Positions 1 through 64,000 of a stretch of DNA of 64,000 nucleotides are shown one piece after another. The translations under genes were made by a program, and so were the position numbers. The stretch comes from Candidatus Nanohaloarchaea archaeon (lineage in GTDB: Archaea > Nanohalarchaeota > Nanosalinia > Nanosalinales > Nanosalinaceae). Positions within the stretch are counted from its first letter, which is position 1. Every line of letters starts with the position of its first letter. The notes under the pieces were generated by a model, which made no database searches, had not been told where the DNA came from, and worked only from the letters and a program-made list of their open reading frames with translations. The DNA is taken from assembly GCA_041639695.1 (NCBI GenBank), contig JBEQBQ010000002.1, forward strand, positions 869-64,868, in the 5' to 3' direction.

Positions 1-1789
1 CACGTCCCAGGCCGTACCTCCAAGACGTTAATACCGGGCTTCCTGAGCTCGAGGTCGCAAGCAAGTCCGCCCCGTTCTTAGGTTTCACCGGATCAAATCC
101 TGTAATCGTGCCTTTAGGGTTAAGGCCTTCGGTAATCATATGGTTTGGATCAGTAATCACTATGCTTTCGGCTTCCTTGGAGGCTCCGCCAGCTTTGAAA
201 CGTGTAGTTAGCCGGTTATTGTTTTCTGCGTTAAACGGCATGTACTGGTCTCCAGACCTTGTAAGACTCTCTAAGAAGTCATCGTTAGGGTTTCCTGTGC
301 CGATAATTATCAGCCGGGAATCCAGATTTTGTACAGCTCTTCTTGTCTTGCCTGGCACGCCCTCGTTCCTTTCCTTGGGACTTAGCTCTCCTGGAGTGAT
401 CCAGATTATGTTTCCTTCTCCGTCCATAACCCTATCTGCGTATTTTAAGCCATAGTGGTGAGGAGCCCAGCCGCGGATCGAGTAGTCTGATTCAAGCTGT
501 CTCTTCAGGTTTGAACGGTGGGAGGAGTCAAGTGCTTTAGGCCGACTGAACTTCACCAGCTGCGGACCATCAAAGTTACCTTTGTAAGCTACCGCTCCGA
601 CCTTGTTGTTTGATGGAAGCCCGACTGGAGGGCGGTGAATTAGAGAATAGGCGATTCTAAGCGCTTTCTGCGTCGAGTTCTGTGAGCTTACCTCAACGCC
701 TGAACCAAGGTCGCCCTGTCTCTGTGCGTATTGGGAACCGCAGATCGCGCCAGAACAGTCTGAAGAAGTATGGGATATATCAAAAACGATCATTATCTTT
801 GAGCCTTCTGACTCCTTGGCTTCCTCAGAGTACCTTGCAGGCAGCACAGAGTTTTGTTCTTCGTAGGCTCCTGTATATACTAGGCCGTTTCCTTCTGCTA
901 GGTAACTGTTTAGCTTGGATTCATCAAACTGTCTCTTTGCGATAACCGCATAGTATTCTTCCATGTCTTCAGGTATGCTTGAACGGTACTCGAGCTCGTA
1001 AAATCTATCAAGTTCATCGGACATAGAGCCTTCATCGCCCAGAACCATTACCTTAGGTTTCTCAACCACTTTAACCGTCTTGTAGAAAACGTTGTTCGAA
1101 CTGAACTCGTCGTCAACGCTGATTGAAGCCTTAATTCTGTGTGAACCTTTCTCATCAAAACTCTTCGTAAACCTCCATGAACCATTCTTTACCTTTTCTA
1201 GATCAGTCTTCTTCCCGTCCACAAGCACTTCCGGTCTCTGAGGGTTAGAGGTCGAACTGACTTCTACGGTAAAACTGTTTTCGGCTCCCGGCACGGTAGA
1301 GCTAGGGCCTTTAACTGATACAGCGGATTCGTCTTCTGTGTCTGTCTTAAGCAGGTTTAGACTGGCGTTTCGCTGCCGTATTTTTCCAGCAATATCTTGA
1401 AGTGGTGAGGAAGATTGGAGGTCGCTGACAAGAAGGTAAGCCTGATTCTCACCTATATTACGGCTTAAACCGCTTTTCAGGTCAGAGTTGTTGCCTGAAG
1501 CGATGACTTTTCTGTTTACTTTCACTTCCTCGAAGCTCAGGTTTGCCTCATCCATTACCGACATAGAAGTTGAACCGTCCTCGAGTATGGTCAGCTGTGG
1601 CTGTTTGGAAAGCTCTTCTTCGCCAGTAACAAACGGGGAGGCTGCTGCAACAGCCAGTAAGAGAATGGTGAGTGTTTTCGTGATGCCGACTATTTTCTTG
1701 AATCGGCCCTTAGCTCTTATGGTGGTAATTAATGCGGGAACCGCTAAAACTCCTAAAACAAGGAATAGCGGGTTTTGAATTCCTACCAT
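1..1789 (-). CDS. BatA-type N-terminal TM / vWA-like membrane protein, 3' end lies beyond the window edge
   Basis: Manual minus-strand translation from ATG at 1789 (MVGIQNPLFLVLGVLAVPALI...) stays open to position 1. The start overlaps the upstream stop as ATGGTAG. BatA-like N-terminal TM motif; ...VLTSWRYGLGR at the edge. Not in the ORF track because it is truncated. Confidence 0.55.
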   Translation of the reverse strand, partial: MVGIQNPLFLVLGVLAVPALITTIRAKGRFKKIVGITKTLTILLLAVAAASPFVTGEEELSKQPQLTILEDGSTSMSVMDEANLSFEEVKVNRKVIASGNNSDLKSGLSRNIGENQAYLLVSDLQSSSPLQDIAGKIRQRNASLNLLKTDTEDESAVSVKGPSSTVPGAENSFTVEVSSTSNPQRPEVLVDGKKTDLEKVKNGSWRFTKSFDEKGSHRIKASISVDDEFSSNNVFYKTVKVVEKPKVMVLGDEGSMSDELDRFYELEYRSSIPEDMEEYYAVIAKRQFDESKLNSYLAEGNGLVYTGAYEEQNSVLPARYSEEAKESEGSKIMIVFDISHTSSDCSGAICGSQYAQRQGDLGSGVEVSSQNSTQKALRIAYSLIHRPPVGLPSNNKVGAVAYKGNFDGPQLVKFSRPKALDSSHRSNLKRQLESDYSIRGWAPHHYGLKYADRVMDGEGNIIWITPGELSPKERNEGVPGKTRRAVQNLDSRLIIIGTGNPNDDFLESLTRSGDQYMPFNAENNNRLTTRFKAGGASKEAESIVITDPNHMITEGLNPKGTITGFDPVKPKNGADLLATSSSGSPVLTSWRYGLGR

Positions 1790-3477
1790 TCTAGCTCACC
1801 TATTCGGTAAAGATATGCCATTTCCAAAACGACTAACAAGGCCAAAAGCGTTGCTACAAGGTTTTGAATATTTCTTTGTTCAGTTCCTTCATCAATATTA
1901 CTTTTAGTGGTTGTGCGAACTGTTTCTTCTGATGATTCGTCCTCACTTTCAAGGTTAGCGGCATAAGTCTTTCCTGAGCTATTGTAGAAGCCTGCCTCGT
2001 TTAAGTCCTGCAGTTCTCCATTAACCTCAAGTTGTTCGCCTGTTTCAAGATTAAGCTGGCTGGTAGAAGGCCGGTCAACAAGTTCTCGGGTAATCTGCTT
2101 CCAGAAAACCGGGTAAAGAAAGTCCTTGTTGAAGTCGTCATCATCTATGTTGTAAACTAGGATTTCGCCTTCTCCTAGGCTGGCACGGACGAGAGCATTT
2201 GAACTCGCTGTTAAACTTTCTCCTCTTGTCCGGTTCACCTTGATTACACTGGTCTCGCCTATATCTATTCGTCTAGGTCTCCGTATCTCAACTGCTATAT
2301 CTCTTGATTCGCCTGTTTTTTCAATTGGAAGCGATTCAATACCTAGTTTCAGGCCGGTTTCCGCATAACTAATCATGGCTTTTCCGTTCTTAGTCTGTGA
2401 TTCTATCTCCGAAACTGTTTCAGATAATATGTTATTTGAGTCGCCGAGAATATAGACGTCGGAGTTCAGTTCTTGCTCGATCGGAGGCTGCAGCCTTTCA
2501 AAATCCGTGAATTTGATTAGATCGAAGGTCTTTCTCATGTAAGGATTCTCCTCATCCGAAATCAGGGTAACCTGGTAGTTCTCCTGGCTGGGGTAGAAGA
2601 AAAAGGCCTTGTTATCCGCTTCAAGATCATCTCCGGGAAGAGAAAATCTGTTTTTGCCTTGTTTCAGCTCAAAATTCACTGTGCCTACAGCTCCCGGCTC
2701 TATCCTAACCTCTTTCGTAATATTATCGCTTTCTACTGGCAGCTCTCTTGTCGAGTTCTCAAAGTTTTTGACGTCAATTGAAACGTTTTTCCCGTTGTCC
2801 TCGATTCCTGTGATGCCCCACGAGTTTGAATCGCTGGCTTCAAATACTTTCACGGTTCTTCCGCTATCTCTTAGCTGCTCAACTACTTCCGAAGCATCCT
2901 GACTGTTCACAGTCTGATCGAGATCGCTTGCGACTATTATAGGGCCGGCATATCTTGAAGCTATTTCGAGGGCGTTGGCAATATCTGTTTCAGTATCTCC
3001 AGAACTTATCTGATCTATTTCAGAACTTGTGCTGGAGCTTGGAGCTTTTTCTAAAGGTATGTCGGCTGATTCTGCTACCTTGATCAAAGTGTTTTTAGGC
3101 CCTAGGTTCGATTTGGCAAAGCTCTTCGCAGCTTCTAAATCGTCTTCCATGCTGGCTGAACTGTCAAACACTATAACAGCTCTGTCAGAATTCGCTGGGG
3201 CGTTCAAAAATGGGTCTGCGATCGCTGCAGCCATCCCCAAAATTAAAAGTATGTGAAAGAGCAGCAGGAGGTTTCTGAGGAATGTTCTGAGAGCTGTTCT
3301 TGCTTTTCCTGACTTTCTGTCCTTCATGAAGAACATTATTGACGGCATTACCTCCTCATCTGGTTTCTTCTTCACCAGATAGAAGATTATCAGTGGTATT
3401 AGTGCCAGAGCTGCCAGGAACCCTTCGGGCTGAAGAAAGTAATTGCTCAAGAATTGCTGTCCTGGTACTGCCATCAA
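1783..3477 (-). CDS. BatA-type N-terminal TM + von Willebrand factor A domain membrane protein
   Basis: 564-aa ORF. N-terminal FLQPEGFLAALALIPLIIFYLVKKKP (BatA_N-like), MIDAS-like VIVFDSSASM, C-terminal TM helix. Confidence 0.6.
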   Translation of the reverse strand: MMAVPGQQFLSNYFLQPEGFLAALALIPLIIFYLVKKKPDEEVMPSIMFFMKDRKSGKARTALRTFLRNLLLLFHILLILGMAAAIADPFLNAPANSDRAVIVFDSSASMEDDLEAAKSFAKSNLGPKNTLIKVAESADIPLEKAPSSSTSSEIDQISSGDTETDIANALEIASRYAGPIIVASDLDQTVNSQDASEVVEQLRDSGRTVKVFEASDSNSWGITGIEDNGKNVSIDVKNFENSTRELPVESDNITKEVRIEPGAVGTVNFELKQGKNRFSLPGDDLEADNKAFFFYPSQENYQVTLISDEENPYMRKTFDLIKFTDFERLQPPIEQELNSDVYILGDSNNILSETVSEIESQTKNGKAMISYAETGLKLGIESLPIEKTGESRDIAVEIRRPRRIDIGETSVIKVNRTRGESLTASSNALVRASLGEGEILVYNIDDDDFNKDFLYPVFWKQITRELVDRPSTSQLNLETGEQLEVNGELQDLNEAGFYNSSGKTYAANLESEDESSEETVRTTTKSNIDEGTEQRNIQNLVATLLALLVVLEMAYLYRIGELEW

Positions 3478-3523
3478 CTAATAATTGAGCAGGGGGTTAT
3501 AAACAAGTTTTACCAGTCCAGCG

Positions 3524-6235
3524 TTACTTTTCCTCTATCCTTTCCATCACCTGTTCGTGCAGGTTCTGCAACCGCTCCTTCTTATCCTCCATCTTAACCA
3601 CGTCAGTTGAACCCTGGAGCAGGAGGTTGTGTGAAAACGGCGAAGGAATGTCGGAGTCGATTACCTCAAAGCTTATCTCCCCATCATCGATCTTACCGAC
3701 AACTTCTTCCGTATGTTTGATGTCCATCGCATCCTCCATAATCTCTCTATAGGTTTCTTTGACCATCGGAAAGTCTTCTGAATGCTCGTTCCTGATAGCG
3801 GAGAGGAGGAAATGTCCTTTCATCTGCTGCTGTCCCACGGTCTTCGAGTTGCCTCCGTAGTTCCTTAAAATCATTAGAGATCTTCCTGCTACATGTCTAA
3901 ATCTTCTTTTCATCAGCTCGGTTTTACCAACTGCATCCTTCAGTTCTTCTTCTAGATCGCAGTTAGCCAGTTCCTCCATCAACTTATCTATGTCGATAGG
4001 TCTTCTCGGAGTGATCAGGATAAAACCGTTGTCGTCTATAACCATTCCGATGTTCGAGCTTACGCGTTTCTGGAGTAGATGTGCCATGATACGGGCCATC
4101 GCATCGTGAGTTCTTCTGCCGTAGATGGTGTGGAAGATAAAGTTCTGCCTGTTATCCTCGTCAATATGCTTCTCGACTGTGATATCCTCATGTGTAGATA
4201 CTTTGCCGAGGAACTGTTTCTGTTGTTTGATGTAGCTGTAGATTGCCTCGGCAGTGTTCTCGTCGAGATAGTAGTTGTGCATTATCCACTGGATGATGTC
4301 ATTATCTCCAGCACCGAGCTCAAGCTGCTCAGCCACCTGTTTCCTGAATTCGCCTATCTTGACACCCAGATCATATGATAGAGGCAGTCTTTCCGAGTAC
4401 CAGGAGGGAACTGTGGGAGAGGCGTTCGGCTTGGGGTCAACGAAAACTTTCATTCCTTTTGCATAGCTGAACTTGTAGGTCGATCCTCCAAGCGTGAATA
4501 TGTCGCCTTTGGTTAATCTGTCAAGGAACTCCTCATCTAAAGTACCGACATAGCTTCCTTCGCCTCTTGTCTTAACGTCGTAACCGGTTTCATCCGGGAT
4601 CGTACCTATGTTTGTCATGTAGATTACTCTAGTCATCTTTCCGGAACGCCCAAGCAGGTTTTCCTCACGGTCTATCCAGATCTTTCTGTAGACGTTTTGG
4701 TCCTCCAGTTCGTATTCGCCGCCCAAGTACTTCAGAACGTCATTATAGTTGTCTCTAGAAAGGCTTCTGTAGCAGTAGGATTTCCTGATAACGTTGAATG
4801 CGTGGTCTAGATCCCATTTGTGGTTGCACGCCATGCCGACCATGTGCTGTGCTAAAACGTCGAGGGCGTTTTCTGGTATCTGTATCCTGTCAAGTTCATC
4901 TTCTTTCGCACACTTCGTAAGTACTGAGCATTCTAAGGCGTCGTCTCTATCGTTTACAATCATCTTGCCTTTTGCTTTCTCTCCTATCTGGTGGCCTGAA
5001 CGTCCAACGCGTTGAATGCCTCTGGCAACACCTTTAGGAGAGCCTATCTGGATTACCAGGTCGACGGAGCCGATGTCAACTCCGAGCTCAAGAGAAGTAG
5101 ATGTTACGCCTACTTTCATCTCTCCTTTCTTCAACTTTTCTTCAACTTCTAGTCTTTTCTCCCTTGACATCGAGGAGTGGTGGGCTCCTATGTTCTCGTC
5201 GTAATACTCCGGAAACCTGTCCTTTAGGTTGTTAACAACTCTTTCTGTCGCGCTCCTCGTGTTTGTAAATATTATTGTGGATTCGTGGTCCTGCGCCAAG
5301 TTGTGAATCTTGTCGTACATCGCCTCATTCACGATACCAGGGTCTTCGTTGATCAGATCCCTTACAGGCGAGACAGTTTCCAGATCTATCTCCTTTGATG
5401 CAGCTACATCAACAATATTACAGCCTCTGGTCTCGTATTCGTCTTCTCCGGCTTCCTCGGCCGCAGTAACTTCTTCATCGTACTCAGTTATTGTGGTGGA
5501 CGTGTTTTCTTCTACTTCGTAGCCAACAAGGTATTTCGCGATCTCGTCTATCGGTGCCTGTGTTGCAGATAGACCTATACGAGTAAAATCGTTGTTCGCC
5601 ATCTCCTGCAAACGTTCCATAGAAAGAGAAAGGTGGACGCCTCTCTTATTCTCCGAAATAGAGTGAATCTCGTCGATAATTGTGTACTTAACGTTCTTCA
5701 GCTTCTCCTTGAATTTAGGTGAATTAATCAGTATGCCCAGTGTCTCAGGCGTGGTAATCAGGATGTGAGGCGGTTTATCAAGCATCTTAGACTTTTCTGC
5801 ATCTGTCGTGTCTCCAGTCCTTACAGCTGAACGCACTTCAGGAACATCGTAACCCATCTCCTCCGCCTTTTGCTTTATACCGTCGAGAGGTTCCTCCAGA
5901 TTACGTTCGATATCGTTTCCAAGAGCTCTAAGTGGAGATATATAGAGAACATAGACCTCATCATTCAGTTCTCCTTCATCCCCCATCATGAAAAGCTCGT
6001 TCAGGCCGGACATGAAAGCGCTTAACGTTTTACCGGATCCTGTAGGTGCACAGATCAGGGAGTTCTTGTTTTCGTGTATAAGATTGAAAGAGAACTTTTG
6101 GGGAGGGCTTAAAGATTCAAACTTTGAGTTAAACCATTCCTTGACGTAGGGTTCAAAGTCTTCCGGCAGTGTTTCTGAAGCGTCCCCCTGATCTACAAAT
6201 TTTATCTGGCTCATATCCCAACGTGTGGAATACAA
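3524..6235 (-). CDS. lhr: Lhr-type ATP-dependent DEAD/DEAH-box helicase
   Basis: 903 aa. APTGSGKT Walker A, DEIH, LSATQ, VGRSGH motif VI, long C-terminal DEAD-associated region. Confidence 0.85.
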   Translation of the reverse strand: MYSTRWDMSQIKFVDQGDASETLPEDFEPYVKEWFNSKFESLSPPQKFSFNLIHENKNSLICAPTGSGKTLSAFMSGLNELFMMGDEGELNDEVYVLYISPLRALGNDIERNLEEPLDGIKQKAEEMGYDVPEVRSAVRTGDTTDAEKSKMLDKPPHILITTPETLGILINSPKFKEKLKNVKYTIIDEIHSISENKRGVHLSLSMERLQEMANNDFTRIGLSATQAPIDEIAKYLVGYEVEENTSTTITEYDEEVTAAEEAGEDEYETRGCNIVDVAASKEIDLETVSPVRDLINEDPGIVNEAMYDKIHNLAQDHESTIIFTNTRSATERVVNNLKDRFPEYYDENIGAHHSSMSREKRLEVEEKLKKGEMKVGVTSTSLELGVDIGSVDLVIQIGSPKGVARGIQRVGRSGHQIGEKAKGKMIVNDRDDALECSVLTKCAKEDELDRIQIPENALDVLAQHMVGMACNHKWDLDHAFNVIRKSYCYRSLSRDNYNDVLKYLGGEYELEDQNVYRKIWIDREENLLGRSGKMTRVIYMTNIGTIPDETGYDVKTRGEGSYVGTLDEEFLDRLTKGDIFTLGGSTYKFSYAKGMKVFVDPKPNASPTVPSWYSERLPLSYDLGVKIGEFRKQVAEQLELGAGDNDIIQWIMHNYYLDENTAEAIYSYIKQQKQFLGKVSTHEDITVEKHIDEDNRQNFIFHTIYGRRTHDAMARIMAHLLQKRVSSNIGMVIDDNGFILITPRRPIDIDKLMEELANCDLEEELKDAVGKTELMKRRFRHVAGRSLMILRNYGGNSKTVGQQQMKGHFLLSAIRNEHSEDFPMVKETYREIMEDAMDIKHTEEVVGKIDDGEISFEVIDSDIPSPFSHNLLLQGSTDVVKMEDKKERLQNLHEQVMERIEEK

Positions 6236-6238
6236 TCT

Positions 6239-7087
6239 TTAAGACTCTGGGGCGGCAAACTTACCTGCTAGTAACCGGAAAATCACGGCAGAGAGCGCTG
6301 TAAAGACGCCTACTAGAGGGTGGAGTGAATAGAATCCTAGGGCGATTACAGGTACGAGTAGAACCAAGTTGTCTGTGAGGAAGCCACTCAAGTTCCTGGA
6401 AACATCCTCAACCATCTTATCCGTGTCAACTTCAGTTCTCGAACGGTTTGTCAGTCTTTCAGGTACTTCTTCCTTAGCTTTAGAGAAGGCGTCGAAAAGA
6501 GTGATATTTGCGTCCCGGGAGAAATCGCCTGATGCATTTCTTACATACTGCTCGGTAAGGCCGATAGAGGCTCTACTTGTCTGCTGAATTGCTTTATTAC
6601 CGGCATCTCTTTGTGTCTGCATTATGCCTGAAGCATCCAGAACCTTGGATGTCTGATCCGACATAAAACCGGTTATCGAAGATTCAACCTTGTTCTCGAA
6701 AGAAGGCTGTGTCGAAGCCCCTACAAATATGCCTGCGCCAAGTAAGACGCCTATTGTAAGCATCGGAAGGCTTACGGCTCCATAATAGTCCTTGAAACTG
6801 TTTCCGCTGGCGAAAATGGACGTAAATATGTTGCCTAGAATTATGATGATGGCTATTGGCGCTAGTTTTTCTATAAGTAGGAAAGGAATTGCGAAGACTG
6901 CAAGAAGCGAAGAAAAGTGAAAGCTCTCGCTAGATATGAAGGCGGTATAGCCGAAGAGGAACGCCACAGGTACTAGAAATACTGCTGTTACAATTTTTGA
7001 TGGATTGAATAGGTATGCGGATGAAAGGGCCAGCATAACAAGGCTGAATTCTGCAACATACTCTAGGTAGTCGTCCTCTAGTCCCAT
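6239..7087 (-). CDS. multi-pass membrane protein, function unknown
   Basis: 282-aa ORF with several hydrophobic helices flanking a polar central segment; packed 4 nt downstream of the helicase gene. Confidence 0.5.
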   Translation of the reverse strand: MGLEDDYLEYVAEFSLVMLALSSAYLFNPSKIVTAVFLVPVAFLFGYTAFISSESFHFSSLLAVFAIPFLLIEKLAPIAIIIILGNIFTSIFASGNSFKDYYGAVSLPMLTIGVLLGAGIFVGASTQPSFENKVESSITGFMSDQTSKVLDASGIMQTQRDAGNKAIQQTSRASIGLTEQYVRNASGDFSRDANITLFDAFSKAKEEVPERLTNRSRTEVDTDKMVEDVSRNLSGFLTDNLVLLVPVIALGFYSLHPLVGVFTALSAVIFRLLAGKFAAPES

Positions 7088-7116
7088 TACTGTACATAAA
7101 TTTTAAAGGTTCAAAT

Positions 7117-8052
7117 TTAAACCCCGATGGTCTCCGAGATAAACGATTCGGCGTGCCCTGGATCCTCTGCTTCCACTATAGCTCTTCCAGAACGAAAGAT
7201 TGTTAGCTCTCGACCTTTAATCTCTGCCCTAATAAGGTAGTCGTTCTCTGCCAGCACTTTTCCAGAATTCTTGACTTTTTCAAATGCTTCTTCCCCGAAG
7301 TCTTTCCTAACTTGGTACTTGTTCTGGCCGCAGACTGTTGAAACGTTCTGCTTTGAATTTATTTGTTCAAATTCGTTATCGTCACAGACTTTGCATCCCT
7401 GGCTTTCTATCTCGTACTCTGATCCATCAACGGTCTCCAAAGTTTCAGCCGGCGACAGGCCTGAAAGAAACCTAACGGCTTTCATCGTGCTCATAGATGC
7501 GGCTATCGTCGAGATCTCTCTGAGGATCCCTGCTGATTCACAAGTGTCAAGAGTTCCCGGTCTTACCTTTTCGAAGATGCAGTTAAAGCAGTTTGAATCT
7601 AGGAACATGGAGTAACCTTTTTCCCCTATTGCGGAGGTGTAAATCCAAGGTGTCCCGGTCTTTTTCGAGTACTCGTCTATTAAGAACCTTGTCTCCATGT
7701 TGTCCGTTCCATCTACTATGATATCAACTTCTTCAAGTTCACCGATATTTTCTGAGTTGAGGGATTCGTTGAACATCTGGACTTCCGTAAACTTTTCGAG
7801 GTATTTTCTGGCGGCAACTGCCTTTGGAAGTGATTTTTCGCAATCTTTAGGTGTGTAAATGTTTGATGAGTAGACATCATTTTCTTCGAGGTAGTCTCTG
7901 TCGAAAATAACCAGGTTGACTCCATGTCTTGCTAAATGTTCGGCTATGACAGAGCCGGTGGCGCCTAGCCCTATAACTGCGGCCTTCGAATTCTGCAGTT
8001 TTTCGAGTTCTTCTTCCCTGAAATTTTGAAGCGCCTTGAAACGGCTGTACAT
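7117..8052 (-). CDS. ThiF/MoeB/HesA-family E1-like adenylyltransferase
   Basis: 311 aa. AAVIGLGATGS nucleotide-binding loop near the N-terminus and two CxxC pairs (CFNC, CKVC), typical of E1-like enzymes. Confidence 0.7.
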   Translation of the reverse strand: MYSRFKALQNFREEELEKLQNSKAAVIGLGATGSVIAEHLARHGVNLVIFDRDYLEENDVYSSNIYTPKDCEKSLPKAVAARKYLEKFTEVQMFNESLNSENIGELEEVDIIVDGTDNMETRFLIDEYSKKTGTPWIYTSAIGEKGYSMFLDSNCFNCIFEKVRPGTLDTCESAGILREISTIAASMSTMKAVRFLSGLSPAETLETVDGSEYEIESQGCKVCDDNEFEQINSKQNVSTVCGQNKYQVRKDFGEEAFEKVKNSGKVLAENDYLIRAEIKGRELTIFRSGRAIVEAEDPGHAESFISETIGV

Positions 8053-8118
8053 ACGGTTTCAACAGCTTTGGAAGCTTTATTAAGCTGGCGGAGACATCAA
8101 TACTCTAGTGGTTTAACG

Positions 8119-8946
8119 ATGTTATCTCTTCCCGCACAACTCACAGGAAGCTATGCCTTACTAGGCTTCTCTATATCTCCCCAAATCATACTTGTAGCGC
8201 TCCTCGTGATATTCTCCGGATGGGTCGTCAACAAGATATCCAACGTACTGATTCAGAGAGCTGTAAAGAGAAGGGGCGGTGACGTGCATGCCGCGGTAAC
8301 CGGTAAGAAAATATCTGCCTATGTAATCTATTCACTTACTTTCGTGGCGGTCCTAGGCGTTTTTGGCGTCCCACTGACATCTCTAGGCGCAGTAGTCGGG
8401 CTAATAGGATTAGGACTGTCTTTCGCCTTGAAAGACATGATCGCCAACTTCATATCCGGCGTGCTAATCCTGGCGAACGGCGAGTTCAAGATAGGAGACC
8501 AGATAGAGGTTGCAGGAGAGGAAGGAACAATTAGAGACATTAAAATTCGTGCAACAGACATGAAGACATACGATGGACGAAAAGTAATTGTTCCGAACTC
8601 TCATCTGTACAGTAACGTAGTAATTAACAACACAGCCTACGACGAGAGAAGATTTGAGGTAATTGTAGGTATAGGTTATGATGACGATATCGACAAGGCG
8701 AAAGAGCTTGCACTTGAATCATTAGAGGAAGCTGAAGGTGTAGAAGCCGATCCAGAACCACAAGTCCTAGTGAATGAGCTTGGAGGTTCCTCTGTAAACC
8801 TTAAGCTGAGAGGATGGACAAAGCCAACTAGAGCCAACCAGGTAAAATCCTCTTCGGAAGTAACCAAGATCGTGAAGGAGAAGTATGACGAAGCCGGAAT
8901 CGACATTCCTTACCCCATCAGAACGGTCTACATGAACGAGGAATAA
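8119..8946 (+). CDS. small-conductance mechanosensitive channel (MscS family)
   Basis: MscS core FISGVLILANGEFKIGDQIEVAGEEGTIRDIKIRATDMKTYDGRKVIVPNSHL. The ORF is open from 8026, but ATG 8119 avoids overlap with the divergent ThiF start. Confidence 0.8.
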   Translation: MLSLPAQLTGSYALLGFSISPQIILVALLVIFSGWVVNKISNVLIQRAVKRRGGDVHAAVTGKKISAYVIYSLTFVAVLGVFGVPLTSLGAVVGLIGLGLSFALKDMIANFISGVLILANGEFKIGDQIEVAGEEGTIRDIKIRATDMKTYDGRKVIVPNSHLYSNVVINNTAYDERRFEVIVGIGYDDDIDKAKELALESLEEAEGVEADPEPQVLVNELGGSSVNLKLRGWTKPTRANQVKSSSEVTKIVKEKYDEAGIDIPYPIRTVYMNEE

Positions 8947-8969
8947 AGCGGAGTCAGGTCTCCTCAACT

Positions 8970-9272
8970 CTATTTTGTTTCTTTCTTAATCCATTTCTCA
9001 AATTCCTGATTTGCATCAGCCTCAATAGCAGCAATACAAGGTATCTCATATGGGTGTAGTTCTTGGATTCGACTCTTTAGGTTCTCTACAGTTTCTTCTC
9101 TGGTCTTGAATATCGCGGCCTCCTCCGCTTCTTCGTTTAGTTCTCCCTGCCACCAAAATATTGAGTTGATCTTAGAGAAATTAACTCCTGCCGCAAGCCT
9201 TTCTGAAACTACCTTCTGAGATATTTCTCTGCATGAATCCTCATCAGGGAAAGTCACATAAACAATATTCAT
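8970..9272 (-). CDS. cutA: divalent-cation tolerance protein CutA
   Basis: 100 aa. CutA1 pattern ...RLAAGVNF..INSIFWWQGEL...EEAAIFKT...HPYEIPCI. Confidence 0.8.
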   Translation of the reverse strand: MNIVYVTFPDEDSCREISQKVVSERLAAGVNFSKINSIFWWQGELNEEAEEAAIFKTREETVENLKSRIQELHPYEIPCIAAIEADANQEFEKWIKKETK

Positions 9273-9359
9273 AGGTAGAAAAGAAGTGTCTACATGTTTA
9301 ATGTTGTCTTACTGGGCGGTTACCGGGTTTTTCTTAAGCCTTCTATCTAAACCAGTTGT

Positions 9360-9671
9360 ATGCCAACAGATATTGATTCTGAGAAGATGGAGAATATCAA
9401 AAATTCCGGAGATACGTGGGTAGTTGATTTCTGGGCTGAATGGTGTGGACCATGCAAGAAACTGGCTCCGCGCTATGAAGAAGCGTCCGAAGAGATCGAA
9501 TCAGTTAACTTCGGAAAAGTTGACATGGAGGAGAACCAGCAGATCGGAACCTCCGAGGGCGTAAGAGCTCTACCAACACTCGTGATTTACAGGGATGGTG
9601 AAGAGGTTGCGAGGAAAAGCGGCTTGATGAAGAAAGATGAACTTAAGAACTGGATAACGGAGAACGCCTAA
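9360..9671 (+). CDS. trxA: thioredoxin
   Basis: 103 aa. WAEWCGPCK active site and ALPTL cis-Pro loop. Confidence 0.85.
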   Translation: MPTDIDSEKMENIKNSGDTWVVDFWAEWCGPCKKLAPRYEEASEEIESVNFGKVDMEENQQIGTSEGVRALPTLVIYRDGEEVARKSGLMKKDELKNWITENA

Positions 9672-10168
9672 AGATAATCCGTCCAGTCAACGTCTCCAAA
9701 ACCTGTTTCCCCGCTTTCTATCTTATCTATTATCTCGTCTGCGACTCTTACCGCATTTTTATTCGTGGTCTCGATCTCTACAACGTTTTTCTGTTTTCCA
9801 ACGGCCTCTGAAAGAACAACATCAAGTATTTCTGATTCAACGTTCTCCTCGATCTTCTGCTCAGAATAATCGCGTTCAGAAAGCCTTTTTCTAAGCTCTT
9901 CTGGATTGCATCTCAGGACTATGCAGAAGTCTGCTTTAAAATGGTGTGCTAGATGGCCTTCAACCACTACATCTTTCTGCATGTCAACCTCTTGCTCTAG
10001 TGTTTTGACCATCTCGGGTATATCGACTTCGAACTCTTCCCCTGGCTCTCCTAGCCCTCTTTCTTTCACGAACTCCGTGAGATCAATTATCTCAAAACCT
10101 TTGTCCCCCAGGCTCTCTGCAATAGTTGTTTTGCCTGTTCCGGGGGTTCCGGTTAAAGCTATAATCAT
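9668..10168 (-). CDS. Fap7/AK6-type adenylate kinase-like nucleotide kinase
   Basis: 166 aa. MIIALTGTPGTGKTT P-loop at the extreme N-terminus, with size and layout of archaeal Fap7-like kinases. Confidence 0.7.
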   Translation of the reverse strand: MIIALTGTPGTGKTTIAESLGDKGFEIIDLTEFVKERGLGEPGEEFEVDIPEMVKTLEQEVDMQKDVVVEGHLAHHFKADFCIVLRCNPEELRKRLSERDYSEQKIEENVESEILDVVLSEAVGKQKNVVEIETTNKNAVRVADEIIDKIESGETGFGDVDWTDYL

Positions 10169-10221
10169 AGTTTCAAGGAGGGATTGGAAAGAATAAAAGG
10201 TTGGTTTCCGGATCTTTAGGT

Positions 10222-11169
10222 ATGATTGAAGTTTGGACCGAAAAGTACAGGCCCGACACCCTTTCGGAAGTTGTTGGACAGGAAAAAATAGTTGACAGGC
10301 TTTCAGCCTTTGAGGACAGAGGATCGATCCCTCACCTAATGTTTTCCGGCCCTGCAGGCACCGGAAAAACTACATGTGCGATCGCTCTAGCAAAAGATCT
10401 GTACGGCGATACATGGAAGCAAAACTTCATGGAGACTAACGCATCGGATGAAAGAGGTATCGATGTAGTAAGAGAAAAGATCAAGGATTTCGCACGAACA
10501 AAGGCTGTTAATGCAGAATTCAAGATTATCTTCTTAGATGAGGCTGACGCGCTTACACAGGACGCACAGCAAGCTTTGAGAAGAACGATGGAACAGTTCT
10601 CAGAGAACTGCCGCTTTATTCTTTCATGCAACTACTCCTCCAAAATTATCGATCCTATCCAGTCCCGCTGCTCAGTCTTCAGATTCAACAGACTGGAAGA
10701 GGAGAAAGTCAAGGAGTACATCAAGAGAATCGCTGAAAACGAAGGATTCAAAGTCTCGGAAGAAGCTGTTAATGCGGTTCTCCGTGTTTCCGATGGCGAC
10801 CTGAGAAGAGTGACAAATGTACTTCAGACAGCTTCCATGGAGAACGAGAAGGTAGAGGAAGACGATATATACGGTGCGGCAGCATCATTAAGGCCTGAAG
10901 AGATTAATGAAGTTCTTGAGCAGGCTTTGGATGGCGAATTCATGGATGCAAGAGATCAACTGTCCGAGCTTATGATAGACAGAGGTCTTGACGGTCAGGA
11001 TGTAATTAACGCAATCCACAGAGAGGTTCTAGACCTTGATATTTCGGATAAAGGAAAGCTTCAGATTATTGACAATCTTGGGGAGTTTGAGTTCAGGATT
11101 GCGGAAGGCGGTTCAAGCGATATTCAGATCGAAGCGCTTCTAGCTAAAATCGCAGACCTCGATGAGTAG
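10222..11169 (+). CDS. rfcS: replication factor C small subunit
   Basis: MIEVWTEKYRP..., GPAGTGKTT, FLDEADALT, SRC motif (QSRCSVFRF). The ORF is open from TTG 10201; ATG 10222 fits the conserved N-terminus. Confidence 0.9.
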   Translation: MIEVWTEKYRPDTLSEVVGQEKIVDRLSAFEDRGSIPHLMFSGPAGTGKTTCAIALAKDLYGDTWKQNFMETNASDERGIDVVREKIKDFARTKAVNAEFKIIFLDEADALTQDAQQALRRTMEQFSENCRFILSCNYSSKIIDPIQSRCSVFRFNRLEEEKVKEYIKRIAENEGFKVSEEAVNAVLRVSDGDLRRVTNVLQTASMENEKVEEDDIYGAAASLRPEEINEVLEQALDGEFMDARDQLSELMIDRGLDGQDVINAIHREVLDLDISDKGKLQIIDNLGEFEFRIAEGGSSDIQIEALLAKIADLDE

Positions 11170-11178
11170 AAAAGAGCC

Positions 11179-12363
11179 ATGTGGGTAGAAAAATACAGGC
11201 CGGAAAGCCTCGACGACTATCGGGGAGCGAAGAAAGAGAAAAAGAAGCTGAAGGAGTGGGCCGAGGACTGGGAGAAAGGTGATGGCCCTGCGATGCTTCA
11301 CGGCCCTGCAGGCACAGGAAAAACCTCGCTTGTAGAAGCCTTGGCGAATGATTTAGATCTTGAACTTGTCGAGACAAATGCTTCAGATGTCAGGACGAAA
11401 AAGAAGTTGAAGAGCGAACTGAAGGAGGCAACAAGACAGCAATCATTCTTCGGCGGACAGAAACTGATCCTGATTGATGAGGTCGATGGCATGGGGTCAA
11501 CAGATAGAGGTGGAACTCAGGAGCTTAACCGGATAGTTGATGGAACAAGATTTCCGGTTGTAATGACAGCAAATGATGCCTATGATTCGAAAATCCGTTC
11601 TCTGAAGAATAAATCAGAACTAATTGAGATAGGTAAAGTACACACGAACTCGATAAATGCACACCTAAAGAAGATTCTCGAAAATGAGGATATAGAATAT
11701 GAAGACGGTGCTGTAAAACGTATCGCAAGGCAGGCAAACGGCCAGATGCGTTCAGCCATCAACGACTTAGAGGCCGCGGCCACAGGACAAGATAAAGTTA
11801 CTAAAGACGATCTAGAGGCCATAGGAGTTAGGGATAACGAGCAAGAAATCTTTGACGCTTTGAAAATGGTTTTCAAGACGGATAATGCTTCTACTGCAAA
11901 AAGAGCGACAGATAACTTGGATGAAGATGCGGATACGTTCATGCAGTGGATAAGAGAAAACGTGCCTCGAGAATATGAAAGAAAGGAAGATGTTTCTAAT
12001 GCTTATAACTGGGTTTCGAAGGCTGACCTGTTTAATGGGAGAATTCATAAGCATCAGAACTGGAAACTGTTGAAATATGTTTATCTTTACTCGACAGTCG
12101 GCGTAGCTCTTTCGAAGCGTCAGAAATACAAGGGATGGACTAAGTATCAGTATCCTTCGAAGATCCGTAAAATGGGGAGTTCAAAGGCCGCTAGAAACCA
12201 GATGAATTCAGTCTCAAAGAAGATTGGTGAAAAGCTTCATATCTCGATGAGGGAGTCAAAGTCGACGATACCGTTTTTGGCCAAGTTGGTTGAGCATGAG
12301 CCTGAAGTTATAGAACAGCTTGAACTTGACGAGGATGATGTCGAGTTCATCAAAGAATTTTAG
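11179..12363 (+). CDS. rfcL: replication factor C large subunit
   Basis: MWVEKYRPESL, GPAGTGKTS, LIDEVDGM; lies immediately after rfcS. Confidence 0.85.
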   Translation: MWVEKYRPESLDDYRGAKKEKKKLKEWAEDWEKGDGPAMLHGPAGTGKTSLVEALANDLDLELVETNASDVRTKKKLKSELKEATRQQSFFGGQKLILIDEVDGMGSTDRGGTQELNRIVDGTRFPVVMTANDAYDSKIRSLKNKSELIEIGKVHTNSINAHLKKILENEDIEYEDGAVKRIARQANGQMRSAINDLEAAATGQDKVTKDDLEAIGVRDNEQEIFDALKMVFKTDNASTAKRATDNLDEDADTFMQWIRENVPREYERKEDVSNAYNWVSKADLFNGRIHKHQNWKLLKYVYLYSTVGVALSKRQKYKGWTKYQYPSKIRKMGSSKAARNQMNSVSKKIGEKLHISMRESKSTIPFLAKLVEHEPEVIEQLELDEDDVEFIKEF

Positions 12364-12674
12364 CCTATACACGTCATTTCTAAGCGTTTATCAACTTTGA
12401 ACATAGTGACGTTATAGCAGCTCTTCTCGTCCCAGTATTCTACTGTTGTGCTGTAGGACTCGAAGAACTCGACAGCTTTTCTAAAGTTTTTCCTTGCCTT
12501 AGGAGAGGTACCTGCTTTAGCTGCCTCAGTTTTAACCGATGAAACTACGTATGCCGTATCATCAACACTGTACTGTTGCTTATTTACTTCTGTGATGGTT
12601 GATGCAACACCAATAACCACTAGACCTATGACAATTGAGGAAATAAGCATAAACTGGCCTTTCATCTTTTCCAC
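12360..12674 (-). CDS. prepilin-like protein (class III signal peptide)
   Basis: N-terminus MEKMKG|QFMLISSIVIGLVVIGVA, i.e. KGQ followed by a hydrophobic helix; last gene of the pilus operon. Confidence 0.65.
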   Translation of the reverse strand: MEKMKGQFMLISSIVIGLVVIGVASTITEVNKQQYSVDDTAYVVSSVKTEAAKAGTSPKARKNFRKAVEFFESYSTTVEYWDEKSCYNVTMFKVDKRLEMTCIG

Positions 12675-14440
12675 CTCAGAGAGGCCTTGTAAGGTATATA
12701 GGTCGTGCCTGAGGTACCTCCCACTACTTTGGTTCCAATTGAAGAGGATAGTTCAGGTCCGAACTGTTTATTATCGCCCTCAAGCCAGTAAATTAGCGAA
12801 GAGATAAGTTTATAATCGGTCTTACTGTAATCCTGATAGTCTAATCTAACAATCTGTCCGTTTTGATCTTCTAAACTGGATCTGTAGTTCACGAGCTCTG
12901 CTCGGCCATCGCCCATGAAGTCAAAGATCGCCACATCCCCGTCCTCTAGACTTTCCGTATCAGGGTAGAAAGCTCTATAACTCTTGTTCTCCACTACAAG
13001 AGTCTCGCCGTTGAGGTAAGGGCCTTCTCTTTCATCTCCGTAATTTCCATCTCTGTCAAAGTCAATACTTAAAGCTCTAGCGTCCTCGCTGGCACAGACT
13101 GAAGGCGAGCTCCCCATTTCAGTATTTATAACATTATAGCTTACTGTTCCGGGTTGTTGGTGGAGAGGAAACTCAAATGTTCCTTTCGTGAATGCTTCTG
13201 GGTTACCGCTGTAACAAGCTGATTCTGGGTGGCCTGGATGGTTTGCGGGGTTTGCTGGTTGCATGTTCCAGTTTGTAGCGTTCCATTCATCTGTGTCGTA
13301 TATTTTGTCGCTAGATTTGAGTAGCTGTCTTTGGTCGAAAACCGTCTGTGAGTTGGATGAAACTACTTTGCCGCCGGTACCGATTGAAATATCACTTGTT
13401 TTGCCGTTAACTCCGTTGAAGTAGGTCTCTATCTTTTCAGAGTTTCTCGAACCGGTAAAGACGGCAGAGTTTACGTTTTTCTCTTTAGTCATATCTGCCC
13501 ATTTCAATCCTGAATCATCTAGGAAACCTGAATTGAGTTCGGAGCGGTCGATATCCATTAAAAGTACTATGTGACCTCCATTCTGTAAGTATTCCTTTAG
13601 TTTATTCCTGTACATGTTAAGATAGTCTTCTGATTCTCTGCTGAAAACCAGAACGTCGTAGATGCTTAGATCAGTGTTTAGTTTGGTTGTATCCAATTTT
13701 TGAGCTGTTTTGATTCCATTAACGTCGTTATCTAGTATTTTCTTAAGGTCTGCAGCTATATCTGCCCGATGAAGCGTCATCTGGTTTTGGCCTAGCTTCT
13801 TTATGTCGAAGGATCGATTGGTGGAGCCTGTCCATTTGAACATTTCGTCTAGATAGTAAGGGCCTTCCGAATCTGAGAACTGGCATGTAGATCTGTTGTC
13901 GATCCAGAGACTGTCATAATCCAAAGTTGTGTCAAAACCTCCGGTAACGTCCGGATCCGTATCAGCCACATATATCCTTTCTCCATACTTTCCTGAGTTT
14001 TCTTGTACTGTTCTCAGTATAGTTTCATCTGTTTCAATCTCTTCGAGGTCGCCGGAACACTGGTCGCCAGGTTCAACTTCCTCAAGATCAAAGTTCTGAG
14101 ATCCCGGAACGTTTGAACTAGTGTTAAAGCCTATGGTTGATTCTTTTATTGGAAGATTTTCTATTGTTCCTGCAACGCTCAATTGGTCGGAGCTTAGTTC
14201 CTTTGCAGCGTACTGGAGCGATGCTGTGTCGTCACGTTTCATGAAGCTTTGCATGTCGCCGGTGATTTTCAGTGTCTGTCCGAGGTCATTAGCCGTAGTT
14301 TCAATCTGGAAGTTCGACCAGTCCTGTGCTGGGGCCGGGGCAGTATTTCCGAGGGCGAAGATGAATAGGGTGATTATCGCTATCATAGCCTCAATAATAT
14401 GGCCTACACCTTTACGCTTCTTTCCTATCACCAGGTCCAC
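12662..14440 (-). CDS. large prepilin-like / adhesin-like protein
   Basis: 592 aa. KKRKGVG|HIIEAMIAIITLFIFALG N-terminus; Ca-binding-like DFDRDGNYGD and FDFMGDGRAE motifs near the C-terminus. Confidence 0.6.
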   Translation of the reverse strand: MDLVIGKKRKGVGHIIEAMIAIITLFIFALGNTAPAPAQDWSNFQIETTANDLGQTLKITGDMQSFMKRDDTASLQYAAKELSSDQLSVAGTIENLPIKESTIGFNTSSNVPGSQNFDLEEVEPGDQCSGDLEEIETDETILRTVQENSGKYGERIYVADTDPDVTGGFDTTLDYDSLWIDNRSTCQFSDSEGPYYLDEMFKWTGSTNRSFDIKKLGQNQMTLHRADIAADLKKILDNDVNGIKTAQKLDTTKLNTDLSIYDVLVFSRESEDYLNMYRNKLKEYLQNGGHIVLLMDIDRSELNSGFLDDSGLKWADMTKEKNVNSAVFTGSRNSEKIETYFNGVNGKTSDISIGTGGKVVSSNSQTVFDQRQLLKSSDKIYDTDEWNATNWNMQPANPANHPGHPESACYSGNPEAFTKGTFEFPLHQQPGTVSYNVINTEMGSSPSVCASEDARALSIDFDRDGNYGDEREGPYLNGETLVVENKSYRAFYPDTESLEDGDVAIFDFMGDGRAELVNYRSSLEDQNGQIVRLDYQDYSKTDYKLISSLIYWLEGDNKQFGPELSSSIGTKVVGGTSGTTYIPYKASLRWKR

Positions 14441-15264
14441 ACCTCTATTCTTATCGGTTCTTCTTCAAGGGATGCAAATCTCTGGAGCTTTACAACTGTG
14501 GAGCTTGTGTCGATTCGGGCGCCAAATGTTTTTAGATGATCTTTAAGAAGAACAAGTGATCCTTGGTTCTCGGCCCGGTTCTGAAAGCTTTCTACAATAT
14601 AACCTGTGCTGTAGATTTCCTGTCCTCTTTCAAATCTTCCTGCGGTATTAAAATCCCAGTTACCAATACTCACATATATGGCGTTATAGGCGCCGTCATG
14701 AGAGGTTACTAGGAAGTTGTAGTTGGTTCCTTCTAGGTCTGCTGAACCGTATTGAACTGTATTGTCGGCGTTAGAGTATACTGGTTGGTTTGGTTCATCT
14801 ATATTGGGGCTTGAGGGGGGATCGCCTCTAGTAAAACTTTTGTTTGTGTCGATCGTAGGTCTCCACGTGAATTTGAATCTGAACTGGTTCGTTATACCCA
14901 TTAAATCTCGGAATTTGGAGTAATTAAGCCTTTTATCGGTGAAGTTAACTGAGGATAATCTTCTGATCTTCTCCCTTTCTAACTCGAGGAAGTCTTTAGC
15001 GAGCCCAAAGCTTTCTATGTTTCTTATAGTGTTCTGATTTTTCTGCCAGTCTGCCCCACCTGATCCGAACGTGTGACTTCCCGGAGCTGAAAGCATTACA
15101 TCTGTAACGCTTTTTGCTTCGAGGTTGAGACTTGATTTGTCTGCTTGATCGCTGTAAGAAGGTAGAAGATTTGATGCTGAGGTCATTAGAACCCCTACGG
15201 CAAGGATGTAAAGTAGTGCGGAAGCCAGAAATTCTATGTTTATCTGACCTTTCATCTTAGACAC
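14428..15264 (-). CDS. prepilin-like protein (class III signal peptide)
   Basis: MSKMKG|QINIEFLASALLYILAVGVLM; overlaps both neighbours. Confidence 0.65.
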   Translation of the reverse strand: MSKMKGQINIEFLASALLYILAVGVLMTSASNLLPSYSDQADKSSLNLEAKSVTDVMLSAPGSHTFGSGGADWQKNQNTIRNIESFGLAKDFLELEREKIRRLSSVNFTDKRLNYSKFRDLMGITNQFRFKFTWRPTIDTNKSFTRGDPPSSPNIDEPNQPVYSNADNTVQYGSADLEGTNYNFLVTSHDGAYNAIYVSIGNWDFNTAGRFERGQEIYSTGYIVESFQNRAENQGSLVLLKDHLKTFGARIDTSSTVVKLQRFASLEEEPIRIEVWTW

Positions 15265-16279
15265 CCGATAGACCTACCATGTACATGAAGACCAGGAATG
15301 CTATAGGCATCATGACTAGGGCGTGTTTCACGCCAGCTGAAGGGCTGCCTTCACCGATTTGCCCGGCTACAGCTCCTGTACAGATTCCTTGGACCATTAG
15401 CATGGAGAAAAGTAGGGACTTGTAGTATGCCATAGCGCCGTATTTGAATTTTTGAGCTGTCTGATTGGTGAAGGACTCAAGTCCGCTAGGGATAAAACCG
15501 AATATTCTTGCCAGTTCGCATAGAGGTTGGGCGAAGGGGATACTTCCGTCACAGTAGTTGGGGGACCCTCCTGAGCCTCCCAGGAATTCAGTGTTTTGGA
15601 GTGCTCCGGCACCAGGATCACCTAGTCCTAGGAGTTGTGAAAGCATGTAGTAGATTCCTACCGTGATTCCGATGAACAAGAAGTAGATAACGTACATTAT
15701 GAAGATCTGCTGCTTGATTTTCGAGTTTTTTTCCTGTATAACTTCCTTGAGCTGGGCTGAGTCTTCAGCGATGGATTCGATAGTTTTTGTGATGTTTCCT
15801 CCGCTTCGAAAGCTCTGTAAAAGGATAGAAACTGACTCCTGTATAACTGCTGATTCGTCCATTCTTTTGGAAAAACGTTCCATCACTTCTGGGAATGGGA
15901 TACCCCATGTAAGTTCGTTATGTATCTGTTCAATCTCCTTGTTGAGTCTTCCGTAATCTGTTTCTTTGGCTGATTCAAAGGACTGTATAATCGTCATACC
16001 GCCTCTCTTCGATTCTGCTAGGTCTTTGAGGAATGAAGGGAATTGATCTTCTACTTCTCTAATAGCACGGTTCTTGAGGAATGAAATTATTCCATATGGT
16101 AGAATTGATACTATTAGCCCTAGGATCAGTATAGAGCCGCCCATCTGCTGAAGTCCAGATACGTAAGAAAGAATGCCTATTAATATAAGGAAGGCTCCTG
16201 CACTTATTGCACTGAGAATTATTTTGTCTTCGGTTGAACGTCCTTTCTGGAGCTTTTCCTCTTTGAAGAATTCGAACAT
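15257..16279 (-). CDS. type IV pilus platform protein, single T2SSF domain (TadC/FlaJ-like half)
   Basis: 340 aa. One cytoplasmic T2SSF-like helical domain (FPSFLKDLAESKRGGMTIIQSFE...SGGNITKTIESIA) flanked by TM helices. Confidence 0.75.
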   Translation of the reverse strand: MFEFFKEEKLQKGRSTEDKIILSAISAGAFLILIGILSYVSGLQQMGGSILILGLIVSILPYGIISFLKNRAIREVEDQFPSFLKDLAESKRGGMTIIQSFESAKETDYGRLNKEIEQIHNELTWGIPFPEVMERFSKRMDESAVIQESVSILLQSFRSGGNITKTIESIAEDSAQLKEVIQEKNSKIKQQIFIMYVIYFLFIGITVGIYYMLSQLLGLGDPGAGALQNTEFLGGSGGSPNYCDGSIPFAQPLCELARIFGFIPSGLESFTNQTAQKFKYGAMAYYKSLLFSMLMVQGICTGAVAGQIGEGSPSAGVKHALVMMPIAFLVFMYMVGLSGV

Positions 16280-16283
16280 GGTA

Positions 16284-17156
16284 TCACCTGATACCTCCTG
16301 GAGCCATTCCCTTGACCATTAGAATAAACATGCCTGAGATCAGAGGAAGCCCGACAAATATGGCAGCCATCTGGATTAGGACGATCTTGGATCCTCCGAT
16401 ATTTGTGAATGAACTCATCACGACGCTCATCGAGGTAAATACAATTGAACCAACAATAACGACAGTAATATACATTTCAACCACAAGAGAAAGCTGCTCG
16501 GCGAAGGATTCTACCCTACGCTGGTAATCGTTCATTAGGGTTTTTGAACGCTCCTGTAGGAAAGCTCTTAGAGATCCTCCGGAAGTAAGAGCGTGATTTA
16601 TTCCCCAAAGTAGTTCCTCAAAGTCTTTGCTCGGAGTTCTTTCCGCTGCTCTTTCCAGTGCCTCCGAAACATCCATTCCAAAGTTGTCTATATCTCTGCT
16701 TATTTTTTCAGCTTCTTTTGATACTTCTCCATACTCTGTTGTAGAGGAGAGGATTTTGAACAGCTCGGATATGTCTGTTCCTGTGCCTGCAAGCGTTGAC
16801 ATGTACATGGTTGCGAATGGGAGTGTGTCTCTGATCTTTGATGCCCTCTGTTTCTTCAACACCGAAGGATATAGATAGAAGAAGAGCAGGCTGCCTGCTG
16901 AAACCAGAATTGAAATAATCAAGCCAATAATTATGCCTGAAGGCCCTGAAATAAGGGTAAGCGGGATTCCCAGTACGAAAAGGCTAAAGATAAAGCTCAT
17001 GATGGTTGAGAAAAACATCATGCTCAAGTATTCTGGCAGCGATATCTCTATATTCGCCTTGGCCAGTTGAGGCCTTAGTTCCTCGAACGTCTCAACATAG
17101 TCCAGAGTATATGTACCTATCTGGTCATAGCAGAAGTTTGCGTACTTCTCTAGCAT
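16284..17156 (-). CDS. type IV pilus platform protein, single T2SSF domain (TadB/FlaJ-like half)
   Basis: 290 aa. LPFATMYMSTLAGTGTDISELFK...SGGSLRAFLQERS with flanking TM helices. Confidence 0.75.
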   Translation of the reverse strand: MLEKYANFCYDQIGTYTLDYVETFEELRPQLAKANIEISLPEYLSMMFFSTIMSFIFSLFVLGIPLTLISGPSGIIIGLIISILVSAGSLLFFYLYPSVLKKQRASKIRDTLPFATMYMSTLAGTGTDISELFKILSSTTEYGEVSKEAEKISRDIDNFGMDVSEALERAAERTPSKDFEELLWGINHALTSGGSLRAFLQERSKTLMNDYQRRVESFAEQLSLVVEMYITVVIVGSIVFTSMSVVMSSFTNIGGSKIVLIQMAAIFVGLPLISGMFILMVKGMAPGGIR

Positions 17157-18865
17157 CAGTCTCCAATTCCTATTTCGGTATGCTCGGAATTTAAGCTTTC
17201 CCCGACTTCTTCTAGAATAGACTCTGGATCGGAGTAGTAACGTGAAATAATATCTCCGACCTTACGGTAATGCTTTTTCTGCTCTTTCTGCATCCAATTA
17301 AGAACGTGTTGTCTTCTTTGCAGCTCTTCTTGAATTTTTTGTTCGTCTCCTCCTGTTTCCTCGACGATTTCCTCTAGTAGAAGAGAGTTATTTTCTATCT
17401 TATAGGTATCATTTTTTGAATCCCATCCGAATACTTTGTTGGCATCTATACCAGTTCTCTTGTTGTATTCCTCAACCTCGTAGATTCCGGTAATCCTTCT
17501 GATGTACTTATTCCCTCTTCTGATTCTCTTAATCAGCATTATTGCGTCTAGAGTCTCGATTAGTGAAGGTGACAGGTTAATCGGGTTAGTTGTCAGACGG
17601 TCCATAAGCATGTCAAGGGAGTCTGCGTGGATCGTGCTGAGGCCTGTGTGTCCTGTTGCCATCTGCTGGAACAGAATGTATGCCTCTTCACCACGGACCT
17701 CGCCAACGATAATATATTCCGGTCTCTGACGAAGAGACTCCTTCAATAGATCATCCATGGATACCTCTCCGCCCTCTTCAACGCTTGAACCGAAGCCCGA
17801 ACGTGCTACCTCCGGAACCCAGTGGTCGTGTGGGAGCCTTAGCTCGGGGGTGTCCTCGATAGACACGATTTTCTTCTCAGGCCGGATGAAAAGGGAGAGA
17901 GCGTTGAGCTGAGAGGTTTTCCCTGCACCCGTTGTTCCACACACAAGAACAGACTTTTCGTGCTCGATCAAGGTCCACAGGTAGGAGAGCATTCTAGCGT
18001 TTTCGGTCTCGAAGTCCATCATGTGGATAGGAGTTAATGGATCCTCTGTGAACCTTCTGATCGTGAAGTTCGAACCTTTTCTGGCAATATCGGTTGCAAG
18101 AGTGGCCTGGACACGTGAACCATCAGGCAGAGAACCGTCGAGTAATGGCTGGGAAACAGAGATAGACCTGCCGCATCTCTGTGCAAGCTTCATGACGAAT
18201 GAGTCGAGTTTATCGGTATCTTCCCAGACGATATCGGTCTTGACAGATCCAAACTTAGGGTTTCTGTGGTATGCGTATACAGGAATATTGGTTCCGTCAC
18301 AGGAAATATCCTCTACTTCTGTATCGTTCATGAGAGGTTGAAGTTTTCCTAGGCCTGCGAAGTCTCTTTTCGCATAGTATCTGATAACTTCTCTCTGTTT
18401 ATCGCTTAATGATATTTCGTATTTATCAACGATCTGGTTCATCCGTTCCTCAAGGTATTCCTCTGCTTCTTCTGTTTCTAAGTCGGTGAAATCAAGGTCG
18501 AAGCTTCTTTCAAGTATTTCTTTTATTTTTCCTAGAATTCTCTCGGTTTCAGGGGTTAACTCAGGCTCTATAACTCTATAAATCAGCTCTCCGGCATCGT
18601 CATCCCAAGTGATATGTGCCCATGCATAGACCATTTCGCCCTCATCAGGATCTTCAGGTACTAGAGGGTAAGTAATATTCACATCGGAAAGACCTTCTTC
18701 CGTACCCTCTTCGTCCTCTTCCATAGATTCCCTGAATCTGCCTGGGGTAGGGACCTCTATCCCTCTGCTTGGTCCTGTGTCCTCTTCTTCTTCCTCGTCC
18801 TCGAACATCTCAGGGTGTTTAATCTTCCTGAGCTTCTCCGCCAGGCTGAGGAACTTGTAGCTCAT
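17156..18865 (-). CDS. type II/IV secretion-family ATPase (archaeal pilus assembly ATPase, FlaI/PilB/TadA-like)
   Basis: 569 aa. Walker A GTTGAGKTS, Walker B/Asp box PEYIIVGEVRGEEA, His box GHTGLSTIHA. Confidence 0.85.
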   Translation of the reverse strand: MSYKFLSLAEKLRKIKHPEMFEDEEEEEDTGPSRGIEVPTPGRFRESMEEDEEGTEEGLSDVNITYPLVPEDPDEGEMVYAWAHITWDDDAGELIYRVIEPELTPETERILGKIKEILERSFDLDFTDLETEEAEEYLEERMNQIVDKYEISLSDKQREVIRYYAKRDFAGLGKLQPLMNDTEVEDISCDGTNIPVYAYHRNPKFGSVKTDIVWEDTDKLDSFVMKLAQRCGRSISVSQPLLDGSLPDGSRVQATLATDIARKGSNFTIRRFTEDPLTPIHMMDFETENARMLSYLWTLIEHEKSVLVCGTTGAGKTSQLNALSLFIRPEKKIVSIEDTPELRLPHDHWVPEVARSGFGSSVEEGGEVSMDDLLKESLRQRPEYIIVGEVRGEEAYILFQQMATGHTGLSTIHADSLDMLMDRLTTNPINLSPSLIETLDAIMLIKRIRRGNKYIRRITGIYEVEEYNKRTGIDANKVFGWDSKNDTYKIENNSLLLEEIVEETGGDEQKIQEELQRRQHVLNWMQKEQKKHYRKVGDIISRYYSDPESILEEVGESLNSEHTEIGIGD

Positions 18866-19206
18866 TAGTTAGGCCTCAAAGAAATTTGGTTTCCCCTTTT
18901 GAAGATTTTTACGTTTCCGCCTGCGGAAGAGCCATCGAGGTTGTACATAGCGTCTAAGCTCTCTATACCTATCGAATAATTTCTGAAATTGGTAAAGATA
19001 TAGAGTTGATCATCTATTCCTATTCTGTAAGTGCTTCCTGCGATAGTTTCAGGAAGTTCAACTGTTTTAGATCCGTTAGTGTTTTGTAAACTTATCATGG
19101 TTCTCTTTACGTTATTTGCGATATTGATGGATTGTTTTTCTCTTGTTGTGTCGTAGGCGTCTTCCTTGTATTGATTTATTAGTGTAATACTTCCAACTGC
19201 TATCAT
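18865..19206 (-). CDS. prepilin-like protein; the ATG-defined ORF lacks its signal peptide, and the true start is probably at ATA 19263 or ATT 19260
   Basis: In-frame sequence between the upstream TGA (19267-19269) and ATG 19206 encodes E-I-I-KGQYLAVESVLTFGLGV, a complete class III signal motif. Confidence 0.55.
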   Translation of the reverse strand: MIAVGSITLINQYKEDAYDTTREKQSINIANNVKRTMISLQNTNGSKTVELPETIAGSTYRIGIDDQLYIFTNFRNYSIGIESLDAMYNLDGSSAGGNVKIFKRGNQISLRPN

Positions 19207-19266
19207 AACTCCGAGTCCGAACGTTAGGACCGACTCGACCGCCAGGTATTGTCCTTTAATTATCTC

Positions 19267-19941
19267 TCACCTGAAGCTAATCCTGACGTTAGTGTTTTTA
19301 CGTCTCAGCTTCTCTCCGGAAGGTAGTTCGACTCTCTCATCTCCCTCTTCCCAGACGGTTCCCTGGTTCGAAATCCTCAAAGTAACTTCTCCAGCGGAAA
19401 AGCTTTGTCCCTGTGACGTTATGTTTACTCTTTCCAGTATTGTTGATGTAGTCGTTTCAGCTCTCAAATTCCTGAATTCAATTCTGTACTCCATCACCGC
19501 ACTTCCAGGCCCTCCAGCAGGTTTAACTCCTATAACGCCAAGTTTCTCACTTCCCTTGAGTCCGAAAGGTCCTGAACCGAAGCTTAATGCCTGAAGGCTT
19601 TTACCCTCAAGTAAAGTCCAGGTATCAAGTGCGTAAGGCGGGTTTTCAGCATTTGTTGTTATCTGGATGAAGTTTTCTGTTTCATTAACGGAGATTCTGA
19701 AGTTCCGGGAGTTGGAGATGGACTCTCCGATTGTTAGTACTTCTGCGGTCCCTGTTCCTTCGTTACTTACTCTGTTGATCTCTCTGTATAAATCTACTAT
19801 CTCGTTTTCTATGTTGTTGAGTTCTGATTCGCTCTGCGATTTCTCTAGAATCGGTGTTCCCCAGACATATGCGGAGGCAACTGAACCTATCACCACGGAT
19901 GTTATCAGGACTGCAGTTACTGCCTGAGTCTGTCCCTTCAT
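19267..19941 (-). CDS. prepilin-like protein (class III signal peptide)
   Basis: MKG|QTQAVTAVLITSVVIGSVASAYVWG. Confidence 0.65.
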   Translation of the reverse strand: MKGQTQAVTAVLITSVVIGSVASAYVWGTPILEKSQSESELNNIENEIVDLYREINRVSNEGTGTAEVLTIGESISNSRNFRISVNETENFIQITTNAENPPYALDTWTLLEGKSLQALSFGSGPFGLKGSEKLGVIGVKPAGGPGSAVMEYRIEFRNLRAETTTSTILERVNITSQGQSFSAGEVTLRISNQGTVWEEGDERVELPSGEKLRRKNTNVRISFR

Positions 19942-19996
19942 AACTTACTATGCTGAGAACTTAGAATATAAAGGAAATGGAAAAGAGAGAACCTGG

Positions 19997-20560
19997 TTAG
20001 CAGGTTGAAGATCCTGAGCTCTGAGGCGAGCAAGTGTGTTCCCAAGTGAAGCCACTTACGTCATCGTAATTGATCTGGATGGTCAACTGGCTTGTGGGGT
20101 CAGGGAACTTAAATCCTGTATCGCACGTGTAGGTGGCTGACTCGTTCAATACACCTTTCGTGAGATCGTCTGAACCCATCTGGAAGCAACCGGTATCCTC
20201 TGAGCTTCCTGCCGCCCAGAATTGACTGTAGCCCGAGTCATCTCTGATCACATCCCATGGAAGAGCGCTCTGTTCTCCCGCGGGTATCGCGTAAAGTGAT
20301 ACCTCGCTCGTAAGATTCACTGCTCTTGAACCAGTGTTAGCTACGTTTATCTTGATACTCTGGTCGTCTGAGTCTTGATAGACGGATCTGTATGTTAAAC
20401 CGGTGTTGCTGGCCTTCTGTCTAGCCTCAAGCTGCTCAACGTTATCTTGTCCTTGGCCGGCAAGTTGCTGGTAAAGTCCCCATGCGGATGCTACAGCACC
20501 AACCGTGATTAAGAGTAGTAGTACGACTGCAATTACAGGTGTGATACCTTTTCGTTTCAT
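19997..20560 (-). CDS. archaeal type IV pilin (Pilin_N/DUF1628-type N-terminus)
   Basis: MKRKG|ITPVIAVVLLLLITVGAVASAW, the canonical haloarchaeal PilA-type motif. Confidence 0.75.
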   Translation of the reverse strand: MKRKGITPVIAVVLLLLITVGAVASAWGLYQQLAGQGQDNVEQLEARQKASNTGLTYRSVYQDSDDQSIKINVANTGSRAVNLTSEVSLYAIPAGEQSALPWDVIRDDSGYSQFWAAGSSEDTGCFQMGSDDLTKGVLNESATYTCDTGFKFPDPTSQLTIQINYDDVSGFTWEHTCSPQSSGSSTC

Positions 20561-20608
20561 GATTATTATCCTCTTATCTTGACTGTTTGACTGTCTTGTT
20601 TAAATAAT

Positions 20609-21106
20609 TCAGCAGAAGTTACCTCCCGAATTGAAGCAGTTAATGGTGTCGGATGTCTCGTAGGTTCCGGTCAATCTCACCAGCTTCGAATCGCTGTTAG
20701 AGGGGAAAGGCTCAGTTGTGTTTATAGGAATCATATCTTGTGGGTCAATATATACCTGATCAGATCTCGAGTTTAAGAACTCCCAGCTGGTTGAACCGTC
20801 CGATAATGGCCGTCCCTCAATATAAATATTCCAAAGCCTGTTTTCTTCAGGGTCTTGGATTTCAAGGCTTCTTTCTCCAGTATTCCTCACGTTAATAATT
20901 ATATGGCCGTTGGAGCCTTTGTAGCCGTTTTCTATATTCATGGAGGACTGTATTTTTCTCTGGTTTTCGGAAACCCGGTCTGCTGAATTGTCCTGAACGT
21001 TTTCCTGTATGCTCTGTAGAAATACGAAAGCTGAACCTGTTGCTGCAACACTTATACCAAGAAGCAGAACTGCTCCGATTACGGGTGTGAGTCCTTTCCT
21101 ATTCAT
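20609..21106 (-). CDS. archaeal type IV pilin (Pilin_N/DUF1628-type N-terminus)
   Basis: MNRKG|LTPVIGAVLLLGISVAATGSAF; paralog of 19997..20560. Confidence 0.75.
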   Translation of the reverse strand: MNRKGLTPVIGAVLLLGISVAATGSAFVFLQSIQENVQDNSADRVSENQRKIQSSMNIENGYKGSNGHIIINVRNTGERSLEIQDPEENRLWNIYIEGRPLSDGSTSWEFLNSRSDQVYIDPQDMIPINTTEPFPSNSDSKLVRLTGTYETSDTINCFNSGGNFC

Positions 21107-21824
21107 CGTTCATTTTGTCAAACTTCTTTCTGAGCTTCCTGATGTTGTCGTTGCCTGAGTTCCCTCTGTTATTCTTTGGCTGGTGGTTCTGTCGATTACC
21201 TTGTGCTTGATTGCCTTGTCGTTGCTGGTTCTGATTCTGGCTCTGCTGACTATTTCGGCCTGATTGTTGTCTTTGATTGCCTCTGTTTACATTTAGATCT
21301 GGTCCGGACCTCTGTTTCTGTCTCTTATTGTCCAACGTTTGATCCTTGTTTTGGGAGGTGTAGGATCTCTTAATGCTCTTGTTAAGTTGTTCGAGATTAT
21401 TGATTACCTGTTCGTTAGAATCTTTGATGTCATCGGCAACCCCTTGCATCTCGTTTCCTACGGCTTCTGCAACCCGGTTATGTACATCGCTGATAACTTC
21501 TCCTTCAAGGTCTGTCTCGGAAGCTTCGTTCAGAAGATCCATGAATGAGTTCATGTTGTCCACAACTTCCTCCATTCTGTGCGTGAGGTCTTCCACGGAG
21601 TTCTTCAGTTCGTGTGTCGACTCGGTCATGTCGTTGACGATTTTCTGGTTCGACTTCATGATGTCTAGAACATCGCGCACGAGCTCATCGTTTCGTCCGC
21701 CTGACTCGGTTTTCTGGGCCTCCATCTCATCTATTCTTCTTTCAAGCTTTCTGATTGGTCCTACAGGAACGACCTCGTAGTCGTCCTCATCTCCGCCGCC
21801 GAGTTCCACTTCGTCCTTTGACAT
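21099..21824 (-). CDS. coiled-coil protein with basic Q/N/R-rich C-terminal tail, first gene of the pilus operon
   Basis: 241 aa. Acidic helical N-terminal two thirds, then ...QRQQSGRNSQQSQNQNQQRQGNQAQGNRQNHQPKNNRGNSGN. Overlaps the next gene by 8 nt. Confidence 0.55.
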   Translation of the reverse strand: MSKDEVELGGGDEDDYEVVPVGPIRKLERRIDEMEAQKTESGGRNDELVRDVLDIMKSNQKIVNDMTESTHELKNSVEDLTHRMEEVVDNMNSFMDLLNEASETDLEGEVISDVHNRVAEAVGNEMQGVADDIKDSNEQVINNLEQLNKSIKRSYTSQNKDQTLDNKRQKQRSGPDLNVNRGNQRQQSGRNSQQSQNQNQQRQGNQAQGNRQNHQPKNNRGNSGNDNIRKLRKKFDKMNDE

Positions 21825-21938
21825 GTTTAGAATCCTCTGTTATACACCACAGAATTCCTCTTCCCTGTATTTATAACCCATGTAACAGTCCGGCAAAATT
21901 TAAGGAAAGTAGTACAGTTCATCCATACACTGGGGGTG

Positions 21939-22976
21939 CTAACGAATCATCGACTTGCTGATAGTACAAAACGTTTTACGCGGTGCTCCAACGATGTTAT
22001 CGTCTGAATTAAGGTTTAAGTATTGTATTTCATAGCTCTTTGATGAGTCTAATTTTCGCTCTCCGGTTAGCACTATGGAGTGGGTTTCGGTATTGCTCGC
22101 GCCTTGTTCGACGTTTATGAAATCTTTATTGTCGGTAACATTCCTAAAAACTCCAATAAGGCGGTCTCCGTCCGAGAAACTATTCACAGTAATCTCGGCA
22201 CTGATTCGGTAGTGCCCTGTCTCTGGCGGAGAAAATTGGTTATTTGCTAGGTCAAAGTCACTGGTAACGTCTGTCACTTTGTTATCCCAGGTAACGGTCA
22301 CGCGACCGTTAGCCGTATTATAAGACTGGCTACTGGTTTTTTCAACTTCGATGAGAACTTCATCAGTAACATCTAAATTGGCTGTACTGAGTGAGCCAAA
22401 CTCTCCTTCGGTTGAGGCGTCCCAGTTACTGCCATCTGATATGAATGACAGCGACCATCCTGCGTTCGCGACGGCTTTCGAGGCTTCCCCGCCAGGGTCG
22501 ATCGTTTCAGAGCCTTCGGTGTCAACGGTGACGCTGTTCGCACCGCTTATGTTGACGATGTCGATTTTGTTGCCTTGGGTGGTGTCGGTAGTTCCAAGCG
22601 TGACTGTGACTGGACCGTTGCTAGTGTCAGCGTAGATGGCGTCTTCGCCGTTCGTTGTATAGCTTGTTCTGTTGGCTGAGTCGATTACTTCCGTATTTTT
22701 ACTGACTTCTTTATCATTTTGGAATATTCCGTTCTTGGTTAGTTTTAGTCCGGATGCGGAGGCTAAGCCTATTGCTCCGAGGCCTGCGCTAGCTACTCCG
22801 GCTTTCTTCAGAAAACTTCTTCGTGATATTTCTTTCTGTTCTCTGACCTTTCCAGTTATCTTTTTTTCTTTAATTATTTTCTTTTTCTTATTCTCGTCAT
22901 TTAGTCTTTCTTCGAGCCTCTCCTCTACCTTTTTCTCCACAAGTTTCTCTAACTTTTCATCGTCTACAGAGGTCAT
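21939..22976 (-). CDS. coiled-coil-leader / twin-arginine-signal secreted protein with C1q/TNF-like C-terminal head (family member 1)
   Basis: 345 aa. EKLEKLVEKKVEERLEERL..., RR at residues 52-53 (ISRRSFLKKAGVASAGLGAIGLASASG|LKL). Confidence 0.7.
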   Translation of the reverse strand: MTSVDDEKLEKLVEKKVEERLEERLNDENKKKKIIKEKKITGKVREQKEISRRSFLKKAGVASAGLGAIGLASASGLKLTKNGIFQNDKEVSKNTEVIDSANRTSYTTNGEDAIYADTSNGPVTVTLGTTDTTQGNKIDIVNISGANSVTVDTEGSETIDPGGEASKAVANAGWSLSFISDGSNWDASTEGEFGSLSTANLDVTDEVLIEVEKTSSQSYNTANGRVTVTWDNKVTDVTSDFDLANNQFSPPETGHYRISAEITVNSFSDGDRLIGVFRNVTDNKDFINVEQGASNTETHSIVLTGERKLDSSKSYEIQYLNLNSDDNIVGAPRKTFCTISKSMIR

Positions 22977-23075
22977 AGATGAATCTGGAAACTTTTCGAA
23001 TTAAAAGTTAACTAGGCTCATAGTAAAAAAGGGTTAGAGAAAGATTTTACGGAAAGTGGGGGGAAGATGTTTTCC

Positions 23076-24737
23076 TTACATCATTCCTCCCATTCCGCCG
23101 CCCGGCATTCCTCCTCCAGGTCCGCCAGGAGGTCCTCCGGCTTCGTCGTCTCCATCAAAGCCTGAAGCAGAGATAACATCGTCGATTCTGAGAATCATCT
23201 CTGATGCCTCCGAAGCGCTTTGAACTGCCTGTGTCTTCGTCTGCTTCGGTTCGACAACTCCTTGATCGAACAGTTTCTGGGATTCTCCAGAGGTTACGTC
23301 GATTCCGGCCCAAGTCTCTCCGTCATCATGCTTGTTTCTGAGGTCGACTAACGTGTCGATCGGGTCGTAACCCGCGTTCTCAGCAAGTGTTCTCGGAATT
23401 ACTTCCATGGCGTCTGCGAAAGCGTTGATCGCTAGCTGTTCTCTTCCTCCTACAGAATCTGCATAGTCTCGAAGTTCTTTTGCTAGTTCGACTTCGGTTG
23501 CTCCGCCTCCGCCGACAACTCTTCCGTTTCTTAGAGCTGAGGAAACGCCGCCGATCGCGTCTTCCATAGCTCTTTCAATCTCGTCTACGACATGCTCTGT
23601 TCCGCCTCTGATAAGTAGGGAGACGGATTTGGCTTCCGGACAGTCGTTGATGAATGTCATGGCGTCGCCTCCAACACGTTTCTGCTCAACTGTTCCTGCG
23701 TTACCAAGATCTGAAGCTTCGATGTCTTCGATCGAGGTAACGATGTTTGCGTTTGTTGCTTTCGATAGCTTGTCCATATCGGTAGAGCTTACTCTTCTAA
23801 CCGCAAGGATTCCTTTCTTAGCTAGGTAATGCTGTGCGATATCGTCGATTCCTTTCTGGCAGAGAACTACATTTGCTCCTGAGTCTGCGATTGAGTTGAC
23901 CATTTCTTTGAGCTGATCTTCCTCCTGTTCTACGAAGCTCTGCATCTGTGAAGGATCAGAGATGTTGATTTCTGCATCAGTTTCTGTTTCTTTAACTTCG
24001 ATTGCGGAGTCAAGGAGTGCGATCTTCGCATCTGAAATGCTGTCGGGCATTCCTGAGTGCGTCTTCTCTTTGTCAAGGATTACGCCTTCTACAAGCTCAG
24101 TTTCCTCGATAGATCCTCCTTGGCTTTTTTCTACCTTGATCATGTCTCTGTCGATTACGAAACCGTCTTCTGTCTCTTCGGCAACGTCTTTGACCGCATC
24201 AACTGCTAGAGTGCCAAGGTATTCGCGTGATGCTTCTGCGCTTTTTCCGGTCATGGCTGTCATAGCGACTTTTCTTAGTGTTTCATCGTCGCTGAGTTCA
24301 ACTTCTTCTGCAATATCGTCTAGAACCTGTGTTGATCTCTGTCGGGCCATCCTGTATCCTTTTGTGATAACTGTTGGATGGATTTCCTGGTCTAGCAGCT
24401 CTTCTGCCTGCTTTAGAAGTTCGCCTGCCAGGACCACGGCGGTTGTTGTACCATCGCCAACTTCTTCTTCCTGTGTCTGTGCGACCTCGACCATCATCTT
24501 TGCTGCAGGATGGTCAAGATCCATTTCTTCAAGTATTGTTACGCCGTCGTTCGTTACCACGAGGTCTCCTACGGAATCGACCATCATTTTGTCCATTCCT
24601 TTTGGCCCTAAAGTAGTTCTTACGGCTTTTGAAACGCTTTTACATGCTGCTATATTGTTTTCTTGAGCATCTTCTCCTGTTGTTCTTTCCGCGTCTTCAG
24701 ACATTATGAAGACTGGTTGTCCACCTAGTCCTGGCAT
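23076..24737 (-). CDS. thsA: thermosome subunit (group II chaperonin)
   Basis: 553 aa. [25 protein letters not shown]-terminal GGMGGMM tail. Confidence 0.95.
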
Positions 24738-24817
24738 AGAAATCTAATCACCTATTTTTGTAGACGTATGTTAAAATTTTAAAGATATCTCTTCGAAAAT
24801 TCTCCGGACATACTTTT

Positions 24818-25948
24818 CTAGGATGTCTTTGTTCTTGTTTTAAGCGAGCCGTTCTGGAATCTTGCGTATGGCAAATCGATCCATGCATCTAAATCTCCGT
24901 TTAAACCTCCCCATGCGCCGCTTGTACCTCCATGGGTTAAGCCAACTCTTCCAATATCGTTTGTACTATGTGCGTTTAAGGATCTCCCTGAGAGCGAACT
25001 GTTGCTTGTGGATCCCCCGACATCCTTCCAAATTACATCATAAGTTAACGTGCTCCAGTCAATATAGAACTCCATCTTCCTCCAAACGCCATAATTAGGG
25101 CTAGGTGATGAAACCATTTCGGTAGATCCATCGCCGTCCTCTATAGTTACTTGAGGGTTGTCTGTGCCTGCGTAGAAAAGATTGGAGCCGTTCGAGGTTG
25201 AAGGTGAATAAGCAGTTACTCTGTTGTTTGAGGTTTCATAGTAGTAGAACTCCAAATAATCATATTTGGCTGCATCGAAGTCGATATAGGCATGTGCCTC
25301 TCCGGCGTTAGCGGTATCGTTTAAGTGAAGAGATTTACTGCCTTCGTATGCATACGTTTCGCTGACTGAAGGAGATTTATTACAAGTCCATGGTGAGGGA
25401 GGTTGAGATCCAGAAGTGTATGATTCCCAGGTCTCCGCAGATAGATCAAGTCTAACCTTGTTTGAGGGGTGATTTACGTTATTTTCGGATTGAGAGTTGT
25501 TCCAGTCAGAGGAGGAAGCCCATTTTCCTACATTACTCAAATCCGCACTATTTGCCTCAGGACTCTTGTTAATTTCCTGATTATTTAATTGCCATTCAAT
25601 CCAATAAGTGTTCCCTGAACTCCCATCCAGGTTTGATAGAGTGTATGTATTAACTCCGTCAGCGACAGATATTGTTTCAGTGTTATCGGCTGTTCCATCG
25701 CCGGTTGTATCCTCATACACTGTTAAGCTCATCGAAGTTCCCGATGAAACTGTTGCATCAGTTTCTATCTGATTGACATCAACGTTACTCCATACAGTAC
25801 TCCCATCGACAGTAATCTCTTGGACTTGTTCGCCATCAATAGTTACATCTGTAACACCTGTGCCGTCAAGATTTATAGCTAGAGAATTCCAGATAACCGG
25901 GCAGGAGAACAGGAATAAGTTCCTTAAGTTTTTCAGTTTCAGTAACAT
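24818..25948 (-). CDS. LamG/concanavalin-like jelly-roll protein, partner of family member 2
   Basis: 376 aa. N-terminal INLDGTGVTDVTIDGEQVQEITVDGSTVWS motif shared with 26591..27319. Starts 7 nt after the upstream stop. Confidence 0.5.
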   Translation of the reverse strand: MLLKLKNLRNLFLFSCPVIWNSLAINLDGTGVTDVTIDGEQVQEITVDGSTVWSNVDVNQIETDATVSSGTSMSLTVYEDTTGDGTADNTETISVADGVNTYTLSNLDGSSGNTYWIEWQLNNQEINKSPEANSADLSNVGKWASSSDWNNSQSENNVNHPSNKVRLDLSAETWESYTSGSQPPSPWTCNKSPSVSETYAYEGSKSLHLNDTANAGEAHAYIDFDAAKYDYLEFYYYETSNNRVTAYSPSTSNGSNLFYAGTDNPQVTIEDGDGSTEMVSSPSPNYGVWRKMEFYIDWSTLTYDVIWKDVGGSTSNSSLSGRSLNAHSTNDIGRVGLTHGGTSGAWGGLNGDLDAWIDLPYARFQNGSLKTRTKTS

Positions 25949-25954
25949 GGTTTT

Positions 25955-26377
25955 TTACGTTTTGAAGTTGATTACGCCGCTGCCGTCAGTCCCGTTCTTC
26001 TGTATTTCATAACCATCTACAGAATCTGCATCCAGACCTGTTGTATCGGTACTTGACCAGTCGATATTGTCGGGCGTAAGGTTGCTTATTCCGGAATTCC
26101 AGAAACTGTTTCCGTTTTGAGTGATACCTGAATCAGTAAGTTTTAGTTTTGAAGCAGCTGGAACAAGTCCTACTGCACCTAAACCTAATGCTCCTGCACC
26201 TATTTTCTTCATAAATGAGCGGCGTGAAAACTGCTGTTTTGGCGTTGCTTGATTCTCATCCTCCAAGTCTATCTCATCGTCAATAACTGTGTCTAAGAGG
26301 CCTTTTAATCTCTGATTTTGTTTTTCCAGTTCTTTGACTTTGTTCTCCAGTTTTTCAATCCGTTCAGGATTTGCCAT
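25955..26377 (-). CDS. coiled-coil-leader / twin-arginine-signal small secreted protein (family member 2)
   Basis: 140 aa. IEKLENKVKELEKQNQRL..., RR at 52-53 (FSRRSFMKKIGAGALGLGAVGLVPAAS|KLKL), TGLDADSVDG motif. Confidence 0.7.
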   Translation of the reverse strand: MANPERIEKLENKVKELEKQNQRLKGLLDTVIDDEIDLEDENQATPKQQFSRRSFMKKIGAGALGLGAVGLVPAASKLKLTDSGITQNGNSFWNSGISNLTPDNIDWSSTDTTGLDADSVDGYEIQKNGTDGSGVINFKT

Positions 26378-26590
26378 AGTAAAACTATTCCTAACTTGGC
26401 TATAAAATGTTTCCTGCTTGCAGTCTAAAGTCTTCTATGGTTTCAGCTCCAAGTATTATCTTATCTAGACGTTCTTCTATTCAGATTCGTTCCTTATTAT
26501 GGTGAAAATGTGGGTGACTAAACTTTCTAACGGGTACTTAAGTTTTCTACAAAGGGTTTGATGTTGGAGTTAATCAATTTCGAAGTTTTT

Positions 26591-27319
26591 TTAGTGGATG
26601 TAGAATTTATCCCAGTAAGGATCTGCTTTATGGTCGGCTCTGAAACCGATGCCCCCGCTGTCATGCGAACTGTCCGTGTAGGAGGTCGAGGCTACTTCAG
26701 TTCCATTATCGAAAACTTTCACGGTTATGGTGTCAAATCCCCAATTACACTGTAGCCGGTACCATTTTCCAGTAATCCAGGTTATTGAGTCTGTTGACTG
26801 AACATTATTTCCGTCTAGAAGACCGATATTTCCATCTCTGAAGTCTGCGTGAAATCCGTAGCCGCTGTGTATATCGGTGACATCCTGCAGTCCAAAGCAG
26901 GTTCTAGGTTGTGAATCTGATTGACCTCCTCTAATCCAGACAGAGAAAGTATCTCCTCTGGAAGGATAATTTGAAAGTCCGCTGGAAGAAGTAATCCATT
27001 TGTTCGAGCCGCTTCCTCCGCCTTTCAAAGCATTACTTCCTTCGTAAACCGGAGAAGATACTGTGCTGAAATAAGATGTATATCCGCCGTCGTAATCATT
27101 AAGATTGCCGCTCTCGAAGTCATCAACTATTTTCGTTGAGTTCCAAACTGTGTTTCCATCTAACGTTACTTCTTTTACATTCTCTCCATCTATGGTTAAG
27201 CCCTGTATCTCAGAACCATCAATATTTATACCAAGCAGGCTGTAAGGTATATGGAATTGTTTTGGTTGGTTAAATGAAGTTTCAAGTGTTTTGAACAGCT
27301 TTTTCCTAAAATTTTTCAT
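26591..27319 (-). CDS. LamG/concanavalin-like jelly-roll protein
   Basis: 242 aa. GINIDGSEIQGLTIDGENVKEVTLDGNTVWNS, then DDFESGNLNDYDGGY...YEGSNALKGGG..., typical of a LamG-like fold. Confidence 0.5.
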   Translation of the reverse strand: MKNFRKKLFKTLETSFNQPKQFHIPYSLLGINIDGSEIQGLTIDGENVKEVTLDGNTVWNSTKIVDDFESGNLNDYDGGYTSYFSTVSSPVYEGSNALKGGGSGSNKWITSSSGLSNYPSRGDTFSVWIRGGQSDSQPRTCFGLQDVTDIHSGYGFHADFRDGNIGLLDGNNVQSTDSITWITGKWYRLQCNWGFDTITVKVFDNGTEVASTSYTDSSHDSGGIGFRADHKADPYWDKFYIH

Positions 27320-27430
27320 CCCTGACTCCCTTTAGGCTAGTACTGTTTTCCGATAGCATGATGGCTGTACCTGTATAAGCTTCTTTCCGTTAAAAAATGG
27401 TAAGTCGACAGCATCTATCCGAACATAAAG

Positions 27431-29290
27431 TCATTTATTGGCGAGGTCATCTATTTCTTCTCTTAAGATCCTTGAGATTGTGGCTCCGTCAGCGTCAACT
27501 CTCTGCTGCATTTCTCCCATCAGTGGTCCCTGCGCACGCATACCCTGCTCTTCCACCATCTCTCTGTTTTCTTCTATCACCGTTCTGACCGCTTCACGGA
27601 TCTCTTCCTCGCCGGCTTTTCCTTCTTCGACCTCTTCAACCACTTTCTGCGGTTTTTTCTCGGACTTTTCGATCATCGATCTAAGAACTTCTTCTACATC
27701 CCCTTTCTTGATCTTCTCCGATTCTAGGGCAGAGAAAAGAGCGTTGTAATGGGTTCTTTCAAGTTTTCCGGTCTCAAAACCGTCTGATTCGATACCTGCC
27801 TCGATATTGGTGAATATGTTGGCGGCAAGTCTGGTATCAACTCTCTCCTTAAACTCTTCGAACATCTCAAGCTTCCTAGACTTTACTATCTGGCTAGCGA
27901 GTTCCTCGCCGATCTCTTCCTCGTAAATTTCCCTTCTTTCTTCCAGAGTCTTTGGAAGGTTCTGGTCGATCTCTTCAACCTCTTCTTCTTTAACTCTGAT
28001 TGCAGGGATGTCGGTTTCCGGATACATTCTTGCGGCACCAGGTAAAGGTCGAGAGTAACTTGTTGTAAAGTCCTGTTCGGCCGCTCTTGTCTCTTCAGGT
28101 ACTGTGCCTGAGTAGAGCATTTCCGCTCTTCTTTTGACTTCTTCTGCGGCGTTCTTTGCCTGTTTTTTTGGTGCGGCAATAATGGCCAGAACGTCCTCTT
28201 CTTCTCTGTCAAGTATTTCTTCTAGTTCATCGAACTCTTCTTTTAGGCCGTAGCCTTTGATGTCCTCATCCGTATGAATAATTCCTCGTGGGCCTTGCTG
28301 TCTTGCGTAGTCGACAAGTTCTTTAGCTACATAGCGATCGCCGGAAATATTCTCTTTCATCTTTCCGGTCATTCCAGGCATTTTAATCGCGTATACAGCA
28401 CCATCGTTTTGTAGAACTGTGGAGACGATTTCGTTCTCTGTCTCTTCAAAGATATGGGTTACGTTGTCTCCTAAAACTTCTTCCTCAGGTAGTTCTTCTC
28501 CAAGCCTGACGAGGTTTTTCTGTCTCTCTACCTCTAGCTCGATCAGTTTATCAATATTCTTTACATCTTGGAATCCTTTGATCTCGACCCGTGAACCTTC
28601 TTCAATTGATACGTTTACGTCCTGTCTTATGGTACCTAGACCTCTTCTAGCTTTTCCGGTAGACCTTAGTAGCATACCTATCTTTTCTGCAACTTCTCTG
28701 GCATGTTCAGGATTTTTGATTGAGGCATCTGTCCCTACCTCTACTAAAGGTACGCCCAGACGGTTCAGGTCGTAAACTGCTTTTTCCTGATCTCTTTCGT
28801 GGATGCCTGCTGATTCCTCCTCAAGTTCTATATCATCAATATTTACACTGCCGGACTCGGTCTCTAACTTTCCGTCCAATCCGATCATAGCTGTTCGCTG
28901 GAAACCACTTGTGTTAGATCCGTCGACAACGATCTTCCTCATGACTTGGATCTCATCAGGGATATCGGCATCTACCATTCTGGCAAAGGTCAAAGCAGTA
29001 TCAAGAGCTTCTTCATCCATCGAATGTGGGGGTTCTTCATCCAGTTCAACTAGGCAGTTGTTTCTTTTGTAGTATTTGTAGATGAACTTGGTAGATTTTT
29101 GGGCTTCCTTTTCAGCAGCTTCATCAGACTCACCGCTCTCTCCTTTGACTGCTCTCAAACGTCTTTCAACTCTGGCGTCGGCGTTCTCATCTACCAAGTC
29201 TACAGGGCAGCTGCAGAAAAGTTTTTCATCTGTTTTAAGCTGCTGGTGGATTTCAATACCGCATTTGAAGCCTAGTTCTTCGTAATTCAT
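27431..29290 (-). CDS. gatE: Glu-tRNA(Gln) amidotransferase subunit E
   Basis: 619 aa. MNYEELGFKCGIEIHQQL..., archaea-specific GatE layout. Confidence 0.9.
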   Translation of the reverse strand: MNYEELGFKCGIEIHQQLKTDEKLFCSCPVDLVDENADARVERRLRAVKGESGESDEAAEKEAQKSTKFIYKYYKRNNCLVELDEEPPHSMDEEALDTALTFARMVDADIPDEIQVMRKIVVDGSNTSGFQRTAMIGLDGKLETESGSVNIDDIELEEESAGIHERDQEKAVYDLNRLGVPLVEVGTDASIKNPEHAREVAEKIGMLLRSTGKARRGLGTIRQDVNVSIEEGSRVEIKGFQDVKNIDKLIELEVERQKNLVRLGEELPEEEVLGDNVTHIFEETENEIVSTVLQNDGAVYAIKMPGMTGKMKENISGDRYVAKELVDYARQQGPRGIIHTDEDIKGYGLKEEFDELEEILDREEEDVLAIIAAPKKQAKNAAEEVKRRAEMLYSGTVPEETRAAEQDFTTSYSRPLPGAARMYPETDIPAIRVKEEEVEEIDQNLPKTLEERREIYEEEIGEELASQIVKSRKLEMFEEFKERVDTRLAANIFTNIEAGIESDGFETGKLERTHYNALFSALESEKIKKGDVEEVLRSMIEKSEKKPQKVVEEVEEGKAGEEEIREAVRTVIEENREMVEEQGMRAQGPLMGEMQQRVDADGATISRILREEIDDLANK

Positions 29291-29338
29291 TTTTCTATTA
29301 CCTCTAGAGTCCTGTTTTTTATCCCTGTAAGAGATGTG

Positions 29339-29887
29339 CTAACTCTGGCTTTCGACAACGTTCTTCACCTCTCTTTCAAGTTCTTCAAGACTTATGTCTT
29401 CATTCTTGATTAGTTCACTACTTAAGGCTATGAGTTTTCCAACGCCGTTCTCTATCTCTCTTATATCACGTTCTTCGAAGCCGGCACCTTTTTGGTCGTC
29501 TTCTCTCTGTCTTTCCTCACGTCTCTTTTTCCTTGTCTCTCTGGAGGTCCAGACCCCGATCATAACTATTTTTTTATTCAGTTCCTTCTCAAATCTCTGT
29601 TTCTCGTTCCAGCCCCTCATACCGGTAATCACAATTCTGTCTTTCTCTTCAGCCATCTCTTTCAGGTAAGGTATTGATAGCTGCGCGATTGCGTCTCCGC
29701 CGTGCTCTTCCCGCATTCTGTTCACAAATTCTCCGGTTTTCTCTGCAGGAATGTTCCGTTTATCCATCTCTATTCTAACTACTTCTCCCATATCAAGGAC
29801 GGTGTATCCAAGTTTCTCTTCCATTATTTCGGCTACTGTGGTCTTTCCGGAAAGAGGCATCCCTGTAACTCCAAGTATCTCTGTCAT
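29339..29887 (-). CDS. P-loop nucleotide kinase (UPF0200 / CoaE-like)
   Basis: 182 aa. GVTGMPLSGKTT P-loop at the N-terminus. Confidence 0.6.
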   Translation of the reverse strand: MTEILGVTGMPLSGKTTVAEIMEEKLGYTVLDMGEVVRIEMDKRNIPAEKTGEFVNRMREEHGGDAIAQLSIPYLKEMAEEKDRIVITGMRGWNEKQRFEKELNKKIVMIGVWTSRETRKKRREERQREDDQKGAGFEERDIREIENGVGKLIALSSELIKNEDISLEELEREVKNVVESQS

Positions 29888-30093
29888 TCCTCCATCAACT
29901 CGTCTATCTCATCACTGAGTTGTTTGCAGTAGTCGAAAAACTCGGTTTCGTCCTCAACCCTATCTGGATACGCATCAAGATCCCATGGATTGAATTCGAA
30001 GGTTTCACGAGTATTTTCTTCTACAGTGTCTATGTAGAGGTTGGTAAATTCGTATACTTGGTGTCCCCAGTCTCCGCCCGGTATTTCAACCAT
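29884..30093 (-). CDS. small acidic hypothetical protein
   Basis: 69-aa ORF overlapping both neighbours (ATGA-type overlaps) inside the gatD-gatE operon. Confidence 0.45.
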   Translation of the reverse strand: MVEIPGGDWGHQVYEFTNLYIDTVEENTRETFEFNPWDLDAYPDRVEDETEFFDYCKQLSDEIDELMEE

Positions 30094-31384
30094 TATAGAC
30101 CGACCTCTTGTTGATCTCCCCGTTAACGTCAGTTTGGAAAACTTCTTTTGCTTCCTCCATGGATTCAGAGTTAGCTAGGCTCCACATCATTTTGACGTAG
30201 GCAAGTTCGGGATGCATGTCTTCTGCCTCGATCACTCCGGCCTCCTGTATCTTTATCCCGGGGCCGTACACGTTCATATTGGTTCTTCCGTTAATACACT
30301 GGGAGCTCATAGCCGGTACGGTATTTTCAGAAATGTTCCTAACTTTTTCTACTATCTCATCGTGGTGCTCCGTATGTTCATCGAAGGATGTGGCAGGTAG
30401 ATGCCCAAGTCCTGTTCCCTCAATAATCAAGCCTTCATAATCCTTTTCTTCTATAAATTCAAGCTCCTCCAGGTCTAGGCCGGGTCTTACTTTCAGGAAT
30501 CCGACATTTTTGTTAAGGTCGGGTTCGAAACTGTATTCTCCGGATTGTTCCTCGAAGTTTTCTGTTATTTTATCGTTGTCGTAGTCGACGGTTCCAAGAG
30601 GTTCTGCATTAATAGGTTCAAATGCATCCCTCCGAGATGTGTGCATCTTTCTTGCCTTCGCAGCAGGTATTACAGCGCATTTCGTGTCGTCCGGATCTCT
30701 GTGCATGCAGACCCCTATTCCTGTGAAGTCGGTTTCTGTCAGGAACTTTGTAGCGCAGTAAAGGTTCATAGCTGCATCGCTGCTTGGTCTGTCGCTACTT
30801 CGCTGGGCTCCAACAATCATTACACCTGTATCAAGGTTCTGCAGCATCAAGGTTAGCGCAGGGCCGGTGTATTGGATAGTGTCTGTCCCGTGGCCGACAA
30901 TTATTCCATCATAGTCGTCTTTCACTTCGTCAATCTTTTTTGCGATCTGTTGCCAGTGTTCTGGTTCCATATCCTCTGAAACCATCTGAGAAATGACTTC
31001 TGAATGGAGATTGCATTCCTCTGCCAGTTCTGGGTACATTTCAACTAGGTCTTCGGGATCGAAAGCCGGTTTTACTCCGCCTTCTTCGTATGAAACCCTT
31101 GAAGCAATTGTGCCGCCAGTGTGAAGTACCATTATGTCCGGATTCTCGTTATCATGAGGTACTTCCGGTTTCTCTAGGTCTTTTGTTTCTTTTTTCTCTA
31201 CTAACTCAAGTTCTTCGGGTTCCAGGCCTATGTTGTAGCCGGATTCTAGTTTGAGGACGATCGAGTTGGGGTCGCCGCTTTCCGGCTTCGGCATAAGCCT
31301 ACCTTTTCTATCGTTTACTTCCACGAGGTCGCCTTTCTCTATGTTTTTTTCATCGAGAAGACTGCGGATTTCGTCCGAATACAT
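30086..31384 (-). CDS. gatD: Glu-tRNA(Gln) amidotransferase subunit D
   Basis: 432 aa. Asparaginase-type VLHTGGTIAS and HGTDT motifs. Confidence 0.9.
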   Translation of the reverse strand: MYSDEIRSLLDEKNIEKGDLVEVNDRKGRLMPKPESGDPNSIVLKLESGYNIGLEPEELELVEKKETKDLEKPEVPHDNENPDIMVLHTGGTIASRVSYEEGGVKPAFDPEDLVEMYPELAEECNLHSEVISQMVSEDMEPEHWQQIAKKIDEVKDDYDGIIVGHGTDTIQYTGPALTLMLQNLDTGVMIVGAQRSSDRPSSDAAMNLYCATKFLTETDFTGIGVCMHRDPDDTKCAVIPAAKARKMHTSRRDAFEPINAEPLGTVDYDNDKITENFEEQSGEYSFEPDLNKNVGFLKVRPGLDLEELEFIEEKDYEGLIIEGTGLGHLPATSFDEHTEHHDEIVEKVRNISENTVPAMSSQCINGRTNMNVYGPGIKIQEAGVIEAEDMHPELAYVKMMWSLANSESMEEAKEVFQTDVNGEINKRSVYNG

Positions 31385-31486
31385 AATTTTGCTGGGTTAT
31401 CTAAACCTTAATAAATCGACCCGTGACACCAAAATGTAATACGAAAACGGCTAAAATATCGAAATAAATTCGATTTGTAATACATT

Positions 31487-32224
31487 CTATCTGAAGTTCT
31501 GTACATCGACTTTCAGGAAGTCGGCGCCCGTAGGCAGCTGGTAAAGAACATCATACTTGAAACCGTACTCGCTTGAGATCGTAGCCTTAATCCTGCCCGT
31601 TCCAATATAATCTCCTAGTTGTTCGGCTTCTGTATAACCTGTTCCGTAGCTTGTAGATGGCTCGGCATTAAGTTTTACGGTAATATTGCCGTCCAGGTTT
31701 TTGTTCGGGCCTTCAGGGTTTTTGAACTCGTAGAGGGCGACTAGCTTTGAGGTATTGATACTTTGAGGAGAGCTGCTTGAACCCACATTTTTAATACAGG
31801 CCTTAATATGGTCGTTCTCCATAAGGTAGCACGAGGTTCCGTCTATAGTAGTTTTGTTTACCTCCACATTTGCAGAGGAACTTAAGACTATGTTGCCGCT
31901 TTTCTTCGAGGTCTGTGGCGATATTACGTTTGAATCAGTACGTAACTCATATATTAAGGATTTGGTGTCGTTGTTGAAATAGAGTTCTCCCCGGCTAAAA
32001 CTTATATCCATAGTTCTTGTAGAGCCTTTCCCTTCGGAGACGACTTCTTGGACGTTGGAGTCTACAGTCTGCATGAAGTTCTGGGCCTTCCTGATCGAGT
32101 TGGCGTCCTGCATGTTTTCAAGTGCGGGGGCGCCAACTGTAAGGGCTGCAGAGACCGCGGTCACAGTCACTCCTACGTATATTGCCATCGTCGCGATCTC
32201 AGAAACTCCTTTCGACATAACCAA
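31487..32224 (-). CDS. prepilin-like protein (class III signal peptide)
   Basis: MVMSKG|VSEIATMAIYVGVTVTAVSAAL. Confidence 0.6.
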   Translation of the reverse strand: MVMSKGVSEIATMAIYVGVTVTAVSAALTVGAPALENMQDANSIRKAQNFMQTVDSNVQEVVSEGKGSTRTMDISFSRGELYFNNDTKSLIYELRTDSNVISPQTSKKSGNIVLSSSANVEVNKTTIDGTSCYLMENDHIKACIKNVGSSSSPQSINTSKLVALYEFKNPEGPNKNLDGNITVKLNAEPSTSYGTGYTEAEQLGDYIGTGRIKATISSEYGFKYDVLYQLPTGADFLKVDVQNFR

Positions 32225-32248
32225 TCCTACTTTCTGGTGGCTTAAATA

Positions 32249-32797
32249 TTAATGGAGCCGGGTATTTACCCAGGTCTCACTATCATCTTCCATCTTGGAC
32301 CAGACAAACATACGGGAGTTAGAAACGTTAAACTCTCTGTCTATTCCGAGCGATTTCACCTTAATACGGGATTCAAACTTTCCTTCAGGAAGCGAAATCT
32401 GTTTGCTCTGCATGGATTCTAGAGTTAAGTTGGACCAAGATCCGTCTACTTGTATATCTGTATTGATTAGGGAATCGCCGTAATTAATTACGAGCCCTTT
32501 ACCCGAATAAGGAAGTAAGATATAATTTAGGCCTCTATAATCTATACCTTTTCTCTGAGACTGCCTGTCTATGAATCTGTGAGAGTTGTAAACCCTTCTT
32601 TCGATATATGTTGATGAGAGATTTTTCTGAAGGGCTTCGTCAAAAGATTCAACTGGTACATCCATCGAATCCGAGAAGTACTGCCTAAAATAGGTTTCTT
32701 CTCCGCCTTCTACAAAGTCGCCGTAAGAATAGACTGTTAGGAGAATGAAGCTTGAGAATACGATAGCTGAAAGTATGAAGACTTGGCCCTTTCTCAT
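32249..32797 (-). CDS. prepilin-like protein (class III signal peptide)
   Basis: MRKG|QVFILSAIVFSSFILLTVY. Confidence 0.6.
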   Translation of the reverse strand: MRKGQVFILSAIVFSSFILLTVYSYGDFVEGGEETYFRQYFSDSMDVPVESFDEALQKNLSSTYIERRVYNSHRFIDRQSQRKGIDYRGLNYILLPYSGKGLVINYGDSLINTDIQVDGSWSNLTLESMQSKQISLPEGKFESRIKVKSLGIDREFNVSNSRMFVWSKMEDDSETWVNTRLH

Positions 32798-33369
32798 TTG
32801 TATATCGCCGCCCGTATCTCGTAGCTCGAGTTTTCATATCCGGGATAGTTTACTGTATATACGTCGTCTTTCTCAGGCAGATTACCTTTCGAAATATATG
32901 AGTTAAATGAAACAGTAAGCTTTCCGGTTCCAGTAATATTGAACCATCTTTGGCCCGAATCAACGCTCTCAAAGTGGTAACCGTCTTTACTGATGTTGTC
33001 AAGCACCTTTGAATCCCCAAAACTTGCGTTGAGGTTGTCTGCGTTCTTCACCCATAGCTGCATGCCTGAAAGATTCGAGCTACTGAAATATGTCTGATCC
33101 GGGGACTGGAGACTTCTGTAAGTTGAGTTCATTTGGATTATTCTGACTGAATGATTGTAGCTCTCAGGTATAGTTGAATCAATTTTGTTCTTGACTAAAG
33201 AGGGGTCAAGCGGTAGTTTATCTCTTTGTTCTAGAGTTTTAAGTTCCTGCAGAACGCTGTCAAACTCGATATCTGCCTGCTGTGAAGTCTGGGGTAGAAC
33301 AACAAGTACCATAGTCAGAATTAGTGTCGATGCTATGACTGCCTCTAAAGTATGTATGAAACCCTTCAC
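32794..33369 (-). CDS. prepilin-like protein (class III signal peptide)
   Basis: MKG|FIHTLEAVIASTLILTMVLVVL; the N-terminus resembles that of 12662..14440 (GHIIEAMIAII). Confidence 0.6.
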   Translation of the reverse strand: MKGFIHTLEAVIASTLILTMVLVVLPQTSQQADIEFDSVLQELKTLEQRDKLPLDPSLVKNKIDSTIPESYNHSVRIIQMNSTYRSLQSPDQTYFSSSNLSGMQLWVKNADNLNASFGDSKVLDNISKDGYHFESVDSGQRWFNITGTGKLTVSFNSYISKGNLPEKDDVYTVNYPGYENSSYEIRAAIYK

Positions 33370-34532
33370 CAGACGGTCACCCTTGTACTTAGCTCAGTTA
33401 AGCTACCGTTCCTGTAAAAACCGGTAAGAAAGCCTTCTCTCGACACAGCCTGTTGCAAAGGTATCTGGCTGCCTATGGAGGTAATTTTCTTAGTTTGGTT
33501 CGATACTGAAATGTTAAACCTGTCCGGAGAACGTTCTAAGAGGTTTTGAAGCTCTTGATCTGATTTATTGTTAAGTTCTTCTATCCTCGCTATAGGGGCT
33601 GCTGGGAAACTGTTTAGGGGTCCGAAAACGGTTTTACCTTCGCTGTAGCTCTTTATCCTCTTCCAGCCTGCTTTGTAGTCTTTATCGTGAAGTCTTATCC
33701 GGACTCTGCTTGCGTTTATCTCCGCCAACACCGTCGAGCTATCGGGCTTGGATACATCAGCCTCCATATTACCTATAAAGCTTATGCCGTAGTTTGATGC
33801 TACGGTAAAACCTTTTGTGGTTCCCTGTTTGAAGGATCCGCTTCCTACAAGTTCGGTTGTAGAGTTGTCTGCTTCCCAGTACAGAGTTGAAAGGTTTTTG
33901 AGTTGGAAGGATATATCGGAGGCGTTTTCAAGAATCAGTTCCGTTGAACCGTTGTAAATATTTAGATCGACCGGCCTCATCTCTGCAAATAACCGATATT
34001 CCTCTATATTAAAGGTTGAAGTATTTAGATCCGCGGAGGATGAGAGAAGCTGTTTGTCATTAATTTTTAGCGACTGAAGCCCATTCCCGCCTGGTTTTAC
34101 TGAAATATCGGAGTTGTTCATCCATGTTCCTGTATCAATATCCTGGTAGACGTCCCCTGTAATATTTCTCGGGAAGAGATTCAGAGTTCTAGTAGCATTC
34201 GATTTCTCTATTACTGTAACTGTTCTGTTCTTGTAGAGCTCAACATTTTCATTCCCTAGGCTCGCGTTAACATAGAATTTGTCAAAAAAATGTTTTCGAT
34301 CCACAGGAACGCTTGAGATTGTAAACGGCGACCTTGTTACCAGTTTTTTCTGGCCGAGAGAATCAGTAAACTGGCTCTCCAAACGTTCGCCGACCTGGGT
34401 TGCCAGATTTTCTAGATTGCTTGAGTTTTCTCCTGTCTGGTAGCCGGCTAGGAAGATAATGCTGGAGAGTAATGTGATTATCATTAGACCCAGTCCTATA
34501 GACCAGTCGATGTTGACGGACTGACCTTTCAA
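33366..34532 (-). CDS. prepilin-like protein (class III signal peptide)
   Basis: MKG|QSVNIDWSIGLGLMIITLLSSIIFLAG; 388 aa. Confidence 0.6.
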   Translation of the reverse strand: MKGQSVNIDWSIGLGLMIITLLSSIIFLAGYQTGENSSNLENLATQVGERLESQFTDSLGQKKLVTRSPFTISSVPVDRKHFFDKFYVNASLGNENVELYKNRTVTVIEKSNATRTLNLFPRNITGDVYQDIDTGTWMNNSDISVKPGGNGLQSLKINDKQLLSSSADLNTSTFNIEEYRLFAEMRPVDLNIYNGSTELILENASDISFQLKNLSTLYWEADNSTTELVGSGSFKQGTTKGFTVASNYGISFIGNMEADVSKPDSSTVLAEINASRVRIRLHDKDYKAGWKRIKSYSEGKTVFGPLNSFPAAPIARIEELNNKSDQELQNLLERSPDRFNISVSNQTKKITSIGSQIPLQQAVSREGFLTGFYRNGSLTELSTRVTVW

Positions 34533-35440
34533 CTGATATCAACCTCGTTGGAACCAGTTTTCCTCACCGAGATTGAGTAGCCGCCTGACGAAAGATCAAG
34601 CTCAGAGTTCAGACTGATCTCTGGTTCATAACTAACTCTGACTAGGGGTTCTTGATGGATGATGAAGCCGAAGCTAGGTTTCAGTTTGTCTAGAAAGCTT
34701 CTGCCTGTTATAGTTTGTTTTCTACCCTCTATAGCTCCTTTGTTTCCTTGGGTTAAAGGCAGAATAAAGTTAGCTCTATTTGATTCTTTGGTGATACTCA
34801 ATAAATTTTTATCTTCCAAATTTCTCTCAGCTTTGAGAAAACTTGATGTTACTAAACCTGATACGTAATCATCTGAATCTGAAACTAAATAAGGAAATTC
34901 GGCAGGAGGGCTAAAATCTCTCTCAGTCTGAACCCTCTGGCCATCAAAGTAAATCTTATCTGAACTACTTAGGTTAAACTCCATCTCTACTGTAACGTTT
35001 TCAGGAGACTGATAGGTTCCACAGACCTTAGTATCGAAAACAGAAGGCTTTGAGACGTGAGCGTCATCTTTGGAGGAAGCGGAGAAAAGGACTGTTGAGT
35101 TTGAGGGACAAGAGCCTGTCGACGTGGTTACGGCCATTCTTCCGGTACATACGTGAAGGTTGTAGGAGTCAAAGATTGAGAAATGAGCGTTTTCCTCCCT
35201 AGATGACAGATAAAAACCTGAATTCGATTTACAGCTTGTTGAGATACTAGAACTTTCGATCCCTGAGACGCATACGTTATTTGAATAGTAGTTAGGCTCT
35301 GCCGGATGGCTATATGTTTCGTTGCTGTCGAAAGATATTAATGGTTCATAGCTCCCGCATTCATCTGCATATTTGACCTCCAGCGCGGCTGAAGCCGGAA
35401 TAATTAGAGCGATAACTAGCAGAATTTTCAGCAGCTTCAT
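34529..35440 (-). CDS. Sec-signal secreted protein with three Cys/His repeats (module copy A)
   Basis: 303 aa. MKLLKILLVIALIIPASAA signal. Paralog of 35947..36861 (shared SPENVT, PPxEFPY, PSFG, PLVRVxY). 4-nt overlap with the prepilin-like operon. Confidence 0.6.
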   Translation of the reverse strand: MKLLKILLVIALIIPASAALEVKYADECGSYEPLISFDSNETYSHPAEPNYYSNNVCVSGIESSSISTSCKSNSGFYLSSREENAHFSIFDSYNLHVCTGRMAVTTSTGSCPSNSTVLFSASSKDDAHVSKPSVFDTKVCGTYQSPENVTVEMEFNLSSSDKIYFDGQRVQTERDFSPPAEFPYLVSDSDDYVSGLVTSSFLKAERNLEDKNLLSITKESNRANFILPLTQGNKGAIEGRKQTITGRSFLDKLKPSFGFIIHQEPLVRVSYEPEISLNSELDLSSGGYSISVRKTGSNEVDIS

Positions 35441-35499
35441 GGTTTCAAAATTGTCTGCTTTCGGTTATTAAACCTGCACGCACTTGGGTCATCGAACGA

Positions 35500-35507
35500 T
35501 TTAAATT
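35500..35507 (+). promoter_or_regulatory. TATA-box-like element for 35531..35863
   Basis: TTTAAATT centred about 28 nt upstream of the ATG. The same element sits at the same distance in duplicate copy B. Confidence 0.35.
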
Positions 35508-35530
35508 CTGGAAAGCTGCTTAAACATTAT

Positions 35531-35863
35531 ATGGAGTCCAAAATTCTGATGACGCTACTGGGTATTTCTTTAGTAGCGGTAGCGGCTGCACCTGCCTCAG
35601 AGCCTAACCATCCGTTCTCTCAGATTTACCCGGTAGATGTTGACCTCAACATGTCAGAAAAGGATATCTTCAACGTTACAGAAGTCGATTTAGCTGGAGG
35701 CCTAATTTTCTCAGGTGACTGGATAAAGACTCCTGGTGGTGCTAGCCTTTTAGGCTGGAACTCTTCTTCAACAGAACTTGAATTGAATAATGGAAATCTG
35801 GACACAAATGGGAATAGTATAGTTTCCTCGGGTTCTGAGCTATGTCTAGGCGATGAATGCTAG
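35531..35863 (+). CDS. small Sec-signal secreted protein ending in a CxxxxC motif (module copy A)
   Basis: 110 aa. Signal peptide, HPFSQIYPVDVDLN, NGNLDTNGNSIVSS, C-terminal ELCLGDEC. Paralog of 36928..37266. Confidence 0.6.
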   Translation: MESKILMTLLGISLVAVAAAPASEPNHPFSQIYPVDVDLNMSEKDIFNVTEVDLAGGLIFSGDWIKTPGGASLLGWNSSSTELELNNGNLDTNGNSIVSSGSELCLGDEC

Positions 35864-35946
35864 AACCAAGAGACTATAACAATTTCAGATTAAGGAGATA
35901 CGTAAGTGGTTTGCAAATGTTTTAATGGAATTAGGAGGGATTAGAG

Positions 35947-36861
35947 TTAATCTAACGTGATTCTCACTGAATCTTCTATTATTCCGGAGTTACTGATTGT
36001 CAGGTCTCCACGTTCCCTGATATTTGAGTTATCGTTTCCAATTGTCAGATTAGGTCTATAAATTACTCTTACAAGCGGCATGCTCTGTAATGGTTCTCCG
36101 AAGCTCGGTTCAATCTGCTCGATTAAGACTCTTTCGTTGATTTCTTTCTGTCTTTTCTCAATCTCTGTCTGACCTCCATCAGAGAATGGTACTAAGAATG
36201 AAGATTGGCCTGCTGAAGTCATCGATACAGTATCAGAGGTAGGTCTAGAAAGTTTTAGGAAATCTCCGTAATTAACAATACCTAGAGGTTGCTCTGAAAC
36301 AATATACGGGAACTCGACAGGGGGATAGAGCTCTTCTCCGGTAGTTATCTCTTGTTGGCTTGCATATGTTGTCCCGGACACTCCATTCAACTCTAAGGTA
36401 ACGTTTTCCGGGCTTTTTGTCGTTAAACAGAGGCTCTTGTTGTATGGATCTGCGTTATAGCTTGGAGCAGCTGCGTGTGTGTTGGTCTTATCTGTTACGG
36501 ACAGAGTTTTCGTTCCGTTTACACAGCTATCTTTCACTGAGGCTCGTAAACTTCCTGAACATAGGCTGTAGCTGTACTGGTTCTCGAAAATACTGAGATG
36601 GGAGTTTGTCTTGTTAGCCATGGAGAAAAGGGTTTCGTCCCCTGAACTGCAGCTTAAACCAATTCCAAGGTTTTCAGCGTCATCCACACATACCTGATTG
36701 GGGTAATAACCGGGTTCTGCAACGTGACCTCCATCCGTTTTGTTGAGAGAGACTAAAGGCTCAGTTCCATCAGGACAGCTGGTTCCAACCGAAACATCTA
36801 CTGCTGTCACGCCTTGTGTGATTAAGATAAGGGCTCCAATTAGGAATATCTTTTTTCTCAC
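35947..36861 (-). CDS. Sec-signal secreted protein with three Cys/His repeats (module copy B)
   Basis: 304 aa, GTG start. MRKKIFLIGALILITQGVTA signal. Paralog of 34529..35440. Confidence 0.6.
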   Translation of the reverse strand: MRKKIFLIGALILITQGVTAVDVSVGTSCPDGTEPLVSLNKTDGGHVAEPGYYPNQVCVDDAENLGIGLSCSSGDETLFSMANKTNSHLSIFENQYSYSLCSGSLRASVKDSCVNGTKTLSVTDKTNTHAAAPSYNADPYNKSLCLTTKSPENVTLELNGVSGTTYASQQEITTGEELYPPVEFPYIVSEQPLGIVNYGDFLKLSRPTSDTVSMTSAGQSSFLVPFSDGGQTEIEKRQKEINERVLIEQIEPSFGEPLQSMPLVRVIYRPNLTIGNDNSNIRERGDLTISNSGIIEDSVRITLD

Positions 36862-36897
36862 GTCTAAAACTTGTTTAAACCCGAATATAAGATCAAC

Positions 36898-36904
36898 TTT
36901 AAAT
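36898..36904 (+). promoter_or_regulatory. TATA-box-like element for 36928..37266
   Basis: TTTAAAT centred about 27 nt upstream of the ATG; mirrors 35500..35507. Confidence 0.35.
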
Positions 36905-36927
36905 CCTGCGTTCTCTAAATTGCTGAT

Positions 36928-37266
36928 ATGAATAGCTGGAGAGCCGGAGGTATCGCCTTATTAGCCATATTTCTAGCTGCTCTAGCTACCGCTCCCACCG
37001 TACAACACCATCCGTTCTCACAGATTTTTCCGTCAGACCAGGATCTCAACTTTGGAGAATACGATGCGTTTAATATGACAGAAGTTAACCTGGCGAACGG
37101 AGCTATTTTCACAGGCAACGTGGTCAGAAACGCTGGAAGATCGATTGATATTATTAGATACCTAAATACTGGAAATGTAGAGATACCTAACGGCAATCTA
37201 GATCTGAAAGGCAACAACATTACTTCTTCATCTGGAGGTGAGATATGTGTCGGAGAATATTGTTGA
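36928..37266 (+). CDS. small Sec-signal secreted protein ending in a CxxxxC motif (module copy B)
   Basis: 112 aa. HPFSQIFPSDQDLN, NGNLDLKGNNITSS, C-terminal EICVGEYC. Confidence 0.6.
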   Translation: MNSWRAGGIALLAIFLAALATAPTVQHHPFSQIFPSDQDLNFGEYDAFNMTEVNLANGAIFTGNVVRNAGRSIDIIRYLNTGNVEIPNGNLDLKGNNITSSSGGEICVGEYC

Positions 37267-38155
37267 AATTGATAAAGAAGAATTAGAGGGACTGATTGAG
37301 AGTAAAGTTGAAGAAAGAGTAGAGGAGAGAGTACAGAAAGAGCTTGAGAAAGGAAAAAGTACTAAGAAAGAGTCCGAAAGCGGTATGTCGAGAAGAGGTT
37401 TTTTAAAGAAGCTTGGAGCTGGAGCAGTAGGTTTAGGCGCTCTTTCGCTGTCAGCCTCGGCATTAAACGTTAGAAGTGACGACCTGACATTCTACGGAGC
37501 TGATTCATCTCAGGAGTTAGAGGTGCTTGATGGAGGTCCTGTGAACATCAAAAACGCCAATTTGCAGTTAAATGGAAATAGTATTGAAGGGGTAGAATAT
37601 CTGAAGTTAAATAACATAGAGTTTGGAAGCTTGCCGACTGAGGAGTTCGTAATAGGTATAGATAACAGCGAGTCCCCGAAATATTATCATAATGGTTCTT
37701 GGAGGAAATTCTGGACCTCAAAAAACGATGGAGACGGAAGCGGGCTAAACGCTGACATGGTGGATGGCGAGGAACCGCCTTTTGGTCAGATGCCGTCGGG
37801 AGCTATTGTCATGTGGTCTGGCTCTATCTCGAACATTCCCTCAGGATGGGTTCTCTGTGACGGCAATAATGGCACGCCTGACCTCCGAGATCGTTTCGTG
37901 GTGGGTGCAGGCAACTCCTATAATGTTGGAAATACGGGAGGGGAAGCCTCACATAATCTTACGGAAAGCGAGATGCCTTCACATAATCATGGCATAAAGG
38001 AGGTAAGTAATGTTAACGATTCAAATATAGGGGAAGGATTTACGCACAACGACGGCGATACAAGCTATATCAATTTCTCGCAGGATGCTGGAGGCGATAG
38101 CGCTCACGAAAACCGACCGCCTTACCATGCGCTAGCCTATATTCAGAAGGTGTAA
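37247..38155 (+). CDS. coiled-coil-leader / twin-arginine-signal secreted protein with phage tail-collar-like C-terminal domain (family member 3)
   Basis: GTG 37247 gives MSENIVEIDKEELEGLIESKVEERVEERV, which aligns with member 4 (the ORF is open from 37238). RR at 49-50 (MSRRGFLKKLGAGAVGLGALSLSASA|L). GDGSGLNADMVDG. GAIVMWSGSISNIPSGWVLCDGNNGTPDLRDRFVVGAG...MPSHNH. Confidence 0.75.
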   Translation: MSENIVEIDKEELEGLIESKVEERVEERVQKELEKGKSTKKESESGMSRRGFLKKLGAGAVGLGALSLSASALNVRSDDLTFYGADSSQELEVLDGGPVNIKNANLQLNGNSIEGVEYLKLNNIEFGSLPTEEFVIGIDNSESPKYYHNGSWRKFWTSKNDGDGSGLNADMVDGEEPPFGQMPSGAIVMWSGSISNIPSGWVLCDGNNGTPDLRDRFVVGAGNSYNVGNTGGEASHNLTESEMPSHNHGIKEVSNVNDSNIGEGFTHNDGDTSYINFSQDAGGDSAHENRPPYHALAYIQKV

Positions 38156-38158
38156 ATT

Positions 38159-38578
38159 ATGACTCATAAATGCTCAAGATGTGGTGAAGAACTAGGCCGG
38201 GGGAAGGAAGTCAAAGATAAAGCTCGTTACATCGAATCTCACGACATGGAAACTGAGACTGAAAGAGAGCAGATTATTGCTTTAAGGCATACTGACAAGA
38301 CAAGGCAAATCCGGGACATATTGGTAGATGAGCAGGGTTTGAATGTTGTTCAGGCAAACAGAGTGATGGCAAGGAAAGACAAGTCCTATCTAGATAAGAT
38401 CGACAAGTCATTCACTGAATCGGATTTTAAGCAAGAAGAAGTCTCTAACCCGGTTTCTCCAGAGGAGGATCCAGAGGTCGTCCAAGTTGATACAAAACTG
38501 ATTACAGAAAAGGAGGCTGAGAAAGCTCTTGTATGTAAGCAAGAATGTGTTAAGGAGCAGGATGAAATCATATGGTAA
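38159..38578 (+). CDS. hypothetical protein with N-terminal CxxC
   Basis: 139-aa acidic ORF starting 4 nt after the previous stop; MTHKCSRCGEEL. Confidence 0.45.
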   Translation: MTHKCSRCGEELGRGKEVKDKARYIESHDMETETEREQIIALRHTDKTRQIRDILVDEQGLNVVQANRVMARKDKSYLDKIDKSFTESDFKQEEVSNPVSPEEDPEVVQVDTKLITEKEAEKALVCKQECVKEQDEIIW

Positions 38579-38692
38579 GTCGTGTTTTCTAAGGATATTG
38601 GGATATTTGCTGCATATGGAAGGTCTTGAAAGGATATCTCCAGTAAAAACGACAATTTTAAACCCCAGAAAACTAAATTTTTTCTATAATTA

Positions 38693-39549
38693 ATGTCGGG
38701 CAAAATTGAGGTAGATCCTGAAGAACTTGAAAAGTTGGTTGAACGTAAGGTTGAGGAAAGACTAAAAGAACGGCTTGAGCAGGAAACTGTCGAAAACAGT
38801 AAAAATTCTGAAGACGGGATTTCGAGGCGAGGATTTCTGAAGAAACTTGGTGCTGGCGCCATGGGTTTAGGCGCGGTAAGTTTTTCATCCGTTAGTGCCT
38901 TAACTTTGTCAAAGAACTCTATCAGAAATAATGGTCAGTCCATCTCTTCTGGAGGTCTATTTGATTTGAATAGCTACCTCTCGCGGTCCGGCGGTAATCT
39001 ATCTGGTCCACTAACACTTGGAGGGGACTTGAAAGCAAATGATGGCGAGTTGATTTGGGATGAGTCTAATTCCTTTGTACCGGCTTCCGTCTTAGAACAG
39101 TCTGGGATCGACCATGACAATCTGTCCAGTATTTCTGCTGATGATCATCATCCGGAGGTTTCTGCCGGAACGAATATTTCCGTTGATTCAAGTAACACGG
39201 TTGGTGTTTCTCCTCAGGGCCATACAAGCGTTTAAATGCGGATATGGTTGATGGAAATCATGCAGATGAGTTAAAGGGTATTACTGTATCTGATATTAAA
39301 CACGAGTCCGGAAGTACAGGTGTATCCGTTGGAGGAGGTTCCTACACTATCAACCTTTCGAATAATTATAGGACTCTTACCGGGTTGAGTACTGATATTC
39401 AGAACTCTAATTGGGATACAAACAACAATAATGCAGATGCTGCATGGATTAGTGATATTGATCTTTCAAACAACCAAGTAACTATCAGCTATACGAATGA
39501 TGAGAACAATACCGGTACTTTGTATTGGGATGTTTGGGGAATCGTATAA
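38693..39549 (+). pseudogene. coiled-coil-leader / twin-arginine-signal fibre-like gene split by a 1-nt frameshift (family member 4)
   Basis: ORFs 38693..39235 and 39244..39549 are in different frames. The second frame reads ...RLNADMVDG upstream of its ATG. Restoring one G at about 39229-39231 gives ...PQGHTSGLNADMVDGNHADEL, matching GSGLNADMVDG of member 3. Confidence 0.65.
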
Positions 39550-39637
39550 TGCCTTTTGAATTCTTGAGCCTATTAATAATCTGATTTCAGACTCATCCGG
39601 CATAAAGTATTTACATTAGAATATTGTATCTTCTACC

Positions 39638-39865
39638 ATGGGATTAATTGGTTTACAGGAAGCAGTTCTGATAGGTGCTGCAGCGATCGCTCTAATCATG
39701 GGTCCAAAGAAACTTCCACAGCTAGCACGTTCTCTAGGTGAATCAAAGAAAGAGTACAAGGAATCTATGAAGGAGGCTGAGGAGGCGGTTGATGAAGCGG
39801 CTCCTGATGTTGACGAGGAGATGGAGGAAGTAGAGAAAGAAGTAAAGGATGTAAAGGAAGAATAG
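39638..39865 (+). CDS. tatA: Sec-independent (Tat) translocase protein TatA/E
   Basis: 75 aa. MGLIGLQEAVLIGAAAIALIMGPKKLPQLARSLGES followed by an acidic tail. Confidence 0.85.
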   Translation: MGLIGLQEAVLIGAAAIALIMGPKKLPQLARSLGESKKEYKESMKEAEEAVDEAAPDVDEEMEEVEKEVKDVKEE

Positions 39866-39873
39866 GATAAGTT

Positions 39874-40560
39874 ATGCAGACCCTACAGGATCACGTCAGG
39901 GAACTCCGGAAACGATTAAAGGTTGCAGGAGCTTTCTTTCTTCTAGCTGTCGGAGTATGTTTCTATTTTTCCTCCCAAGTTCTTAACTGGCTTCAATCAG
40001 ATCTAGGCTTCGCACTACACGCTTTAACAGCTTATGAAGTACTTTACACGGAGTTAATGATTGCTTTCCTTGGAGGATTTCTATTCAGTCTTCCAATAGT
40101 TCTATATGAAATAATTGCGTTTATGCGTCCGGGTTTAAAGGAGAAAGAGTATCTAGTGATGAGAAATTATTTGCCGTTCTCGGTAATACTTTTCGTAGGT
40201 GGGGCTGTGTTTGCATACAGTTACATAGTCAAAGCCAGTCTCGCGTTCTTCAACTCGACAACCGAATCTGCGAACGTCGCCGCGGTCTGGGGCCTCCAGA
40301 ACACGGTAGGTTTCGCCTTAAGGATCTCAGCTTTCACCGGCATAATATTCCAACTTCCCATCGTCTCGGTACTCCTAGCTAGGGCAGGGCTCCTGAACGT
40401 TGATATGATGAAAAGATACAGGTCGTACTTCATAGTGTCGATTCTCGTAATCTCAGCTTTGGCAACACCGCCAGACCTTATATCTCAGGCACTGGTAACT
40501 GGACCCGTTATCGGTCTTTATCAGATCAGTATTTTACTGGTGTCTCGGTTCGAGGACTAA
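39874..40560 (+). CDS. tatC: Tat translocase protein TatC
   Basis: 228 aa. HVRELRKRL N-terminus and six predicted TM helices; immediately downstream of tatA. Confidence 0.85.
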   Translation: MQTLQDHVRELRKRLKVAGAFFLLAVGVCFYFSSQVLNWLQSDLGFALHALTAYEVLYTELMIAFLGGFLFSLPIVLYEIIAFMRPGLKEKEYLVMRNYLPFSVILFVGGAVFAYSYIVKASLAFFNSTTESANVAAVWGLQNTVGFALRISAFTGIIFQLPIVSVLLARAGLLNVDMMKRYRSYFIVSILVISALATPPDLISQALVTGPVIGLYQISILLVSRFED

Positions 40561-40662
40561 AACTTGTTAAATAGAGCGAGCAAGAATAAATGTATGAACG
40601 GGTTGAAGTAGTTTATCCTTCGAAGGTTCCCGGCTTTCTGGCGTGGTTCCGGCTCAGAAAGC

Positions 40663-41313
40663 TTGGCGAAGGAATCATATTCGGGGACAAATATTTCCCG
40701 TAGATCGTTCCTCAGAAAGCTAGGTGCGGGCGCCATAAGTGTAGGTGCTCTAGGTTTAACTCCTGCTTATTCGGGCCTCAAATTAAGTTCTGGCGGGATT
40801 ACAAAGGACGGTACAAGTTCTTTCTGGCATGAGGGAACATTCAGCAAATCAAACTATCTCCCTGTTGATGGTTCACAGGATATGGCGGGAGATCTATCTA
40901 TCTATCGCCGGAGATCTAAAAACTGATGGCAGTACCACTATATGGGATAGCTCTAATGCTCAAATCCCTGCTTCGATTATAGAGCAGGGGGATGGAAGCC
41001 AGCTTGATGCTGATACCGTCGATGGTTCGGAGCCGGGCGAAATAGGGTTGCAGGTTTATTCGGATAGTTTTACAGTTCCTGCAGGACAGCCCTATCGTGA
41101 GAACACGGGTCTAACTCCTTCCGAGTGGTTTCTGTAGAAGTGATACCTATTACAGGGGATGTAGCGGTTGAACAGGTTAAATCGACTAGCAGCCCTGCAG
41201 AAGTGGGTTATTACATCGTCTATGACTCTGCAAATGGGATGGAAATAGATCTTTCTATCCAGAATAATACTTCGCAAGACGTGGATCTTTATGTGAAAGT
41301 TATTCATAACTAA
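40663..41313 (+). pseudogene. twin-arginine-signal fibre-like gene with two frameshifts and no coiled-coil leader (family member 5)
   Basis: Three ORF pieces in frames 1/2/1: 40663..40926, 40829..41137, 41125..41313. TTG start; ISRRSFLRKLGAGAISVGALGLTPAYS|GLKL. The middle piece carries GDLKTDGSTTIWDSSNAQIPASIIEQGDGSQLDADTVDG. Confidence 0.65.
40892..40906 (+). repeat. (ATCT)3ATC tetranucleotide tract at the first frameshift of member 5
   Basis: gATCTATCTATCTATCg read directly. Removing one 4-nt unit joins ...DMAGDLSI to AGDLKTDGS... in frame. Confidence 0.8.
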
Positions 41314-41425
41314 AAGGATTGGGATGTTTTCCTAGCAATATGTTTAAGGGTGCTTCTAGGTAGTCGAGGGGCGGGTAGGACGCCAAACCACAAGATAGTT
41401 AAACAACCTATTGAATTAGGGTGTT

Positions 41426-42152
41426 ATGACGGGCGATGTTAAAGAGGTCAAAAAAGAGAAAAAATCCTCTGAAATTGGCCGACGTTCTTTCCTTAGGAAA
41501 TTAGGAGCTGGTGCTATAGGTATTGGGATCTTTTCACTCCCTTCAGTGTCTGCTCTGGATATTAAAAGTAGTACGGGCCTTGAGGTCTTCAGCGGTAACA
41601 AGAAATACCTGGATGTAGAGTCCGGAGGGCCTGTAAGCGTCAATAATACAGGACTCAACGTTAGTGGAGGTCTGGATGTGGGGGTCAGGAAAGTTTTACA
41701 CTGATCTGGGTATATTGTCTGATGTTTTTCTGGCTGCGGATAGCGCATGGTTTACAGCGAACGCGAAGGATGTCTCTGGAAGCGGAGGAGTAAAAATGCA
41801 GGATGGTGGAACGACTAAAATGGCTGTGGAATGGTCTAACGGTTATCAGTACGGAAGAATAACGGATGAAGGTGCCGGAGAGGACTGGATGGTTTTCAAT
41901 CCTGGTGGTCCTGTAGATGTAAAACGTAGTCTGAACGTGAACGGCAACAAGGTCTGGCACGCCGGAAACGACGGTTCCGGAAGCGGTTTGGTGGCCAACA
42001 AAGTTACAGGGACGAACGGTGGCAATAGGTTAGGAGGCCAGATGCCTGTTTATCAGACTAAGACCGATGCCCAAAACGACTCAGATGTCGTCGAGGGAAC
42101 TATAGTGTACGTAAAAGAGGATAACACTTTCTACTACGAGGACGGTACGTGA
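41426..42152 (+). pseudogene. twin-arginine-signal fibre-like gene split at a G5 tract (family member 6)
   Basis: ORFs 41426..41704 and 41664..42152. EIGRRSFLRKLGAGAIGIGIFSLPSVSA|L. Removing one G from GGGGG (41680-41684) gives ...GGLDVGSGKFYTDLGILSD... in one frame. Confidence 0.65.
41680..41684 (+). repeat. G5 homopolymer at the frameshift of member 6
   Basis: gatgtGGGGGtcagg read directly. Confidence 0.8.
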
Positions 42153-42991
42153 TGGCTTTAGTACCGATAGGAGGTGGTTCGGACAAGGCCCTGGGTTTCG
42201 ATAATCCTTACGGTGATGGAAGCGACGGTTCACTCACATGGGGCTCCAACTCCACGAAAGGAGGCATTTTCCAGACAACAGATCTTACCATAACGTCAGG
42301 CACCACGATTACAATCAGTTCCTCTAATACGGTATTAGTGGTTATGGCGCAGAACAGTATTACTGTTGAAGCAAATGTTACTATAAATGGTTCAGGCGCG
42401 GGAGGTGCCGGGGGTAGCGGCGGAAACGGAGACTCAAACAGAGATTATAGAATGGGTAATCCTGGTGAGGACGGTATGATAACAGGGCCCGGAGCGGCGG
42501 GAGGTGGTGCTTACGATACTGCATCTGGTGGTTTATCAGTTCCATCAAGTTTGAAAGCACCAACAATATACGGCACAGCTATGGAGATAGCGACCCAGAG
42601 TTCCCTTGATGTCTCTGCCGGGGGTACAGGTGGGAGCGGTAGCTACTACTACGCAAATGGCGGGAACGGCGGTTCAGGTGGAGGAGGTCTTATACTGATC
42701 GCTCCGGACATATCAGTAGACTCCTCTATGTCTATTGACCTTTCAGGGACGGATGGTCAGAAAGGTGATAATGGATCTGACTATGATGGTGATAACGGTG
42801 CTGGCGGTGGAGGCGGCGGTGCTGGAGGGGTTTTCCTTGCCTTAGGGCAGAACGTAAACGCAGATCTCTCGAATGTAGATATTTCGGGGGGTGCTGGAGG
42901 TGCCGGAGGGACGGGCGGAGGCTACAACTCTCCAGGAGATCCTGGTGAGGACGGTGTTAATGGGATCAAGGCAGTTCGGAGTCTGAATTAG
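42149..42991 (+). CDS. glycine-rich beta-helix-like protein, translationally coupled to member 6
   Basis: 280 aa. Start overlaps the upstream stop (GTGATGG). ...LTITSGTTITISSSNTVLVV...ITVEANVTINGSGAGGAGGSGGNG..., repeated GGxGG blocks. Confidence 0.6.
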   Translation: MMALVPIGGGSDKALGFDNPYGDGSDGSLTWGSNSTKGGIFQTTDLTITSGTTITISSSNTVLVVMAQNSITVEANVTINGSGAGGAGGSGGNGDSNRDYRMGNPGEDGMITGPGAAGGGAYDTASGGLSVPSSLKAPTIYGTAMEIATQSSLDVSAGGTGGSGSYYYANGGNGGSGGGGLILIAPDISVDSSMSIDLSGTDGQKGDNGSDYDGDNGAGGGGGGAGGVFLALGQNVNADLSNVDISGGAGGAGGTGGGYNSPGDPGEDGVNGIKAVRSLN

Positions 42992-43051
42992 ATTCTCGAA
43001 AGTTTCGAACCTCTTTTAAAAAGTTAGGGTTTCCATTTCTGAATATGCAAC

Positions 43052-44380
43052 GTGATAAACACTATGAAAGTATACACTATAGGCGGTTACGAGGAAGTCG
43101 GCCGCAACATGACAGCAGTGGAAGTTGACGGAGAAGCCGTCATCTTCGACATGGGATTCGAAATGGAAGAAGTAATTAACGCAGACGGGGAAGTGGATCA
43201 AATGACCACCAACCAGACTTTAGAGACCGGCGCAATCCCGATCGACGAAGTTCTCTACGAAAACGACGTAGAAGTAAAAGCAATCATCATCGGACACGGA
43301 CACCTTGACCATGTCGGAGCGATTCCAAAGCTCGCAGGAGCTTACGACGCACCGATCGTCTGTACGCCTTACACCAAGAAAATTGTTGAAAACAATATCG
43401 ATGGCGACAGGAAGAACATCGACAACGATGTAATCGGAGTCGAGAAAGGAGACGAGTACGAGATTTCAGATGATCTTGAACTCGAATTCATGCACGTCAA
43501 CCACTCCATCCCTCAGGCAACACTATCACTTCTCAAAACACCTGAAGGCGGAGTAGTCTACGGAAACGACATGAAAATCGACTACAGCCCGGTAATCGAA
43601 GAAACAACAGACATCGAAAGACTCAAATCTGCGGGAGAAGAAGGCATCAAACTGATGATTCCCGGAACCACAAACGTATGTGACGAAGGAAGATGCCGTT
43701 CCGAAAGATCGGTTGAGCAGGAACTCGAAGACGTAATGAACTCGTGCTACGCCAACGGCGGCGCAGTAGTAATGAGTACTTTCTCAAGCCAGATCTCCAG
43801 ACTCAACTCGATTATCGACGCCAACAACGGCAGGAGAAAGATCGCATTTGTTGGAAGAAGCCTCAAGGAGTACACACAGGCAGCAGAAGAGCTAGGGTTG
43901 ATCGATCTTTCAGATGTAAAGGTTGTTTCCTACTTCGATGAGGTACAGGACTTGATGAACCGTGTCTCCGGAAACAAGGAAGACTGGTTGATCGTTGCTA
44001 CAGGAAACCAGGGAGAGCCAGGAGCACAGATGGACAAGCTGGCGACAGGACAGTACCCGTTCGACTTCGAGAAAGGAGACCACGTAATCTTCTCCTCGAG
44101 AACAATCCCGACACCTCCAACAGAGGCAAACAGGTACAACCTAGAGAAGAAACTGAAAGAACAGGGAGTAAGAGTTTACCCTGGAGTCCACACCTCAGGA
44201 CACGCCAAGAAAGAAGATCACAGAGACTTCATCAACTACCTCCAGCCTGAAAACATCGTTCCTTCGCATGGAACAATCCAGAAGCTTGGAGACTACGTTG
44301 AACTAGCAAGACAGGAAGGCTACACTCTAGAAGAGGACGTCTTTATCGGAGAGAACGGAAGAGTCATCGAAATAGAGTAA
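43052..44380 (+). CDS. rnj: ribonuclease J (beta-CASP metallo-beta-lactamase)
   Basis: 442 aa. IIGHGHLDHVGAIP (HxHxDH); size and layout of archaeal RNase J. Confidence 0.85.
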   Translation: MINTMKVYTIGGYEEVGRNMTAVEVDGEAVIFDMGFEMEEVINADGEVDQMTTNQTLETGAIPIDEVLYENDVEVKAIIIGHGHLDHVGAIPKLAGAYDAPIVCTPYTKKIVENNIDGDRKNIDNDVIGVEKGDEYEISDDLELEFMHVNHSIPQATLSLLKTPEGGVVYGNDMKIDYSPVIEETTDIERLKSAGEEGIKLMIPGTTNVCDEGRCRSERSVEQELEDVMNSCYANGGAVVMSTFSSQISRLNSIIDANNGRRKIAFVGRSLKEYTQAAEELGLIDLSDVKVVSYFDEVQDLMNRVSGNKEDWLIVATGNQGEPGAQMDKLATGQYPFDFEKGDHVIFSSRTIPTPPTEANRYNLEKKLKEQGVRVYPGVHTSGHAKKEDHRDFINYLQPENIVPSHGTIQKLGDYVELARQEGYTLEEDVFIGENGRVIEIE

Positions 44381-44400
44381 ACCTTCTTCCTCTCCACTTT

Positions 44401-44877
44401 TTATTTCTCTATTCTAAGTCTATCTCCCTTACTGATTGAATGATTTTCTGCGAAGTCCTGGTTTAATTCCACTACGTACTGGGCCGGCTCCTCGCTCCTG
44501 TAAGATGCAAGCTCGTCCTCCGGGGTGTTAGGTTCCGGATCGGCTTGTTCAATATTGAGTACAGTGTAGTTCGAGTCGAGGAAGATAATATCGAGCGGTA
44601 TGTATGTGTTTTTCATCCAGAACCATCTATTTCCCTCAGATTCGTACTTGAAAAGCATTCCATGATTCTTTTCCAGTTTGGTTCGGTTCATCAGGCCTTC
44701 TCGGCGCTCGGATGAGGTATCAGCGACCTCCAAGTTTACCTCGGCTAAAGTTTCGTTTCCAGAGATAAAGTTAGCCTTAACATTTTGGTCGTCTAGCAGA
44801 TGATTTGTTGCTCCCATGCCAACCAAGGCTGCTACAGAGCCAACTAGAAGTAATCTATAGATTTTTGACATTTCCAT
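44401..44877 (-). CDS. DUF192 domain protein with N-terminal signal/anchor
   Basis: 158 aa. REGLMNRTKLEKNHGMLFKYE...WMKNTYIPLDIIFLD, the DUF192 signature. Confidence 0.7.
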   Translation of the reverse strand: MEMSKIYRLLLVGSVAALVGMGATNHLLDDQNVKANFISGNETLAEVNLEVADTSSERREGLMNRTKLEKNHGMLFKYESEGNRWFWMKNTYIPLDIIFLDSNYTVLNIEQADPEPNTPEDELASYRSEEPAQYVVELNQDFAENHSISKGDRLRIEK

Positions 44878-45043
44878 GAAGATTACCTAGCTTAGAAGAT
44901 AACTTTGGAAGGATTTGTGGTGTGAAGAATAGTGTCAAAGCAACAGATAATAGAATGGCTTCCCCAATACCAAGACTGAAAGGGAGAGGTATGAAAAACA
45001 TACTATAATATTGGTTAAGTTAAGTCTTAAGCATTAACCAGAT

Positions 45044-45050
45044 TTTTATT
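45044..45050 (+). promoter_or_regulatory. TATA-box-like element upstream of family member 7
   Basis: TTTTATT centred about 26 nt upstream of the in-frame ATA at 45073. Confidence 0.3.
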
Positions 45051-45063
45051 CAGTTCTGTATAA

Positions 45064-45552
45064 TACTTTAGTATAGTTAGTTTAAAGGAAGAGGTTCAAG
45101 AACTCAAGGAACGTGTCTCTGAGCTTGAAGAAGAGAATAAAAGGCTTAGGAAAGACTCTATTGAAGAAAAAAATGTTTCTAGGAGGTCATTCCTGAAAAA
45201 ACTTGGTGCAGGGGTGATAGGTTTAGGCGCTCTTTCCGTTCCTACTTCCGCATTAAACATCAAAAGCAGTAAAGGGCTCGAAGTTTTTGCCAACAACTCA
45301 AACTACTTCAGTGTTGAAACAGGGGGCCCTGTGAAAGTGAAAAATACTGATTTAGAAATCGGTAAGGATCTGCTGGCTAAAGACGGTGAGCTGATATGGG
45401 ATGAATCAAACTCGCAGATACCTGCTAATAGGATAGAGCAAGGTGAGGGGAGCCAGTTAAATGCGGATACTGTTGACGGTGTTGAGGCAAATTCTCTCGG
45501 GGCTTCTGCATTAAATATTGAAGGCTTTGCTCCCAACTTTGGTGGAAAATAA
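45064..45552 (+). pseudogene. coiled-coil-leader / twin-arginine-signal fibre-like gene lacking any ATG/GTG/TTG before the signal (family member 7)
   Basis: Frame open from 45064: ..I-VSLKEEVQELKERVSELEEENKRLRKDSIEEKNVSRRSFLKKLGAGVIGLGALSVPTSA|LNIK... The first canonical start is GTG 45214, inside the signal h-region. Later DGELIWDESNSQIPANRIEQGEGSQLNADTVDG. Confidence 0.6.
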
Positions 45553-45965
45553 TGACTATTAGTTCTAAAATGTACAGGCATACGGACTCAGGATCCTATA
45601 ATACAGATGGAGAAATAATAGTGTCTTCCTCCAGTTTCACAGTCTCTTCAGGAAATATGATATACCTGGATAAGTGTGGTGTATAGGCCACATTAAAGAC
45701 TACGGATTCCGGTAATGAGGCTTATGCTGAGTGTAGAATGTTAAAGAGAGATGTAAATACAGGTGTTCTGGTTCAGAAAAGTGGGGTTGTGGCCTCAACT
45801 GCTTCAACGTCCTATAGTACTGTTAAAGCACAGGGAAGCTTTGGAGGTTATCTGACTGACTCTATGGAGCTGGTACTACAATATATTCTTTATATATACG
45901 GTAATAATCCTTCTGCCTATTCTAATGATTTTAATGCTGCTCTTTCAGGCAGGCAAGTGGTTTGA
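45552..45965 (+). pseudogene. partner ORF of member 7, interrupted by an in-frame TAG
   Basis: ATG 45552 overlaps the upstream stop (TAATG). A 44-codon ORF ends at TAG 45684-45686. ORF 45738..45965 is in the same frame with no other stop between. Confidence 0.5.
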
Positions 45966-46137
45966 CCAAGGTATTAACATTTTATCGCTAGGCGCCGTGT
46001 GAACTTCTAGGGGAATCCTTTTACTGGTTAAAAAGGTTCTCTAGGAGAAAGATAAGGTGGATTGAAAATTGTCAAGAAACCCGGAAATCCGATCCTTGTT
46101 CACAGCATATAAAGAGGTTTTTCTCGATGTTCTGGTT

Positions 46138-47820
46138 ATGGAACTTGAAGAACTCGCCCGCAAATACGCCTTGAAGAATGCCTCCGAGTACGGAGGAGAA
46201 TGCAATCCTGGAGCCGTTATAGGACAGATCATGAGTGAGGAGGACTTTAACCCTCAGAAGGTTCAGCAGGTTGCAGGAAAGGTCTGTGGTGAGGTAAACC
46301 AGCTCTCAATAGAAGAGATCGAGGAAGAGCTTGAAAATTACGAATACGAAGAAAAGACGCACGAACACGATCCAATCCCCGATCTTGATGTCGATGAGGA
46401 TGAAGAGGTTGTTGTACGGTTCGCTCCTAACCCGAACGGCCCGCCGCACATCGGACACGCAAGAGGCATGGTGATCAACGGCGAACTAAAGCAAAAGTAC
46501 GACGGAAAGCTTATACTGCGCTTCGATGATACTGATCCTAGAAAGAAACGGCCTCTGAAAACGGAAGATGCTGATGCGTATGAGATGTACCAGAAGGACT
46601 ATGACTGGCTAGGATACGAGGTTGATGAGGTACGATACAGTTCGAAGAACTTTGACAAGTATATTGAGTATGCTGAAAAATTGATTGAGAAAGAGAGGGC
46701 ATATGTCTGCTTCTGTTCTCCTGAGGAAGGTAGTGAATACCGTAGAGAAGGCGAAGCATGTCCGCACAGAGATAAATCAGTTGAGGAGAACATGGAGGGC
46801 TGGGAAAAGATGAAGAACGGCGGAATTAGTGAAGGAGAGGCAGTTCTGAAAGTTAAGACTGATCTTGATCACAAGAATCCGGCGGTTAGAGACTTCGCGG
46901 CTTTCCGTGTAATTGAGGACGCAGATCATCCGATCACAGGTAACAAGTACAGGGTATGGCCTATGCTTGACCTGGCAGGAGCCTTAGAAGACCATTTCAT
47001 GGGGACCACGCACATCGTTCGTGGAAAGGATTTGAGAGCCTCTACGAAGAGGCAGAAATACATCTACGAGTACTTCGACTGGGAGTACCCTGATATTCAG
47101 TACTGGGGTAATATCCAGATCTCCGGCTTTGATGCGCCTGTTTCAGGTTCCACATTAGGAAACATGATTCAGGAAGGAGAGCTTGATGGATGGGATGATC
47201 CACGCGCTCCGACTTTGAGGGCTTTGAGAAAGAGAGGTTTCCAGCCCGGAGCTATTCAGGAGTTCTTTATCGACCTAGGTGTGACGGAGAAAGATATCGA
47301 AGCCTCTGCTGAAACCTTAGAGTCAGAAAACAGGGATATAATAGATGAGGAGGCACCTAGATACTTCTTCGTTGAAGAGTCTGTAGAGTTAACTGTCGAA
47401 GGTGTTCCCATGGATGTAGAACCTGAGCTACAGGTTCACCCGGACTTTCCTGAGAGAGGAACCAGAAACCCTGAGATCGAAAGGAAAGAAGATGAAGTCA
47501 AACTAGTTATTGAGAAGAGCGATCTGGAGGAAGGTTTCCTCAGATTGAAAGGCTTGTGCAATATCGAGATCACGGATGTTGATGAAGGCAGAGCTGTCTA
47601 TCAGGAAGGCGATCATAAAGTCGCTCTTGAAAAGGATGCGGATATCGTCCACTGGTGTCCAACGGGTTCGGAGGAATCTACTGTGTTCATGCCGGATGGT
47701 GATGTTGCTGAAGGTGTTCTGGAACCCTCGGATATCGCTAATGGTGAGGTAGTACAGTTCGAGAGGTTTGGCTTCGTCCGGCACGACGGAGGTTCAAGGT
47801 TCTACTTCGCTCATCAATAA
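46138..47820 (+). CDS. gltX: glutamyl-tRNA synthetase (archaeal type)
   Basis: FAPNPNGPPHIGHARG (HIGH). N-terminus MELEELARKYALKNA fits archaeal GluRS. The ORF is open from TTG 46069. Confidence 0.9.
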   Translation: MELEELARKYALKNASEYGGECNPGAVIGQIMSEEDFNPQKVQQVAGKVCGEVNQLSIEEIEEELENYEYEEKTHEHDPIPDLDVDEDEEVVVRFAPNPNGPPHIGHARGMVINGELKQKYDGKLILRFDDTDPRKKRPLKTEDADAYEMYQKDYDWLGYEVDEVRYSSKNFDKYIEYAEKLIEKERAYVCFCSPEEGSEYRREGEACPHRDKSVEENMEGWEKMKNGGISEGEAVLKVKTDLDHKNPAVRDFAAFRVIEDADHPITGNKYRVWPMLDLAGALEDHFMGTTHIVRGKDLRASTKRQKYIYEYFDWEYPDIQYWGNIQISGFDAPVSGSTLGNMIQEGELDGWDDPRAPTLRALRKRGFQPGAIQEFFIDLGVTEKDIEASAETLESENRDIIDEEAPRYFFVEESVELTVEGVPMDVEPELQVHPDFPERGTRNPEIERKEDEVKLVIEKSDLEEGFLRLKGLCNIEITDVDEGRAVYQEGDHKVALEKDADIVHWCPTGSEESTVFMPDGDVAEGVLEPSDIANGEVVQFERFGFVRHDGGSRFYFAHQ

Positions 47821-47917
47821 CCTTCCACTTCTTCCCATTATTGGGTTTTCTTTCAATCGTCCGTTTGTATCAGTGTTTAAGTGGTGGCGCGGTCAGTGTA
47901 ATCCACGGTGAGCGCCC

Positions 47918-48079
47918 ATGAAGCCCGAGAACACCGAAGAGAGCAGGTCTAGATCGATCGTTAGAAAAGCAGAAAAGCTTGGTCGTGACGTTATAACCGG
48001 TGAAAGAATCTTTACAAACGATTCATATGTCAAGACTAATGAAGGATACTGTCTAAGAAAGAATCTTGCCGGTATTTAG
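47918..48079 (+). CDS. possible small protein (53 aa)
   Basis: Manual ORF MKPENTEESRSRSIVRKAEKLGRDV...; below the track threshold, no recognisable motif. Confidence 0.25.
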   Translation: MKPENTEESRSRSIVRKAEKLGRDVITGERIFTNDSYVKTNEGYCLRKNLAGI

Positions 48080-48161
48080 GTCCTTTAACCCCTTCTTCCT
48101 TTATTTCTTCAATCGGCCTTAGAATGTCAGTTGAAATATATCTATTGTACAGGAGAGGAGT

Positions 48162-48317
48162 TGGGAAAGCCGGGATTCGAACCCGGGACCTCTGCGTATC
48201 TCACATCTTCTGGAAACCTAGTTAATCATCGGAACCTGGCTATCCAGAATCACCAAGTTCCTCATCGCTCATAAAGTTGTTATGAGCGCAGCGCTCTAAC
48301 CTCTGAGCCACTTTCCC
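48162..48317 (-). tRNA. tRNA-Met (CAU; elongator-type, or Ile2 type if C34 is modified) with an 83-nt intron at 37/38
   Basis: Reverse complement folds as GGGAAAG/TG/GCTC-AGAGGTTA-GAGC/G/CTGCG-CTCATA[intron 48198-48280]A-CGCAG/AGGTC/CCGGG-TTCGAAT-CCCGG/CTTTCCC/A. Intron TTATGAGCG pairs with the anticodon arm. Confidence 0.85.
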
Positions 48318-48366
48318 TTCTAAGTAAAACAGTACACTTAACCTTTTTTAATTCCAATAGGGGTTT

Positions 48367-48678
48367 TCAGAGATCCTTTGCCTGTCTATAGATATCCCAG
48401 TCTATCCGGCTTAAATCGGATTTCTCATATCTGGTCATAATCCCACATTCTTCACAGCCAACGTAATTCGGAGCGTCCTCAGGATAGGAGTCTTCGGATT
48501 CCCAGACAAGTACAACAGGGTAGTCTTCGCTCGCCCAGTCACAATTATAGTGGGAAACCGGTTCATCCAGAACCAGTTTATCTACCTTGTTCAGTGTTTC
48601 AACTGAAGCTTCTTCATCCTCTAGAATATGCTTTGCGATCATCTGTTCCTCAGTTGGACGCGAACTCTCGGCAGACAT
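48367..48678 (-). CDS. hypothetical acidic protein
   Basis: 103-aa ORF with acidic composition consistent with the rest of the proteome. Confidence 0.5.
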   Translation of the reverse strand: MSAESSRPTEEQMIAKHILEDEEASVETLNKVDKLVLDEPVSHYNCDWASEDYPVVLVWESEDSYPEDAPNYVGCEECGIMTRYEKSDLSRIDWDIYRQAKDL

Positions 48679-48902
48679 GCTATTTGTTTAGAGAACAAAT
48701 TATAACATGGTTAAGGAAGTAGGTTCTTCAGAATTCAGATCTAAAAAGTCAACTAATTTCGCAGCAAGAATTCTAAAGTTATCGAATATCTGAAACTATT
48801 GGGGCTTTGTTTATAAGGCAGATTATTTTATTCGTGTATTCGGCCGAAAGCGGATTTTTCCAAAATATGCGAGAGAAGATTTTTATTTAAGAAAATGATT
48901 TT

Positions 48903-49148
48903 GTGTTTATGGGGAAAGAAACTTCTATTGAACCTATGTTGGCTATGTGTGCGGGACTACTATCTATTATAGCAGGCTTTGTTGTAGCTATAGGCGGTTT
49001 CTTGATCAGTAATGTTTCTGGACTTGTACTGTTTGTAAATCATGGATTACTTTCCTTTATACTCATAAACACAGGGTTAGCTGTTGTAGTCTTTTCAATT
49101 TTATACTATGGGCTTCTAAAATATCTCTTCAACCTACTGCGGGATTAG
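48903..49148 (+). CDS. small membrane protein
   Basis: 81 aa, two to three hydrophobic helices. Confidence 0.45.
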   Translation: MFMGKETSIEPMLAMCAGLLSIIAGFVVAIGGFLISNVSGLVLFVNHGLLSFILINTGLAVVVFSILYYGLLKYLFNLLRD

Positions 49149-49342
49149 AAAGTAGTAGAATACTATTTGAAACTTGCTGCTATTTCTAGTTTCATCATTT
49201 CGTGGGTTATAAGAAAAACTAATCGGACTTTTCAACATTAAACAGATTAACTAAGTAGGCTGATGAAGAGGTTACTTAATCAAAAAATCATTTAACGGAA
49301 AAGATATTAAATATTGTAGTTCGAACTTAGTAACAACAAAAG

Positions 49343-49840
49343 GTGAAAAATATGGCTCAAATGAGGATGCAGGATAAGGAAGAGAATGATGAGAATGATC
49401 GAGAATATTTTCTAGGAACAGATAAAGATAACGATATTGTATTAAATTATCATACCTCTCTTGATGAAGTCACTCTATACTCTAATGGGAGGAATGGAAA
49501 GTTCAGCCCAGTAGGCACATTTACCATAAACGAAGTATCGCGTTGTTTCTTTGAAGATGATGAGAAAGACCTGAATGAGGTAGCCAACTATTTTAGAGGG
49601 TCTGAAAAACAGCCTAACACCGTAGAGGATGTTATTGATGCTGTCCTAGAAATTGACTCAGCTTCTGTACTGGAAGAGCTTGAAGCGGAAGGGATCCCGA
49701 GATACGATCAAATTAGATTGGTCAGTGAGGAAACCGGGGAAGGTTCGACTTACCGGCCTCCAAGTGATGATAAAGCAAGAGGCGGAGTTGACACAGGTCC
49801 GAGAGAAAGAGAAGAAAGATTCCCAAATTATGGTATTTAG
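49343..49840 (+). CDS. hypothetical acidic protein
   Basis: 165-aa ORF (GTG 49343, or ATG 49352). Confidence 0.5.
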   Translation: MKNMAQMRMQDKEENDENDREYFLGTDKDNDIVLNYHTSLDEVTLYSNGRNGKFSPVGTFTINEVSRCFFEDDEKDLNEVANYFRGSEKQPNTVEDVIDAVLEIDSASVLEELEAEGIPRYDQIRLVSEETGEGSTYRPPSDDKARGGVDTGPREREERFPNYGI

Positions 49841-49851
49841 ATAATTTTGGT

Positions 49852-49925
49852 TGGGTTCGCCCGGATTCGAACCGGGGATCTCCGCCATGTCAAGGCGGTG
49901 TCATAACCAACTAGACCACGAACCC
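49852..49925 (-). tRNA. tRNA-Val (GAC)
   Basis: Reverse complement GGGTTCG/TG/GTCT-AGTTGGTTA-TGAC/A/CCGCC-TTGACAT-GGCGG/AGATC/CCCGG-TTCGAAT-CCGGG/CGAACCC/A; 74 nt, no intron. Confidence 0.9.
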
Positions 49926-50017
49926 CTTACTTAACTGGTACTTAACTTACTTTTTTGTACCTTGTAGTACCTATGTTTCCGGTTGGTCAGGTTACGCTTA
50001 AATAACTCGGAGAATAC

Positions 50018-50191
50018 ATGTACATAGAGTGTGTGGGGAAAATGGTAAAATGCGACAACTGTGAACGAGACCTTAATGTTGATCCCGTAGACAAACCCGA
50101 AGTGGACTGGGTAAAGGTAGTGTGCAGCGAATGCGGAGAAGTCAAAGACATTTCGATGATAAGGCTTTCCGCCACCACCTCACGGAAGTAG
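50018..50191 (+). CDS. small zinc-ribbon protein (57 aa)
   Basis: Manual ORF MYIECVGKMVKCDNCERDLNVDPVDKPEVDWVKVVCSECGEVKD... with a CxxC...CxxC pair. Preferred over antisense ORF 49987..50256. Confidence 0.45.
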   Translation: MYIECVGKMVKCDNCERDLNVDPVDKPEVDWVKVVCSECGEVKDISMIRLSATTSRK

Positions 50192-50245
50192 CTCCGGCGA
50201 TGGAGAACGGTTTTAAGCTTCTCACCCAAACCTTTCTTTGATAAT

Positions 50246-50779
50246 ATGGTTAACAAGTGGCAGGACTACGAAACAGGTCCGGATGCACCGGACGTAATTA
50301 ACGCAGTAATAGAAAACCCTTCCGGAGAGCAAAACAAGTACGAGTACGACAAGGAAAAAGAGTCAGTCGTTCTTGACCGTGTACTTTACTCTTCAATCCA
50401 GTACCCTGGAGACTACGGCTTCATCCCACAAGCTTACTACGAAGACGAAGACCCGATGGACATCCTTGTACTTACAACACATTCAACATTCCCAGGATGC
50501 GTCATCGAGGTAAGACCTGTAGGAATTCTTTACATGGACGACGGCGGAGAACAGGACGACAACATTATCGCCGTACCTGTAGAAGATCCGAGATGGAAAA
50601 ACGTCACAGATCTTGAAGACGTTAACGAACACAAGAAGAAGGAGATCAAGGAGTTCTTCAAGACTTACAAGAATCTTGAACCTAAGAAGGAGGTCAAGAT
50701 CGAAGGCTGGGGTGGAAAAGAAGAAGCCAAAGAAGCCATCGAAAGAAGTCAGGAGCTTTACTCGGAGAAATTCGAGTAA
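50246..50779 (+). CDS. ppa: inorganic pyrophosphatase
   Basis: 177 aa. NKYEYDKE, YPGDYGFIPQ, DPMDILVL family I PPase motifs. Confidence 0.9.
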   Translation: MVNKWQDYETGPDAPDVINAVIENPSGEQNKYEYDKEKESVVLDRVLYSSIQYPGDYGFIPQAYYEDEDPMDILVLTTHSTFPGCVIEVRPVGILYMDDGGEQDDNIIAVPVEDPRWKNVTDLEDVNEHKKKEIKEFFKTYKNLEPKKEVKIEGWGGKEEAKEAIERSQELYSEKFE

Positions 50780-50803
50780 GTTCGATCCTTATTTTTTCTT
50801 TAA

Positions 50804-51148
50804 CTAATTCAGGTATCTATCTATTTCTTCCATTTTGAATTCCTGTGAACTCTCTAGGATTCCGTCGTTTCTGAGAGCTCTTTCTACAATTCCGCTCGCT
50901 TCCGATACTTCGTCATCAACCTCAGCGTATTCCCATCCCTTACTGTCTTTCTTCATCTCGTAGAGCGTCCAGTCGCCGGTCGTGTGGGAGTACCTTACAG
51001 CTTTTCCCGAGTATTCGTTCAAATCGAGGAAGTATTCGGAGTTGTTCCAGTAGTGCTGGGCTTCTGGAAGTTCATTAATCCCAAACTCTGATACTCCGAT
51101 CTGTGATCCGGGGGTGGTGTGGAAGTTCAGGTGTTTATCTACGCTCAC
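50804..51148 (-). CDS. hypothetical protein
   Basis: 114-aa ORF, convergent with ppa. Confidence 0.45.
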   Translation of the reverse strand: MSVDKHLNFHTTPGSQIGVSEFGINELPEAQHYWNNSEYFLDLNEYSGKAVRYSHTTGDWTLYEMKKDSKGWEYAEVDDEVSEASGIVERALRNDGILESSQEFKMEEIDRYLN

Positions 51149-51195
51149 GGCTACCTGAAGGCATGTGAATTCAAACTATTTGTTTCTTTCGATCC

Positions 51196-51999
51196 TTAGC
51201 TACCTGTGCTCGAGTAACGGGTTATGCCAAACTTCCAGAAACGGTACGCTATCAAGTAAAACACAGGGCCTGCTACGAGTGAAAGAAGCTGCATCTTTCC
51301 CCAAGAACCCTTCTCGAGGAAAACAGTTGCCGGGAAGAACGTTGCAAACGCGAACGGTATCAGCGTGACGAGCAAGATCTGGATTCCCGAGCTGTAGATG
51401 CCGTAGGGGTATTTTCTGAAATCGCTCAGGTTGAACAGTACCCAGATAATCTGCTGACTTTTCCCGAGCCAGAAGGCCCCGGTTGATGCAGCAAGGTAGA
51501 TTGCGCCGAAGATGAGTATGCCGGAGATAATTGCTGGAACTGCGTAGACAAGCTTGAAAACTGTGATTTCTATTCCAAGTTGTGTTCCGGAGTAAATCAC
51601 CATGGCTATGCTTCCTATCAATTTGGCTATGTTGCTGTCGTTCACTCCGTCAGCGTAGAGCTGGAACAACGGATTCAAAGGTCTTACCAAGAAACGGTCG
51701 AAGTCTCCGGTAATCACGTAGTTTTCTCCGAACTTGTAGGTGTTCAGGAAAAATATGTGGTGCAGGTTCATGACTATGCCTCCGAAGCCTGCGAGGAAAA
51801 GCATCTCATTAAACGTCCAGCCGTAAATTGTCTCTACCTGCGTGAACAAAAGTCCAAGGAACGCGATTGATATCCCTACCTCGATAAACCGTCCGAGAAG
51901 ACCTAGGTAAGTGTCACTGTGGTAGATAAGCCGGGTCTTCAAGTACTGTTTGAAGTAAAGAGCATAGATTCTCAAATACCGCTTTAATGTTTCTTTCAT
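51196..51999 (-). CDS. ABC-2-type transporter permease
   Basis: 267 aa, six hydrophobic helices; overlaps the upstream permease gene by 4 nt. Confidence 0.65.
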   Translation of the reverse strand: MKETLKRYLRIYALYFKQYLKTRLIYHSDTYLGLLGRFIEVGISIAFLGLLFTQVETIYGWTFNEMLFLAGFGGIVMNLHHIFFLNTYKFGENYVITGDFDRFLVRPLNPLFQLYADGVNDSNIAKLIGSIAMVIYSGTQLGIEITVFKLVYAVPAIISGILIFGAIYLAASTGAFWLGKSQQIIWVLFNLSDFRKYPYGIYSSGIQILLVTLIPFAFATFFPATVFLEKGSWGKMQLLSLVAGPVFYLIAYRFWKFGITRYSSTGS

Positions 52000-52784
52000 C
52001 CGCCTTGCACCGTTAATTGGTTCCTAGCTTTACGCCACAAGTAGGCGCCTATCACTAGGAAGATTATTGTCCATGTGATTTGGTGTAGCATGAGTTTTAG
52101 GGCTTCCATTCCTGTAGCAGAGCCCATGAAGAGTCTGACCGGTGTATCAGTCATTCCCCTGAAAGGCAGGATGTTGAAAATCGGGGCGAGGGAGGCCGGT
52201 AACAGGTAGAGAGGAAACATTCTGCCAGAGAAAAGGCTTATCGCAAGGTTCCTCATCATCCTGATACTCCATCCTACTTTGGTCCAGAAAACCATTACAG
52301 ATGTGATAAAAGCCAGACTGAACACTAGGTTGAACGCTAGGAAAGTGCTTGCTAAGAAGAGCACAATCTGTGAGAGTGAAGGGATTGTAACGTTGAAGAA
52401 AAGCATTCCGGCAGTTAGTATAGGTACTGCAATTACTAACGATTCAAAGATCTTCCAGCCTGCCTCATGTGTATAGGTATAACCTCTTACGGACATAGGC
52501 CGTTTTAACTCGTTTGTAATCGACCCGTCTCTTATTTTCTGGCCGAGAAACATTTCAGTTTGTAAATTAGTAGCTCTTCCAACAGCCTGTCCTATAGCTA
52601 GATAGCTTATTACTTGAGCTAGACCTCCTTCAATACTTCCAGATGATGCGATAGCGCTCCAGATCGCATAGTAAAGCACCAACGTAAGCAGAGAATTTAT
52701 TACGTTGACGAAAGCTACTGTTTTGTATGCTGCAGCTTCTTTAAAGAAGATTTTTAACGACTGGAAGTACTTTCTCCAGTACAT
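51996..52784 (-). CDS. ABC-2-type transporter permease
   Basis: 262 aa multi-pass membrane protein directly downstream of the ATPase gene. Confidence 0.65.
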   Translation of the reverse strand: MYWRKYFQSLKIFFKEAAAYKTVAFVNVINSLLTLVLYYAIWSAIASSGSIEGGLAQVISYLAIGQAVGRATNLQTEMFLGQKIRDGSITNELKRPMSVRGYTYTHEAGWKIFESLVIAVPILTAGMLFFNVTIPSLSQIVLFLASTFLAFNLVFSLAFITSVMVFWTKVGWSIRMMRNLAISLFSGRMFPLYLLPASLAPIFNILPFRGMTDTPVRLFMGSATGMEALKLMLHQITWTIIFLVIGAYLWRKARNQLTVQGG

Positions 52785-52787
52785 CTC

Positions 52788-53768
52788 TCAAAGACCCTCG
52801 TTATAGATCTTTTTGACAACAGAGTCGATATCAGGTTCTTTTATCTTGAAGTCGATTATCTCATAGTCTTGAAGTATTTTCGACATCAAATCGGCTGCAG
52901 AAACTTTTTCTCTGTTAAAAACTACTTCTGTCTCGCCGTTCTCTTTCTCTACTCTTTCAACTCCTTCAATATCTAGTTCAAAGTTTTCAGGGTTCTTTAC
53001 ATCCATAACGAGCCTTCTTGAAGTAAAGCGGTTGATTAAGGAGTCTAATTGGCCGTCGTAGATCTTTTTGCCTTCATCCAGAACCACAACTCTTTCACAT
53101 AAGTCCTCAATATCGTCCATGTCGTGGGTTGTCAGCATAACGGTCGTGTCCTTCTCCCTGTTCATCTTCCGGATGAAATCGCGGATACGTTCCTTGACTG
53201 CTATATCTAGTCCGATAGTTGGTTCATCTAGGTACACGATTTTGGGGTGGTGAAGGAAGGCAGCTGCTAACTCGCAACGCATCTTCTGTCCAAGACTTAG
53301 CTTTCTGACAGGTTGTTCCCAGAACTCTGAGAGCTGTAGAACTTCGTCGAATTCGTCGATCCGTTCATCGTAGTCATCGTCAGATACCTCGTAGATCTCT
53401 TTTAACAGCCGGAAGGATTCCTTGACCGGTAGATCCCACCATAACTGACTTTTCTGGCCGAAAACCACTCCTATATCCATCGCATTCTTCTTTCGCTGCT
53501 TGTATGGGTCGCGGCCGTTGACCTCTATATGGCCTGAGGAAGGCTTCAGTATTCCTGTCAGCATTTTTACTGTGGTGGATTTCCCGGCGCCGTTCGAACC
53601 GATATAGCCTATGATTTCTCCTTCATCGATCTCAAGGTTCAGGTTCTCTATTGCTTCAACTTCTTCGTATTCCCGGCTGAAGAAGTTTTTGAGGTAGCCT
53701 TTGACTCCTTCTCCTTGTTTGTAGATCTTGAAGGTCTTCGAAAGGTTCTCGGCTTTGATTAAGGTCAT
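52788..53768 (-). CDS. ABC transporter ATP-binding protein
   Basis: 326 aa. GSNGAGKST Walker A, LSLGQKMR signature, VYLDEPT Walker B. Confidence 0.85.
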   Translation of the reverse strand: MTLIKAENLSKTFKIYKQGEGVKGYLKNFFSREYEEVEAIENLNLEIDEGEIIGYIGSNGAGKSTTVKMLTGILKPSSGHIEVNGRDPYKQRKKNAMDIGVVFGQKSQLWWDLPVKESFRLLKEIYEVSDDDYDERIDEFDEVLQLSEFWEQPVRKLSLGQKMRCELAAAFLHHPKIVYLDEPTIGLDIAVKERIRDFIRKMNREKDTTVMLTTHDMDDIEDLCERVVVLDEGKKIYDGQLDSLINRFTSRRLVMDVKNPENFELDIEGVERVEKENGETEVVFNREKVSAADLMSKILQDYEIIDFKIKEPDIDSVVKKIYNEGL

Positions 53769-53849
53769 AACTTTTTCTTTTCGGAGATGTTTTTTAATCG
53801 CTTCTAAGACTCCAAAAAGCTTTTATGTTGCTATTGTAAAATAACAAAT

Positions 53850-54761
53850 ATGTCGGCTTTCGACCCCCGTTCCCCTGAAGAAGCTCAAAAGAGGCTTTAC
53901 CTTGACCTAGCTTACAACGCTAGCGGCGAATTTTACGATTGTGAAGTTGATGACAATTTCGAAGACGTAGGTGAAGAGCTTATCGCCAACTGGGATTCCT
54001 ACACTAATGAATTCTACCATGGAACCCAGCTAGAGAACTTCTCTGATATCCTTAGAGATGGTGCCATTCGTCCTGGAGAACAAAATAATGCTGACTCCGG
54101 AGAGGTCTCAAACCAATCAGCAGTTTACTTTACTCGATTAGAGCCTGTTGCGGTTCACTATGCAGAAGAAGCCCAGCCTATCCGAGAAGACATCTTTCAG
54201 GCCGTCGTTAACGATTTAGAGGAAGAACTTTCGGATGAGGAATGGGCCGATCTTGAACTTAACTACAGAATGATTCATGATGTTATCCCGGCCGCACTTC
54301 ATAGCGATGAGCTTGATGATGATATAAAGCAGAGATACGAAGCACTTCAGGACCGTCTGTTCGATATTCCGGAAGATGAAAGAGATCCGATGGTTGTCGG
54401 GTTCAGTAAACAAAACGCGGATGTTTATGAAGTTCCTCCTCAAGTAGACCACGAGTTTGAGGCGGCGGAAATAAATGAACATCTGGCGCAAGGAATTGCA
54501 AAATCGGTGGAGATAGATAACAAGGCTAGTTTCTACGTTTCCCATGAAGAAGTCGGGCCGATGAGAGACCAGTACGAAAACCTGGAAAGCGACATACTTT
54601 CTCTAGATGCACTTAAACTCCGGCACAGGCTAAAGATGGATCCGGTTTACGAGAAGGAAGGTGTGGTTGATATGGTGCCCTTCTGGAAAGGACAGGAAAG
54701 AGGGATAGAGTGGAACATGAAGTCGAAGGAACCTGGCCTCAACTTTGAGATATCTAGTTAA
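53850..54761 (+). CDS. hypothetical acidic protein with an ADP-ribosyltransferase-fold-like N-terminal motif
   Basis: 303 aa. FYHGTQLENFSDILRDGAIRPG ... SAVYFTRLEPVAVHYA resembles the HGT...IL..G / second-strand motifs of Tpt1/DarT/DT-type ART folds. Confidence 0.5.
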   Translation: MSAFDPRSPEEAQKRLYLDLAYNASGEFYDCEVDDNFEDVGEELIANWDSYTNEFYHGTQLENFSDILRDGAIRPGEQNNADSGEVSNQSAVYFTRLEPVAVHYAEEAQPIREDIFQAVVNDLEEELSDEEWADLELNYRMIHDVIPAALHSDELDDDIKQRYEALQDRLFDIPEDERDPMVVGFSKQNADVYEVPPQVDHEFEAAEINEHLAQGIAKSVEIDNKASFYVSHEEVGPMRDQYENLESDILSLDALKLRHRLKMDPVYEKEGVVDMVPFWKGQERGIEWNMKSKEPGLNFEISS

Positions 54762-54764
54762 TAA

Positions 54765-55091
54765 TTAGTAAAGGGAAGGCATATTTTCAGGCAGGTTGAT
54801 GTCGATCATGGCCTTGTTACCAATCAGATCAATACCTTTTGGCCGGTCAAAGACATATACTGCCACGTTATCCGTATTGAACTTCTGTAACGGTTCGATT
54901 ATGTAATCGCCTTCGAAGCATTCTTCAGGTACCTTAATCTGCTCATCTTGCTCTATAAACTCTCTGTTAATATGTCTCTGTGAATCAGAGTACTCTGAAA
55001 GATTCCTCAGAATCTCAGAAACAATAGTTCCATAGCCACCTACATCTTCAGTAAAAGTGTGGGTGTTTTCGGTATAAGAGTAAGTTTCCAC
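54765..55091 (-). CDS. hypothetical protein downstream of XPB
   Basis: 108-aa ORF; its start shares 1 nt with the XPB stop. Confidence 0.45.
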   Translation of the reverse strand: METYSYTENTHTFTEDVGGYGTIVSEILRNLSEYSDSQRHINREFIEQDEQIKVPEECFEGDYIIEPLQKFNTDNVAVYVFDRPKGIDLIGNKAMIDINLPENMPSLY

Positions 55092-56761
55092 TACTCTTCC
55101 ACCGTTACCGGAACACCCTTCTCCTTCAAGTGCTCCACTTGTCTCTTAACGAAGTCTTCCTCGTTCGAACCCTTTGTTGCGATGATGTAGACCTGGGCAT
55201 CTCCGAAAGGACGCATAACTCTTCCAGCACGCTGTGTCGCCTGTCTTCTGGAACCGCCTTGACCTGAAGCGATAATTCCGACCTCTGCATCAGGAAGGTC
55301 TAATCCCTCGTCGCCGATCCTGGAAACAATCACGGTATCGATCTCGTCGTTCCTGAACTTCTCGAAGTAATCCTCTCTATCCTCGAAGTCGGTTTCTCCC
55401 GAAATAAATGGGATGTCGAACTCTTCAGACAGTTCTTCGCCCTGCTCGATCCAGTCACAGAAGAGAATGGTCTTATCTTCTTCATGTTTCTCTAGTAGAT
55501 CTTCAATATGCTGAGTCTTTCTCGGGTTCTTCGAGGCGATAATCGCTTTCTTGAAGCCGCTTGCTTGGTTGTACTTGTTCCTGTAGAAATCAGATTCCCA
55601 TTCAACCAACTGTATTTCGACATCCGGCCTCAAAACATAGTTGTCTTGGAAGAACCGGGCCCAGTCGCCACCAATCTCTCTTCCAATCAGTGCAAAGATC
55701 TCTTTCTCCTTTGAATCTTCTCTAACCGGTGAAGCACTCAGTCCAATTCTTCTTGTTGACTGAAGGGATGCAGTCTTCCTAAACAGTTTGGAAGGGATGT
55801 GGTGGACTTCGTCGAAGATAATTAAGCCCCAGTCGTTTCTGAACAGGGAGGTTTTTTCGCCGGCCATATGGTAGGTCGCGATAGTTACATCGTTCATCTG
55901 CTTCTCATCGCCGTGGTACTCGCCGATCTGATCCTCTGTTAACGTAGTTTTGTCAAGGAGTTCGCGTTTCCACTGTCCTACCAGCGAACGCTGTGGAACT
56001 AATACGAGTGTAGGGGCATCGATCTTTGCCATCAAACCGATAGAAGTTACTGTCTTTCCCGAGCCGGCAGGGTTTGCAAGAACAGCTGCCTTCTTCTCAT
56101 AAGCTCTTTCAACGTATTCTTCTTGGTAATCTCTGAGTTCGATTCCATCGAGGTCTGCCCCGATTTTTTCGTCGACTTCTCTGAACTTTGAGTTGTCCTC
56201 AACAGGATAGCCTTTCTTAAGTAGAACTTCCTTGATTTCAGCTCTGCTTTTGGCGCCCATCGCAATCCTGGAAGCCTCATCTGTCAAGTCTACTACGAGG
56301 TTATCCCTTACATCCTCTATCGAACGCGCCCACTCCATTCTCTCCTTGTTTGATGCTTCTAAGGTGTGGTAGGTTCCTCTGTGTTCGATGGAAAAGACTT
56401 CCTGTCTTTCGTATGTTCTTTCAAGCCAGGAGAGGAAGTTAGGGTAGCTTCCAAGAAGTCTAGTATATTTCTCCTTCATCTCTTCGAGGGATAGATCGGA
56501 GTTCCAGATATCCATCTGTTTTACTTTGTACTTGTAATGATCTCCACTCGAAGTATCCATATGCGCTATCTCAGACATTTCGTTCAGAGTTCCGTCGTCA
56601 GGGTTTGATAAAATTATTTCTCTCTGAGGTTCGAAGAATACAACGTTTTCCTCTGATCCTTCTTCCGAAACAGTCTCTTCGTCTTTATCGGATCTTAGCT
56701 GTTGGATTTCGTCGATAAGTTCTTCTCGCGAAAGGTCTTCAAGCGCCTTTTCGTCGGTCAT
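55091..56761 (-). CDS. xpb: XPB/Rad25-type SF2 DNA repair helicase
   Basis: 556 aa. NPAGSGKT, FDEVHH, GLSASP, SRIGDEGLDLPDA, QRAGRVMR. Confidence 0.8.
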   Translation of the reverse strand: MTDEKALEDLSREELIDEIQQLRSDKDEETVSEEGSEENVVFFEPQREIILSNPDDGTLNEMSEIAHMDTSSGDHYKYKVKQMDIWNSDLSLEEMKEKYTRLLGSYPNFLSWLERTYERQEVFSIEHRGTYHTLEASNKERMEWARSIEDVRDNLVVDLTDEASRIAMGAKSRAEIKEVLLKKGYPVEDNSKFREVDEKIGADLDGIELRDYQEEYVERAYEKKAAVLANPAGSGKTVTSIGLMAKIDAPTLVLVPQRSLVGQWKRELLDKTTLTEDQIGEYHGDEKQMNDVTIATYHMAGEKTSLFRNDWGLIIFDEVHHIPSKLFRKTASLQSTRRIGLSASPVREDSKEKEIFALIGREIGGDWARFFQDNYVLRPDVEIQLVEWESDFYRNKYNQASGFKKAIIASKNPRKTQHIEDLLEKHEEDKTILFCDWIEQGEELSEEFDIPFISGETDFEDREDYFEKFRNDEIDTVIVSRIGDEGLDLPDAEVGIIASGQGGSRRQATQRAGRVMRPFGDAQVYIIATKGSNEEDFVKRQVEHLKEKGVPVTVEE

Positions 56762-56868
56762 GCCTCACAGTCTGTAACACAAACCTTAAATCCTTGATCT
56801 TGGGAGAATTCTTGGTTTGTTGAAAAGCTGTCCGATCCGGTTTAAATCTGGTGTAGAATTGTTTCTGT

Positions 56869-57465
56869 ATGAAGTCGGAGCTTATCCGAAAACTCTCTAG
56901 AGTAGAAGACTTCGAAGAGCCGAAAGTATCCCTCGAACAGTACTTGACTCCGCCGCAGCTAGCCGCAGATATTCTGCACACAGCTTTCATGCAGCAGGAT
57001 ATTGAGGGCAAAAAGGTTCTTGACCTTGGTGCAGGTACCGGTATGTTGGGTATTGGGGCTGCTTTGCTTGGTGCCGATGTTAATGCTGTAGACAAGGATG
57101 AAGAGGCTCTAGAAATTGCGGAGCAGAATGCTGAGGAACTTGAAATCTCGGAGTTCATAGAATTTAAACACTCGGATATCGAGGAAGTTGAAGGAACTTT
57201 CGATACTGTCGTGATGAATCCTCCTTTCTCCGTACATTCTGAAATCGGTATCGACTTTCTAAAGAAGGCTGTTGAGGTCTCTGACGCGGTTTACACTGTT
57301 TCTCATCCGGGCCGCAGAAAGGCTATAAAAGGTTTTCTCGAGAACTCAAACCATAGTTTGGAAGCGCTAGAGCAGTACAAAGTTAAACTGCCGGCGACAT
57401 ACGGCTTCCATACGGAGGAAGCCCGCGAAACCGAAATTGACGTAATCATAACGAGGCAAAAATAA
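56869..57465 (+). CDS. class I SAM-dependent methyltransferase (COG2263/METTL5-like, NPPF motif)
   Basis: 198 aa. VLDLGAGTGMLG SAM loop and VVMNPPF motif IV. Confidence 0.75.
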   Translation: MKSELIRKLSRVEDFEEPKVSLEQYLTPPQLAADILHTAFMQQDIEGKKVLDLGAGTGMLGIGAALLGADVNAVDKDEEALEIAEQNAEELEISEFIEFKHSDIEEVEGTFDTVVMNPPFSVHSEIGIDFLKKAVEVSDAVYTVSHPGRRKAIKGFLENSNHSLEALEQYKVKLPATYGFHTEEARETEIDVIITRQK

Positions 57466-57707
57466 TGGAAATTTCGACAATCGAGAAGGAAGGACGACTT
57501 ATAGTTGACATGCAGCAAAACCATACCCTAGGCAACCTTATCAGGAAAGCTGTATGGGCGCAGGACGATGAAGCGGCCTACGACAAAGGCCACCCATTAG
57601 GAGATGAATCCAATTTGATCATCGAATCTGATGAACCGGAACAGGTTCTCGAAGATGCGATCGACCAGGCAAGAGAGTGGATGGACGAAGTAGAGTCCCC
57701 CTTCTAA
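57465..57707 (+). CDS. rpoL: DNA-directed RNA polymerase subunit L (Rpo11)
   Basis: 80 aa. QNHTLGNLIRKAVW...AAYDKGHPL. Confidence 0.8.
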   Translation: MEISTIEKEGRLIVDMQQNHTLGNLIRKAVWAQDDEAAYDKGHPLGDESNLIIESDEPEQVLEDAIDQAREWMDEVESPF

Positions 57708-57714
57708 TATCTCT

Positions 57715-58260
57715 ATGAAAGAAGGCATCAGAATCCTTGGGGTAGACGATGCCGCACACAATCGTAAGGATGAACAATCATTTCTAACCGGAGTTGTTTA
57801 CAGAGGAACTGAGTTTATTGAAGCGATTGAAACCGTTCCTGTCAAGGTAGACAGTTATGAAGCAACAGAAAAATTAATTGACCTTTTCGATCAATTGGAT
57901 AATCAGATTCAGATTAAAGCGATTCTTACAGATGGAATATCCTTTGCAGGCTTCAACATTAAAGATATAGAAAAAGTTTCTAGAGAAACGGGGAAGCCGG
58001 TAATAGCTGTAACATCCAATAGGCCCAGAAAGAAAGAGTTCAGGCGGGCGATGAAAGAATCAGGTAATTACGATGATCGTTTTGAGAAGTTAGATGATTA
58101 CGAGGAGGTTGAACTTGATGATGGATTAGCTTATATCCAGTTCTCAGGTATCGATCTTCCGGAGGCCAAGGCCATCGTCAGAAAGTCTACAACTAACGGT
58201 TTGACGCCTGAAGCTGTCAGAGTAGCACACCTGATCGGTGGAGCGTTCAAAGAAGATTGA
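57715..58260 (+). CDS. DUF99/UPF0215 family protein (endonuclease V-like fold)
   Basis: 181 aa. MKEGIRILGVDDA... N-terminus characteristic of DUF99. Confidence 0.7.
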   Translation: MKEGIRILGVDDAAHNRKDEQSFLTGVVYRGTEFIEAIETVPVKVDSYEATEKLIDLFDQLDNQIQIKAILTDGISFAGFNIKDIEKVSRETGKPVIAVTSNRPRKKEFRRAMKESGNYDDRFEKLDDYEEVELDDGLAYIQFSGIDLPEAKAIVRKSTTNGLTPEAVRVAHLIGGAFKED

Positions 58261-58287
58261 AAAGGCATCCTATCCAATTTCGGTTTA

Positions 58288-59010
58288 GTGGACTCGGATA
58301 AGATAATCGGTAAGCTTTCAGCAGTAAAGAACAGCAGAGAGTTCAAGGAGTATTACTTCTTTGCGATCGCTTTAATTCTGGCTTTCGGAACCTTGCAGAC
58401 AACTGGCTCAGTTATGAACACGGATAGGCCGGTTGTCACAGTTGTCTCCTGCTCTATGTACCCTGACTACGACGTGGGAGATATCATCGGTGTGCAGGGA
58501 ACAGGTTACGAAAACATAGAAGTGGGTGACGTGATTGTGTACGAAGTGCCGAATAAGGTCGAGTTTTCTGTTGCAGGAGAAAAGCACGTTCTTAACGAGT
58601 CTAACGCTGCTGATTATACTGAGGCCGGTGCTGTCAAACTGGTACAGGTTGACGGAGACAGCAAAGCCGCGATAGTAAGTATAGATGGTCGGAATGCCAA
58701 GATGGTTGAAGGAAAGACCTTTGATTACAACGGACAGACTTTTGAGGTAAACAGCGTTTCAGGGATGGATATACCGGTTATTCACAGGGTTATACGGAAG
58801 AACTCTGACCACTTGGAGACACAGGGTGATAATACAATCGGACAGCACGAGTTCGAGAAACATATTGAACCTAATCAGATCCACGGTGAAGCAGTTTTCA
58901 AGATCCCGCGCATAGGCTTGGTGAAGATACTGGCGATCGATATTCTAGGGCTTGGGAATAATGCGCCTTTAGCGCTTGACTCAACTCCGAACTGTCAGGT
59001 CAGAAATTGA
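58288..59010 (+). CDS. signal peptidase I (archaeal Sec11/S26B type) with a large insertion
   Basis: 240 aa. TM anchor, Ser box VVSCSMYP, GDII box, His box PVIHRV, GDN box. About 70 extra residues between the GD and His boxes. Confidence 0.7.
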   Translation: MDSDKIIGKLSAVKNSREFKEYYFFAIALILAFGTLQTTGSVMNTDRPVVTVVSCSMYPDYDVGDIIGVQGTGYENIEVGDVIVYEVPNKVEFSVAGEKHVLNESNAADYTEAGAVKLVQVDGDSKAAIVSIDGRNAKMVEGKTFDYNGQTFEVNSVSGMDIPVIHRVIRKNSDHLETQGDNTIGQHEFEKHIEPNQIHGEAVFKIPRIGLVKILAIDILGLGNNAPLALDSTPNCQVRN

Positions 59011-59050
59011 CCCATACTATTTAAAGTTAAAGCCGGTAAACCCTACAGAT

Positions 59051-59398
59051 ATGGAATTTTGTGACGAATGCGGAGGAATGCTTGTATCTAAAGGTGATGA
59101 AGAAAACTCCTCTATGAAATGTAGGAACTGCGGTGAAGCCCAGTCAGTAGATGGCGAGGAAATGAAGGTCACAGAGGAAAAAGAAGAAGACCCTATGGAC
59201 CGATTGAACGTTGCTTCTGAAGAGGATCAGGAAACAACAAGGCCAACCACTATGAAAGAATGTCCTTCCTGCTCAGACAATAAGCAGGACGAGAAAGAAC
59301 ACGAATGGTGGATGGAACAGACAAGAGCTTCAGACGAACCAGCAACAAGGTTCTACGAATGTACTGAATGCGGTAACGTCCACAAAGAGTACGACTAG
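59051..59398 (+). CDS. tfs: transcription factor S / RNA polymerase subunit M-like
   Basis: MEFCDECGGML N-terminal Zn ribbon. C-terminal CPSC...TRASDEPATRFYECTECGNVH TFIIS-type ribbon. The ORF is open from 58976. Confidence 0.8.
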   Translation: MEFCDECGGMLVSKGDEENSSMKCRNCGEAQSVDGEEMKVTEEKEEDPMDRLNVASEEDQETTRPTTMKECPSCSDNKQDEKEHEWWMEQTRASDEPATRFYECTECGNVHKEYD

Positions 59399-59400
59399 AG

Positions 59401-59982
59401 CTACTCTATCTCTATCTCATCCTTTTTGTCCAGTTGCTCCGCCAAGAAATTGACTGAAGCCCTCAAGTTCTTGATCTGGCGCTGCATATCCTTCTTCTCC
59501 TCGTTAAAATCACGCTTGTTCAACTTCTTATCGAAATCGAACTCGATATTGTTCTCCTTGACTATCATCCGGTTCTCAAGATCATCGATCTGTTCCTCGA
59601 GTTTCTTGATTCTTTTATTAGCGGAACTCATGAACTTTCTAGTTCCCTTAATATCTTTGACAAGTTCCTCGATGTTTGTCTCAAGATCCGAGTTCAGGAA
59701 GTTTTCAAGCTCCTTCTGCTTCTTCTCAACACGTCTTAAACGGTCATCGAGTTTTTCTATCTCTGAATCGTTCGACTCCTCCTCGATAAGATTTCTTTTC
59801 AACTGTTGGATCTCGTGCTCCTGGTAATCAAGCTCGTCCTCAAGAAACCTGGAGTAGTTGTCGACGAAGTCCTGTAACGCAGAATCTACAGCGTTAACAT
59901 GTGATTCTATTTGATCTAGTCGCTGTTCAACAGTAGTCAGTTCTTCAACAGCTTTCTCTCCTTTCTCCCCGAACAGGTCCAT
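59401..59982 (-). CDS. coiled-coil protein
   Basis: 193 aa, heptad-rich and highly charged throughout. Confidence 0.5.
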   Translation of the reverse strand: MDLFGEKGEKAVEELTTVEQRLDQIESHVNAVDSALQDFVDNYSRFLEDELDYQEHEIQQLKRNLIEEESNDSEIEKLDDRLRRVEKKQKELENFLNSDLETNIEELVKDIKGTRKFMSSANKRIKKLEEQIDDLENRMIVKENNIEFDFDKKLNKRDFNEEKKDMQRQIKNLRASVNFLAEQLDKKDEIEIE

Positions 59983-60083
59983 GGGAAGTTTTTGGCACGG
60001 CCTGTATTTGAAACCACCTTGACCCGGTTTTCGTGTCGCATAATATAGGTATAGTTAAAACATTTAGACCGGAAAAACGGTGT

Positions 60084-60416
60084 ATGCCAGATCAACAGCA
60101 GAGAAGAGCCGCAGCGAAGCCTAAAAACATAGAGGATGTCGACTCGCAGAGAGATATCCGTGTAAGAATTACGGGAACAGTTATCGACTTAGACGAAGAG
60201 TCGGTTACTCTGGATGATGGAACGGGTTCCGTTGAAGTCTTTATGCAGGAAGATGATATTGAAGATATCGAGGATAATCAGAAAGTGCGTGTTCTAGGAA
60301 GGGTTCTTCCGACGCCTGACGGCTTCGAGGTACAGGCAGAAGTAGTGCACGATCTGGAGGATGTTGACTTTGAAAAATTCAGTAAGGTTAAAAAAATTGT
60401 TAACACTTCCGAATAA
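60084..60416 (+). CDS. OB-fold nucleic-acid-binding protein
   Basis: IRVRITGTVIDLDEESVTLDDGTGSVEVFM is typical of tRNA_anti/RPA-like OB folds. ATG 60084 lies about 25 nt downstream of an AT-rich TATA-like stretch. The ORF is open from GTG 60033. Confidence 0.6.
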   Translation: MPDQQQRRAAAKPKNIEDVDSQRDIRVRITGTVIDLDEESVTLDDGTGSVEVFMQEDDIEDIEDNQKVRVLGRVLPTPDGFEVQAEVVHDLEDVDFEKFSKVKKIVNTSE

Positions 60417-60433
60417 CAAGGTGCAGTAAAATT

Positions 60434-61189
60434 ATGTTTAAAGCAGAGCTAGAGGAAGTAGGCTTGATCCAGGACTCCATGAAAACCATCTCCGACCTGA
60501 TCAGCGAAGGACTATTCCAGCTGACAGAAGACGGATTAAAACTTGTTGCGGCAGACCCAGCGATGGTCGCGCTTGTTGACTTCAAGATAGAGAAGGACGT
60601 ATTCGAAACATACGAACTCGATGAAGAAGATAAAGTCGGACTTAACCTCGAGAACCTTTACTCAATTCTCAGAAGAGCTAACTCCGGAGATACTATTACA
60701 CTGGAGCTAGAAGAAGACGAGTCCAAGTTCCACATCAAGATGGAGAATGGAAGCACCAGAAACTTCTCACTCCCAATCCTCAACCTGTCAGAGGACGATA
60801 TTCCGGACACAGAAAGTCTTAACCAGTTTAATGTAGACGCAGATCTTGAAACCGCTGTACTTGAATCTGCTATCAAGGACGCGATGGTTGTCGGCGACTC
60901 AGTAACTGTTTCCGCGGACGATTCAAGCATCAAGATTGTCGCGGAGGGAGACCAGTCAAACGTAGACTTCACTATAACAGAGGACTCGGAAGGGGTCATG
61001 GAGATTGATGGTTCAGAAGCCAGCTCCATGTTTTCGCTAGACTACCTTTCATCCATGGTCAAGGCAAAGAAGCTTTCAGACACCGTAGAGCTAAGGCTGG
61101 GAGATGACTTCCCTATGAGGCTCAACTTCGAAGTACCTGAAAAGGCGAGACTAAGCTTCGTACTGGCTCCAAGAATCGAAGAAGAATGA
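60434..61189 (+). CDS. pcn: DNA polymerase sliding clamp (PCNA)
   Basis: 251 aa. MFKAEL...; two-domain PCNA layout with an acidic C-terminus. Confidence 0.9.
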   Translation: MFKAELEEVGLIQDSMKTISDLISEGLFQLTEDGLKLVAADPAMVALVDFKIEKDVFETYELDEEDKVGLNLENLYSILRRANSGDTITLELEEDESKFHIKMENGSTRNFSLPILNLSEDDIPDTESLNQFNVDADLETAVLESAIKDAMVVGDSVTVSADDSSIKIVAEGDQSNVDFTITEDSEGVMEIDGSEASSMFSLDYLSSMVKAKKLSDTVELRLGDDFPMRLNFEVPEKARLSFVLAPRIEEE

Positions 61190-61458
61190 CTCAGCGGATC
61201 ACATGGGCCAGCGTAGTAGAGCTTATTGTGGCTGACGACAGCGTGGACGAGCAATACTTTGGAAAGAATGATATAGAGTCCGAAGCTGTCGACTTAGAGG
61301 CTAATTCCGTTGCCAACACTCTGGAAGACCTAGAGAAAGAAGGAATCCTAGAGAAGGTAGATACGCATCCTGCTAAATATTCTCTTGAGGACAAGGATGC
61401 ATTAGGTCAAGTGCGTGAACATATTTCTCTTGGAGGTTCCTACCGTGAAAAATACTGA
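61186..61458 (+). CDS. hypothetical small acidic protein
   Basis: 90-aa ORF overlapping the pcn stop by 4 nt. Confidence 0.45.
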   Translation: MTQRITWASVVELIVADDSVDEQYFGKNDIESEAVDLEANSVANTLEDLEKEGILEKVDTHPAKYSLEDKDALGQVREHISLGGSYREKY

Positions 61459-61831
61459 CTTTGACCATCTATCTGAAAAGGAGAGGGAAGTCCTTAGAAA
61501 TCGGGGGACGGAGCCGGCAGGAACCGGCAAATACCTTGGAAAGGACGGTGAAGGTGTTTACCGGTGTAAAGCCTGTGGGAACAAAATCTTTTCCAGTGAC
61601 ACAAAGTTTGACTCGGGTTCTGGCTGGCCTTCTTTCTATGATGCGGTCGAGGATTCGGTTGAATTCCGGCAGGATGAACGACATGGGATGGACAGAACCG
61701 AGGTAGTCTGCGCGGAATGCGATTCTCACCTGGGTCATGTGTTTGAGGATGGTCCGGAACCTACAGGAAAACGTTACTGTATAAACTCTGTGGCGTTGGA
61801 CTTCGAAGAAAACAAAAGTAAGAATGATTAA
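61415..61831 (+). CDS. msrB: peptide-methionine (R)-S-oxide reductase MsrB
   Basis: RGTEPAGTGKY, CKACGNKIFSS, GWPSF, CAECDSHLGHVFEDGP, RYCINS. In-frame GTG 61445 is a likelier start. Confidence 0.85.
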   Translation: MNIFLLEVPTVKNTDFDHLSEKEREVLRNRGTEPAGTGKYLGKDGEGVYRCKACGNKIFSSDTKFDSGSGWPSFYDAVEDSVEFRQDERHGMDRTEVVCAECDSHLGHVFEDGPEPTGKRYCINSVALDFEENKSKND

Positions 61832-61834
61832 TAA

Positions 61835-62263
61835 TTGCCTATGACGGAATACGCTGTTCCGGCGACAGGCGCTCTAATTCTGAACGATAAAGACGAAATC
61901 TTCCTGATGAAATCTCCTAAATGGGAGAATCAGTGGCTTGTACCTGGCGGAAAAGTCGAGAAAGGCGATTCAATAAAGGAAACCGTAAAGAAGGAAGTGA
62001 AGGAAGAAACTAATCTCGAACTGAAGAAAGTGAAGTTCTTAGAGGCTGTCGATGGAGGAAATCCTGATGATTTTGAAAGAGATACGCATTTCATCTTTCT
62101 CAACTACATATGCAGGGCCACATCAACTGAGGTTGAACTTGATCAGAGGGAAGCTGTGGAGTATGTCTGGATAGAACCGGAAAAGGCCTTAGAGAAGCTC
62201 GACCTGAATGATGGAACAGAGGATTTTATAGAGACATTTCTTGAAGTGAACCCAGACTTTTAG
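61835..62263 (+). CDS. NUDIX hydrolase
   Basis: 142 aa. Nudix box GGKVEKGDSIKETVKKEVKEETNL. Confidence 0.85.
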   Translation: MPMTEYAVPATGALILNDKDEIFLMKSPKWENQWLVPGGKVEKGDSIKETVKKEVKEETNLELKKVKFLEAVDGGNPDDFERDTHFIFLNYICRATSTEVELDQREAVEYVWIEPEKALEKLDLNDGTEDFIETFLEVNPDF

Positions 62264-62286
62264 CTTTTCCTTTCCCACAATTCCGT

Positions 62287-63669
62287 ATGGGGGATGAGGG
62301 GGAAAAGCCGCAGGACTGGAAAATAAGACAGTACTACGAGCAGGAAGAGCTTATCGAACATATTGTCGAACTGGCGGAATATAGAGAGGTCGCGCCAACT
62401 TACCCGCACGGCTACGGCAAAAGACCTGACGCAGTCAATTTTCCGGGCGACTTCGAACATTTTGTGGACCAGGGGGCTGTTGCATTCCATTTTTCGGTAG
62501 AGAAATGGCGGAACCCACTTCTAATTGACAAAGTCGACGACCAAGACAACCTTAGAAATGGCTGGGATCTGGTAATAGATATCGACTGCGATCACTCTTT
62601 TGAATTAGCTAAAGATACCGCAGAACTGGTTGTTGAGGAACTAAAACAGCATGGTATAGAAAATATCGGTGTTAAGTTCTCAGGTAACCGCGGTTTCCAT
62701 ATAGGAGTCAGAGGAGAGTCATTCCCAAGAAAGCTGGATGAGAAGGATATATCCGAGCTTTATCCACGGCTTCCACGGGGTATGGTGAACTACATAAGAA
62801 ACAATCTTCAGGATGAGCTCAAAACCAAGGTTAGGGAGCACGGATATGCCGAGGAAATGACTACGGAGGACGGAGATCAAAACCCTTTCCTCGTAGCTGA
62901 TATTGAGAATGACTGGGGTTCCCGACACCTTTTCAGGATGCCTTACTCTTTACATGACGGCTCCTGGCTTGTCTCCCTTCCTATAGAGCCTGATAAAATC
63001 CAGGAGTTCGAGAAACAGGATGCAGAGATGGAAAACGTCGAGTTCGACACCGAGTTCCTCGGAGAATACGAGGAAGGTGAGGCCACAAATCTTGCAGTAC
63101 AGGCTATGGATTTCCTGGCTGAAAGAGAGAGCGAACGTGAAAAGGAAAAGAGGGAAAGAAAGGAGAGAGACTTTGACAGGCCTGATGAGGCTATACCTGA
63201 AGAATACTTTCCGCCGACGATCGAAAATGTTCTCGAAGGTTTGAAGGATGGTAGGAAGAGAGGACTATTTATCTTGATCAACTTTTTCCACTGCCTGGGT
63301 TATTCGTGGGAGCAGATAGAGACAAAGATCTGGAACTGGAACGATGAGAATCATGAGCCCTTGAGGGACAGTTATGTGAAGACTCAGTTGAGGTGGCACC
63401 GGCAGAGAAATGAGGAAGTTCCGCCGCCGAACTACGACTCGAACGGGTACTACAAAGATATGCAGGTCTACGAGGGGGATAACCTTGAGCAAAAGGTTTC
63501 AAACCCTGTAAGTTATGCTTTCCGAAAGTATAACGGCGGAGAAGCCGAGGAAACTGATGAAGAAGATGAGAAATTTGAGTGTCCTTACTGCGGTAAAGAG
63601 TACAAGCAGGAGGGCTACTTCAAGAAACATGTTCAGAAGTGTCAGGGCGAGGAAGTGAAGAAGCTCTAA
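62287..63669 (+). CDS. priS: DNA primase: AEP catalytic (PriS) domain fused to a PriL-CTD-like helical domain and a C-terminal zinc finger
   Basis: 460 aa. LVIDIDCDH and FSGNRGFHIG catalytic motifs. C-terminal half has FPPTIENVLEGLKDGRKRGLFILINFFHCLGYS (PriL FPPC-type motif). Ends with CPYCGKEYKQEGYFKKHVQKC. Confidence 0.8.
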   Translation: MGDEGEKPQDWKIRQYYEQEELIEHIVELAEYREVAPTYPHGYGKRPDAVNFPGDFEHFVDQGAVAFHFSVEKWRNPLLIDKVDDQDNLRNGWDLVIDIDCDHSFELAKDTAELVVEELKQHGIENIGVKFSGNRGFHIGVRGESFPRKLDEKDISELYPRLPRGMVNYIRNNLQDELKTKVREHGYAEEMTTEDGDQNPFLVADIENDWGSRHLFRMPYSLHDGSWLVSLPIEPDKIQEFEKQDAEMENVEFDTEFLGEYEEGEATNLAVQAMDFLAERESEREKEKRERKERDFDRPDEAIPEEYFPPTIENVLEGLKDGRKRGLFILINFFHCLGYSWEQIETKIWNWNDENHEPLRDSYVKTQLRWHRQRNEEVPPPNYDSNGYYKDMQVYEGDNLEQKVSNPVSYAFRKYNGGEAEETDEEDEKFECPYCGKEYKQEGYFKKHVQKCQGEEVKKL

Positions 63670-63709
63670 AAGAACAATAAAAAGTTTTGAGCTAGAAGTT
63701 TCTAATAGG

Positions 63710-64000
63710 ATGTCGGAGGACGCATTAACATTTAGTGAGTTACGGAAGATAGAGAAAAAAGAAAAACGACAGGAGGAACTCTCCGAACTAGATGATAGCT
63801 TCTTTCTGAAGGTTTCACAGTACCTTGATTTGAAGGATGGAGCAGATCAACGCGAATACAGGAATGCGAAGAGAGTATTCGATAAAATAGTCGGTCTTCG
63901 ACAGGAAAAGATAGTGAAAAATGCTAGGATATCCGTAAAAACAGGAGTAAAAGCTTCTGAACTCAACCTTCTTCCGCGCGAACAATCCCTTTTCCTGGAC
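63710..64000 (+). CDS. GINS subunit (Gins51/Sld5-like), 3' end beyond the window
   Basis: Manual translation MSEDALTFSELRKIEKKEKRQEELSELDDSFFLKVSQYL...REYRNAKRVFDKIVGLRQEKIV..., typical GINS A-domain pattern. Primase-GINS adjacency is common in archaea. Confidence 0.65.
   Translation, partial: MSEDALTFSELRKIEKKEKRQEELSELDDSFFLKVSQYLDLKDGADQREYRNAKRVFDKIVGLRQEKIVKNARISVKTGVKASELNLLPREQSLFLD

Follow-up and report, generated by a model that had tools for sequence, protein, structure and literature searches.

An annotated operon for a type IV pilus-like filament in a nanohaloarchaeon

The eleven-gene operon and its relatives

Eleven genes, all on the minus strand, are tightly packed at positions 12360-21824 of the window, by which we mean the whole 64,000-nucleotide stretch of DNA that was analysed. 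The source organism is a tiny symbiotic archaeon of salt lakes. In the direction of transcription the genes encode a coiled-coil protein (CCP), two PilA-type pilins, two prepilin-like proteins with KG↓Q signals (the arrow marks the predicted cleavage site), an assembly ATPase, two platform proteins and three further prepilin-like proteins. Neighbouring genes either overlap by 1-13 nt or are separated by gaps of 4-55 nt.

21099..21824, minus strand: CCP, 241 aa; generic coiled-coil Pfam matches only
20609..21106, minus strand: PilA-type pilin 1 (pilA1), 165 aa; MNRKG↓LTPVIGAVLLL; Pilin_N PF07790, E 5e-4
19997..20560, minus strand: PilA-type pilin 2 (pilA2), 187 aa; MKRKG↓ITPVIAVVLLL; TIGR02537, 21.8 bits
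19267..19941, minus strand: p224, minor-pilin-like; MKG↓QTQAVTAV; DUF7289 family
18865..19260, minus strand: p131, minor-pilin-like; (ATT)KG↓QYLAVESVL; DUF7266 family
17156..18865, minus strand: assembly ATPase, 569 aa, FlaI/GspE2/PilB3-like; T2SSE 113 bits, PilB3_C 29.5 bits
16284..17156, minus strand: N-terminal half of the platform, 290 aa; a single T2SSF domain, 66.5 bits
15257..16279, minus strand: C-terminal half of the platform, 340 aa; a single T2SSF domain, 57.9 bits
14428..15264 (likely start ATG 15255), minus strand: p278, minor-pilin-like, DUF7287-like; MKG↓QINIEFLAS
12662..14440, minus strand: p592, large prepilin-like; KRKG↓VGHIIEAMIAI; two FDxDxDG...EGPY motifs; candidate adhesin
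12360..12674 (likely start ATG 12665), minus strand: p104, small prepilin-like; MKG↓QFMLISS; two invariant Cys

The operon is real and intact, and it serves a type IV pilus-like filament. A first-pass annotation, made from the sequence alone, had described a co-directional operon at this place, and every gene that it listed was found on the minus strand where it had been put, including the coiled-coil/QN-rich protein, the two PilA-type pilins, the single secretion ATPase and the two platform genes. Its view that the locus is complete for assembling a type IV pilus-like structure, has two platform genes and is distinct from an archaellum likewise stands. The number of prepilin-like genes has to be lowered from the eight that it announced to seven, which is also the sum of its own list.

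The ATPase gene was found in all 70 genomes of the phylum. The protein encoded here shows 97% identity with the MAG_AT22 ATPase and 70-83% identity with the ATPases from other genera of the family. Synteny searches with tblastn revealed the full order, thermosome gene through RFC, in each of the 16 genomes sampled, which cover all five families and include Nanosalina J07AB43, SG9 and M3_22; the operon order is also common to Aenigmatarchaeota metagenome-assembled genomes. The split of the platform into two genes is retained in all relatives compared, and the CCP gene immediately precedes pilA1 in every one of these 16 genomes and also in Aenigmatarchaeota.

This operon is already known, and what we describe is a well-annotated example and no discovery. 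La Cono et al. (2020; PMC7443923) reported an 11-gene "archaellum-like" operon from Ca. Nanohalobium constans, in which they read FlaG, FlaI, FlaJ, FlaJ2 and seven hypothetical proteins. The same arrangement was named 'Locus 1' of Ca. Nanohaloarchaeum antarcticus, within the cluster-2 DPANN, by Hamm et al. (2024; PMC11291902). The proteome of the latter organism contains proteins of the orthologous locus, which was interpreted as a pilus (PMC6642349, PMC11291902), and filaments have been seen on Nanohalobium constans cells (PMC7443923). The published operons contain the identical eleven genes in the identical order, with the thermosome gene ('GroEL') upstream and GatE further on, and with the coiled-coil gene at the head, one ATPase, two TadC/FlaJ genes and PilA/'FlaF' pilins. 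No essential difference was found, and the operon described here is another species' copy.

Prepilin-like proteins and the coiled-coil protein

Class III-type N-termini are found on seven proteins of the operon, and four of these signal peptides carry a glutamine at position +1. The KG↓Q signals noticed previously in the genes at 19267.., 18865.., 14428.. and 12360.. were all recovered and are conserved in the orthologues. The class III signal motifs recur among orthologues of as many as 17 genomes, a conservation that goes far beyond chance. For the two tandem PilA-type pilins, whose orthologues retain a [RK]KG↓[IV]TPV[IV] motif, the match to Pilin_N (PF07790) stays below the cut-off; pilA2 exceeds the TIGR02537 cut-off of 20 bits, and pilA1 scores 19.8 bits. 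Both genes are preceded by TATA-like elements of their own, that of pilA2 (ATTATTTAAA) being located approximately 40 nt upstream.

Among the smaller prepilin-like proteins, p224 can be assigned to DUF7289 through its family, 13 of 18 members of which match this domain (best E 4e-10), the window's own copy reaching E 0.026 only. The AF2 model of p224 (pLDDT 82.5) has a 60-aa N-terminal helix followed by a beta domain. The next protein, p131, matches DUF7266 with 29.7 bits (cut-off 27.6). Its KG↓Q motif precedes the single ATG in the open reading frame, and translation most likely starts at ATT 19260, six nucleotides downstream of an AGGTGA Shine-Dalgarno sequence; the corresponding start codon of the orthologues is TTG, ATG or GTG, and ATT occurs in 3 of 16. 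DUF7287 is matched by 8 of the 14 members of the p278 family, all below the cut-off (best E 2.6e-4), and Q4 of p278 is invariant among the orthologues. The residues K2, G3, Q4, C83 and C99 of p104 do not vary among 10 orthologues.

The largest prepilin-like protein, p592, has an N-terminus conserved in 15 orthologues and the Ca-binding-like DxDxDG motifs to which attention had been drawn earlier; they are present as two FDxDxDG...EGPY motifs and are partly conserved. The AF2 model of p592 reached a pLDDT of 74.5. Fold searches against the PDB gave no match at E <= 0.001 for the p592 model or for that of p224, so p592 stays a candidate, albeit a plausible one, for the tip adhesin. A ThuA-like/IFT52-N fold was considered for p592 and rejected, the evidence (E 0.024, and E 0.08 for Pfam ThuA) being too weak.

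The CCP possesses neither a signal peptide nor a transmembrane segment. Its N-terminal 160 aa are conserved, including DYEVVPVGPIRKLE... and DIMKSNQKIVNDM, and are followed by a variable, Q/N/R-rich tail with a C-terminal RKLRKKF motif. No specific relationship was found between the CCP and the coiled-coil proteins of the genome's third T2SSE locus, ArlX or FlaC.

We also would like to point out a second cluster of four prepilin-like genes, which lacks a motor, at positions 31487-34532 of the window. It contains a DUF7289 paralogue (31487-32224) that scores above the family cut-off. Profile comparison of this cluster with the p278 and p592 families gave N-terminal or short-motif similarity only (probabilities of 23% and 12%), and paralogy of the two prepilin clusters is therefore established for the DUF7289 pair only. 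Further prepilin-like proteins, these with very large C-terminal domains, are encoded elsewhere in the genome (C1:73069, C15:13449 and C17:16446).

Motor, signal peptidase and class of the filament

The ATPase carries a GTTGAGKTS Walker A motif together with an Asp box, Walker B and a His box, and these motifs align over the full length with afGspE (2OAP) and FlaI. The two platform proteins correspond to successive parts of ArlJ, the N-terminal half matching positions 5-248 of 555 and the C-terminal half positions 271-452 of 555. A tree of the ATPases was calculated with three labelled references taken from PDB alignments, namely afGspE, Sulfolobus acidocaldarius FlaI and CpaF. Locus-1 ATPases form one clade (100/99); in this tree of few references and long branches, they join a KaiC-linked paralogue, afGspE and FlaI (100/99), and a paralogue of approximately 500 aa and CpaF stand apart from that group. 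A tblastn search of plasmids for labelled FlaI references gave nothing beyond generic 'T2SS/T4P ATPase' matches in haloarchaea and CpaF matches in bacteria, and the best haloarchaeal locus has an architecture unlike that of the operon. The genome has two more T2SSE loci, at C1:88.8-94.5 kb and C1:38.7-50.3 kb, which are alternative candidate sources of filaments observed by electron microscopy.

As the first-pass annotation had remarked, no prepilin peptidase gene lies in the window, and an A24 peptidase is absent from the window's whole contig. The search of the remaining genome that it had recommended uncovered one on contig C3, with both catalytic aspartates. This is the genome's single such peptidase, a protein of 293 aa with roughly 7-8 hydrophobic segments by a crude hydropathy scan, compared with nine transmembrane segments in EppA-type peptidases; it found no NCBIfam match. 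Across the 70 genomes of the phylum, 64 encode an A24 peptidase, and both Asp residues are invariant.

The locus had been labelled Epd/Tad-like, and neither half of this label could be upheld. The EppA-substrate signature PF04021 (Class_IIIsignal/DUF361, QxSxExxxL) is absent from the locus, the best match in the genome (E 1.4) lying elsewhere, and among the control genomes it was above the cut-off only in M. jannaschii. The operon does share with the Epd pili of Methanococcus maripaludis (EpdA-E, EpdJ/K, EpdL, EppA) several minor pilins, glutamine at +1 and two separate platform genes, as for EpdJ/EpdK, here with a single T2SSF domain each; two platform genes are also common in the euryarchaeal clade 2 (PMC4858521). 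However, major Epd pilins are about 70 aa long, compared with 165-187 aa for the PilA-type proteins here, and the marker families of the locus, including PilB3_C, are absent from M. jannaschii; the absence of PilB3_C there speaks indirectly against an ATPase of the EpdL type (Makarova clade 1). With Tad/Flp pili (CpaF/TadA, TadB, TadC, Flp, TadV) the operon shares a platform made of two single-domain genes and an ATPase of the broad VirB11/CpaF-related superfamily. The ATPase nevertheless scores only 150 bits against CpaF versus 369 bits against afGspE, and 168 bits against TIGR03819, for which the cut-off is 373; the pilins are of the archaeal Pilin_N type (165-187 aa) and not Flp, and neither TadZ nor a secretin was matched at the locus by Pfam and NCBIfam profiles.

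The marker families point to Haloferax and Methanosarcina. PilB3_C (PF23989) is found in the ATPase (29.5-33.2 bits, cut-off 27), and H. volcanii and M. acetivorans are the only control genomes in which PilB3_C, DUF7289 and DUF7266 occur. Such a distribution is shown by the euryarchaeal clade 2 of Makarova (PMC4858521), and DUF7289 is probably arCOG02911, going by an annotation line in the supplement of PMC11291902. Because PilB3_C, DUF7289 and DUF7266 are Haloferax/Methanosarcina marker families, the operon would fit better among the 'clade 2' (PilB3/PilB4-like) pili than among those of the Epd or Tad type. Its likeness to clade 2, represented by PilB3-PilC3 with PilA1-6 of Haloferax volcanii and by the PilB4 locus (PMC4858521), extends to the PilB3_C ATPase, the PilA-family pilins, a probable DUF7289 minor pilin and the frequent presence of two tadC-like genes. 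In contrast to H. volcanii PilB3, which uses pilins encoded in trans, pilins, minor pilins and motor are here united in one operon; moreover, a coiled-coil protein heads the operon, and the host belongs to the DPANN archaea and not to Euryarchaeota.

Proposed filament and alternative readings

We consider it highly likely, with a probability of about 85%, that these genes form the core operon for a type IV pilus-like filament in this nanohaloarchaeon (Nanohaloarchaeota, DPANN). On the evidence of homology, one hexameric ATPase of the FlaI/GspE2/PilB3 type would work on a membrane platform of two half-size FlaJ/PilC proteins, and the seven proteins with predicted class III signal peptides would be available to the A24 aspartic peptidase, whose gene lies on contig C3, for cutting after the conserved Lys/Arg-Gly. 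By analogy only, the two tandem PilA-type proteins would be the major filament subunits, and p224, p131, p278, p592 and p104, with their KG↓Q or RKG↓x leaders, would make up a minor-pilin/priming complex at the filament tip. Its distal adhesive component may be p592 with its Asp-rich loops, and the signal-less CCP would act in the cytoplasm as an accessory or scaffold to the machine rather than as a surface fibre, the idea of Hamm et al. The filament would most likely serve attachment to a haloarchaeal host or to a substrate.

The two published descriptions differ as to whether the filament is a pilus or an archaellum. La Cono et al. (2020; PMC7443923) took the genes for a reduced archaellum operon, whose rotating filament would confer motility on unattached cells, the long thick filaments of Nanohalobium having been named archaella. 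ArlI and ArlJ are indeed the best NCBIfam matches of ATPase and platform, and the pilins give weak matches to ArlF (27 bits) and ArlG (19 bits). These last scores are, however, far under the cut-off of 110, and the ATPase reaches only ~400-402 bits against the ArlI/FlaI equivalog NF058587 (cut-off 550, exceeded in 4 control archaea), a score equalled by a paralogue; it also carries PilB3_C. The best archaellin match (PF01917) in this 89% complete genome has 18.9 bits (cut-off 29.5) and is located on another contig. The Arch_fla_DE (FlaD/E) profile found no match, ArlX gave only E 0.01 matches of a generic coiled-coil kind, and the sole protein scoring against ArlH (50 bits, cut-off 215) is a T4P-linked KaiC-like protein beside a paralogue. 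Required archaellum subunits are missing according to Hamm 2019 (PMC6642349) as well. The first-pass annotation had held that its reading would fall if the ATPase grouped with archaellum FlaI and fla accessory genes lay elsewhere; the genome contains no such accessory genes. Since archaellin, ArlH and ArlCDE are lacking and the ATPase remains under the FlaI cut-off, the filament system is not an archaellum, and a rotating motility filament is very improbable.

A different proposal is that a type IV filament machine does operate here but that its main job is not adhesion: it would take up DNA or macromolecules of the host in the manner of a competence pilus or pseudopilus, or anchor surface proteins like a bindosome, without a long pilus. 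DNA import has been proposed for DPANN pili (PMC9563170), the organism is described as devoid of nucleotide biosynthesis (PMC6642349), and the large prepilin-like proteins at C1:73069, C15:13449 and C17:16446 could be anchored in a bindosome-like way. The Pfam and NCBIfam matches at the locus nevertheless include no DNA-binding or ComEA/ComEC-like component, scores for BasE (207, cut-off 1000) and BasF (62, cut-off 1300) are low, and the tandem arrangement of two PilA-type genes, each preceded by a TATA-like element, fits abundant filament subunits. We regard such a function as improbable and retain the adhesive pilus-like filament as the preferred reading.

A more far-reaching and distinctly speculative reading, which we think possible but doubtful, treats the DPANN-wide operon as a whole. 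The four small M-K-G↓Q pilins and p592, with its two calcium-loop-like motifs, might form a fixed five-member tip/priming complex, analogous to the bacterial minor-pilin/PilY1 complex, that would be the true host-recognition device; jointly with this, the CCP might be a new cytoplasmic component of the motor or scaffold, associated with the ATPase since before the split of Nanohaloarchaeota and Aenigmatarchaeota. The motor-less cluster at 31487-34532 would then provide this machine with an alternative set of tip proteins.

Earlier papers left the seven 'hypotheticals' mostly without annotation (PMC7443923, PMC11291902). The present analysis adds that five of them are conserved prepilin-like proteins, three being assignable to DUF7289, DUF7266 and DUF7287, that the evidence favours the pilus between the two published readings, and that the filament is placed with Haloferax/Methanosarcina-type pili and not with Epd or Tad. 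With these prepilin-like genes annotated, filament proteomics and cryo-EM of the cultivated co-cultures have concrete targets. The operon is among the very few multi-gene clusters that are intact across whole DPANN phyla, and filaments of this kind are leading candidates for the means by which DPANN ectosymbionts find and hold their hosts.

Gene content and class III signals of the operon

Eleven minus-strand genes are packed into window positions 12360-21824, neighbouring genes overlapping by 1-13 nt or lying no more than 55 nt apart. In transcription order they are:

First, 21824-21099, minus strand: coiled-coil protein, 241 aa, with a Q/N/R-rich tail
Second, minus strand: PilA-type pilin 1 (pilA1), N-terminus MNRKG|LTPVI
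Third, minus strand: PilA-type pilin 2 (pilA2), N-terminus MKRKG|ITPVI
Fourth, minus strand: p224, prepilin-like, 224 aa, N-terminus MKG|QTQAV
Fifth, minus strand: p131, prepilin-like, ~131 aa, KG|QYLAVE motif upstream of the sole ATG in the ORF
Sixth, minus strand: secretion ATPase, 569 aa
Seventh and eighth, minus strand: platform-N, 290 aa, and platform-C, 340 aa
Ninth, minus strand: p278, prepilin-like, 278 aa, N-terminus MKG|QINIE
Tenth, minus strand: p592, prepilin-like, 592 aa, N-terminus KRKG|VGHIIE
Eleventh, minus strand: p104, prepilin-like, 104 aa, N-terminus MKG|QFMLI

The gene calls, together with Pfam and NCBIfam, confirm the co-directional type IV pilus locus with one ATPase and two platform genes reported by the first-pass annotation, except that its eight prepilin-like genes are corrected to seven; its interpretation of the locus is partly supported. 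In these databases the ATPase matches T2SSE and PilB3_C, both PilA-type pilins match Pilin_N and TIGR02537, and each platform gene carries one T2SSF domain. Since platform-N aligns with residues 5-248 and platform-C with residues 271-452 of ArlJ (NCBIfam), the platform corresponds to a split FlaJ/PilC. p131 scores over the cut-off for DUF7266, while p224 and p278 weakly match DUF7289 and DUF7287, respectively.

The signal motifs are retained among orthologues: p224 has K2 and Q4 nearly without exception, Q4 never varies in p278, p104 always has K2, G3, Q4 and two cysteines, almost every p131 protein retains KGQY, and RKG|xGYxIE is conserved in p592. Such conservation cannot be chance. In 13 other genomes, a TTG, ATG or GTG immediately precedes the K-G-Q of p131 or lies a few codons further upstream; three genomes have ATT as the codon directly before K-G-Q, namely that of the window (19260-19262), that of its congener and one more. 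With an AGGTGA Shine-Dalgarno sequence 6 nt upstream, this ATT is the likely start of p131. The same Shine-Dalgarno and spacing logic places the p278 and p104 starts at the ATG of MKGQ, and four proteins therefore have a common minimal leader, M-K-G.

The p224 model is of good confidence (pLDDT 82.5) and shows the pilin architecture, with a helix of 60 residues at the N-terminus and a beta domain after it; the model has no PDB match. In the p592 model (pLDDT 74.5), an N-terminal transmembrane helix is accompanied by a helical region and by domains of alpha/beta and beta type; the top fold match, ThuA-like, is insignificant. The DxDxDG motifs previously noted in p592 are indeed present, in the form of a pair of FDxDxDG...EGPY motifs: across the phylum the second is fairly well conserved, and the distant families have the first in full form. 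p592 is thus a plausible candidate for a calcium-dependent adhesin. The coiled-coil protein, compared by Hamm et al. with the viral attachment protein sigma-1, has strongly conserved N-terminal 160 residues, no hydrophobic segment and only generic coiled-coil matches in Pfam, and is read as cytoplasmic.

Conservation and the prepilin peptidase

The window's genome comprises 0.97 Mb in 38 contigs (~45% G+C). Named relatives found with the coiled-coil protein are Nanohaloarchaeota, including Nanosalina J07AB43, Nanohalobium, SG9, M3_22 and Asbonarchaeum, the closest relative being MAG_AT22. The window's coiled-coil protein is also 66% identical over residues 2-159 to one on the public contig JBLGBK010000003.1, titled 'MAG: Colwellia polaris', a bin name that appears wrong. 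An ATPase orthologue occurs in 70/70 genomes of the phylum, with 68-97% identity inside the family and 54-59% in the four other families. By tblastn of all locus proteins against 16 genomes representing all five families, gene order is identical in every one: thermosome, coiled-coil protein, pilA1, pilA2, p224, p131, ATPase, platform-N, platform-C, p278, p592 and p104, followed by convergent RFC-L and RFC-S, likewise in 16/16. Aenigmatarchaeota and unclassified archaeal MAGs share the order, thermosome included, at 45-54% ATPase identity. Between thermosome and operon, the window carries a 345-aa Tat-signal protein (21939-22976, minus strand), missing at that position in most relatives, that weakly matches a phage depolymerase C-terminal beta-sandwich (E 0.014).

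As first annotated, the window lacks a prepilin peptidase gene, and no A24 peptidase is found on its contig. The search of the remaining genome located a 293-aa A24 peptidase on contig C3 (7962-8843), adjoined by a pilin gene and a 435-aa coiled-coil gene. Both catalytic aspartates (FD[LI]xTTEVPD, WGGAD) are invariant in 13 orthologues across the phylum, so the reading is not refuted by a missing class III peptidase; the enzyme occurs in 64/70 genomes and all 32 genera. In many relatives (e.g. G043:C54:92529-95883, G068:C7:14692-17858, G022:C29:18373-21665) it adjoins a fourth ATPase (~500 aa, ~35% identical, forming its own clade), which is absent from the window's genome.

Other filament genes of the genome

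A second, paralogous T2SSE locus (C1:88846-94546), conserved across the phylum, encodes a 669-aa ATPase (46% identical to that of the operon; PilB3_C 40 bits; Walker A variant GGTATGKT[ST]) together with a KaiC-like ATPase; its platform is likewise split, into proteins of 307 and 405 aa, and two of its genes encode pilins. The third (C1:38714-50262) probably corresponds to 'Locus 2' in Hamm et al. 2024. Its 753-aa ATPase is divergent, its T2SSF protein is 691 aa long, and it also carries at least four prepilin-like genes and a divergently transcribed pair of coiled-coil proteins, one of which has a near-threshold FlaC_arch match. Further prepilin-like genes comprise a motor-less cluster of four in the window and five of PilA type ([RK]KG|[IV]SP[LI][IV]A):

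Within 31487-34532, minus strand: cluster protein 1, MKG|QSVNI, 388 aa
Within 31487-34532, minus strand: cluster protein 2, MKG|FIHTLE, 191 aa
Within 31487-34532, minus strand: cluster protein 3, MRKG|QVFIL, 182 aa
31487-32224, minus strand: cluster protein 4, MSKG|VSEIA, 245 aa, over the DUF7289 cut-off
C1:73069-75429, C15:13449-14981, C17:16446-18350, C11:30407-30907 and C3:10221-10661: PilA-type prepilin genes

Cluster protein 4 is a paralogue of p224; the N-termini alone of the other three resemble p278, p592 and p104 (hhalign probabilities 12-23%). Three of the five PilA-type prepilins have C-terminal extensions of 500-790 aa, and these long proteins may be pilin-anchored adhesins.

Filament type

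The labels 'Epd-like' and 'Tad-like' were not borne out. Of 14 control genomes, just two, Haloferax volcanii and Methanosarcina acetivorans, give matches to PilB3_C, DUF7289 and DUF7266; M. jannaschii, S. acidocaldarius and Caulobacter have none, except for a sub-threshold DUF7266 match in Caulobacter. The operon lacks PF04021, which marks EppA-dependent pilins and is over cut-off in a single control, M. jannaschii. The ATPase scores 369 bits with afGspE and 266 with S. acidocaldarius FlaI; CpaF of Tad pili is a distant match at 150. The ATPase tree resolves only that the orthologues from this operon (Locus 1 of Hamm et al. 2024) form one clade and that this clade joins afGspE, FlaI and the KaiC-linked paralogue, with CpaF outside the group. 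In Makarova's euryarchaeal clade 2, two tadC-like genes, pilins of the PilA family and an arCOG02911 minor pilin are common (PMC4858521); the marker families and scores fit this clade, not Epd (clade 1) or Tad. A 243-aa Nha. antarcticus protein, annotated as arCOG02911 in the PMC11291902 supplement, and the DUF7289 protein at 31487-32224 are probably orthologues.

The locus has already been described in the literature (La Cono et al. 2020, Hamm et al.): the orthologous 11-gene operon was read as an archaellum by La Cono et al. 2020 (PMC7443923) and as a pilus by Hamm et al. (PMC6642349, PMC11291902). The FlaI equivalog model, which exceeds its cut-off of 550 bits in four control archaea, gives 402 bits for the operon ATPase and the same score for the C1 paralogue; no archaellin is over cut-off, no FlaD/E was found, and the KaiC-like neighbour of the C1 paralogue, at 50 bits against the ArlH cut-off of 215, is not ArlH. 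Because all these searches were negative or below cut-off, the archaellum reading is unsupported, and we agree with the pilus reading of Hamm et al.

Follow-up and report, generated by a model that had tools for sequence, protein, structure and literature searches.

A family of probably Tat-exported, putatively host-binding fibre proteins encoded around tatA and tatC in a nanohaloarchaeon

Seven loci with a common twin-arginine core

A cluster of nanohaloarchaeal genes, each placing a charged N-terminal segment before a twin-arginine (RR) motif and fibre-like domains behind it, raises the question of what these proteins are and how they reach the cell surface. The window (the whole 64-kb stretch of DNA analysed) was scanned in six frames by regular expression, and the pattern RR-x-F-[LM]-[KR]-K-x-G-x-G was found in exactly seven ORFs, bearing out the near-identical core that the first-pass annotation had claimed for seven loci. 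A looser scan for RR ahead of 13 or more uncharged residues returned no other credible Tat-like ORF in the window. The seven members are as follows.

M1: 21939..22976, minus strand; RR codons from 22823; intact, 345 aa; KVEER-type leader at residues 1-51, RR at 52-53; beta-sandwich at about 76-190, C1q/TNF-like jelly-roll head at about 206-341
M2: 25955..26377, minus strand; RR codons from 26224; intact minimal member, 140 aa; leucine-zipper leader, RR at 52-53
M3: 37247..38155, plus strand; RR codons from 37391; intact, 302 aa; KVEER-type leader, RR at 49-50; LNADMVDG junction, then phage tail-collar head
M4: 38693..39549, plus strand; RR codons from 38825; KVEER-type leader, RR at 45-46; one frameshift
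M5: 40663..41313, plus strand; RR codons from 40699; defective, TTG start, short leader (RR at 13-14), two frameshifts
M6: 41426..42152, plus strand; RR codons from 41480; short leader (RR at 19-20), one frameshift
M7: 45064..45552, plus strand; RR codons from 45181; defective, zipper leader, truncated C-terminus

The RR positions given earlier for M1 to M6 were recovered (counted from GTG 37247 in M3), while the position 37-38 proposed for M7 holds only when ATA 45073 is taken as residue 1. Intact copies were limited to M1, M2 and M3; the other four of the seven were defective, M4, M5 and M6 by frameshift and M7 by loss of its start codon. The M4 lesion is a 1-nt deletion that leaves two nucleotides (39230-39231) in place of the expected codon. 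Its syntenic counterpart in MAG_AT22 is unbroken over the same GSGSGLDADTIDG junction, and the frameshift is identical in the Logan assembly of SRR27869037, whose data may not be independent. The first M5 frameshift is a 22-nt insertion around 40885-40906, and that of M6 is located at a G5 run (41680-41684). In M7, no ATG, GTG or TTG precedes the RR codons (the first in-frame one, at 45214, lies past them), and ATA 45073 occupies the position of the ATG in homologues, whose leaders start MVSLEEKVEKL (e.g., P0165). The syntenic MAG_AT22 locus has no gene at the M5 position, and counterparts of M6 and M7 were not found there. The short-leader members M5 and M6 are thus probably decaying copies rather than a functional contrast, since they are frameshifted and absent from the syntenic MAG_AT22 positions. 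The island is variable, and M5, M6 and M7, perhaps together with M4, appear to be copies that are silent or in decay.

A profile search took the family well beyond the window, to at least 375 clusters when grouped at 50% identity (375 representatives at E <= 1e-3, falling to 218 at E <= 1e-10). All named sources of members were Nanohaloarchaeota, one public protein (P0001) being identical to M3. The NCBI label of members is only "Tat signal domain-containing", and no paper describing the family was found in the literature. The MAG_AT22 gene in orthologous position encodes a leader like that of M3, a shaft like that of M4 and another kind of head. A functional member consists of a leader, the Tat core, a conserved N-terminal strand or stalk and interchangeable distal modules.

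A long, translated helical leader

For 148 of 154 members the RR pair was found at residue 35 or beyond, with a median of 51. Long leaders are therefore the norm, and the leader-plus-RR architecture first noticed in the window recurs in related genomes across the family. Leaders were 35-70 aa long, highly charged and net-acidic (median charge -4.5), conserved beyond this genome and modelled by AF2 as a confident helix (residues 3-39 in M1, followed by beta domains at pLDDT 80-95; residues 10-38 in M3). They fell into two types, a leucine zipper in M2 and M7, and an LExLVExKVEER motif without heptads in M1, M3 and M4, whose amphipathic consensus is L-E-x-[IL]-[IV]-E-x-K-V-E-E-[RK]-[VLI].

The leader had been described as heptad-like, and a role as a coiled coil for trimerisation or hold-back had been hypothesised for it. 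The heptad score of the M2 and M7 leaders (5/6) was equalled by none of 200 shuffles, which retains the heptad description for these two, while the scores of M1, M3 and M4 were equalled by 49-73% of shuffles; with this non-heptad motif in three members, the leader cannot be described as one coiled coil. In the zippers, position a holds Ile or Val plus Asn and position d holds Leu over 3-4 heptads. By the classical GCN4 rules, Ile/Val with Asn at a and Leu at d favours parallel dimers, so the true zippers would favour dimers over trimers.

That translation might instead begin near the RR pair, leaving the charged segment untranslated, is suggested by an ATG two codons ahead of RR in M3 and by the short leaders of M5 and M6. 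Against this, an open frame, conserved motifs and synonymous codon variation were found in 148 of 154 diverse members, the codons of the KVEER motif varying synonymously among paralogues and genomes, and the short-leader copies carry frameshifts. The residue at -2 of RR was I, V or L in 141 of 154 members, mostly Ile, and M in just 8, so that an internal start right before RR is not general. Signals resembling those of true starts accompany the long starts, the ATGs of M1 and M2 being preceded at 26-31 nt by TATA-like boxes and the M3 GTG at 5 nt by the Shine-Dalgarno-like GGAGGTGA. Judged from codon patterns, which show coding, the leader is translated as well as conserved, as initially supposed; the reading as an annotation artefact is largely refuted and very improbable.

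Tat signal and translocase genes

The core consensus [IVL]-S-R-R-x-F-L-K-K-L-G-A-G-A-x-G-L-G-A-L-S-L-x-P-A-S-A was almost invariant. NCBIfam TIGR01409 exceeded its cut-off (16.7) in six of the seven window members (scores of 21.3 in M1 and 19.4 in M2; 15.9, slightly under, in M6), while the match to Pfam PF10518 lay under its gathering score. The h-region was weakly hydrophobic (maximum KD19 1.34 +/- 0.14) within an uncharged run of median 20 residues after RR, and an AxA-like site, with a Pro(-5)/small(-3)/small(-1) cleavage pattern, was present in 150 of 152 members. The motif thus stands as a Tat-type signal, and both the AxA-like site and the strand reported after the core were seen in window members. 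An operon overlooked in the first-pass annotation lies inside the cluster, flanked by members:

tatA: 39638..39865, plus strand; 75 aa, NCBIfam TatA/E
tatC: 39874..40560, plus strand; 228 aa, Pfam TatC over its full length (E = 3e-54)

Matches of tatA to the NCBIfam TatA/E models (E = 8e-12 to 8e-11) were under curated cut-offs, and its product is 66-69% identical to the TatA (PF02416) of Ca. Nanohalobium constans and MAG_AT22. The linkage of tatA/tatC with the family was also found in these two genomes and in a 243-kb contig. It was seen in four of about seven contexts, which are phylogenetically non-independent. Other surface proteins of the window use Sec or class III signals, and Tat is therefore used selectively there. 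These sequence features speak strongly for Tat targeting of the fibres in folded form. In two cultured nanohaloarchaea, Tat has been considered incomplete or 'likely inactive' (PMC10266531).

Mosaic fibre modules and neighbouring genes

The fibre-like nature first ascribed to the mature parts was upheld. M3 matched the tail-collar fibre PHROG 8469 (E = 3.9e-29), with weak matches to Pfam Collar and Gp10_C, and structure comparison of the M1 AF2 model displayed a C1q/TNF jelly roll (TM 0.75-0.81). Foldseek searches with this model returned C1q/TNF domains, phage receptor-binding proteins and virion proteins of Halorubrum and Haloarcula viruses. Among 50,697 phage records, M1 sequence matches were limited to the haloarchaeal tailed viruses HRTV-4, HCTV-2 and HATV-3. 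The mature part of M2 is about 65 aa long and ends in GTDGSGVINFKT. Distal modules (tail collar, C1q/TNF jelly roll, beta-sandwich, short tip motifs) were interchangeable, identical tip motifs being found behind both leader types, and some are common to tail or baseplate proteins of tailed viruses infecting haloarchaea. Receptor-binding modules thus make up the mature parts in mosaic fashion. Of the motif G-x-GS-x-L-[ND]-A-D-x-V-D-G, noted earlier in them, the L[DN]ADxVDG portion occurred in five of seven window members but was uncommon across the family (only 20 of 145).

Three members are directly followed by genes of other kinds:

24818..25948, minus strand: 376-aa protein, 6 nt downstream of M2, no clear signal peptide
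38159..38578, plus strand: 139-aa protein, 4 nt past M3, no signal peptide
42149..42991, plus strand: 280-aa Gly-rich protein, start overlapping the M6 stop, no signal peptide

The product of 24818..25948 had no match in Pfam or PDB; it has an N-terminal motif (..IDG..V..TVDGSTVW) in common with 26591-27319. The 38159..38578 product, without match in Pfam and NCBIfam, is possibly a fibre-specific accessory protein or chaperone; the MAG_AT22 member is trailed by a different 146-aa signal-less gene. The 42149..42991 product matched PHROG 13336 (E = 2.4e-8) and had no sequence match in PDB; it may be a co-exported or accessory fibre protein.

Alternative explanations

The favoured reading, of good though incomplete confidence, is that these genes form a rapidly evolving multigene family confined to Nanohaloarchaeota. 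Its products would be receptor-binding fibres, secreted or on the cell surface, exported folded by the cluster-encoded TatA/TatC. A possible but unlikely alternative is that the Tat signal stays uncleaved. The 18-22-residue Gly/Ala-rich segment would then span the membrane as an N-in helix, and the charged helix would remain in the cytoplasm permanently, oligomerising there or tethering surface spikes. Uncleaved Tat anchors are known from Rieske proteins (PMC1182353), the leader and h-region are the best-conserved parts, with small residues spaced as G-x-G-x-x-G-x-G, and the median length of the uncharged run agrees. Host-binding fibres should moreover stay attached to the cell, and the mature parts of all 145 members examined contained neither a TM segment nor a lipobox nor an anchor at the C-terminus. 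However, 97% of members did not reach the classical TM threshold of hydrophobicity, AF2 confidence was low over the segment, and the near-universal cleavage pattern would be needless in a signal that is never cut. Somewhat less probable still, and compatible with the favoured reading, small members such as M2 could carry signal-less, downstream-encoded proteins (lectin-like or LamG, Gly-rich) across as pre-formed complexes. Signal-less genes lie 0-10 nt past M2, M3 and M6, the mature part is down to some 60-70 aa in certain minimal members, and in L007 the N-terminal motif noted above is found again past an M2-type member. In N. constans, one member is followed after 10 nt by a 982-aa protein that starts MSLVGWWKLDGS and has three matches to Laminin_G_3. 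These complexes are putative, though, and the partner start sites predicted; the window partners had no fold assignment in Pfam and PDB searches, and the downstream genes vary by locus and fit cytoplasmic fibre chaperones equally well. In phages, such chaperones are encoded by downstream genes.

The tail-collar, C1q-like and baseplate-like modules, with their matches to haloarchaeal tailed viruses, could also suggest a provirus or tailocin remnant encoding virion tail fibres. This is highly unlikely, as capsid, portal, terminase and tail genes are absent from the region, all members carry a secretion signal, and a search of IMG/VR yielded no core-pattern members. Housekeeping genes flank and interrupt the cluster; they include thermosome, GatD/E-like, RNase J-like and Gln/Glu-tRNA-ligase-like genes, scattered through the region and in synteny with another MAG.

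Comparison with known systems

Canonical Tat signals (TIGR01409/PF10518, haloarchaeal substrates) have in common with the family S-R-R-x-F-L-K, a Gly/Ala-rich h-region and AxA, with tatA and tatC also present here, and salt-in halophiles export folded proteins by Tat, as proposed for the fibres. RR at residues 45-53 breaks the usual N-proximal placing of Tat motifs: the family signal is predicted at about 75 aa because of the median RR position, against an average of 37 aa for whole Tat signals (PMC1182353). The pre-RR segment also differs in being a conserved net-acidic helix of two types, and the h-region in being kept nearly residue for residue over hundreds of proteins. Extended leaders of redox enzymes (TIGR04519 MoCo_extend_TAT) likewise have conserved pre-RR sequence longer than targeting needs, but similarity to TIGR04519 was weak and sub-threshold (E = 0.011). 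Redox-enzyme n-regions (TorA/TorD) bind chaperones and are thought to serve cytoplasmic proofreading or hold-back. In contrast, the fibres that make up the cargo here lack a cofactor, a charged helix or leucine zipper forms the leader, and no dedicated chaperone was identified for the family. The zipper leaders resemble GCN4/bZIP in their a/d pattern (M2 leader against Pfam bZIP_1, E = 0.001), yet lack the basic DNA-binding region and are fused to a secretion signal; the similarity is one of coiled-coil pattern, not homology.

Tafi (TafA/TafC/TafE), the Tat-dependent pili of haloarchaea (PMC11821415, PMC12337348), are also archaeal surface appendages of halophiles made of Tat-exported subunits. 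In some homologues, the C-terminal domains behind the conserved N-terminus (signal and strand) are unrelated, and the mature N-terminal strand mediates attachment as a donor strand. They differ in a short signal (RRNVL from residue 5 in one example, Natrinema TafE), in having no helical leader, and in being polymerising pilins rather than phage-fold fibre heads. DUF1102, the Tafi-related pilin family, was not returned by Pfam scans, so that no sequence relationship was detected, and no dedicated TafD-like peptidase gene was present among the scanned window ORFs. Phage fibres (T4 gp12 collar family PF07484, C1q-like tips, the HRTV-4/HCTV-2/HATV-3 baseplate) resemble the family in joining an N-terminal attachment module to shuffled distal modules, in normally trimeric collar and C1q/TNF folds, and in small accessory genes directly downstream. 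In contrast to these, the family lies in a cellular chromosome without a virion gene set, and each protein carries a Tat signal and leader.

Proposed mechanism and significance

Only the Tat-type signal on the proteins and the linked translocase genes are established parts of the mechanism. While still in the salty cytoplasm, the heads would fold and probably form trimers; the RR core would then dock on TatC while the charged helix remains on the cytoplasmic side, where it may self-associate or bind a partner. Signal peptidase would cleave at the AxA site, the conserved N-terminal module would hold the mature fibre on the cell, and the fibres would attach to the surface of a haloarchaeal host. 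The cluster fibres probably grab the host cell, a reading drawn solely from analogy with virus fibres and from the symbiont lifestyle. If true, a tiny salt-loving symbiotic archaeon would carry host-grabbing proteins resembling virus tail fibres, encoded around its own export machinery.

Tat-type core and predicted signal

The seven window genes M1-M7, numbered by position between 21939 and 45552, belong to a lineage-specific multigene family with a Tat-type signal, a conserved and translated helical leader in front of the twin arginines (RR), mature parts with phage-fibre folds and linkage to tatA-tatC. A six-frame scan with the pattern RR-x-[FL]-[LMIV]-[KRQ]-x(1-3)-G recovered all seven family ORFs at the places proposed in the first-pass annotation; the sole extra match (59866, minus strand) fell in a frame that hits stop codons and was rejected. 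A looser scan of all ORFs of at least 60 aa, requiring RR and then 13 or more uncharged residues, returned the same seven and four short ORFs (63-111 aa) that were judged spurious. M1-M7 are the only credible Tat-like ORFs across the 64 kb. Three of them only are intact, while M4-M7 are damaged.

Intact family members in the window
21939-22976, minus strand, M1
25955-26377, minus strand, M2
37247-38155, plus strand, M3

The common core, the small-x-small site and the strand that follows it were all visible in the alignment, and the positions previously assigned to the RR pair were correct. The motif [SG]-R-R-[SG]-F-[LM]-[KR]-K was present in 7/7 window members, in agreement with the Tat consensus [ST]-R-R-x-F-L-K. 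Across the family, the core [IVL]-S-R-R-x-F-L-K-K-[LIA]-G-[AL]-G-A-x-G-L-G-A-L-S-L-x-P-[AS]-[AS]-[SA] was conserved nearly residue by residue (n = 154; RR 154, F 154, K 144, L 140, S 138). The Tat signal profile TIGR01409 matched M1-M5 and M7 (scores 18.9 to 21.7, cut-off 16.7) and confirmed the Tat-type signal, M6 scoring below (15.9); the Pfam profile PF10518 scored 16.2 on M1, under its cut-off of 22.7. Contrary to the N-proximal position expected of Tat signals, the RR pair was found at residues 45-53 in M1-M4 and at about 37-40 in M7. The whole signal is predicted at ~75 aa, about double the Tat average of 37 aa (PMC1182353).

The h-region was weakly hydrophobic (best 19-residue Kyte-Doolittle mean 1.34 +/- 0.14, reaching at least 1.6 in 3% of members) and was followed by a Pro/small/small (AxA-like) site in 150 of 152 members; these features and the TIGR01409 scores favour a cleaved signal. 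An uncleaved Tat signal serving as membrane anchor would fit the 145 members checked, none of which has a lipobox, a C-terminal anchor or a further hydrophobic segment, but both the weak hydrophobicity and the nearly constant AxA-like site argue against it, making such an anchor unlikely. With a cleaved signal and no other anchor, the fibre would have to hold on via the conserved N-terminal mature module, a holding device that can be likened to the N-terminal docking of phage fibres and to the donor strand of the haloarchaeal Tafi pili.

Family outside the window

The N-terminal regions of M1-M7 were combined into a profile and searched against 1.84 billion representative proteins, giving 375 matches at E <= 1e-3 (218 at E <= 1e-10), with alignments mostly beginning at positions 2-8, i.e., within the leader. 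All sources bearing a name were nanohaloarchaea: Ca. Nanohalobium constans (at least three members, one being QGA80262.1), a Ca. Nanosalina-like MAG, and the MAGs DAL-Ass_45_77C1R and MAG_AT22. A homologue search with a 36-sequence N-terminal alignment gave 28 matches, its word candidates being saturated by charged coiled-coil sequences. The exact core pattern FLKKLGAG(A), taken from a narrower alignment and used for locus searches, returned two genome loci and five metagenome loci (L010 and L011 being doubtful or unrelated), and no family locus among IMG/VR viral contigs. The NCBI name for homologues, those of Ca. Nanohalobium constans included, is 'twin-arginine translocation signal domain-containing protein'. 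The family is annotated generically only, and is undescribed in the literature searched, where no paper mentioning it was found.

Leader translation and helix types

The leader, the charged helical segment N-terminal to the RR pair, is translated with high confidence. RR was found at median residue 51 (n = 154 members) and at residue 35 or later in 148/154 diverse members, which keep an open frame of 35-90 codons before it, making the long leader the rule. Two leader amino-acid motifs were conserved, with codons differing synonymously across paralogues and genomes. An internal start at the M3 methionine before RR was rejected; the site, at RR -2, is a conserved hydrophobic residue (I 74, V 42, L 25, M 8; n = 154). 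Upstream of the starts, M1 and M2 displayed TTTTAA or TTTTATA 26-31 nt 5' of the ATG, and M3 displayed GGAGGTGA 5 nt upstream of the GTG at 37247. AlphaFold2 (AF2) predicted a confident leader helix (M1 residues 3-39, M3 residues 10-38, pLDDT about 90), and leaders were net acidic (median charge -4.5).

The heptad coiled coil initially proposed for the leaders held for M2 and M7 (5/6, equalled by 0/200 shuffles) and failed for M1, M3 and M4 (49-73% of shuffles). Two leader types were distinguished, with a slight overlap. Zipper leaders (55/139, about 40%, M2 and M7 among them) follow the pattern VE-L--RVE-LEEEN+-LK with a heptad score of 5-6 of 6. KVEER leaders (79/139, about 57%, including M1, M3 and M4) carry L-E-x-[IL]-[IV]-E-x-K-V-E-E-[RK]-[VLI] with a hydrophobic spacing of 3,1,4,4,4 and no heptad signal; this motif resembles an amphipathic recognition helix, short in length, set within an E/K/R-rich helix. 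Zipper cores displayed I/V (40%) and Asn (20%) at position a and Leu (62%) at position d, a pattern which by GCN4 variant and core rules favours parallel dimers, not trimers. A trimerising, cleavable leader coil, as the first-pass annotation had it, is therefore unsupported for either type by sequence rules, zipper cores being dimer-like and KVEER leaders lacking a heptad. The leader may have a looser hold-back or bundling role. The short-leader members M5 and M6 were rejected as a functional contrast, since both carry frameshifts and MAG_AT22 has no gene at either position.

Linkage to tatA-tatC

Two genes missed by the first-pass annotation, tatA and tatC, sit between M4 and M5; tatA was located through gene calls on a public contig.

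Tat translocase genes in the window
39638-39865, tatA, 75 aa, translation MGLIGLQEAVLIGAAAIALIMGPKKLPQLARSLG, NCBIfam TatA/E models E = 8e-12
39874-40560, tatC, Pfam TatC E = 3e-54

Genes for tatA-tatC were found less than 10 kb from members in four contexts, namely the window, Ca. Nanohalobium constans (tatA-tatC 8 kb downstream of one member and followed by a 145-aa gene and another member), MAG_AT22 (a member separated from tatA-tatC by about 3 kb of unrelated genes) and a 243-kb contig (tatA-like, tatC, a 281-aa gene, a member). As the arrangements differ, linkage appears to have been kept through rearrangement; the genomes are related, however, and do not count as independent trials. Three further contexts harbored members without tat genes within the DNA examined. 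Different signals are carried by the remaining surface proteins of the island, which include type IV pilin-like proteins (Pilin_N, DUF7289, DUF7288) and two paralogue pairs with ordinary hydrophobic signal peptides, so Tat is used selectively by the family. The distribution of TatC in Nanohaloarchaeota is patchy (PMC9765267), and Tat was described as 'likely inactive' in two cultured nanohaloarchaeal strains (PMC10266531).

Comparison with MAG_AT22 and damaged copies

MAG_AT22 was syntenic with the window, housekeeping proteins being mostly 53-96% identical. A provirus origin of the window genes was rejected on this synteny and on the housekeeping context. No viral structural genes were found near M3, and its collar head does not lie in a virion or tail gene set. 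The G+C content of the window is about 44%, and its encoded proteome is acidic.

At the position of M3/M4, MAG_AT22 encoded one intact chimeric member, whose leader resembles that of M3 and whose shaft resembles that of M4, while the head is different. It was empty from tatC to an RNase J-like gene (15221-15263 of its locus L003), where the window (40561-43051) has M5, M6 and the ORF at 42149, and from a 158-aa gene to a tRNA ligase (L003 17089-17281), where the window (44878-46068) has M7. These extra or absent copies indicate an island variable among close relatives, and the copies that are extra in the window (M5, M6 and M7) are all defective.

Damage differed from copy to copy. M4 has 2 nt in place of a codon (39230-39231). 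M5 carries two frameshifts, the first being a 22-nt insertion (window 40885-40928) that holds a second GGAGATCTA copy together with TCTA repeats and is no homopolymer-type sequencing error. The frame of M6 shifts in a G5 run (41680-41684), through what may be either a sequencing error or slippage. M7 ends early and lacks ATG, GTG and TTG altogether 5' of RR; its ATA at 45073-45075 aligns with the initiator ATG of homologous zipper leaders (MVSLEEKVEKL), and from this alignment the start codon looks to have been lost through a single G-to-A change. The Logan assembly of SRR27869037 was identical over the 4.9 kb compared, the M4 frameshift included, and may share the same reads.

Mature parts and virus-like modules

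A tail-collar head, as anticipated for the family, was recovered at the C-terminal end of M3 by PHROG 8469 'tail fiber protein' (E = 3.9e-29) and PHROG 1800 (E = 1.1e-21). M3 had 5405 homologues, many of them named 'microcystin-dependent protein' or tail collar, while its Pfam Collar score (20.7) was under the gathering score of 24. The AF2 monomer model of M3 was poor (pLDDT 66.6), as expected of an intertwined trimer, and its PDB matches were weak (Bizionia C24, Pa223 fibre, T4 gp12).

M1 comprised a beta-sandwich, also present in signal-less fibre-like proteins, and a C-terminal jelly roll (residues 206-341, AF2 pLDDT 80-95) that superposes on gC1q/TNF domains, in line with the C1q-like head described earlier. 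Foldseek matched the jelly roll to C1QL, Caprin-2 C1q and EDA (E = 1e-6 to 1e-5; target TM 0.75-0.81), and structure searches also yielded phage spike and short-fibre tips, C1q-domain phage fibres in BFVD, and, for M1, virion proteins of Halorubrum and Haloarcula viruses. A sequence search of 50,697 phage records matched M1 only to Halorubrum tailed virus 4, Haloarcula californiae tailed virus 2 and Haloarcula tailed virus 3, through proteins that are baseplate or hypothetical. Neither M4 nor M6 had a match in these records with its mature part.

Short C-terminal tips (GxINFKT, SLDFNYTG, VEDGT, WYRTDxD, DIWxDxS) recurred among members, and several were found behind either type of leader. The smallest members (130-210 aa) were hardly more than leader, signal, N-terminal strand and one short tip, leaving a mature protein of 60-70 aa; tips such as GRMWYRTDQD, GDIWFDVS and GTDGSGVINFKT reappear on much longer members.

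Neighbouring genes

Same-strand genes without signal peptide directly follow family members within 0-10 nt.

Signal-less neighbours of family members
24818-25948, minus strand, window
26591-27319, minus strand, window
38159-38578, plus strand, window
42149-42991, plus strand, window
10640-13588, Ca. Nanohalobium constans locus L004
about 10540-11253, member-bearing locus L007
8722-9234, member-bearing locus L009

The follower gene in Ca. Nanohalobium constans encodes a 982-aa protein with three Laminin_G_3 matches, and a Gly-rich follower protein of the window matches PHROG 13336. An N-terminal motif ending in DG[ST]xVW is common to both M2-flanking ORFs and to the L007 ORF after an M2-type member. 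Products of 24818-25948 and 42149-42991 had no PDB or Pfam match. The signal-less follower products may serve as fibre chaperones or cross as Tat hitch-hikers.

A cluster of genes for archaeal type IV pilin-like proteins (Pilin_N, DUF7289, DUF7288), whose N-termini are of class III type, was found on the minus strand at 20609-21106 and 31487-34532 and is kept in MAG_AT22 (53-89% identity). Immediately upstream of M3, Sec-signal paralogues form two divergent units, consisting of a pair of about 303 aa (34529-35440 and 35947-36861, minus strand) and a pair of about 110 aa (35531-35863 and 36928-37266, plus strand); the small paralogue has 194 aa in MAG_AT22, and neither pair has a family assignment. 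The M3 start overlaps the end of 36928-37266, with which M3 is probably co-transcribed. A 241-aa protein without signal peptide (21099-21824, minus strand), located 115 nt downstream of M1, displays a long coiled-coil-like acidic region and then a Q/N/R-rich tail, with weak generic coiled-coil Pfam matches.

Proposed mechanism

In the mechanism we propose, the heads would fold in the cytoplasm at high salt, probably as trimers, since collar and C1q/TNF domains normally trimerise. The precursor would dock on TatC through its RR core, leaving the charged helix on the cytoplasmic side, where zipper leaders would self-associate and KVEER leaders would bind a partner. After transport, the signal would probably be cut and the fibre displayed via its conserved N-terminal module, where it may bind the haloarchaeal host with modules of the same kind as those of that host's viruses.

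A broader reading, which we consider improbable when all its parts are taken together, is that nanohaloarchaea run a dedicated export route for pre-assembled virus-like receptor-binding fibres. Zipper or KVEER leaders would bundle precursor chains where an oligomeric TatC receptor faces the cytoplasm, and the folded multimeric fibre would cross in one step, possibly with hitch-hiking signal-less lectin partners. Distal modules would be swapped with tail fibres of viruses of the same haloarchaeal hosts, and the defective copies near tatAC would form a cassette reservoir varying host specificity.

Relation to known systems and significance

The family appears to work in like manner to known Tat substrates. 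Some redox enzymes also conserve sequence upstream of RR (TIGR04519; chaperone-binding n-regions), but these pre-RR sequences serve cofactor proofreading and are unrelated to the family. Phage receptor-binding proteins are alike in fold and modularity, whereas the family is cellular. Tafi are, like the family, Tat-exported surface appendage subunits with a conserved N-terminus (haloarchaeal pili; PMC12337348, PMC11821415); however, the family is not a pilin and no sequence relationship was detected. The single Tafi signal compared, that of Natrinema TafE, is short with RR at residue 5 (PMC12337348, PMC11821415). No window member matched DUF1102 or another pilin family, the models showing phage-fibre folds, and no taf-like neighbours were seen among window genes.

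Nanohaloarchaeota are obligate ectosymbionts of haloarchaea. The family is a concrete candidate for a host-recognition system in this group, on the grounds of its hundreds of mosaic members, its viral receptor-binding head folds, its variable island and some modules common to viruses of Halorubrum and Haloarcula. So far, interest in host recognition has centred on giant proteins of the SPEARE-like and LamG kinds (PMC10266531, PMC7443923). The family also gives the patchy nanohaloarchaeal Tat system a probable client set, and its presence in the cultured Ca. Nanohalobium constans makes it experimentally accessible. For Tat biology, it offers a natural conserved signal of ~75 aa with a structured acidic helix before RR, of a kind that predictors expecting an N-proximal RR may overlook, and which could reveal how oligomeric cargo meets the translocase.

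What the first reader, a model, noticed from the sequence alone, without database searches (positions are those of the whole stretch)
34529..37266. Tandem duplication of a divergent two-gene module (about 304-aa Cys-rich protein on the minus strand, about 111-aa CxxxxC protein on the plus strand)
Copy A is 34529..35440(-) with 35531..35863(+). Copy B is 35947..36861(-) with 36928..37266(+). Both members are clearly paralogous between copies. The large proteins share SPENVT, PP[AV]EFPY[LI]VS, [KE]PSFG and PLVRV[SI]Y. The small proteins share HPFSQI[YF]P.D.DLN, FN[VM]TEV[DN]LA.G.IF[ST]G, NGNLD..GN.I.SS and a terminal C-x-G-[DE]-x-C. The divergent intergenic regions keep a TTTAAAT element 27-28 nt upstream of each plus-strand ATG. 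The NGNL.LNGNSI string also occurs in member 3 of the Tat family, linking the module to the fibre island.
Basis: seen in the sequence. Interest (0 to 1): 0.6.

Follow-up and report, generated by a model that had tools for sequence, protein, structure and literature searches.

The report
Conserved nanohaloarchaeal surface-protein gene pair
A tiny salt-lake symbiotic archaeon carries three old copies of a back-to-back gene pair for two unstudied secreted proteins, and the pair is conserved across many related genera beside pilus-like and fibre-like genes, making it a testable candidate for part of the host-attachment apparatus.

Summary
The two ~304-aa proteins are 33% identical (E 9e-43) and the two ~111-aa proteins 48% (E 2e-26). 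All quoted motifs and both TTTAAAT boxes are where stated.

This is not a recent tandem duplication. The genome (Nanohaloarchaeota, 0.97 Mb) has a third pair on another contig, and the three large genes fall into three old subfamilies (A, B, C), each with its own ortholog in a sister genome.

The pair itself is real and conserved. 28 of 43 full-length large genes in the 70 genomes held (26 of 31 in the window's own family) have a "head"-family gene divergently upstream. B-type pairs share a compact bidirectional promoter with two back-to-back TATA boxes.

The large protein is Sec-secreted: three Cys-bracketed repeats plus a C-terminal domain. A-type copies always head an operon of four prepilin-like genes.

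The small proteins are minimal members of a secreted family (110-2722 aa) with a conserved mature N-terminal head and a variable fibre-like remainder.

Neither family matches Pfam, NCBIfam, PHROGs, PDB or BFVD.

Best reading, inferred and not shown: a pilus-associated surface docking protein with matched fibre adhesins. Sequence homology to the Tat fibre family is not supported; the link is genomic.

Another window of this scan noted a similar Cys-rich operon leader.

The parts
34529..35440 (-). Large A (303 aa), subfamily A. It has a Sec-type signal, three Cys-bracketed repeats (C28-C57, C70-C98, C111-C140) and a C-terminal domain (about residues 145-303). It is the first gene of a five-gene operon.
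   Evidence: ORF and translation. Paralogy. Subfamily. Internal repeats by hhalign, probability 87-97%. Model pLDDT about 90 for residues 20-145.
35463..35473 (-). TATA-like box (GTTTAATAACC on the minus strand) centred about 28 nt upstream of the large A ATG.
   Evidence: Sequence. The box and its spacing are conserved in the sister genome.
35500..35506 (+). TTTAAAT TATA box centred 28 nt upstream of the small A ATG.
35531..35863 (+). Small A (110 aa), a minimal member of the head family. It has a Sec-type signal, the mature N-terminal head (EPNHPFSQIYPVDVDLNMS...), one NGNLDxNGNxI unit and a C-terminal CLGDEC.
   Evidence: Absent from the orthologous spacer in the sister genome.
35947..36861 (-). 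Large B (304 aa, GTG start), subfamily B, with the same two-domain architecture as large A.
36883..36904 (.). Compact bidirectional promoter core, GAATATAAG-N6-TTTAAAT. It holds two back-to-back TATA boxes, each centred 26-27 nt from its start codon.
   Evidence: The same core, GAATAAAAG-N6-8-TTTA(A/T)AT, is conserved in B-type pairs of five other genomes.
36928..37266 (+). Small B (112 aa), a B-type head-family member (QHHPFSQIFPSDQDLNFGEYD...), with a C-terminal CVGEYC.
37238..38155 (+). Tat-signal protein with a phage tail-collar-type tip. Its start overlaps the end of small B by 29 nt, so it is the downstream partner in the B-type operon.
   Evidence: The overlap is conserved in L009, L013 and L014.
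31487..34532 (-). Four prepilin-like genes with class III-type N-termini (MKG|Q.VNIDW, MKG|FIHTLEAVIA, MRKG|QVFIL, MSKG|VSEIAT). They overlap or abut one another and follow large A.
   Evidence: Pfam DUF7289 at E 4e-8 and DUF7288 weakly. The same four genes follow every A-type large gene examined. The first of them is single-copy and always sits next to the A-type gene.

Best explanation
The region encodes two of three ancient paralogous copies of a divergently transcribed, co-regulated gene pair for exported cell-surface proteins of Nanohaloarchaeota.

Shown:
1. The large protein has a Sec-type signal, a domain of three Cys-bracketed repeats, and a conserved C-terminal domain. Each domain also occurs on its own in other DPANN surface proteins.
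2. The A subfamily is always the first gene of an operon with the same four prepilin-like genes.
3. The small proteins are the shortest members of a family built from a Sec signal, a highly conserved mature N-terminal head (HP[LF]S[QE]I.P.D.DLN), a variable fibre-like body of 0 to about 2600 residues, and one of three C-terminal endings.
4. Head genes and large genes are divergent neighbours across many genera. They are present or absent together, and the B-type heads go with the B-type large genes.
5. All four genes have TATA boxes centred 26-28 nt before the start codon, which implies leaderless transcripts from bidirectional promoters.

Inferred:
- The large protein works as a non-pilin partner of a four-minor-pilin complex of a type IV pilus-like filament, in the manner of PilY1 with FimU-PilVWX.
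- The conserved head of the fibre-family protein docks onto its matched large protein. In this way variable fibres, and in the B clade the separately Tat-exported tail-fibre-like protein, would be displayed for attachment to the haloarchaeal host.
For: Paralogy.

Third pair in the same genome.

Three old subfamilies, each with an ortholog in the sister genome.

Divergent adjacency: 25 of 29 large genes in the fetched loci and 28 of 43 full-length hits in the 70 genomes held. In the window's own family the figure is 26 of 31, and at least one of the exceptions lies at a contig end.

Co-occurrence by genus within that family: 10 genera have both families, and 11 have neither a full-length large gene nor a true head.

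B-type heads separate from A/C heads on the head tree, and they are partnered with B-type large genes.

A bidirectional TATA-TATA core is conserved in six B-type pairs. The large A TATA box is conserved in the sister genome.

Every A-type large gene with downstream sequence is followed by the same four class III-signal genes. The first of these is single-copy in 17 genomes of the family. It lies directly downstream of the large gene, or in one genome downstream of a C-domain-only gene.

The two domains occur separately and in long surface proteins, also in Aenigmarchaeota, where they are again next to pilin-like genes.

Published context: type IV pilus-like structures have been proposed to mediate nanohaloarchaeal host contact (PMC6642349, read).
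Against: - There is no experimental or structural evidence for any physical contact between the large protein, the pilin-like proteins and the head proteins.
- The large-protein model finds no known fold (Foldseek E above 0.05 in PDB and BFVD). The small-protein model is unreliable (pLDDT 56).
- B- and C-type large genes are not followed by pilin genes, so the link to a pilus rests on the A type only.
- A and C heads are intermixed on the head tree. The non-B heads of this genus form one recent clade, so partner matching is not strict.
- Other families of the order (f4, f5) mostly have the large gene without an adjacent head: only 2 of 12 are paired.
Confidence: 0.4

Rival explanations
1. The two families are unrelated surface or envelope proteins, for example S-layer-associated proteins. 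They merely share a bidirectional promoter and are co-regulated, with no physical partnership and no role at a pilus.
For: No interface evidence exists. B- and C-type large genes lack pilin neighbours. The C domain also ends many unrelated giant surface proteins, which fits a general envelope-anchoring domain.
Against: The divergent adjacency persists across many genera although the head-gene body varies from 110 to 2722 aa. B heads are matched with B large genes. A-type large genes are strictly coupled to the four-prepilin operon.
Confidence: 0.3
2. This is a recent tandem duplication of a two-gene cassette. The copies would then be redundant and drifting.
For: The copies are adjacent, have the same orientation pattern, and are paralogous in both genes.
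Against: Large A and B sit in different clades (SH-aLRT support 96, and 95 and 93), with orthologs in other genera. The sister genome has both large genes but no small A between them. Small A is nearest to a 354-aa gene in another island of the sister genome and to the contig-1 small genes, not to small B.
Confidence: 0.05
3. The module is a remnant of an integrated virus or a tailocin-like element, with the small proteins as tail-fibre pieces and the large protein as a fibre assembly or adaptor protein.
For: The neighbouring Tat protein carries a tail-collar tip and matches PHROG tail-fibre families. The NGNLxLxGNxI unit resembles fibre shaft repeats. An Aenigmatarchaeota locus has a Peptidase_S74 fibre gene upstream of an N..C protein.
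Against: Neither the large nor the head proteins match any PHROG or BFVD structure. The locus is in stable chromosomal synteny (GatD/GatE, TatAC, RNase J) across genera. No capsid, terminase or integrase genes were seen among the neighbouring genes that were scanned. The proteins carry cellular export signals.
Confidence: 0.1

Closest known systems
PilY1 with the minor pilins FimU-PilV-PilW-PilX (bacterial type IV pili), and GspH-I-J-K tip complexes of type II secretion
   Same: A Sec-exported non-pilin protein is encoded in one operon with four pilin-like proteins and away from the ATPase and platform genes. Here large A is followed by four class III-signal genes, and the PilB3/TadC genes lie about 16 kb away.
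   Different: There is no sequence or fold similarity to PilY1/PilC (no Pfam hit; no Foldseek hit). The system is archaeal. The B and C paralogs stand alone without pilin genes. Tip location is inferred only.
Haloarchaeal pilin-like families DUF7287/DUF7288/DUF7289 next to PilB3-PilC3-type loci
   Same: The four genes downstream of large A have class III-type N-termini. The last one matches DUF7289 above Pfam's threshold, and the second matches DUF7288 weakly. A PilB3-like ATPase and two TadC-like genes are in the window.
   Different: The large and small proteins themselves are not pilins: they have Sec-type signals, not [KR]G followed by a hydrophobic N-terminus. Neither belongs to any of these families.
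Phage tail-fibre and tail-collar proteins (PHROG tail-fibre families, Pfam Collar, Peptidase_S74)
   Same: The long head-family members are repetitive, with NGNLxLxGNxI units that recall fibre shafts. The gene after small B carries a true tail-collar tip.
   Different: Head and large proteins match no PHROG, Pfam, PDB or BFVD entry. Homology to the Tat fibre family is not supported.
SPEARE and other giant adhesion proteins proposed for nanohaloarchaeal host interaction (Hamm et al. 2019, PMC6642349)
   Same: These are exported, variable, lineage-specific surface proteins of Nanohaloarchaeota. Some long relatives of the two domains carry Laminin_G_3 domains.
   Different: The proteins here are small, with no protease or restriction-endonuclease domains. 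The pair has a different gene architecture and is not mentioned in that paper.

Membership tests
Archaeal type IV pilins (class III signal peptide proteins) | A short positively charged N-terminus ending in [KR]G/A, directly followed by a roughly 20-residue hydrophobic helix that stays in the mature protein | tested here: not met
   Large A and B and small A and B have n-h-c Sec-type signals (MKLLKILLVIALIIPASA|A..., MESKILMTLLGISLVAVAAAPASE...). The four genes downstream of large A do show the class III pattern. No signal-peptide predictor was available, so this is read from the sequence.
PilY1/PilC tip adhesins | A non-pilin, Sec-exported protein encoded in a minor-pilin operon | tested here: met
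   Large A overlaps the start of the first of four prepilin-like genes. The same holds in all 9 A-type loci that have downstream sequence and in 16 of 17 genomes.
PilY1/PilC tip adhesins | A C-terminal PilY1/PilC beta-propeller domain (Pfam Neisseria_PilC) | tested here: not met
   No Pfam or NCBIfam family matched at E up to 1. There was no Foldseek match in PDB.
Phage tail-fibre and tail-collar proteins | A match to tail-fibre profiles (PHROGs, Pfam Collar, Gp10_C or Peptidase_S74) or to solved fibre folds | tested here: not met
   No PHROG family matched large A or B, small A or B, or the 699-aa head protein P0034. There were no PDB sequence hits. The neighbouring Tat protein does match.
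Tat substrates (the window's Tat fibre family) | A twin-arginine signal (S/T-R-R-x-F-L-K), plus homology to the family | tested here: not met
   There is no RR motif in any large or head protein. TIGR01409 matches only the neighbours. hhalign of the head family against the Tat family gave probability 6.5%.
Large family defined here (triple Cys-repeat N domain plus C domain) | Three Cys-bracketed repeats of about 30 residues (34-column blocks were aligned), followed by the ENVT...FPY[IL]VS...PSFG...VRV.Y domain | tested here: met
   Domain HMMs match both window copies: N domain 1e-49 and 2e-42, C domain 1e-68 and 6e-49. Repeats are confirmed by hhalign. 811 relatives were found at E up to 1e-3 in 1.8 billion representative proteins.
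Head family defined here | A Sec signal followed within about 10 residues by HP[LF]S[QE]I.P.D.DLN...[IF].N[VIL][ST] | tested here: met
   The head HMM matches small A at 6e-30 and small B at 2e-27, at residues 20-71. N-termini are aligned.

The most novel reading that the evidence does not exclude
The pair, together with the four-prepilin operon, is the core of a DPANN-specific attachment organelle. A Cys-stabilised non-pilin protein sits on a minor-pilin tip complex and acts as a socket. Interchangeable fibres plug into it through their conserved N-terminal head. Three socket/plug specificities (A, B, C) are kept in parallel, and in one clade the distal receptor-binding part is exported separately through Tat.
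Probability: 0.2. Interest if true: 0.8.

Novelty: new variant of a known kind. Interest (0 to 1): 0.55.

Why it matters
Nanohaloarchaeota and other DPANN archaea live attached to host cells, and how they hold on is largely unknown. The proposals so far are giant SPEARE-type proteins and pilus-like filaments (PMC6642349).

This analysis defines two unannotated protein families with no Pfam, NCBIfam, PHROG, PDB or BFVD match. They form a conserved, co-regulated gene pair and are tied to a minor-pilin-like operon and to fibre-like proteins. They are present in roughly half of the nanohaloarchaeal genera held, and their domains reach into Aenigmarchaeota.

That gives concrete small targets (about 110 aa and 300 aa) for localisation, binding and structural work in the available co-culture systems. 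It also gives a genomic marker that splits the phylum into lineages with and without this apparatus.

Tried and rejected
- **Family libraries.** Pfam, NCBIfam and PHROGs scans of both proteins and of distant relatives gave nothing.
- **Solved structures by sequence.** PDB searches with both family profiles gave nothing below E 0.2.
- **Fold search.** Foldseek with the large A model against PDB and BFVD gave no match below E 0.05 and TM-scores of about 0.1-0.2.
- **Small B structure.** The prediction gave pLDDT 56, too poor for a fold search. That is as expected if the protein is a piece of an oligomeric fibre.
- **Word-indexed search with small A alone.** It found only itself. The family profile was needed.
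- **Homology to the Tat fibre family.** Rejected. BLASTP found only a 23-residue match at E 0.003, the repeat-unit HMM gave E 0.17 genome-wide, and hhalign gave probability 6.5%.
- **Recent tandem duplication.** Rejected by the trees.
- **The 201-aa glutaredoxin-like neighbour of other genera.** It is not present in this genome.
- **Literature.** Searches for DUF7287-7289 and for nanohaloarchaeal pilin or cysteine-rich proteins found no description of these families.
Full report
**1. Organism and setting**

The window is contig 2 of a 0.97-Mb, 38-contig genome, 89% complete. Its closest protein relatives are annotated as Nanohaloarchaea. The window carries archaeal markers: GatD, GatE, thermosome, TatA/TatC, RNase J and GluRS. 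It also carries a PilB3-like ATPase with two TadC-like genes at about 15.2-18.9 kb.

**2. The observation**

- Large A against large B: 33% identity over 286 residues, E 9e-43.
- Small A against small B: 48% identity over 86 residues, E 2e-26.
- All quoted motifs are present.
- TTTAAAT lies at 35500-35506 and 36898-36904, centred 28 and 27 nt before the two plus-strand ATGs. The heptamer occurs only 9 times in the window, against 16 expected by chance.

**3. There is a third copy, and the copies are old**

Searching the whole genome finds a third large gene on contig 1. A head-family gene of 178 aa sits divergently next to it. A fourth small gene of 115 aa lies 3 kb further on, directly followed by a Tat-signal protein.

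A maximum-likelihood tree of 66 full-length large proteins has three subfamilies. Large A lies in a 34-row clade (SH-aLRT 96). Large B lies in a 20-row group (SH-aLRT 80). The contig-1 copy lies in an 8-row clade (SH-aLRT 100). A second tree of 29 locus-derived sequences gives the same split.

Each of the three has its own ortholog, at 62-70% identity, in the same-genus genome GCA_014297435.1. So the A/B split predates the radiation of the family and is not a recent tandem duplication.

Small A has a different history from small B.
- On a tree of head regions, small B groups with its ortholog, and the B-partnered heads of other genera lie with it outside the A/C clade.
- Small A falls in a genus-specific clade (SH-aLRT 97) with the contig-1 small genes and with a 354-aa gene of the sister genome.
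- The sister genome has only a 183-bp spacer where small A lies here.

**4. The pair is a conserved module**

I fetched loci around relatives and scanned them with HMMs for the large N domain, the large C domain and the head. In these loci 25 of 29 full-length large genes have a head-family gene upstream on the opposite strand.

An unselected count used all hits in the 70 Nanohaloarchaeota genomes held.
- 28 of 43 full-length large genes have a divergent head gene within 2.5 kb.
- In the window's own family (f1) the figure is 26 of 31, and at least one of the exceptions lies at a contig end.
- In the two other families that carry the gene it is 2 of 12.

By genus within f1, 10 genera have both families, and 11 have neither a full-length large gene nor a true head. 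Related genomes are not independent, so these are descriptive counts, not a test.

**5. Promoters**

Spacers of tight pairs are 57-91 bp. In six B-type pairs from different genomes the spacer holds a conserved core, GAATAAAAG-N6-8-TTTA(A/T)AT. This is two back-to-back TATA boxes, each about 21-23 nt from its start codon. The window's copy is at 36883-36904.

Large A has its own box (TTTAATAA on the minus strand, within 35463-35473), centred 28 nt before the ATG and conserved in the sister genome.

From established knowledge of archaeal promoters, where the TATA box is centred about 26-27 nt before the transcription start, all four genes should give leaderless or near-leaderless transcripts from bidirectional promoters. 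This is inferred and was not measured.

**6. What the large protein is**

It has an n-h-c Sec-type signal. It then has three repeats, each bracketed by two Cys (C28/C57, C70/C98, C111/C140), with a conserved Ser, His and Tyr. hhalign between the repeats gives probabilities of 87-97%.

The AlphaFold model has pLDDT about 90 for residues 20-145 and lower confidence for the C-terminal domain. The mean is 72.7.

Foldseek finds no known fold in PDB or BFVD. Profile searches of PDB sequences, Pfam, NCBIfam and PHROGs are empty.

A profile search of 1.8 billion representative proteins finds 811 relatives at E up to 1e-3, and it shows that the two domains are separable:
- proteins of about 175 aa made of a signal plus the C domain;
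- long proteins with the N domain only;
- proteins in which the N and C domains bracket an insert;
- giant proteins that end with the C domain.

Named members are all "hypothetical" proteins from Nanohaloarchaea and Aenigmarchaeota.

**7. Link to pilin-like genes**

Every A-type large gene with downstream sequence (9 of 9 loci) is followed by the same four genes with class III-type N-termini, with overlapping or abutting boundaries: KG|Q.VNIDW, KG|F.HTLEAVIA, KG|Q.FIL and KG|.S[EQ].AT. In the window these are 33366-34532, 32794-33369, 32249-32797 and 31487-32224. The last matches Pfam DUF7289 at E 4e-8.

The first of the four is single-copy in the 17 other f1 genomes where it was found. It lies directly downstream of the large gene. 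In one genome it lies downstream of a C-domain-only gene, and in another it sits at a contig start (one search compared).

B- and C-type large genes are not followed by pilin genes.

In an Aenigmarchaeota genome a protein with the N and C domains is also followed by pilin-like genes, including a DUF7289-like one.

**8. What the small proteins are**

They are the shortest members of a family found so far only in Nanohaloarchaeota-type sequences. The profile search of 5.8 billion proteins returned 13 hits.

All members share a Sec-type signal and, within a few residues of the predicted cleavage site, the head HP[LF]S[QE]I.P.D.DLN[MF]....[IF].N[VIL][ST]. After the head the proteins vary from 110 to 2722 aa and contain units like G.V.[VI]PNGNLD..GN.I. 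They end in one of three ways: SSGGE.C.G..C, MEVDS.GDVVVTLG or F.[LF]PVG.N.Y.

The B-type head genes of the window, L009 and L014 overlap the start of a Tat-signal protein gene by 29 nt, and in L013 by about 20-29 nt depending on the start chosen. In the window this Tat protein is the one with the tail-collar tip.

Sequence homology between the head family and the Tat family is not supported.

**9. Mechanism**

Shown:
- two exported protein families;
- a conserved divergent arrangement with shared promoter architecture;
- co-occurrence of the two families;
- partial partner matching, with B heads next to B large genes;
- strict coupling of the A type to a four-prepilin operon.

Inferred:
- The large protein is the non-pilin partner of a minor-pilin complex. 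This is analogous to PilY1 with FimU-PilVWX, or to the four-pseudopilin tip of type II secretion.
- The conserved head of the fibre-family proteins docks on the matched large protein, so that variable fibres are displayed for host contact.

I give this full mechanism about 0.4. That the locus encodes a co-regulated cell-surface module of some kind I hold at about 0.85.

Rivals are co-regulated but physically independent envelope proteins (0.3), a virus- or tailocin-derived module (0.1), and a recent tandem duplication (0.05).

**10. Novelty**

Neither family is in any library searched. I found no paper describing them. The general kind, archaeal pilus-associated surface or adhesin loci, is known, and membership in PilY1, pilin, tail-fibre and Tat families was tested and not met. 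I therefore file this as a new variant of a known kind.

Another window of this scan, on a different genome, independently noted a Cys-rich secreted protein leading a pilin-like operon (e1-3932650). I did not check that note.

**11. Limits**

- The trees used the quick search with SH-aLRT support only.
- The loci fetched were chosen because both families had hits there. For that reason I also give the unselected count.

Noticed in passing
L010 7323-7928 (-), L012 1066-1671 (+), L011 8996-9628 (+), L034 5007-5612 (+): A 201-210-aa protein sits between the A-type large gene and the head gene in most other genera. It also sits next to the N..C protein in an Aenigmarchaeota genome. It has an N-terminal membrane helix and a glutaredoxin-like C-terminal half without CxxC, flanked by two conserved Cys. 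It has no Pfam match and is absent from this genome. It may be a dedicated folding helper for the Cys-rich protein.
   Followed up: partly
window 37238-37266; L009 6249-6277; L014 3511-3539; L013 about 5091-5119: The B-type head gene and the following Tat-signal fibre gene overlap by 29 nt in the window, L009 and L014, and by about 20-29 nt in L013. This suggests translational coupling of a Sec substrate and a Tat substrate.
   Followed up: partly
L035 (Aenigmatarchaeota GCA_042215745.1) 1-7898: The gene order is: Peptidase_S74 fibre protein (with GSGSDLNADKLDG and GNLNMSGNNITN motifs), a Cys-rich 290-aa protein, the N..C protein P0090, a C-domain-only 185-aa protein, GatD, GatE. The window shows the same adjacency to GatD/GatE (pilin operon, then GatD at 30086-31384 and GatE at 27431-29290).
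   Followed up: no
G004:C6 15631-16134 and 28330-28827: The large protein's C domain lies within open frames of 4177 and 4225 aa in another family of the order. It is likewise found in frames of 972-1843 aa elsewhere. This suggests a shared C-terminal module of giant surface proteins.
   Followed up: no
G028:C3 7085-8841 (L022) and G031:C10 (L021 4598-5143): In one genome a C-domain-only 184-aa gene, rather than a full large gene, directly precedes the first prepilin-like gene. In another, a C-domain-only gene follows a C-type large gene. This hints that the C domain, not the Cys-repeat domain, is the part tied to the pilin-like proteins.
   Followed up: partly
L008 10343-10555 and L026 3019-3231: A 70-aa ORF with an RR-type motif near its N-terminus directly follows the 178/183-aa C-type head gene in both genomes of the genus. 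It was not examined.
   Followed up: no
window 12662-18865: A type IV pilus-like motor locus is present: a PilB3-like ATPase (17156-18865), two T2SSF/TadC-like genes (15257-17156), a weak DUF7287-like gene (14428-15264) and a 592-aa ORF. It is the likely machinery for the motor-less prepilin operon at 31487-34532.
   Followed up: partly
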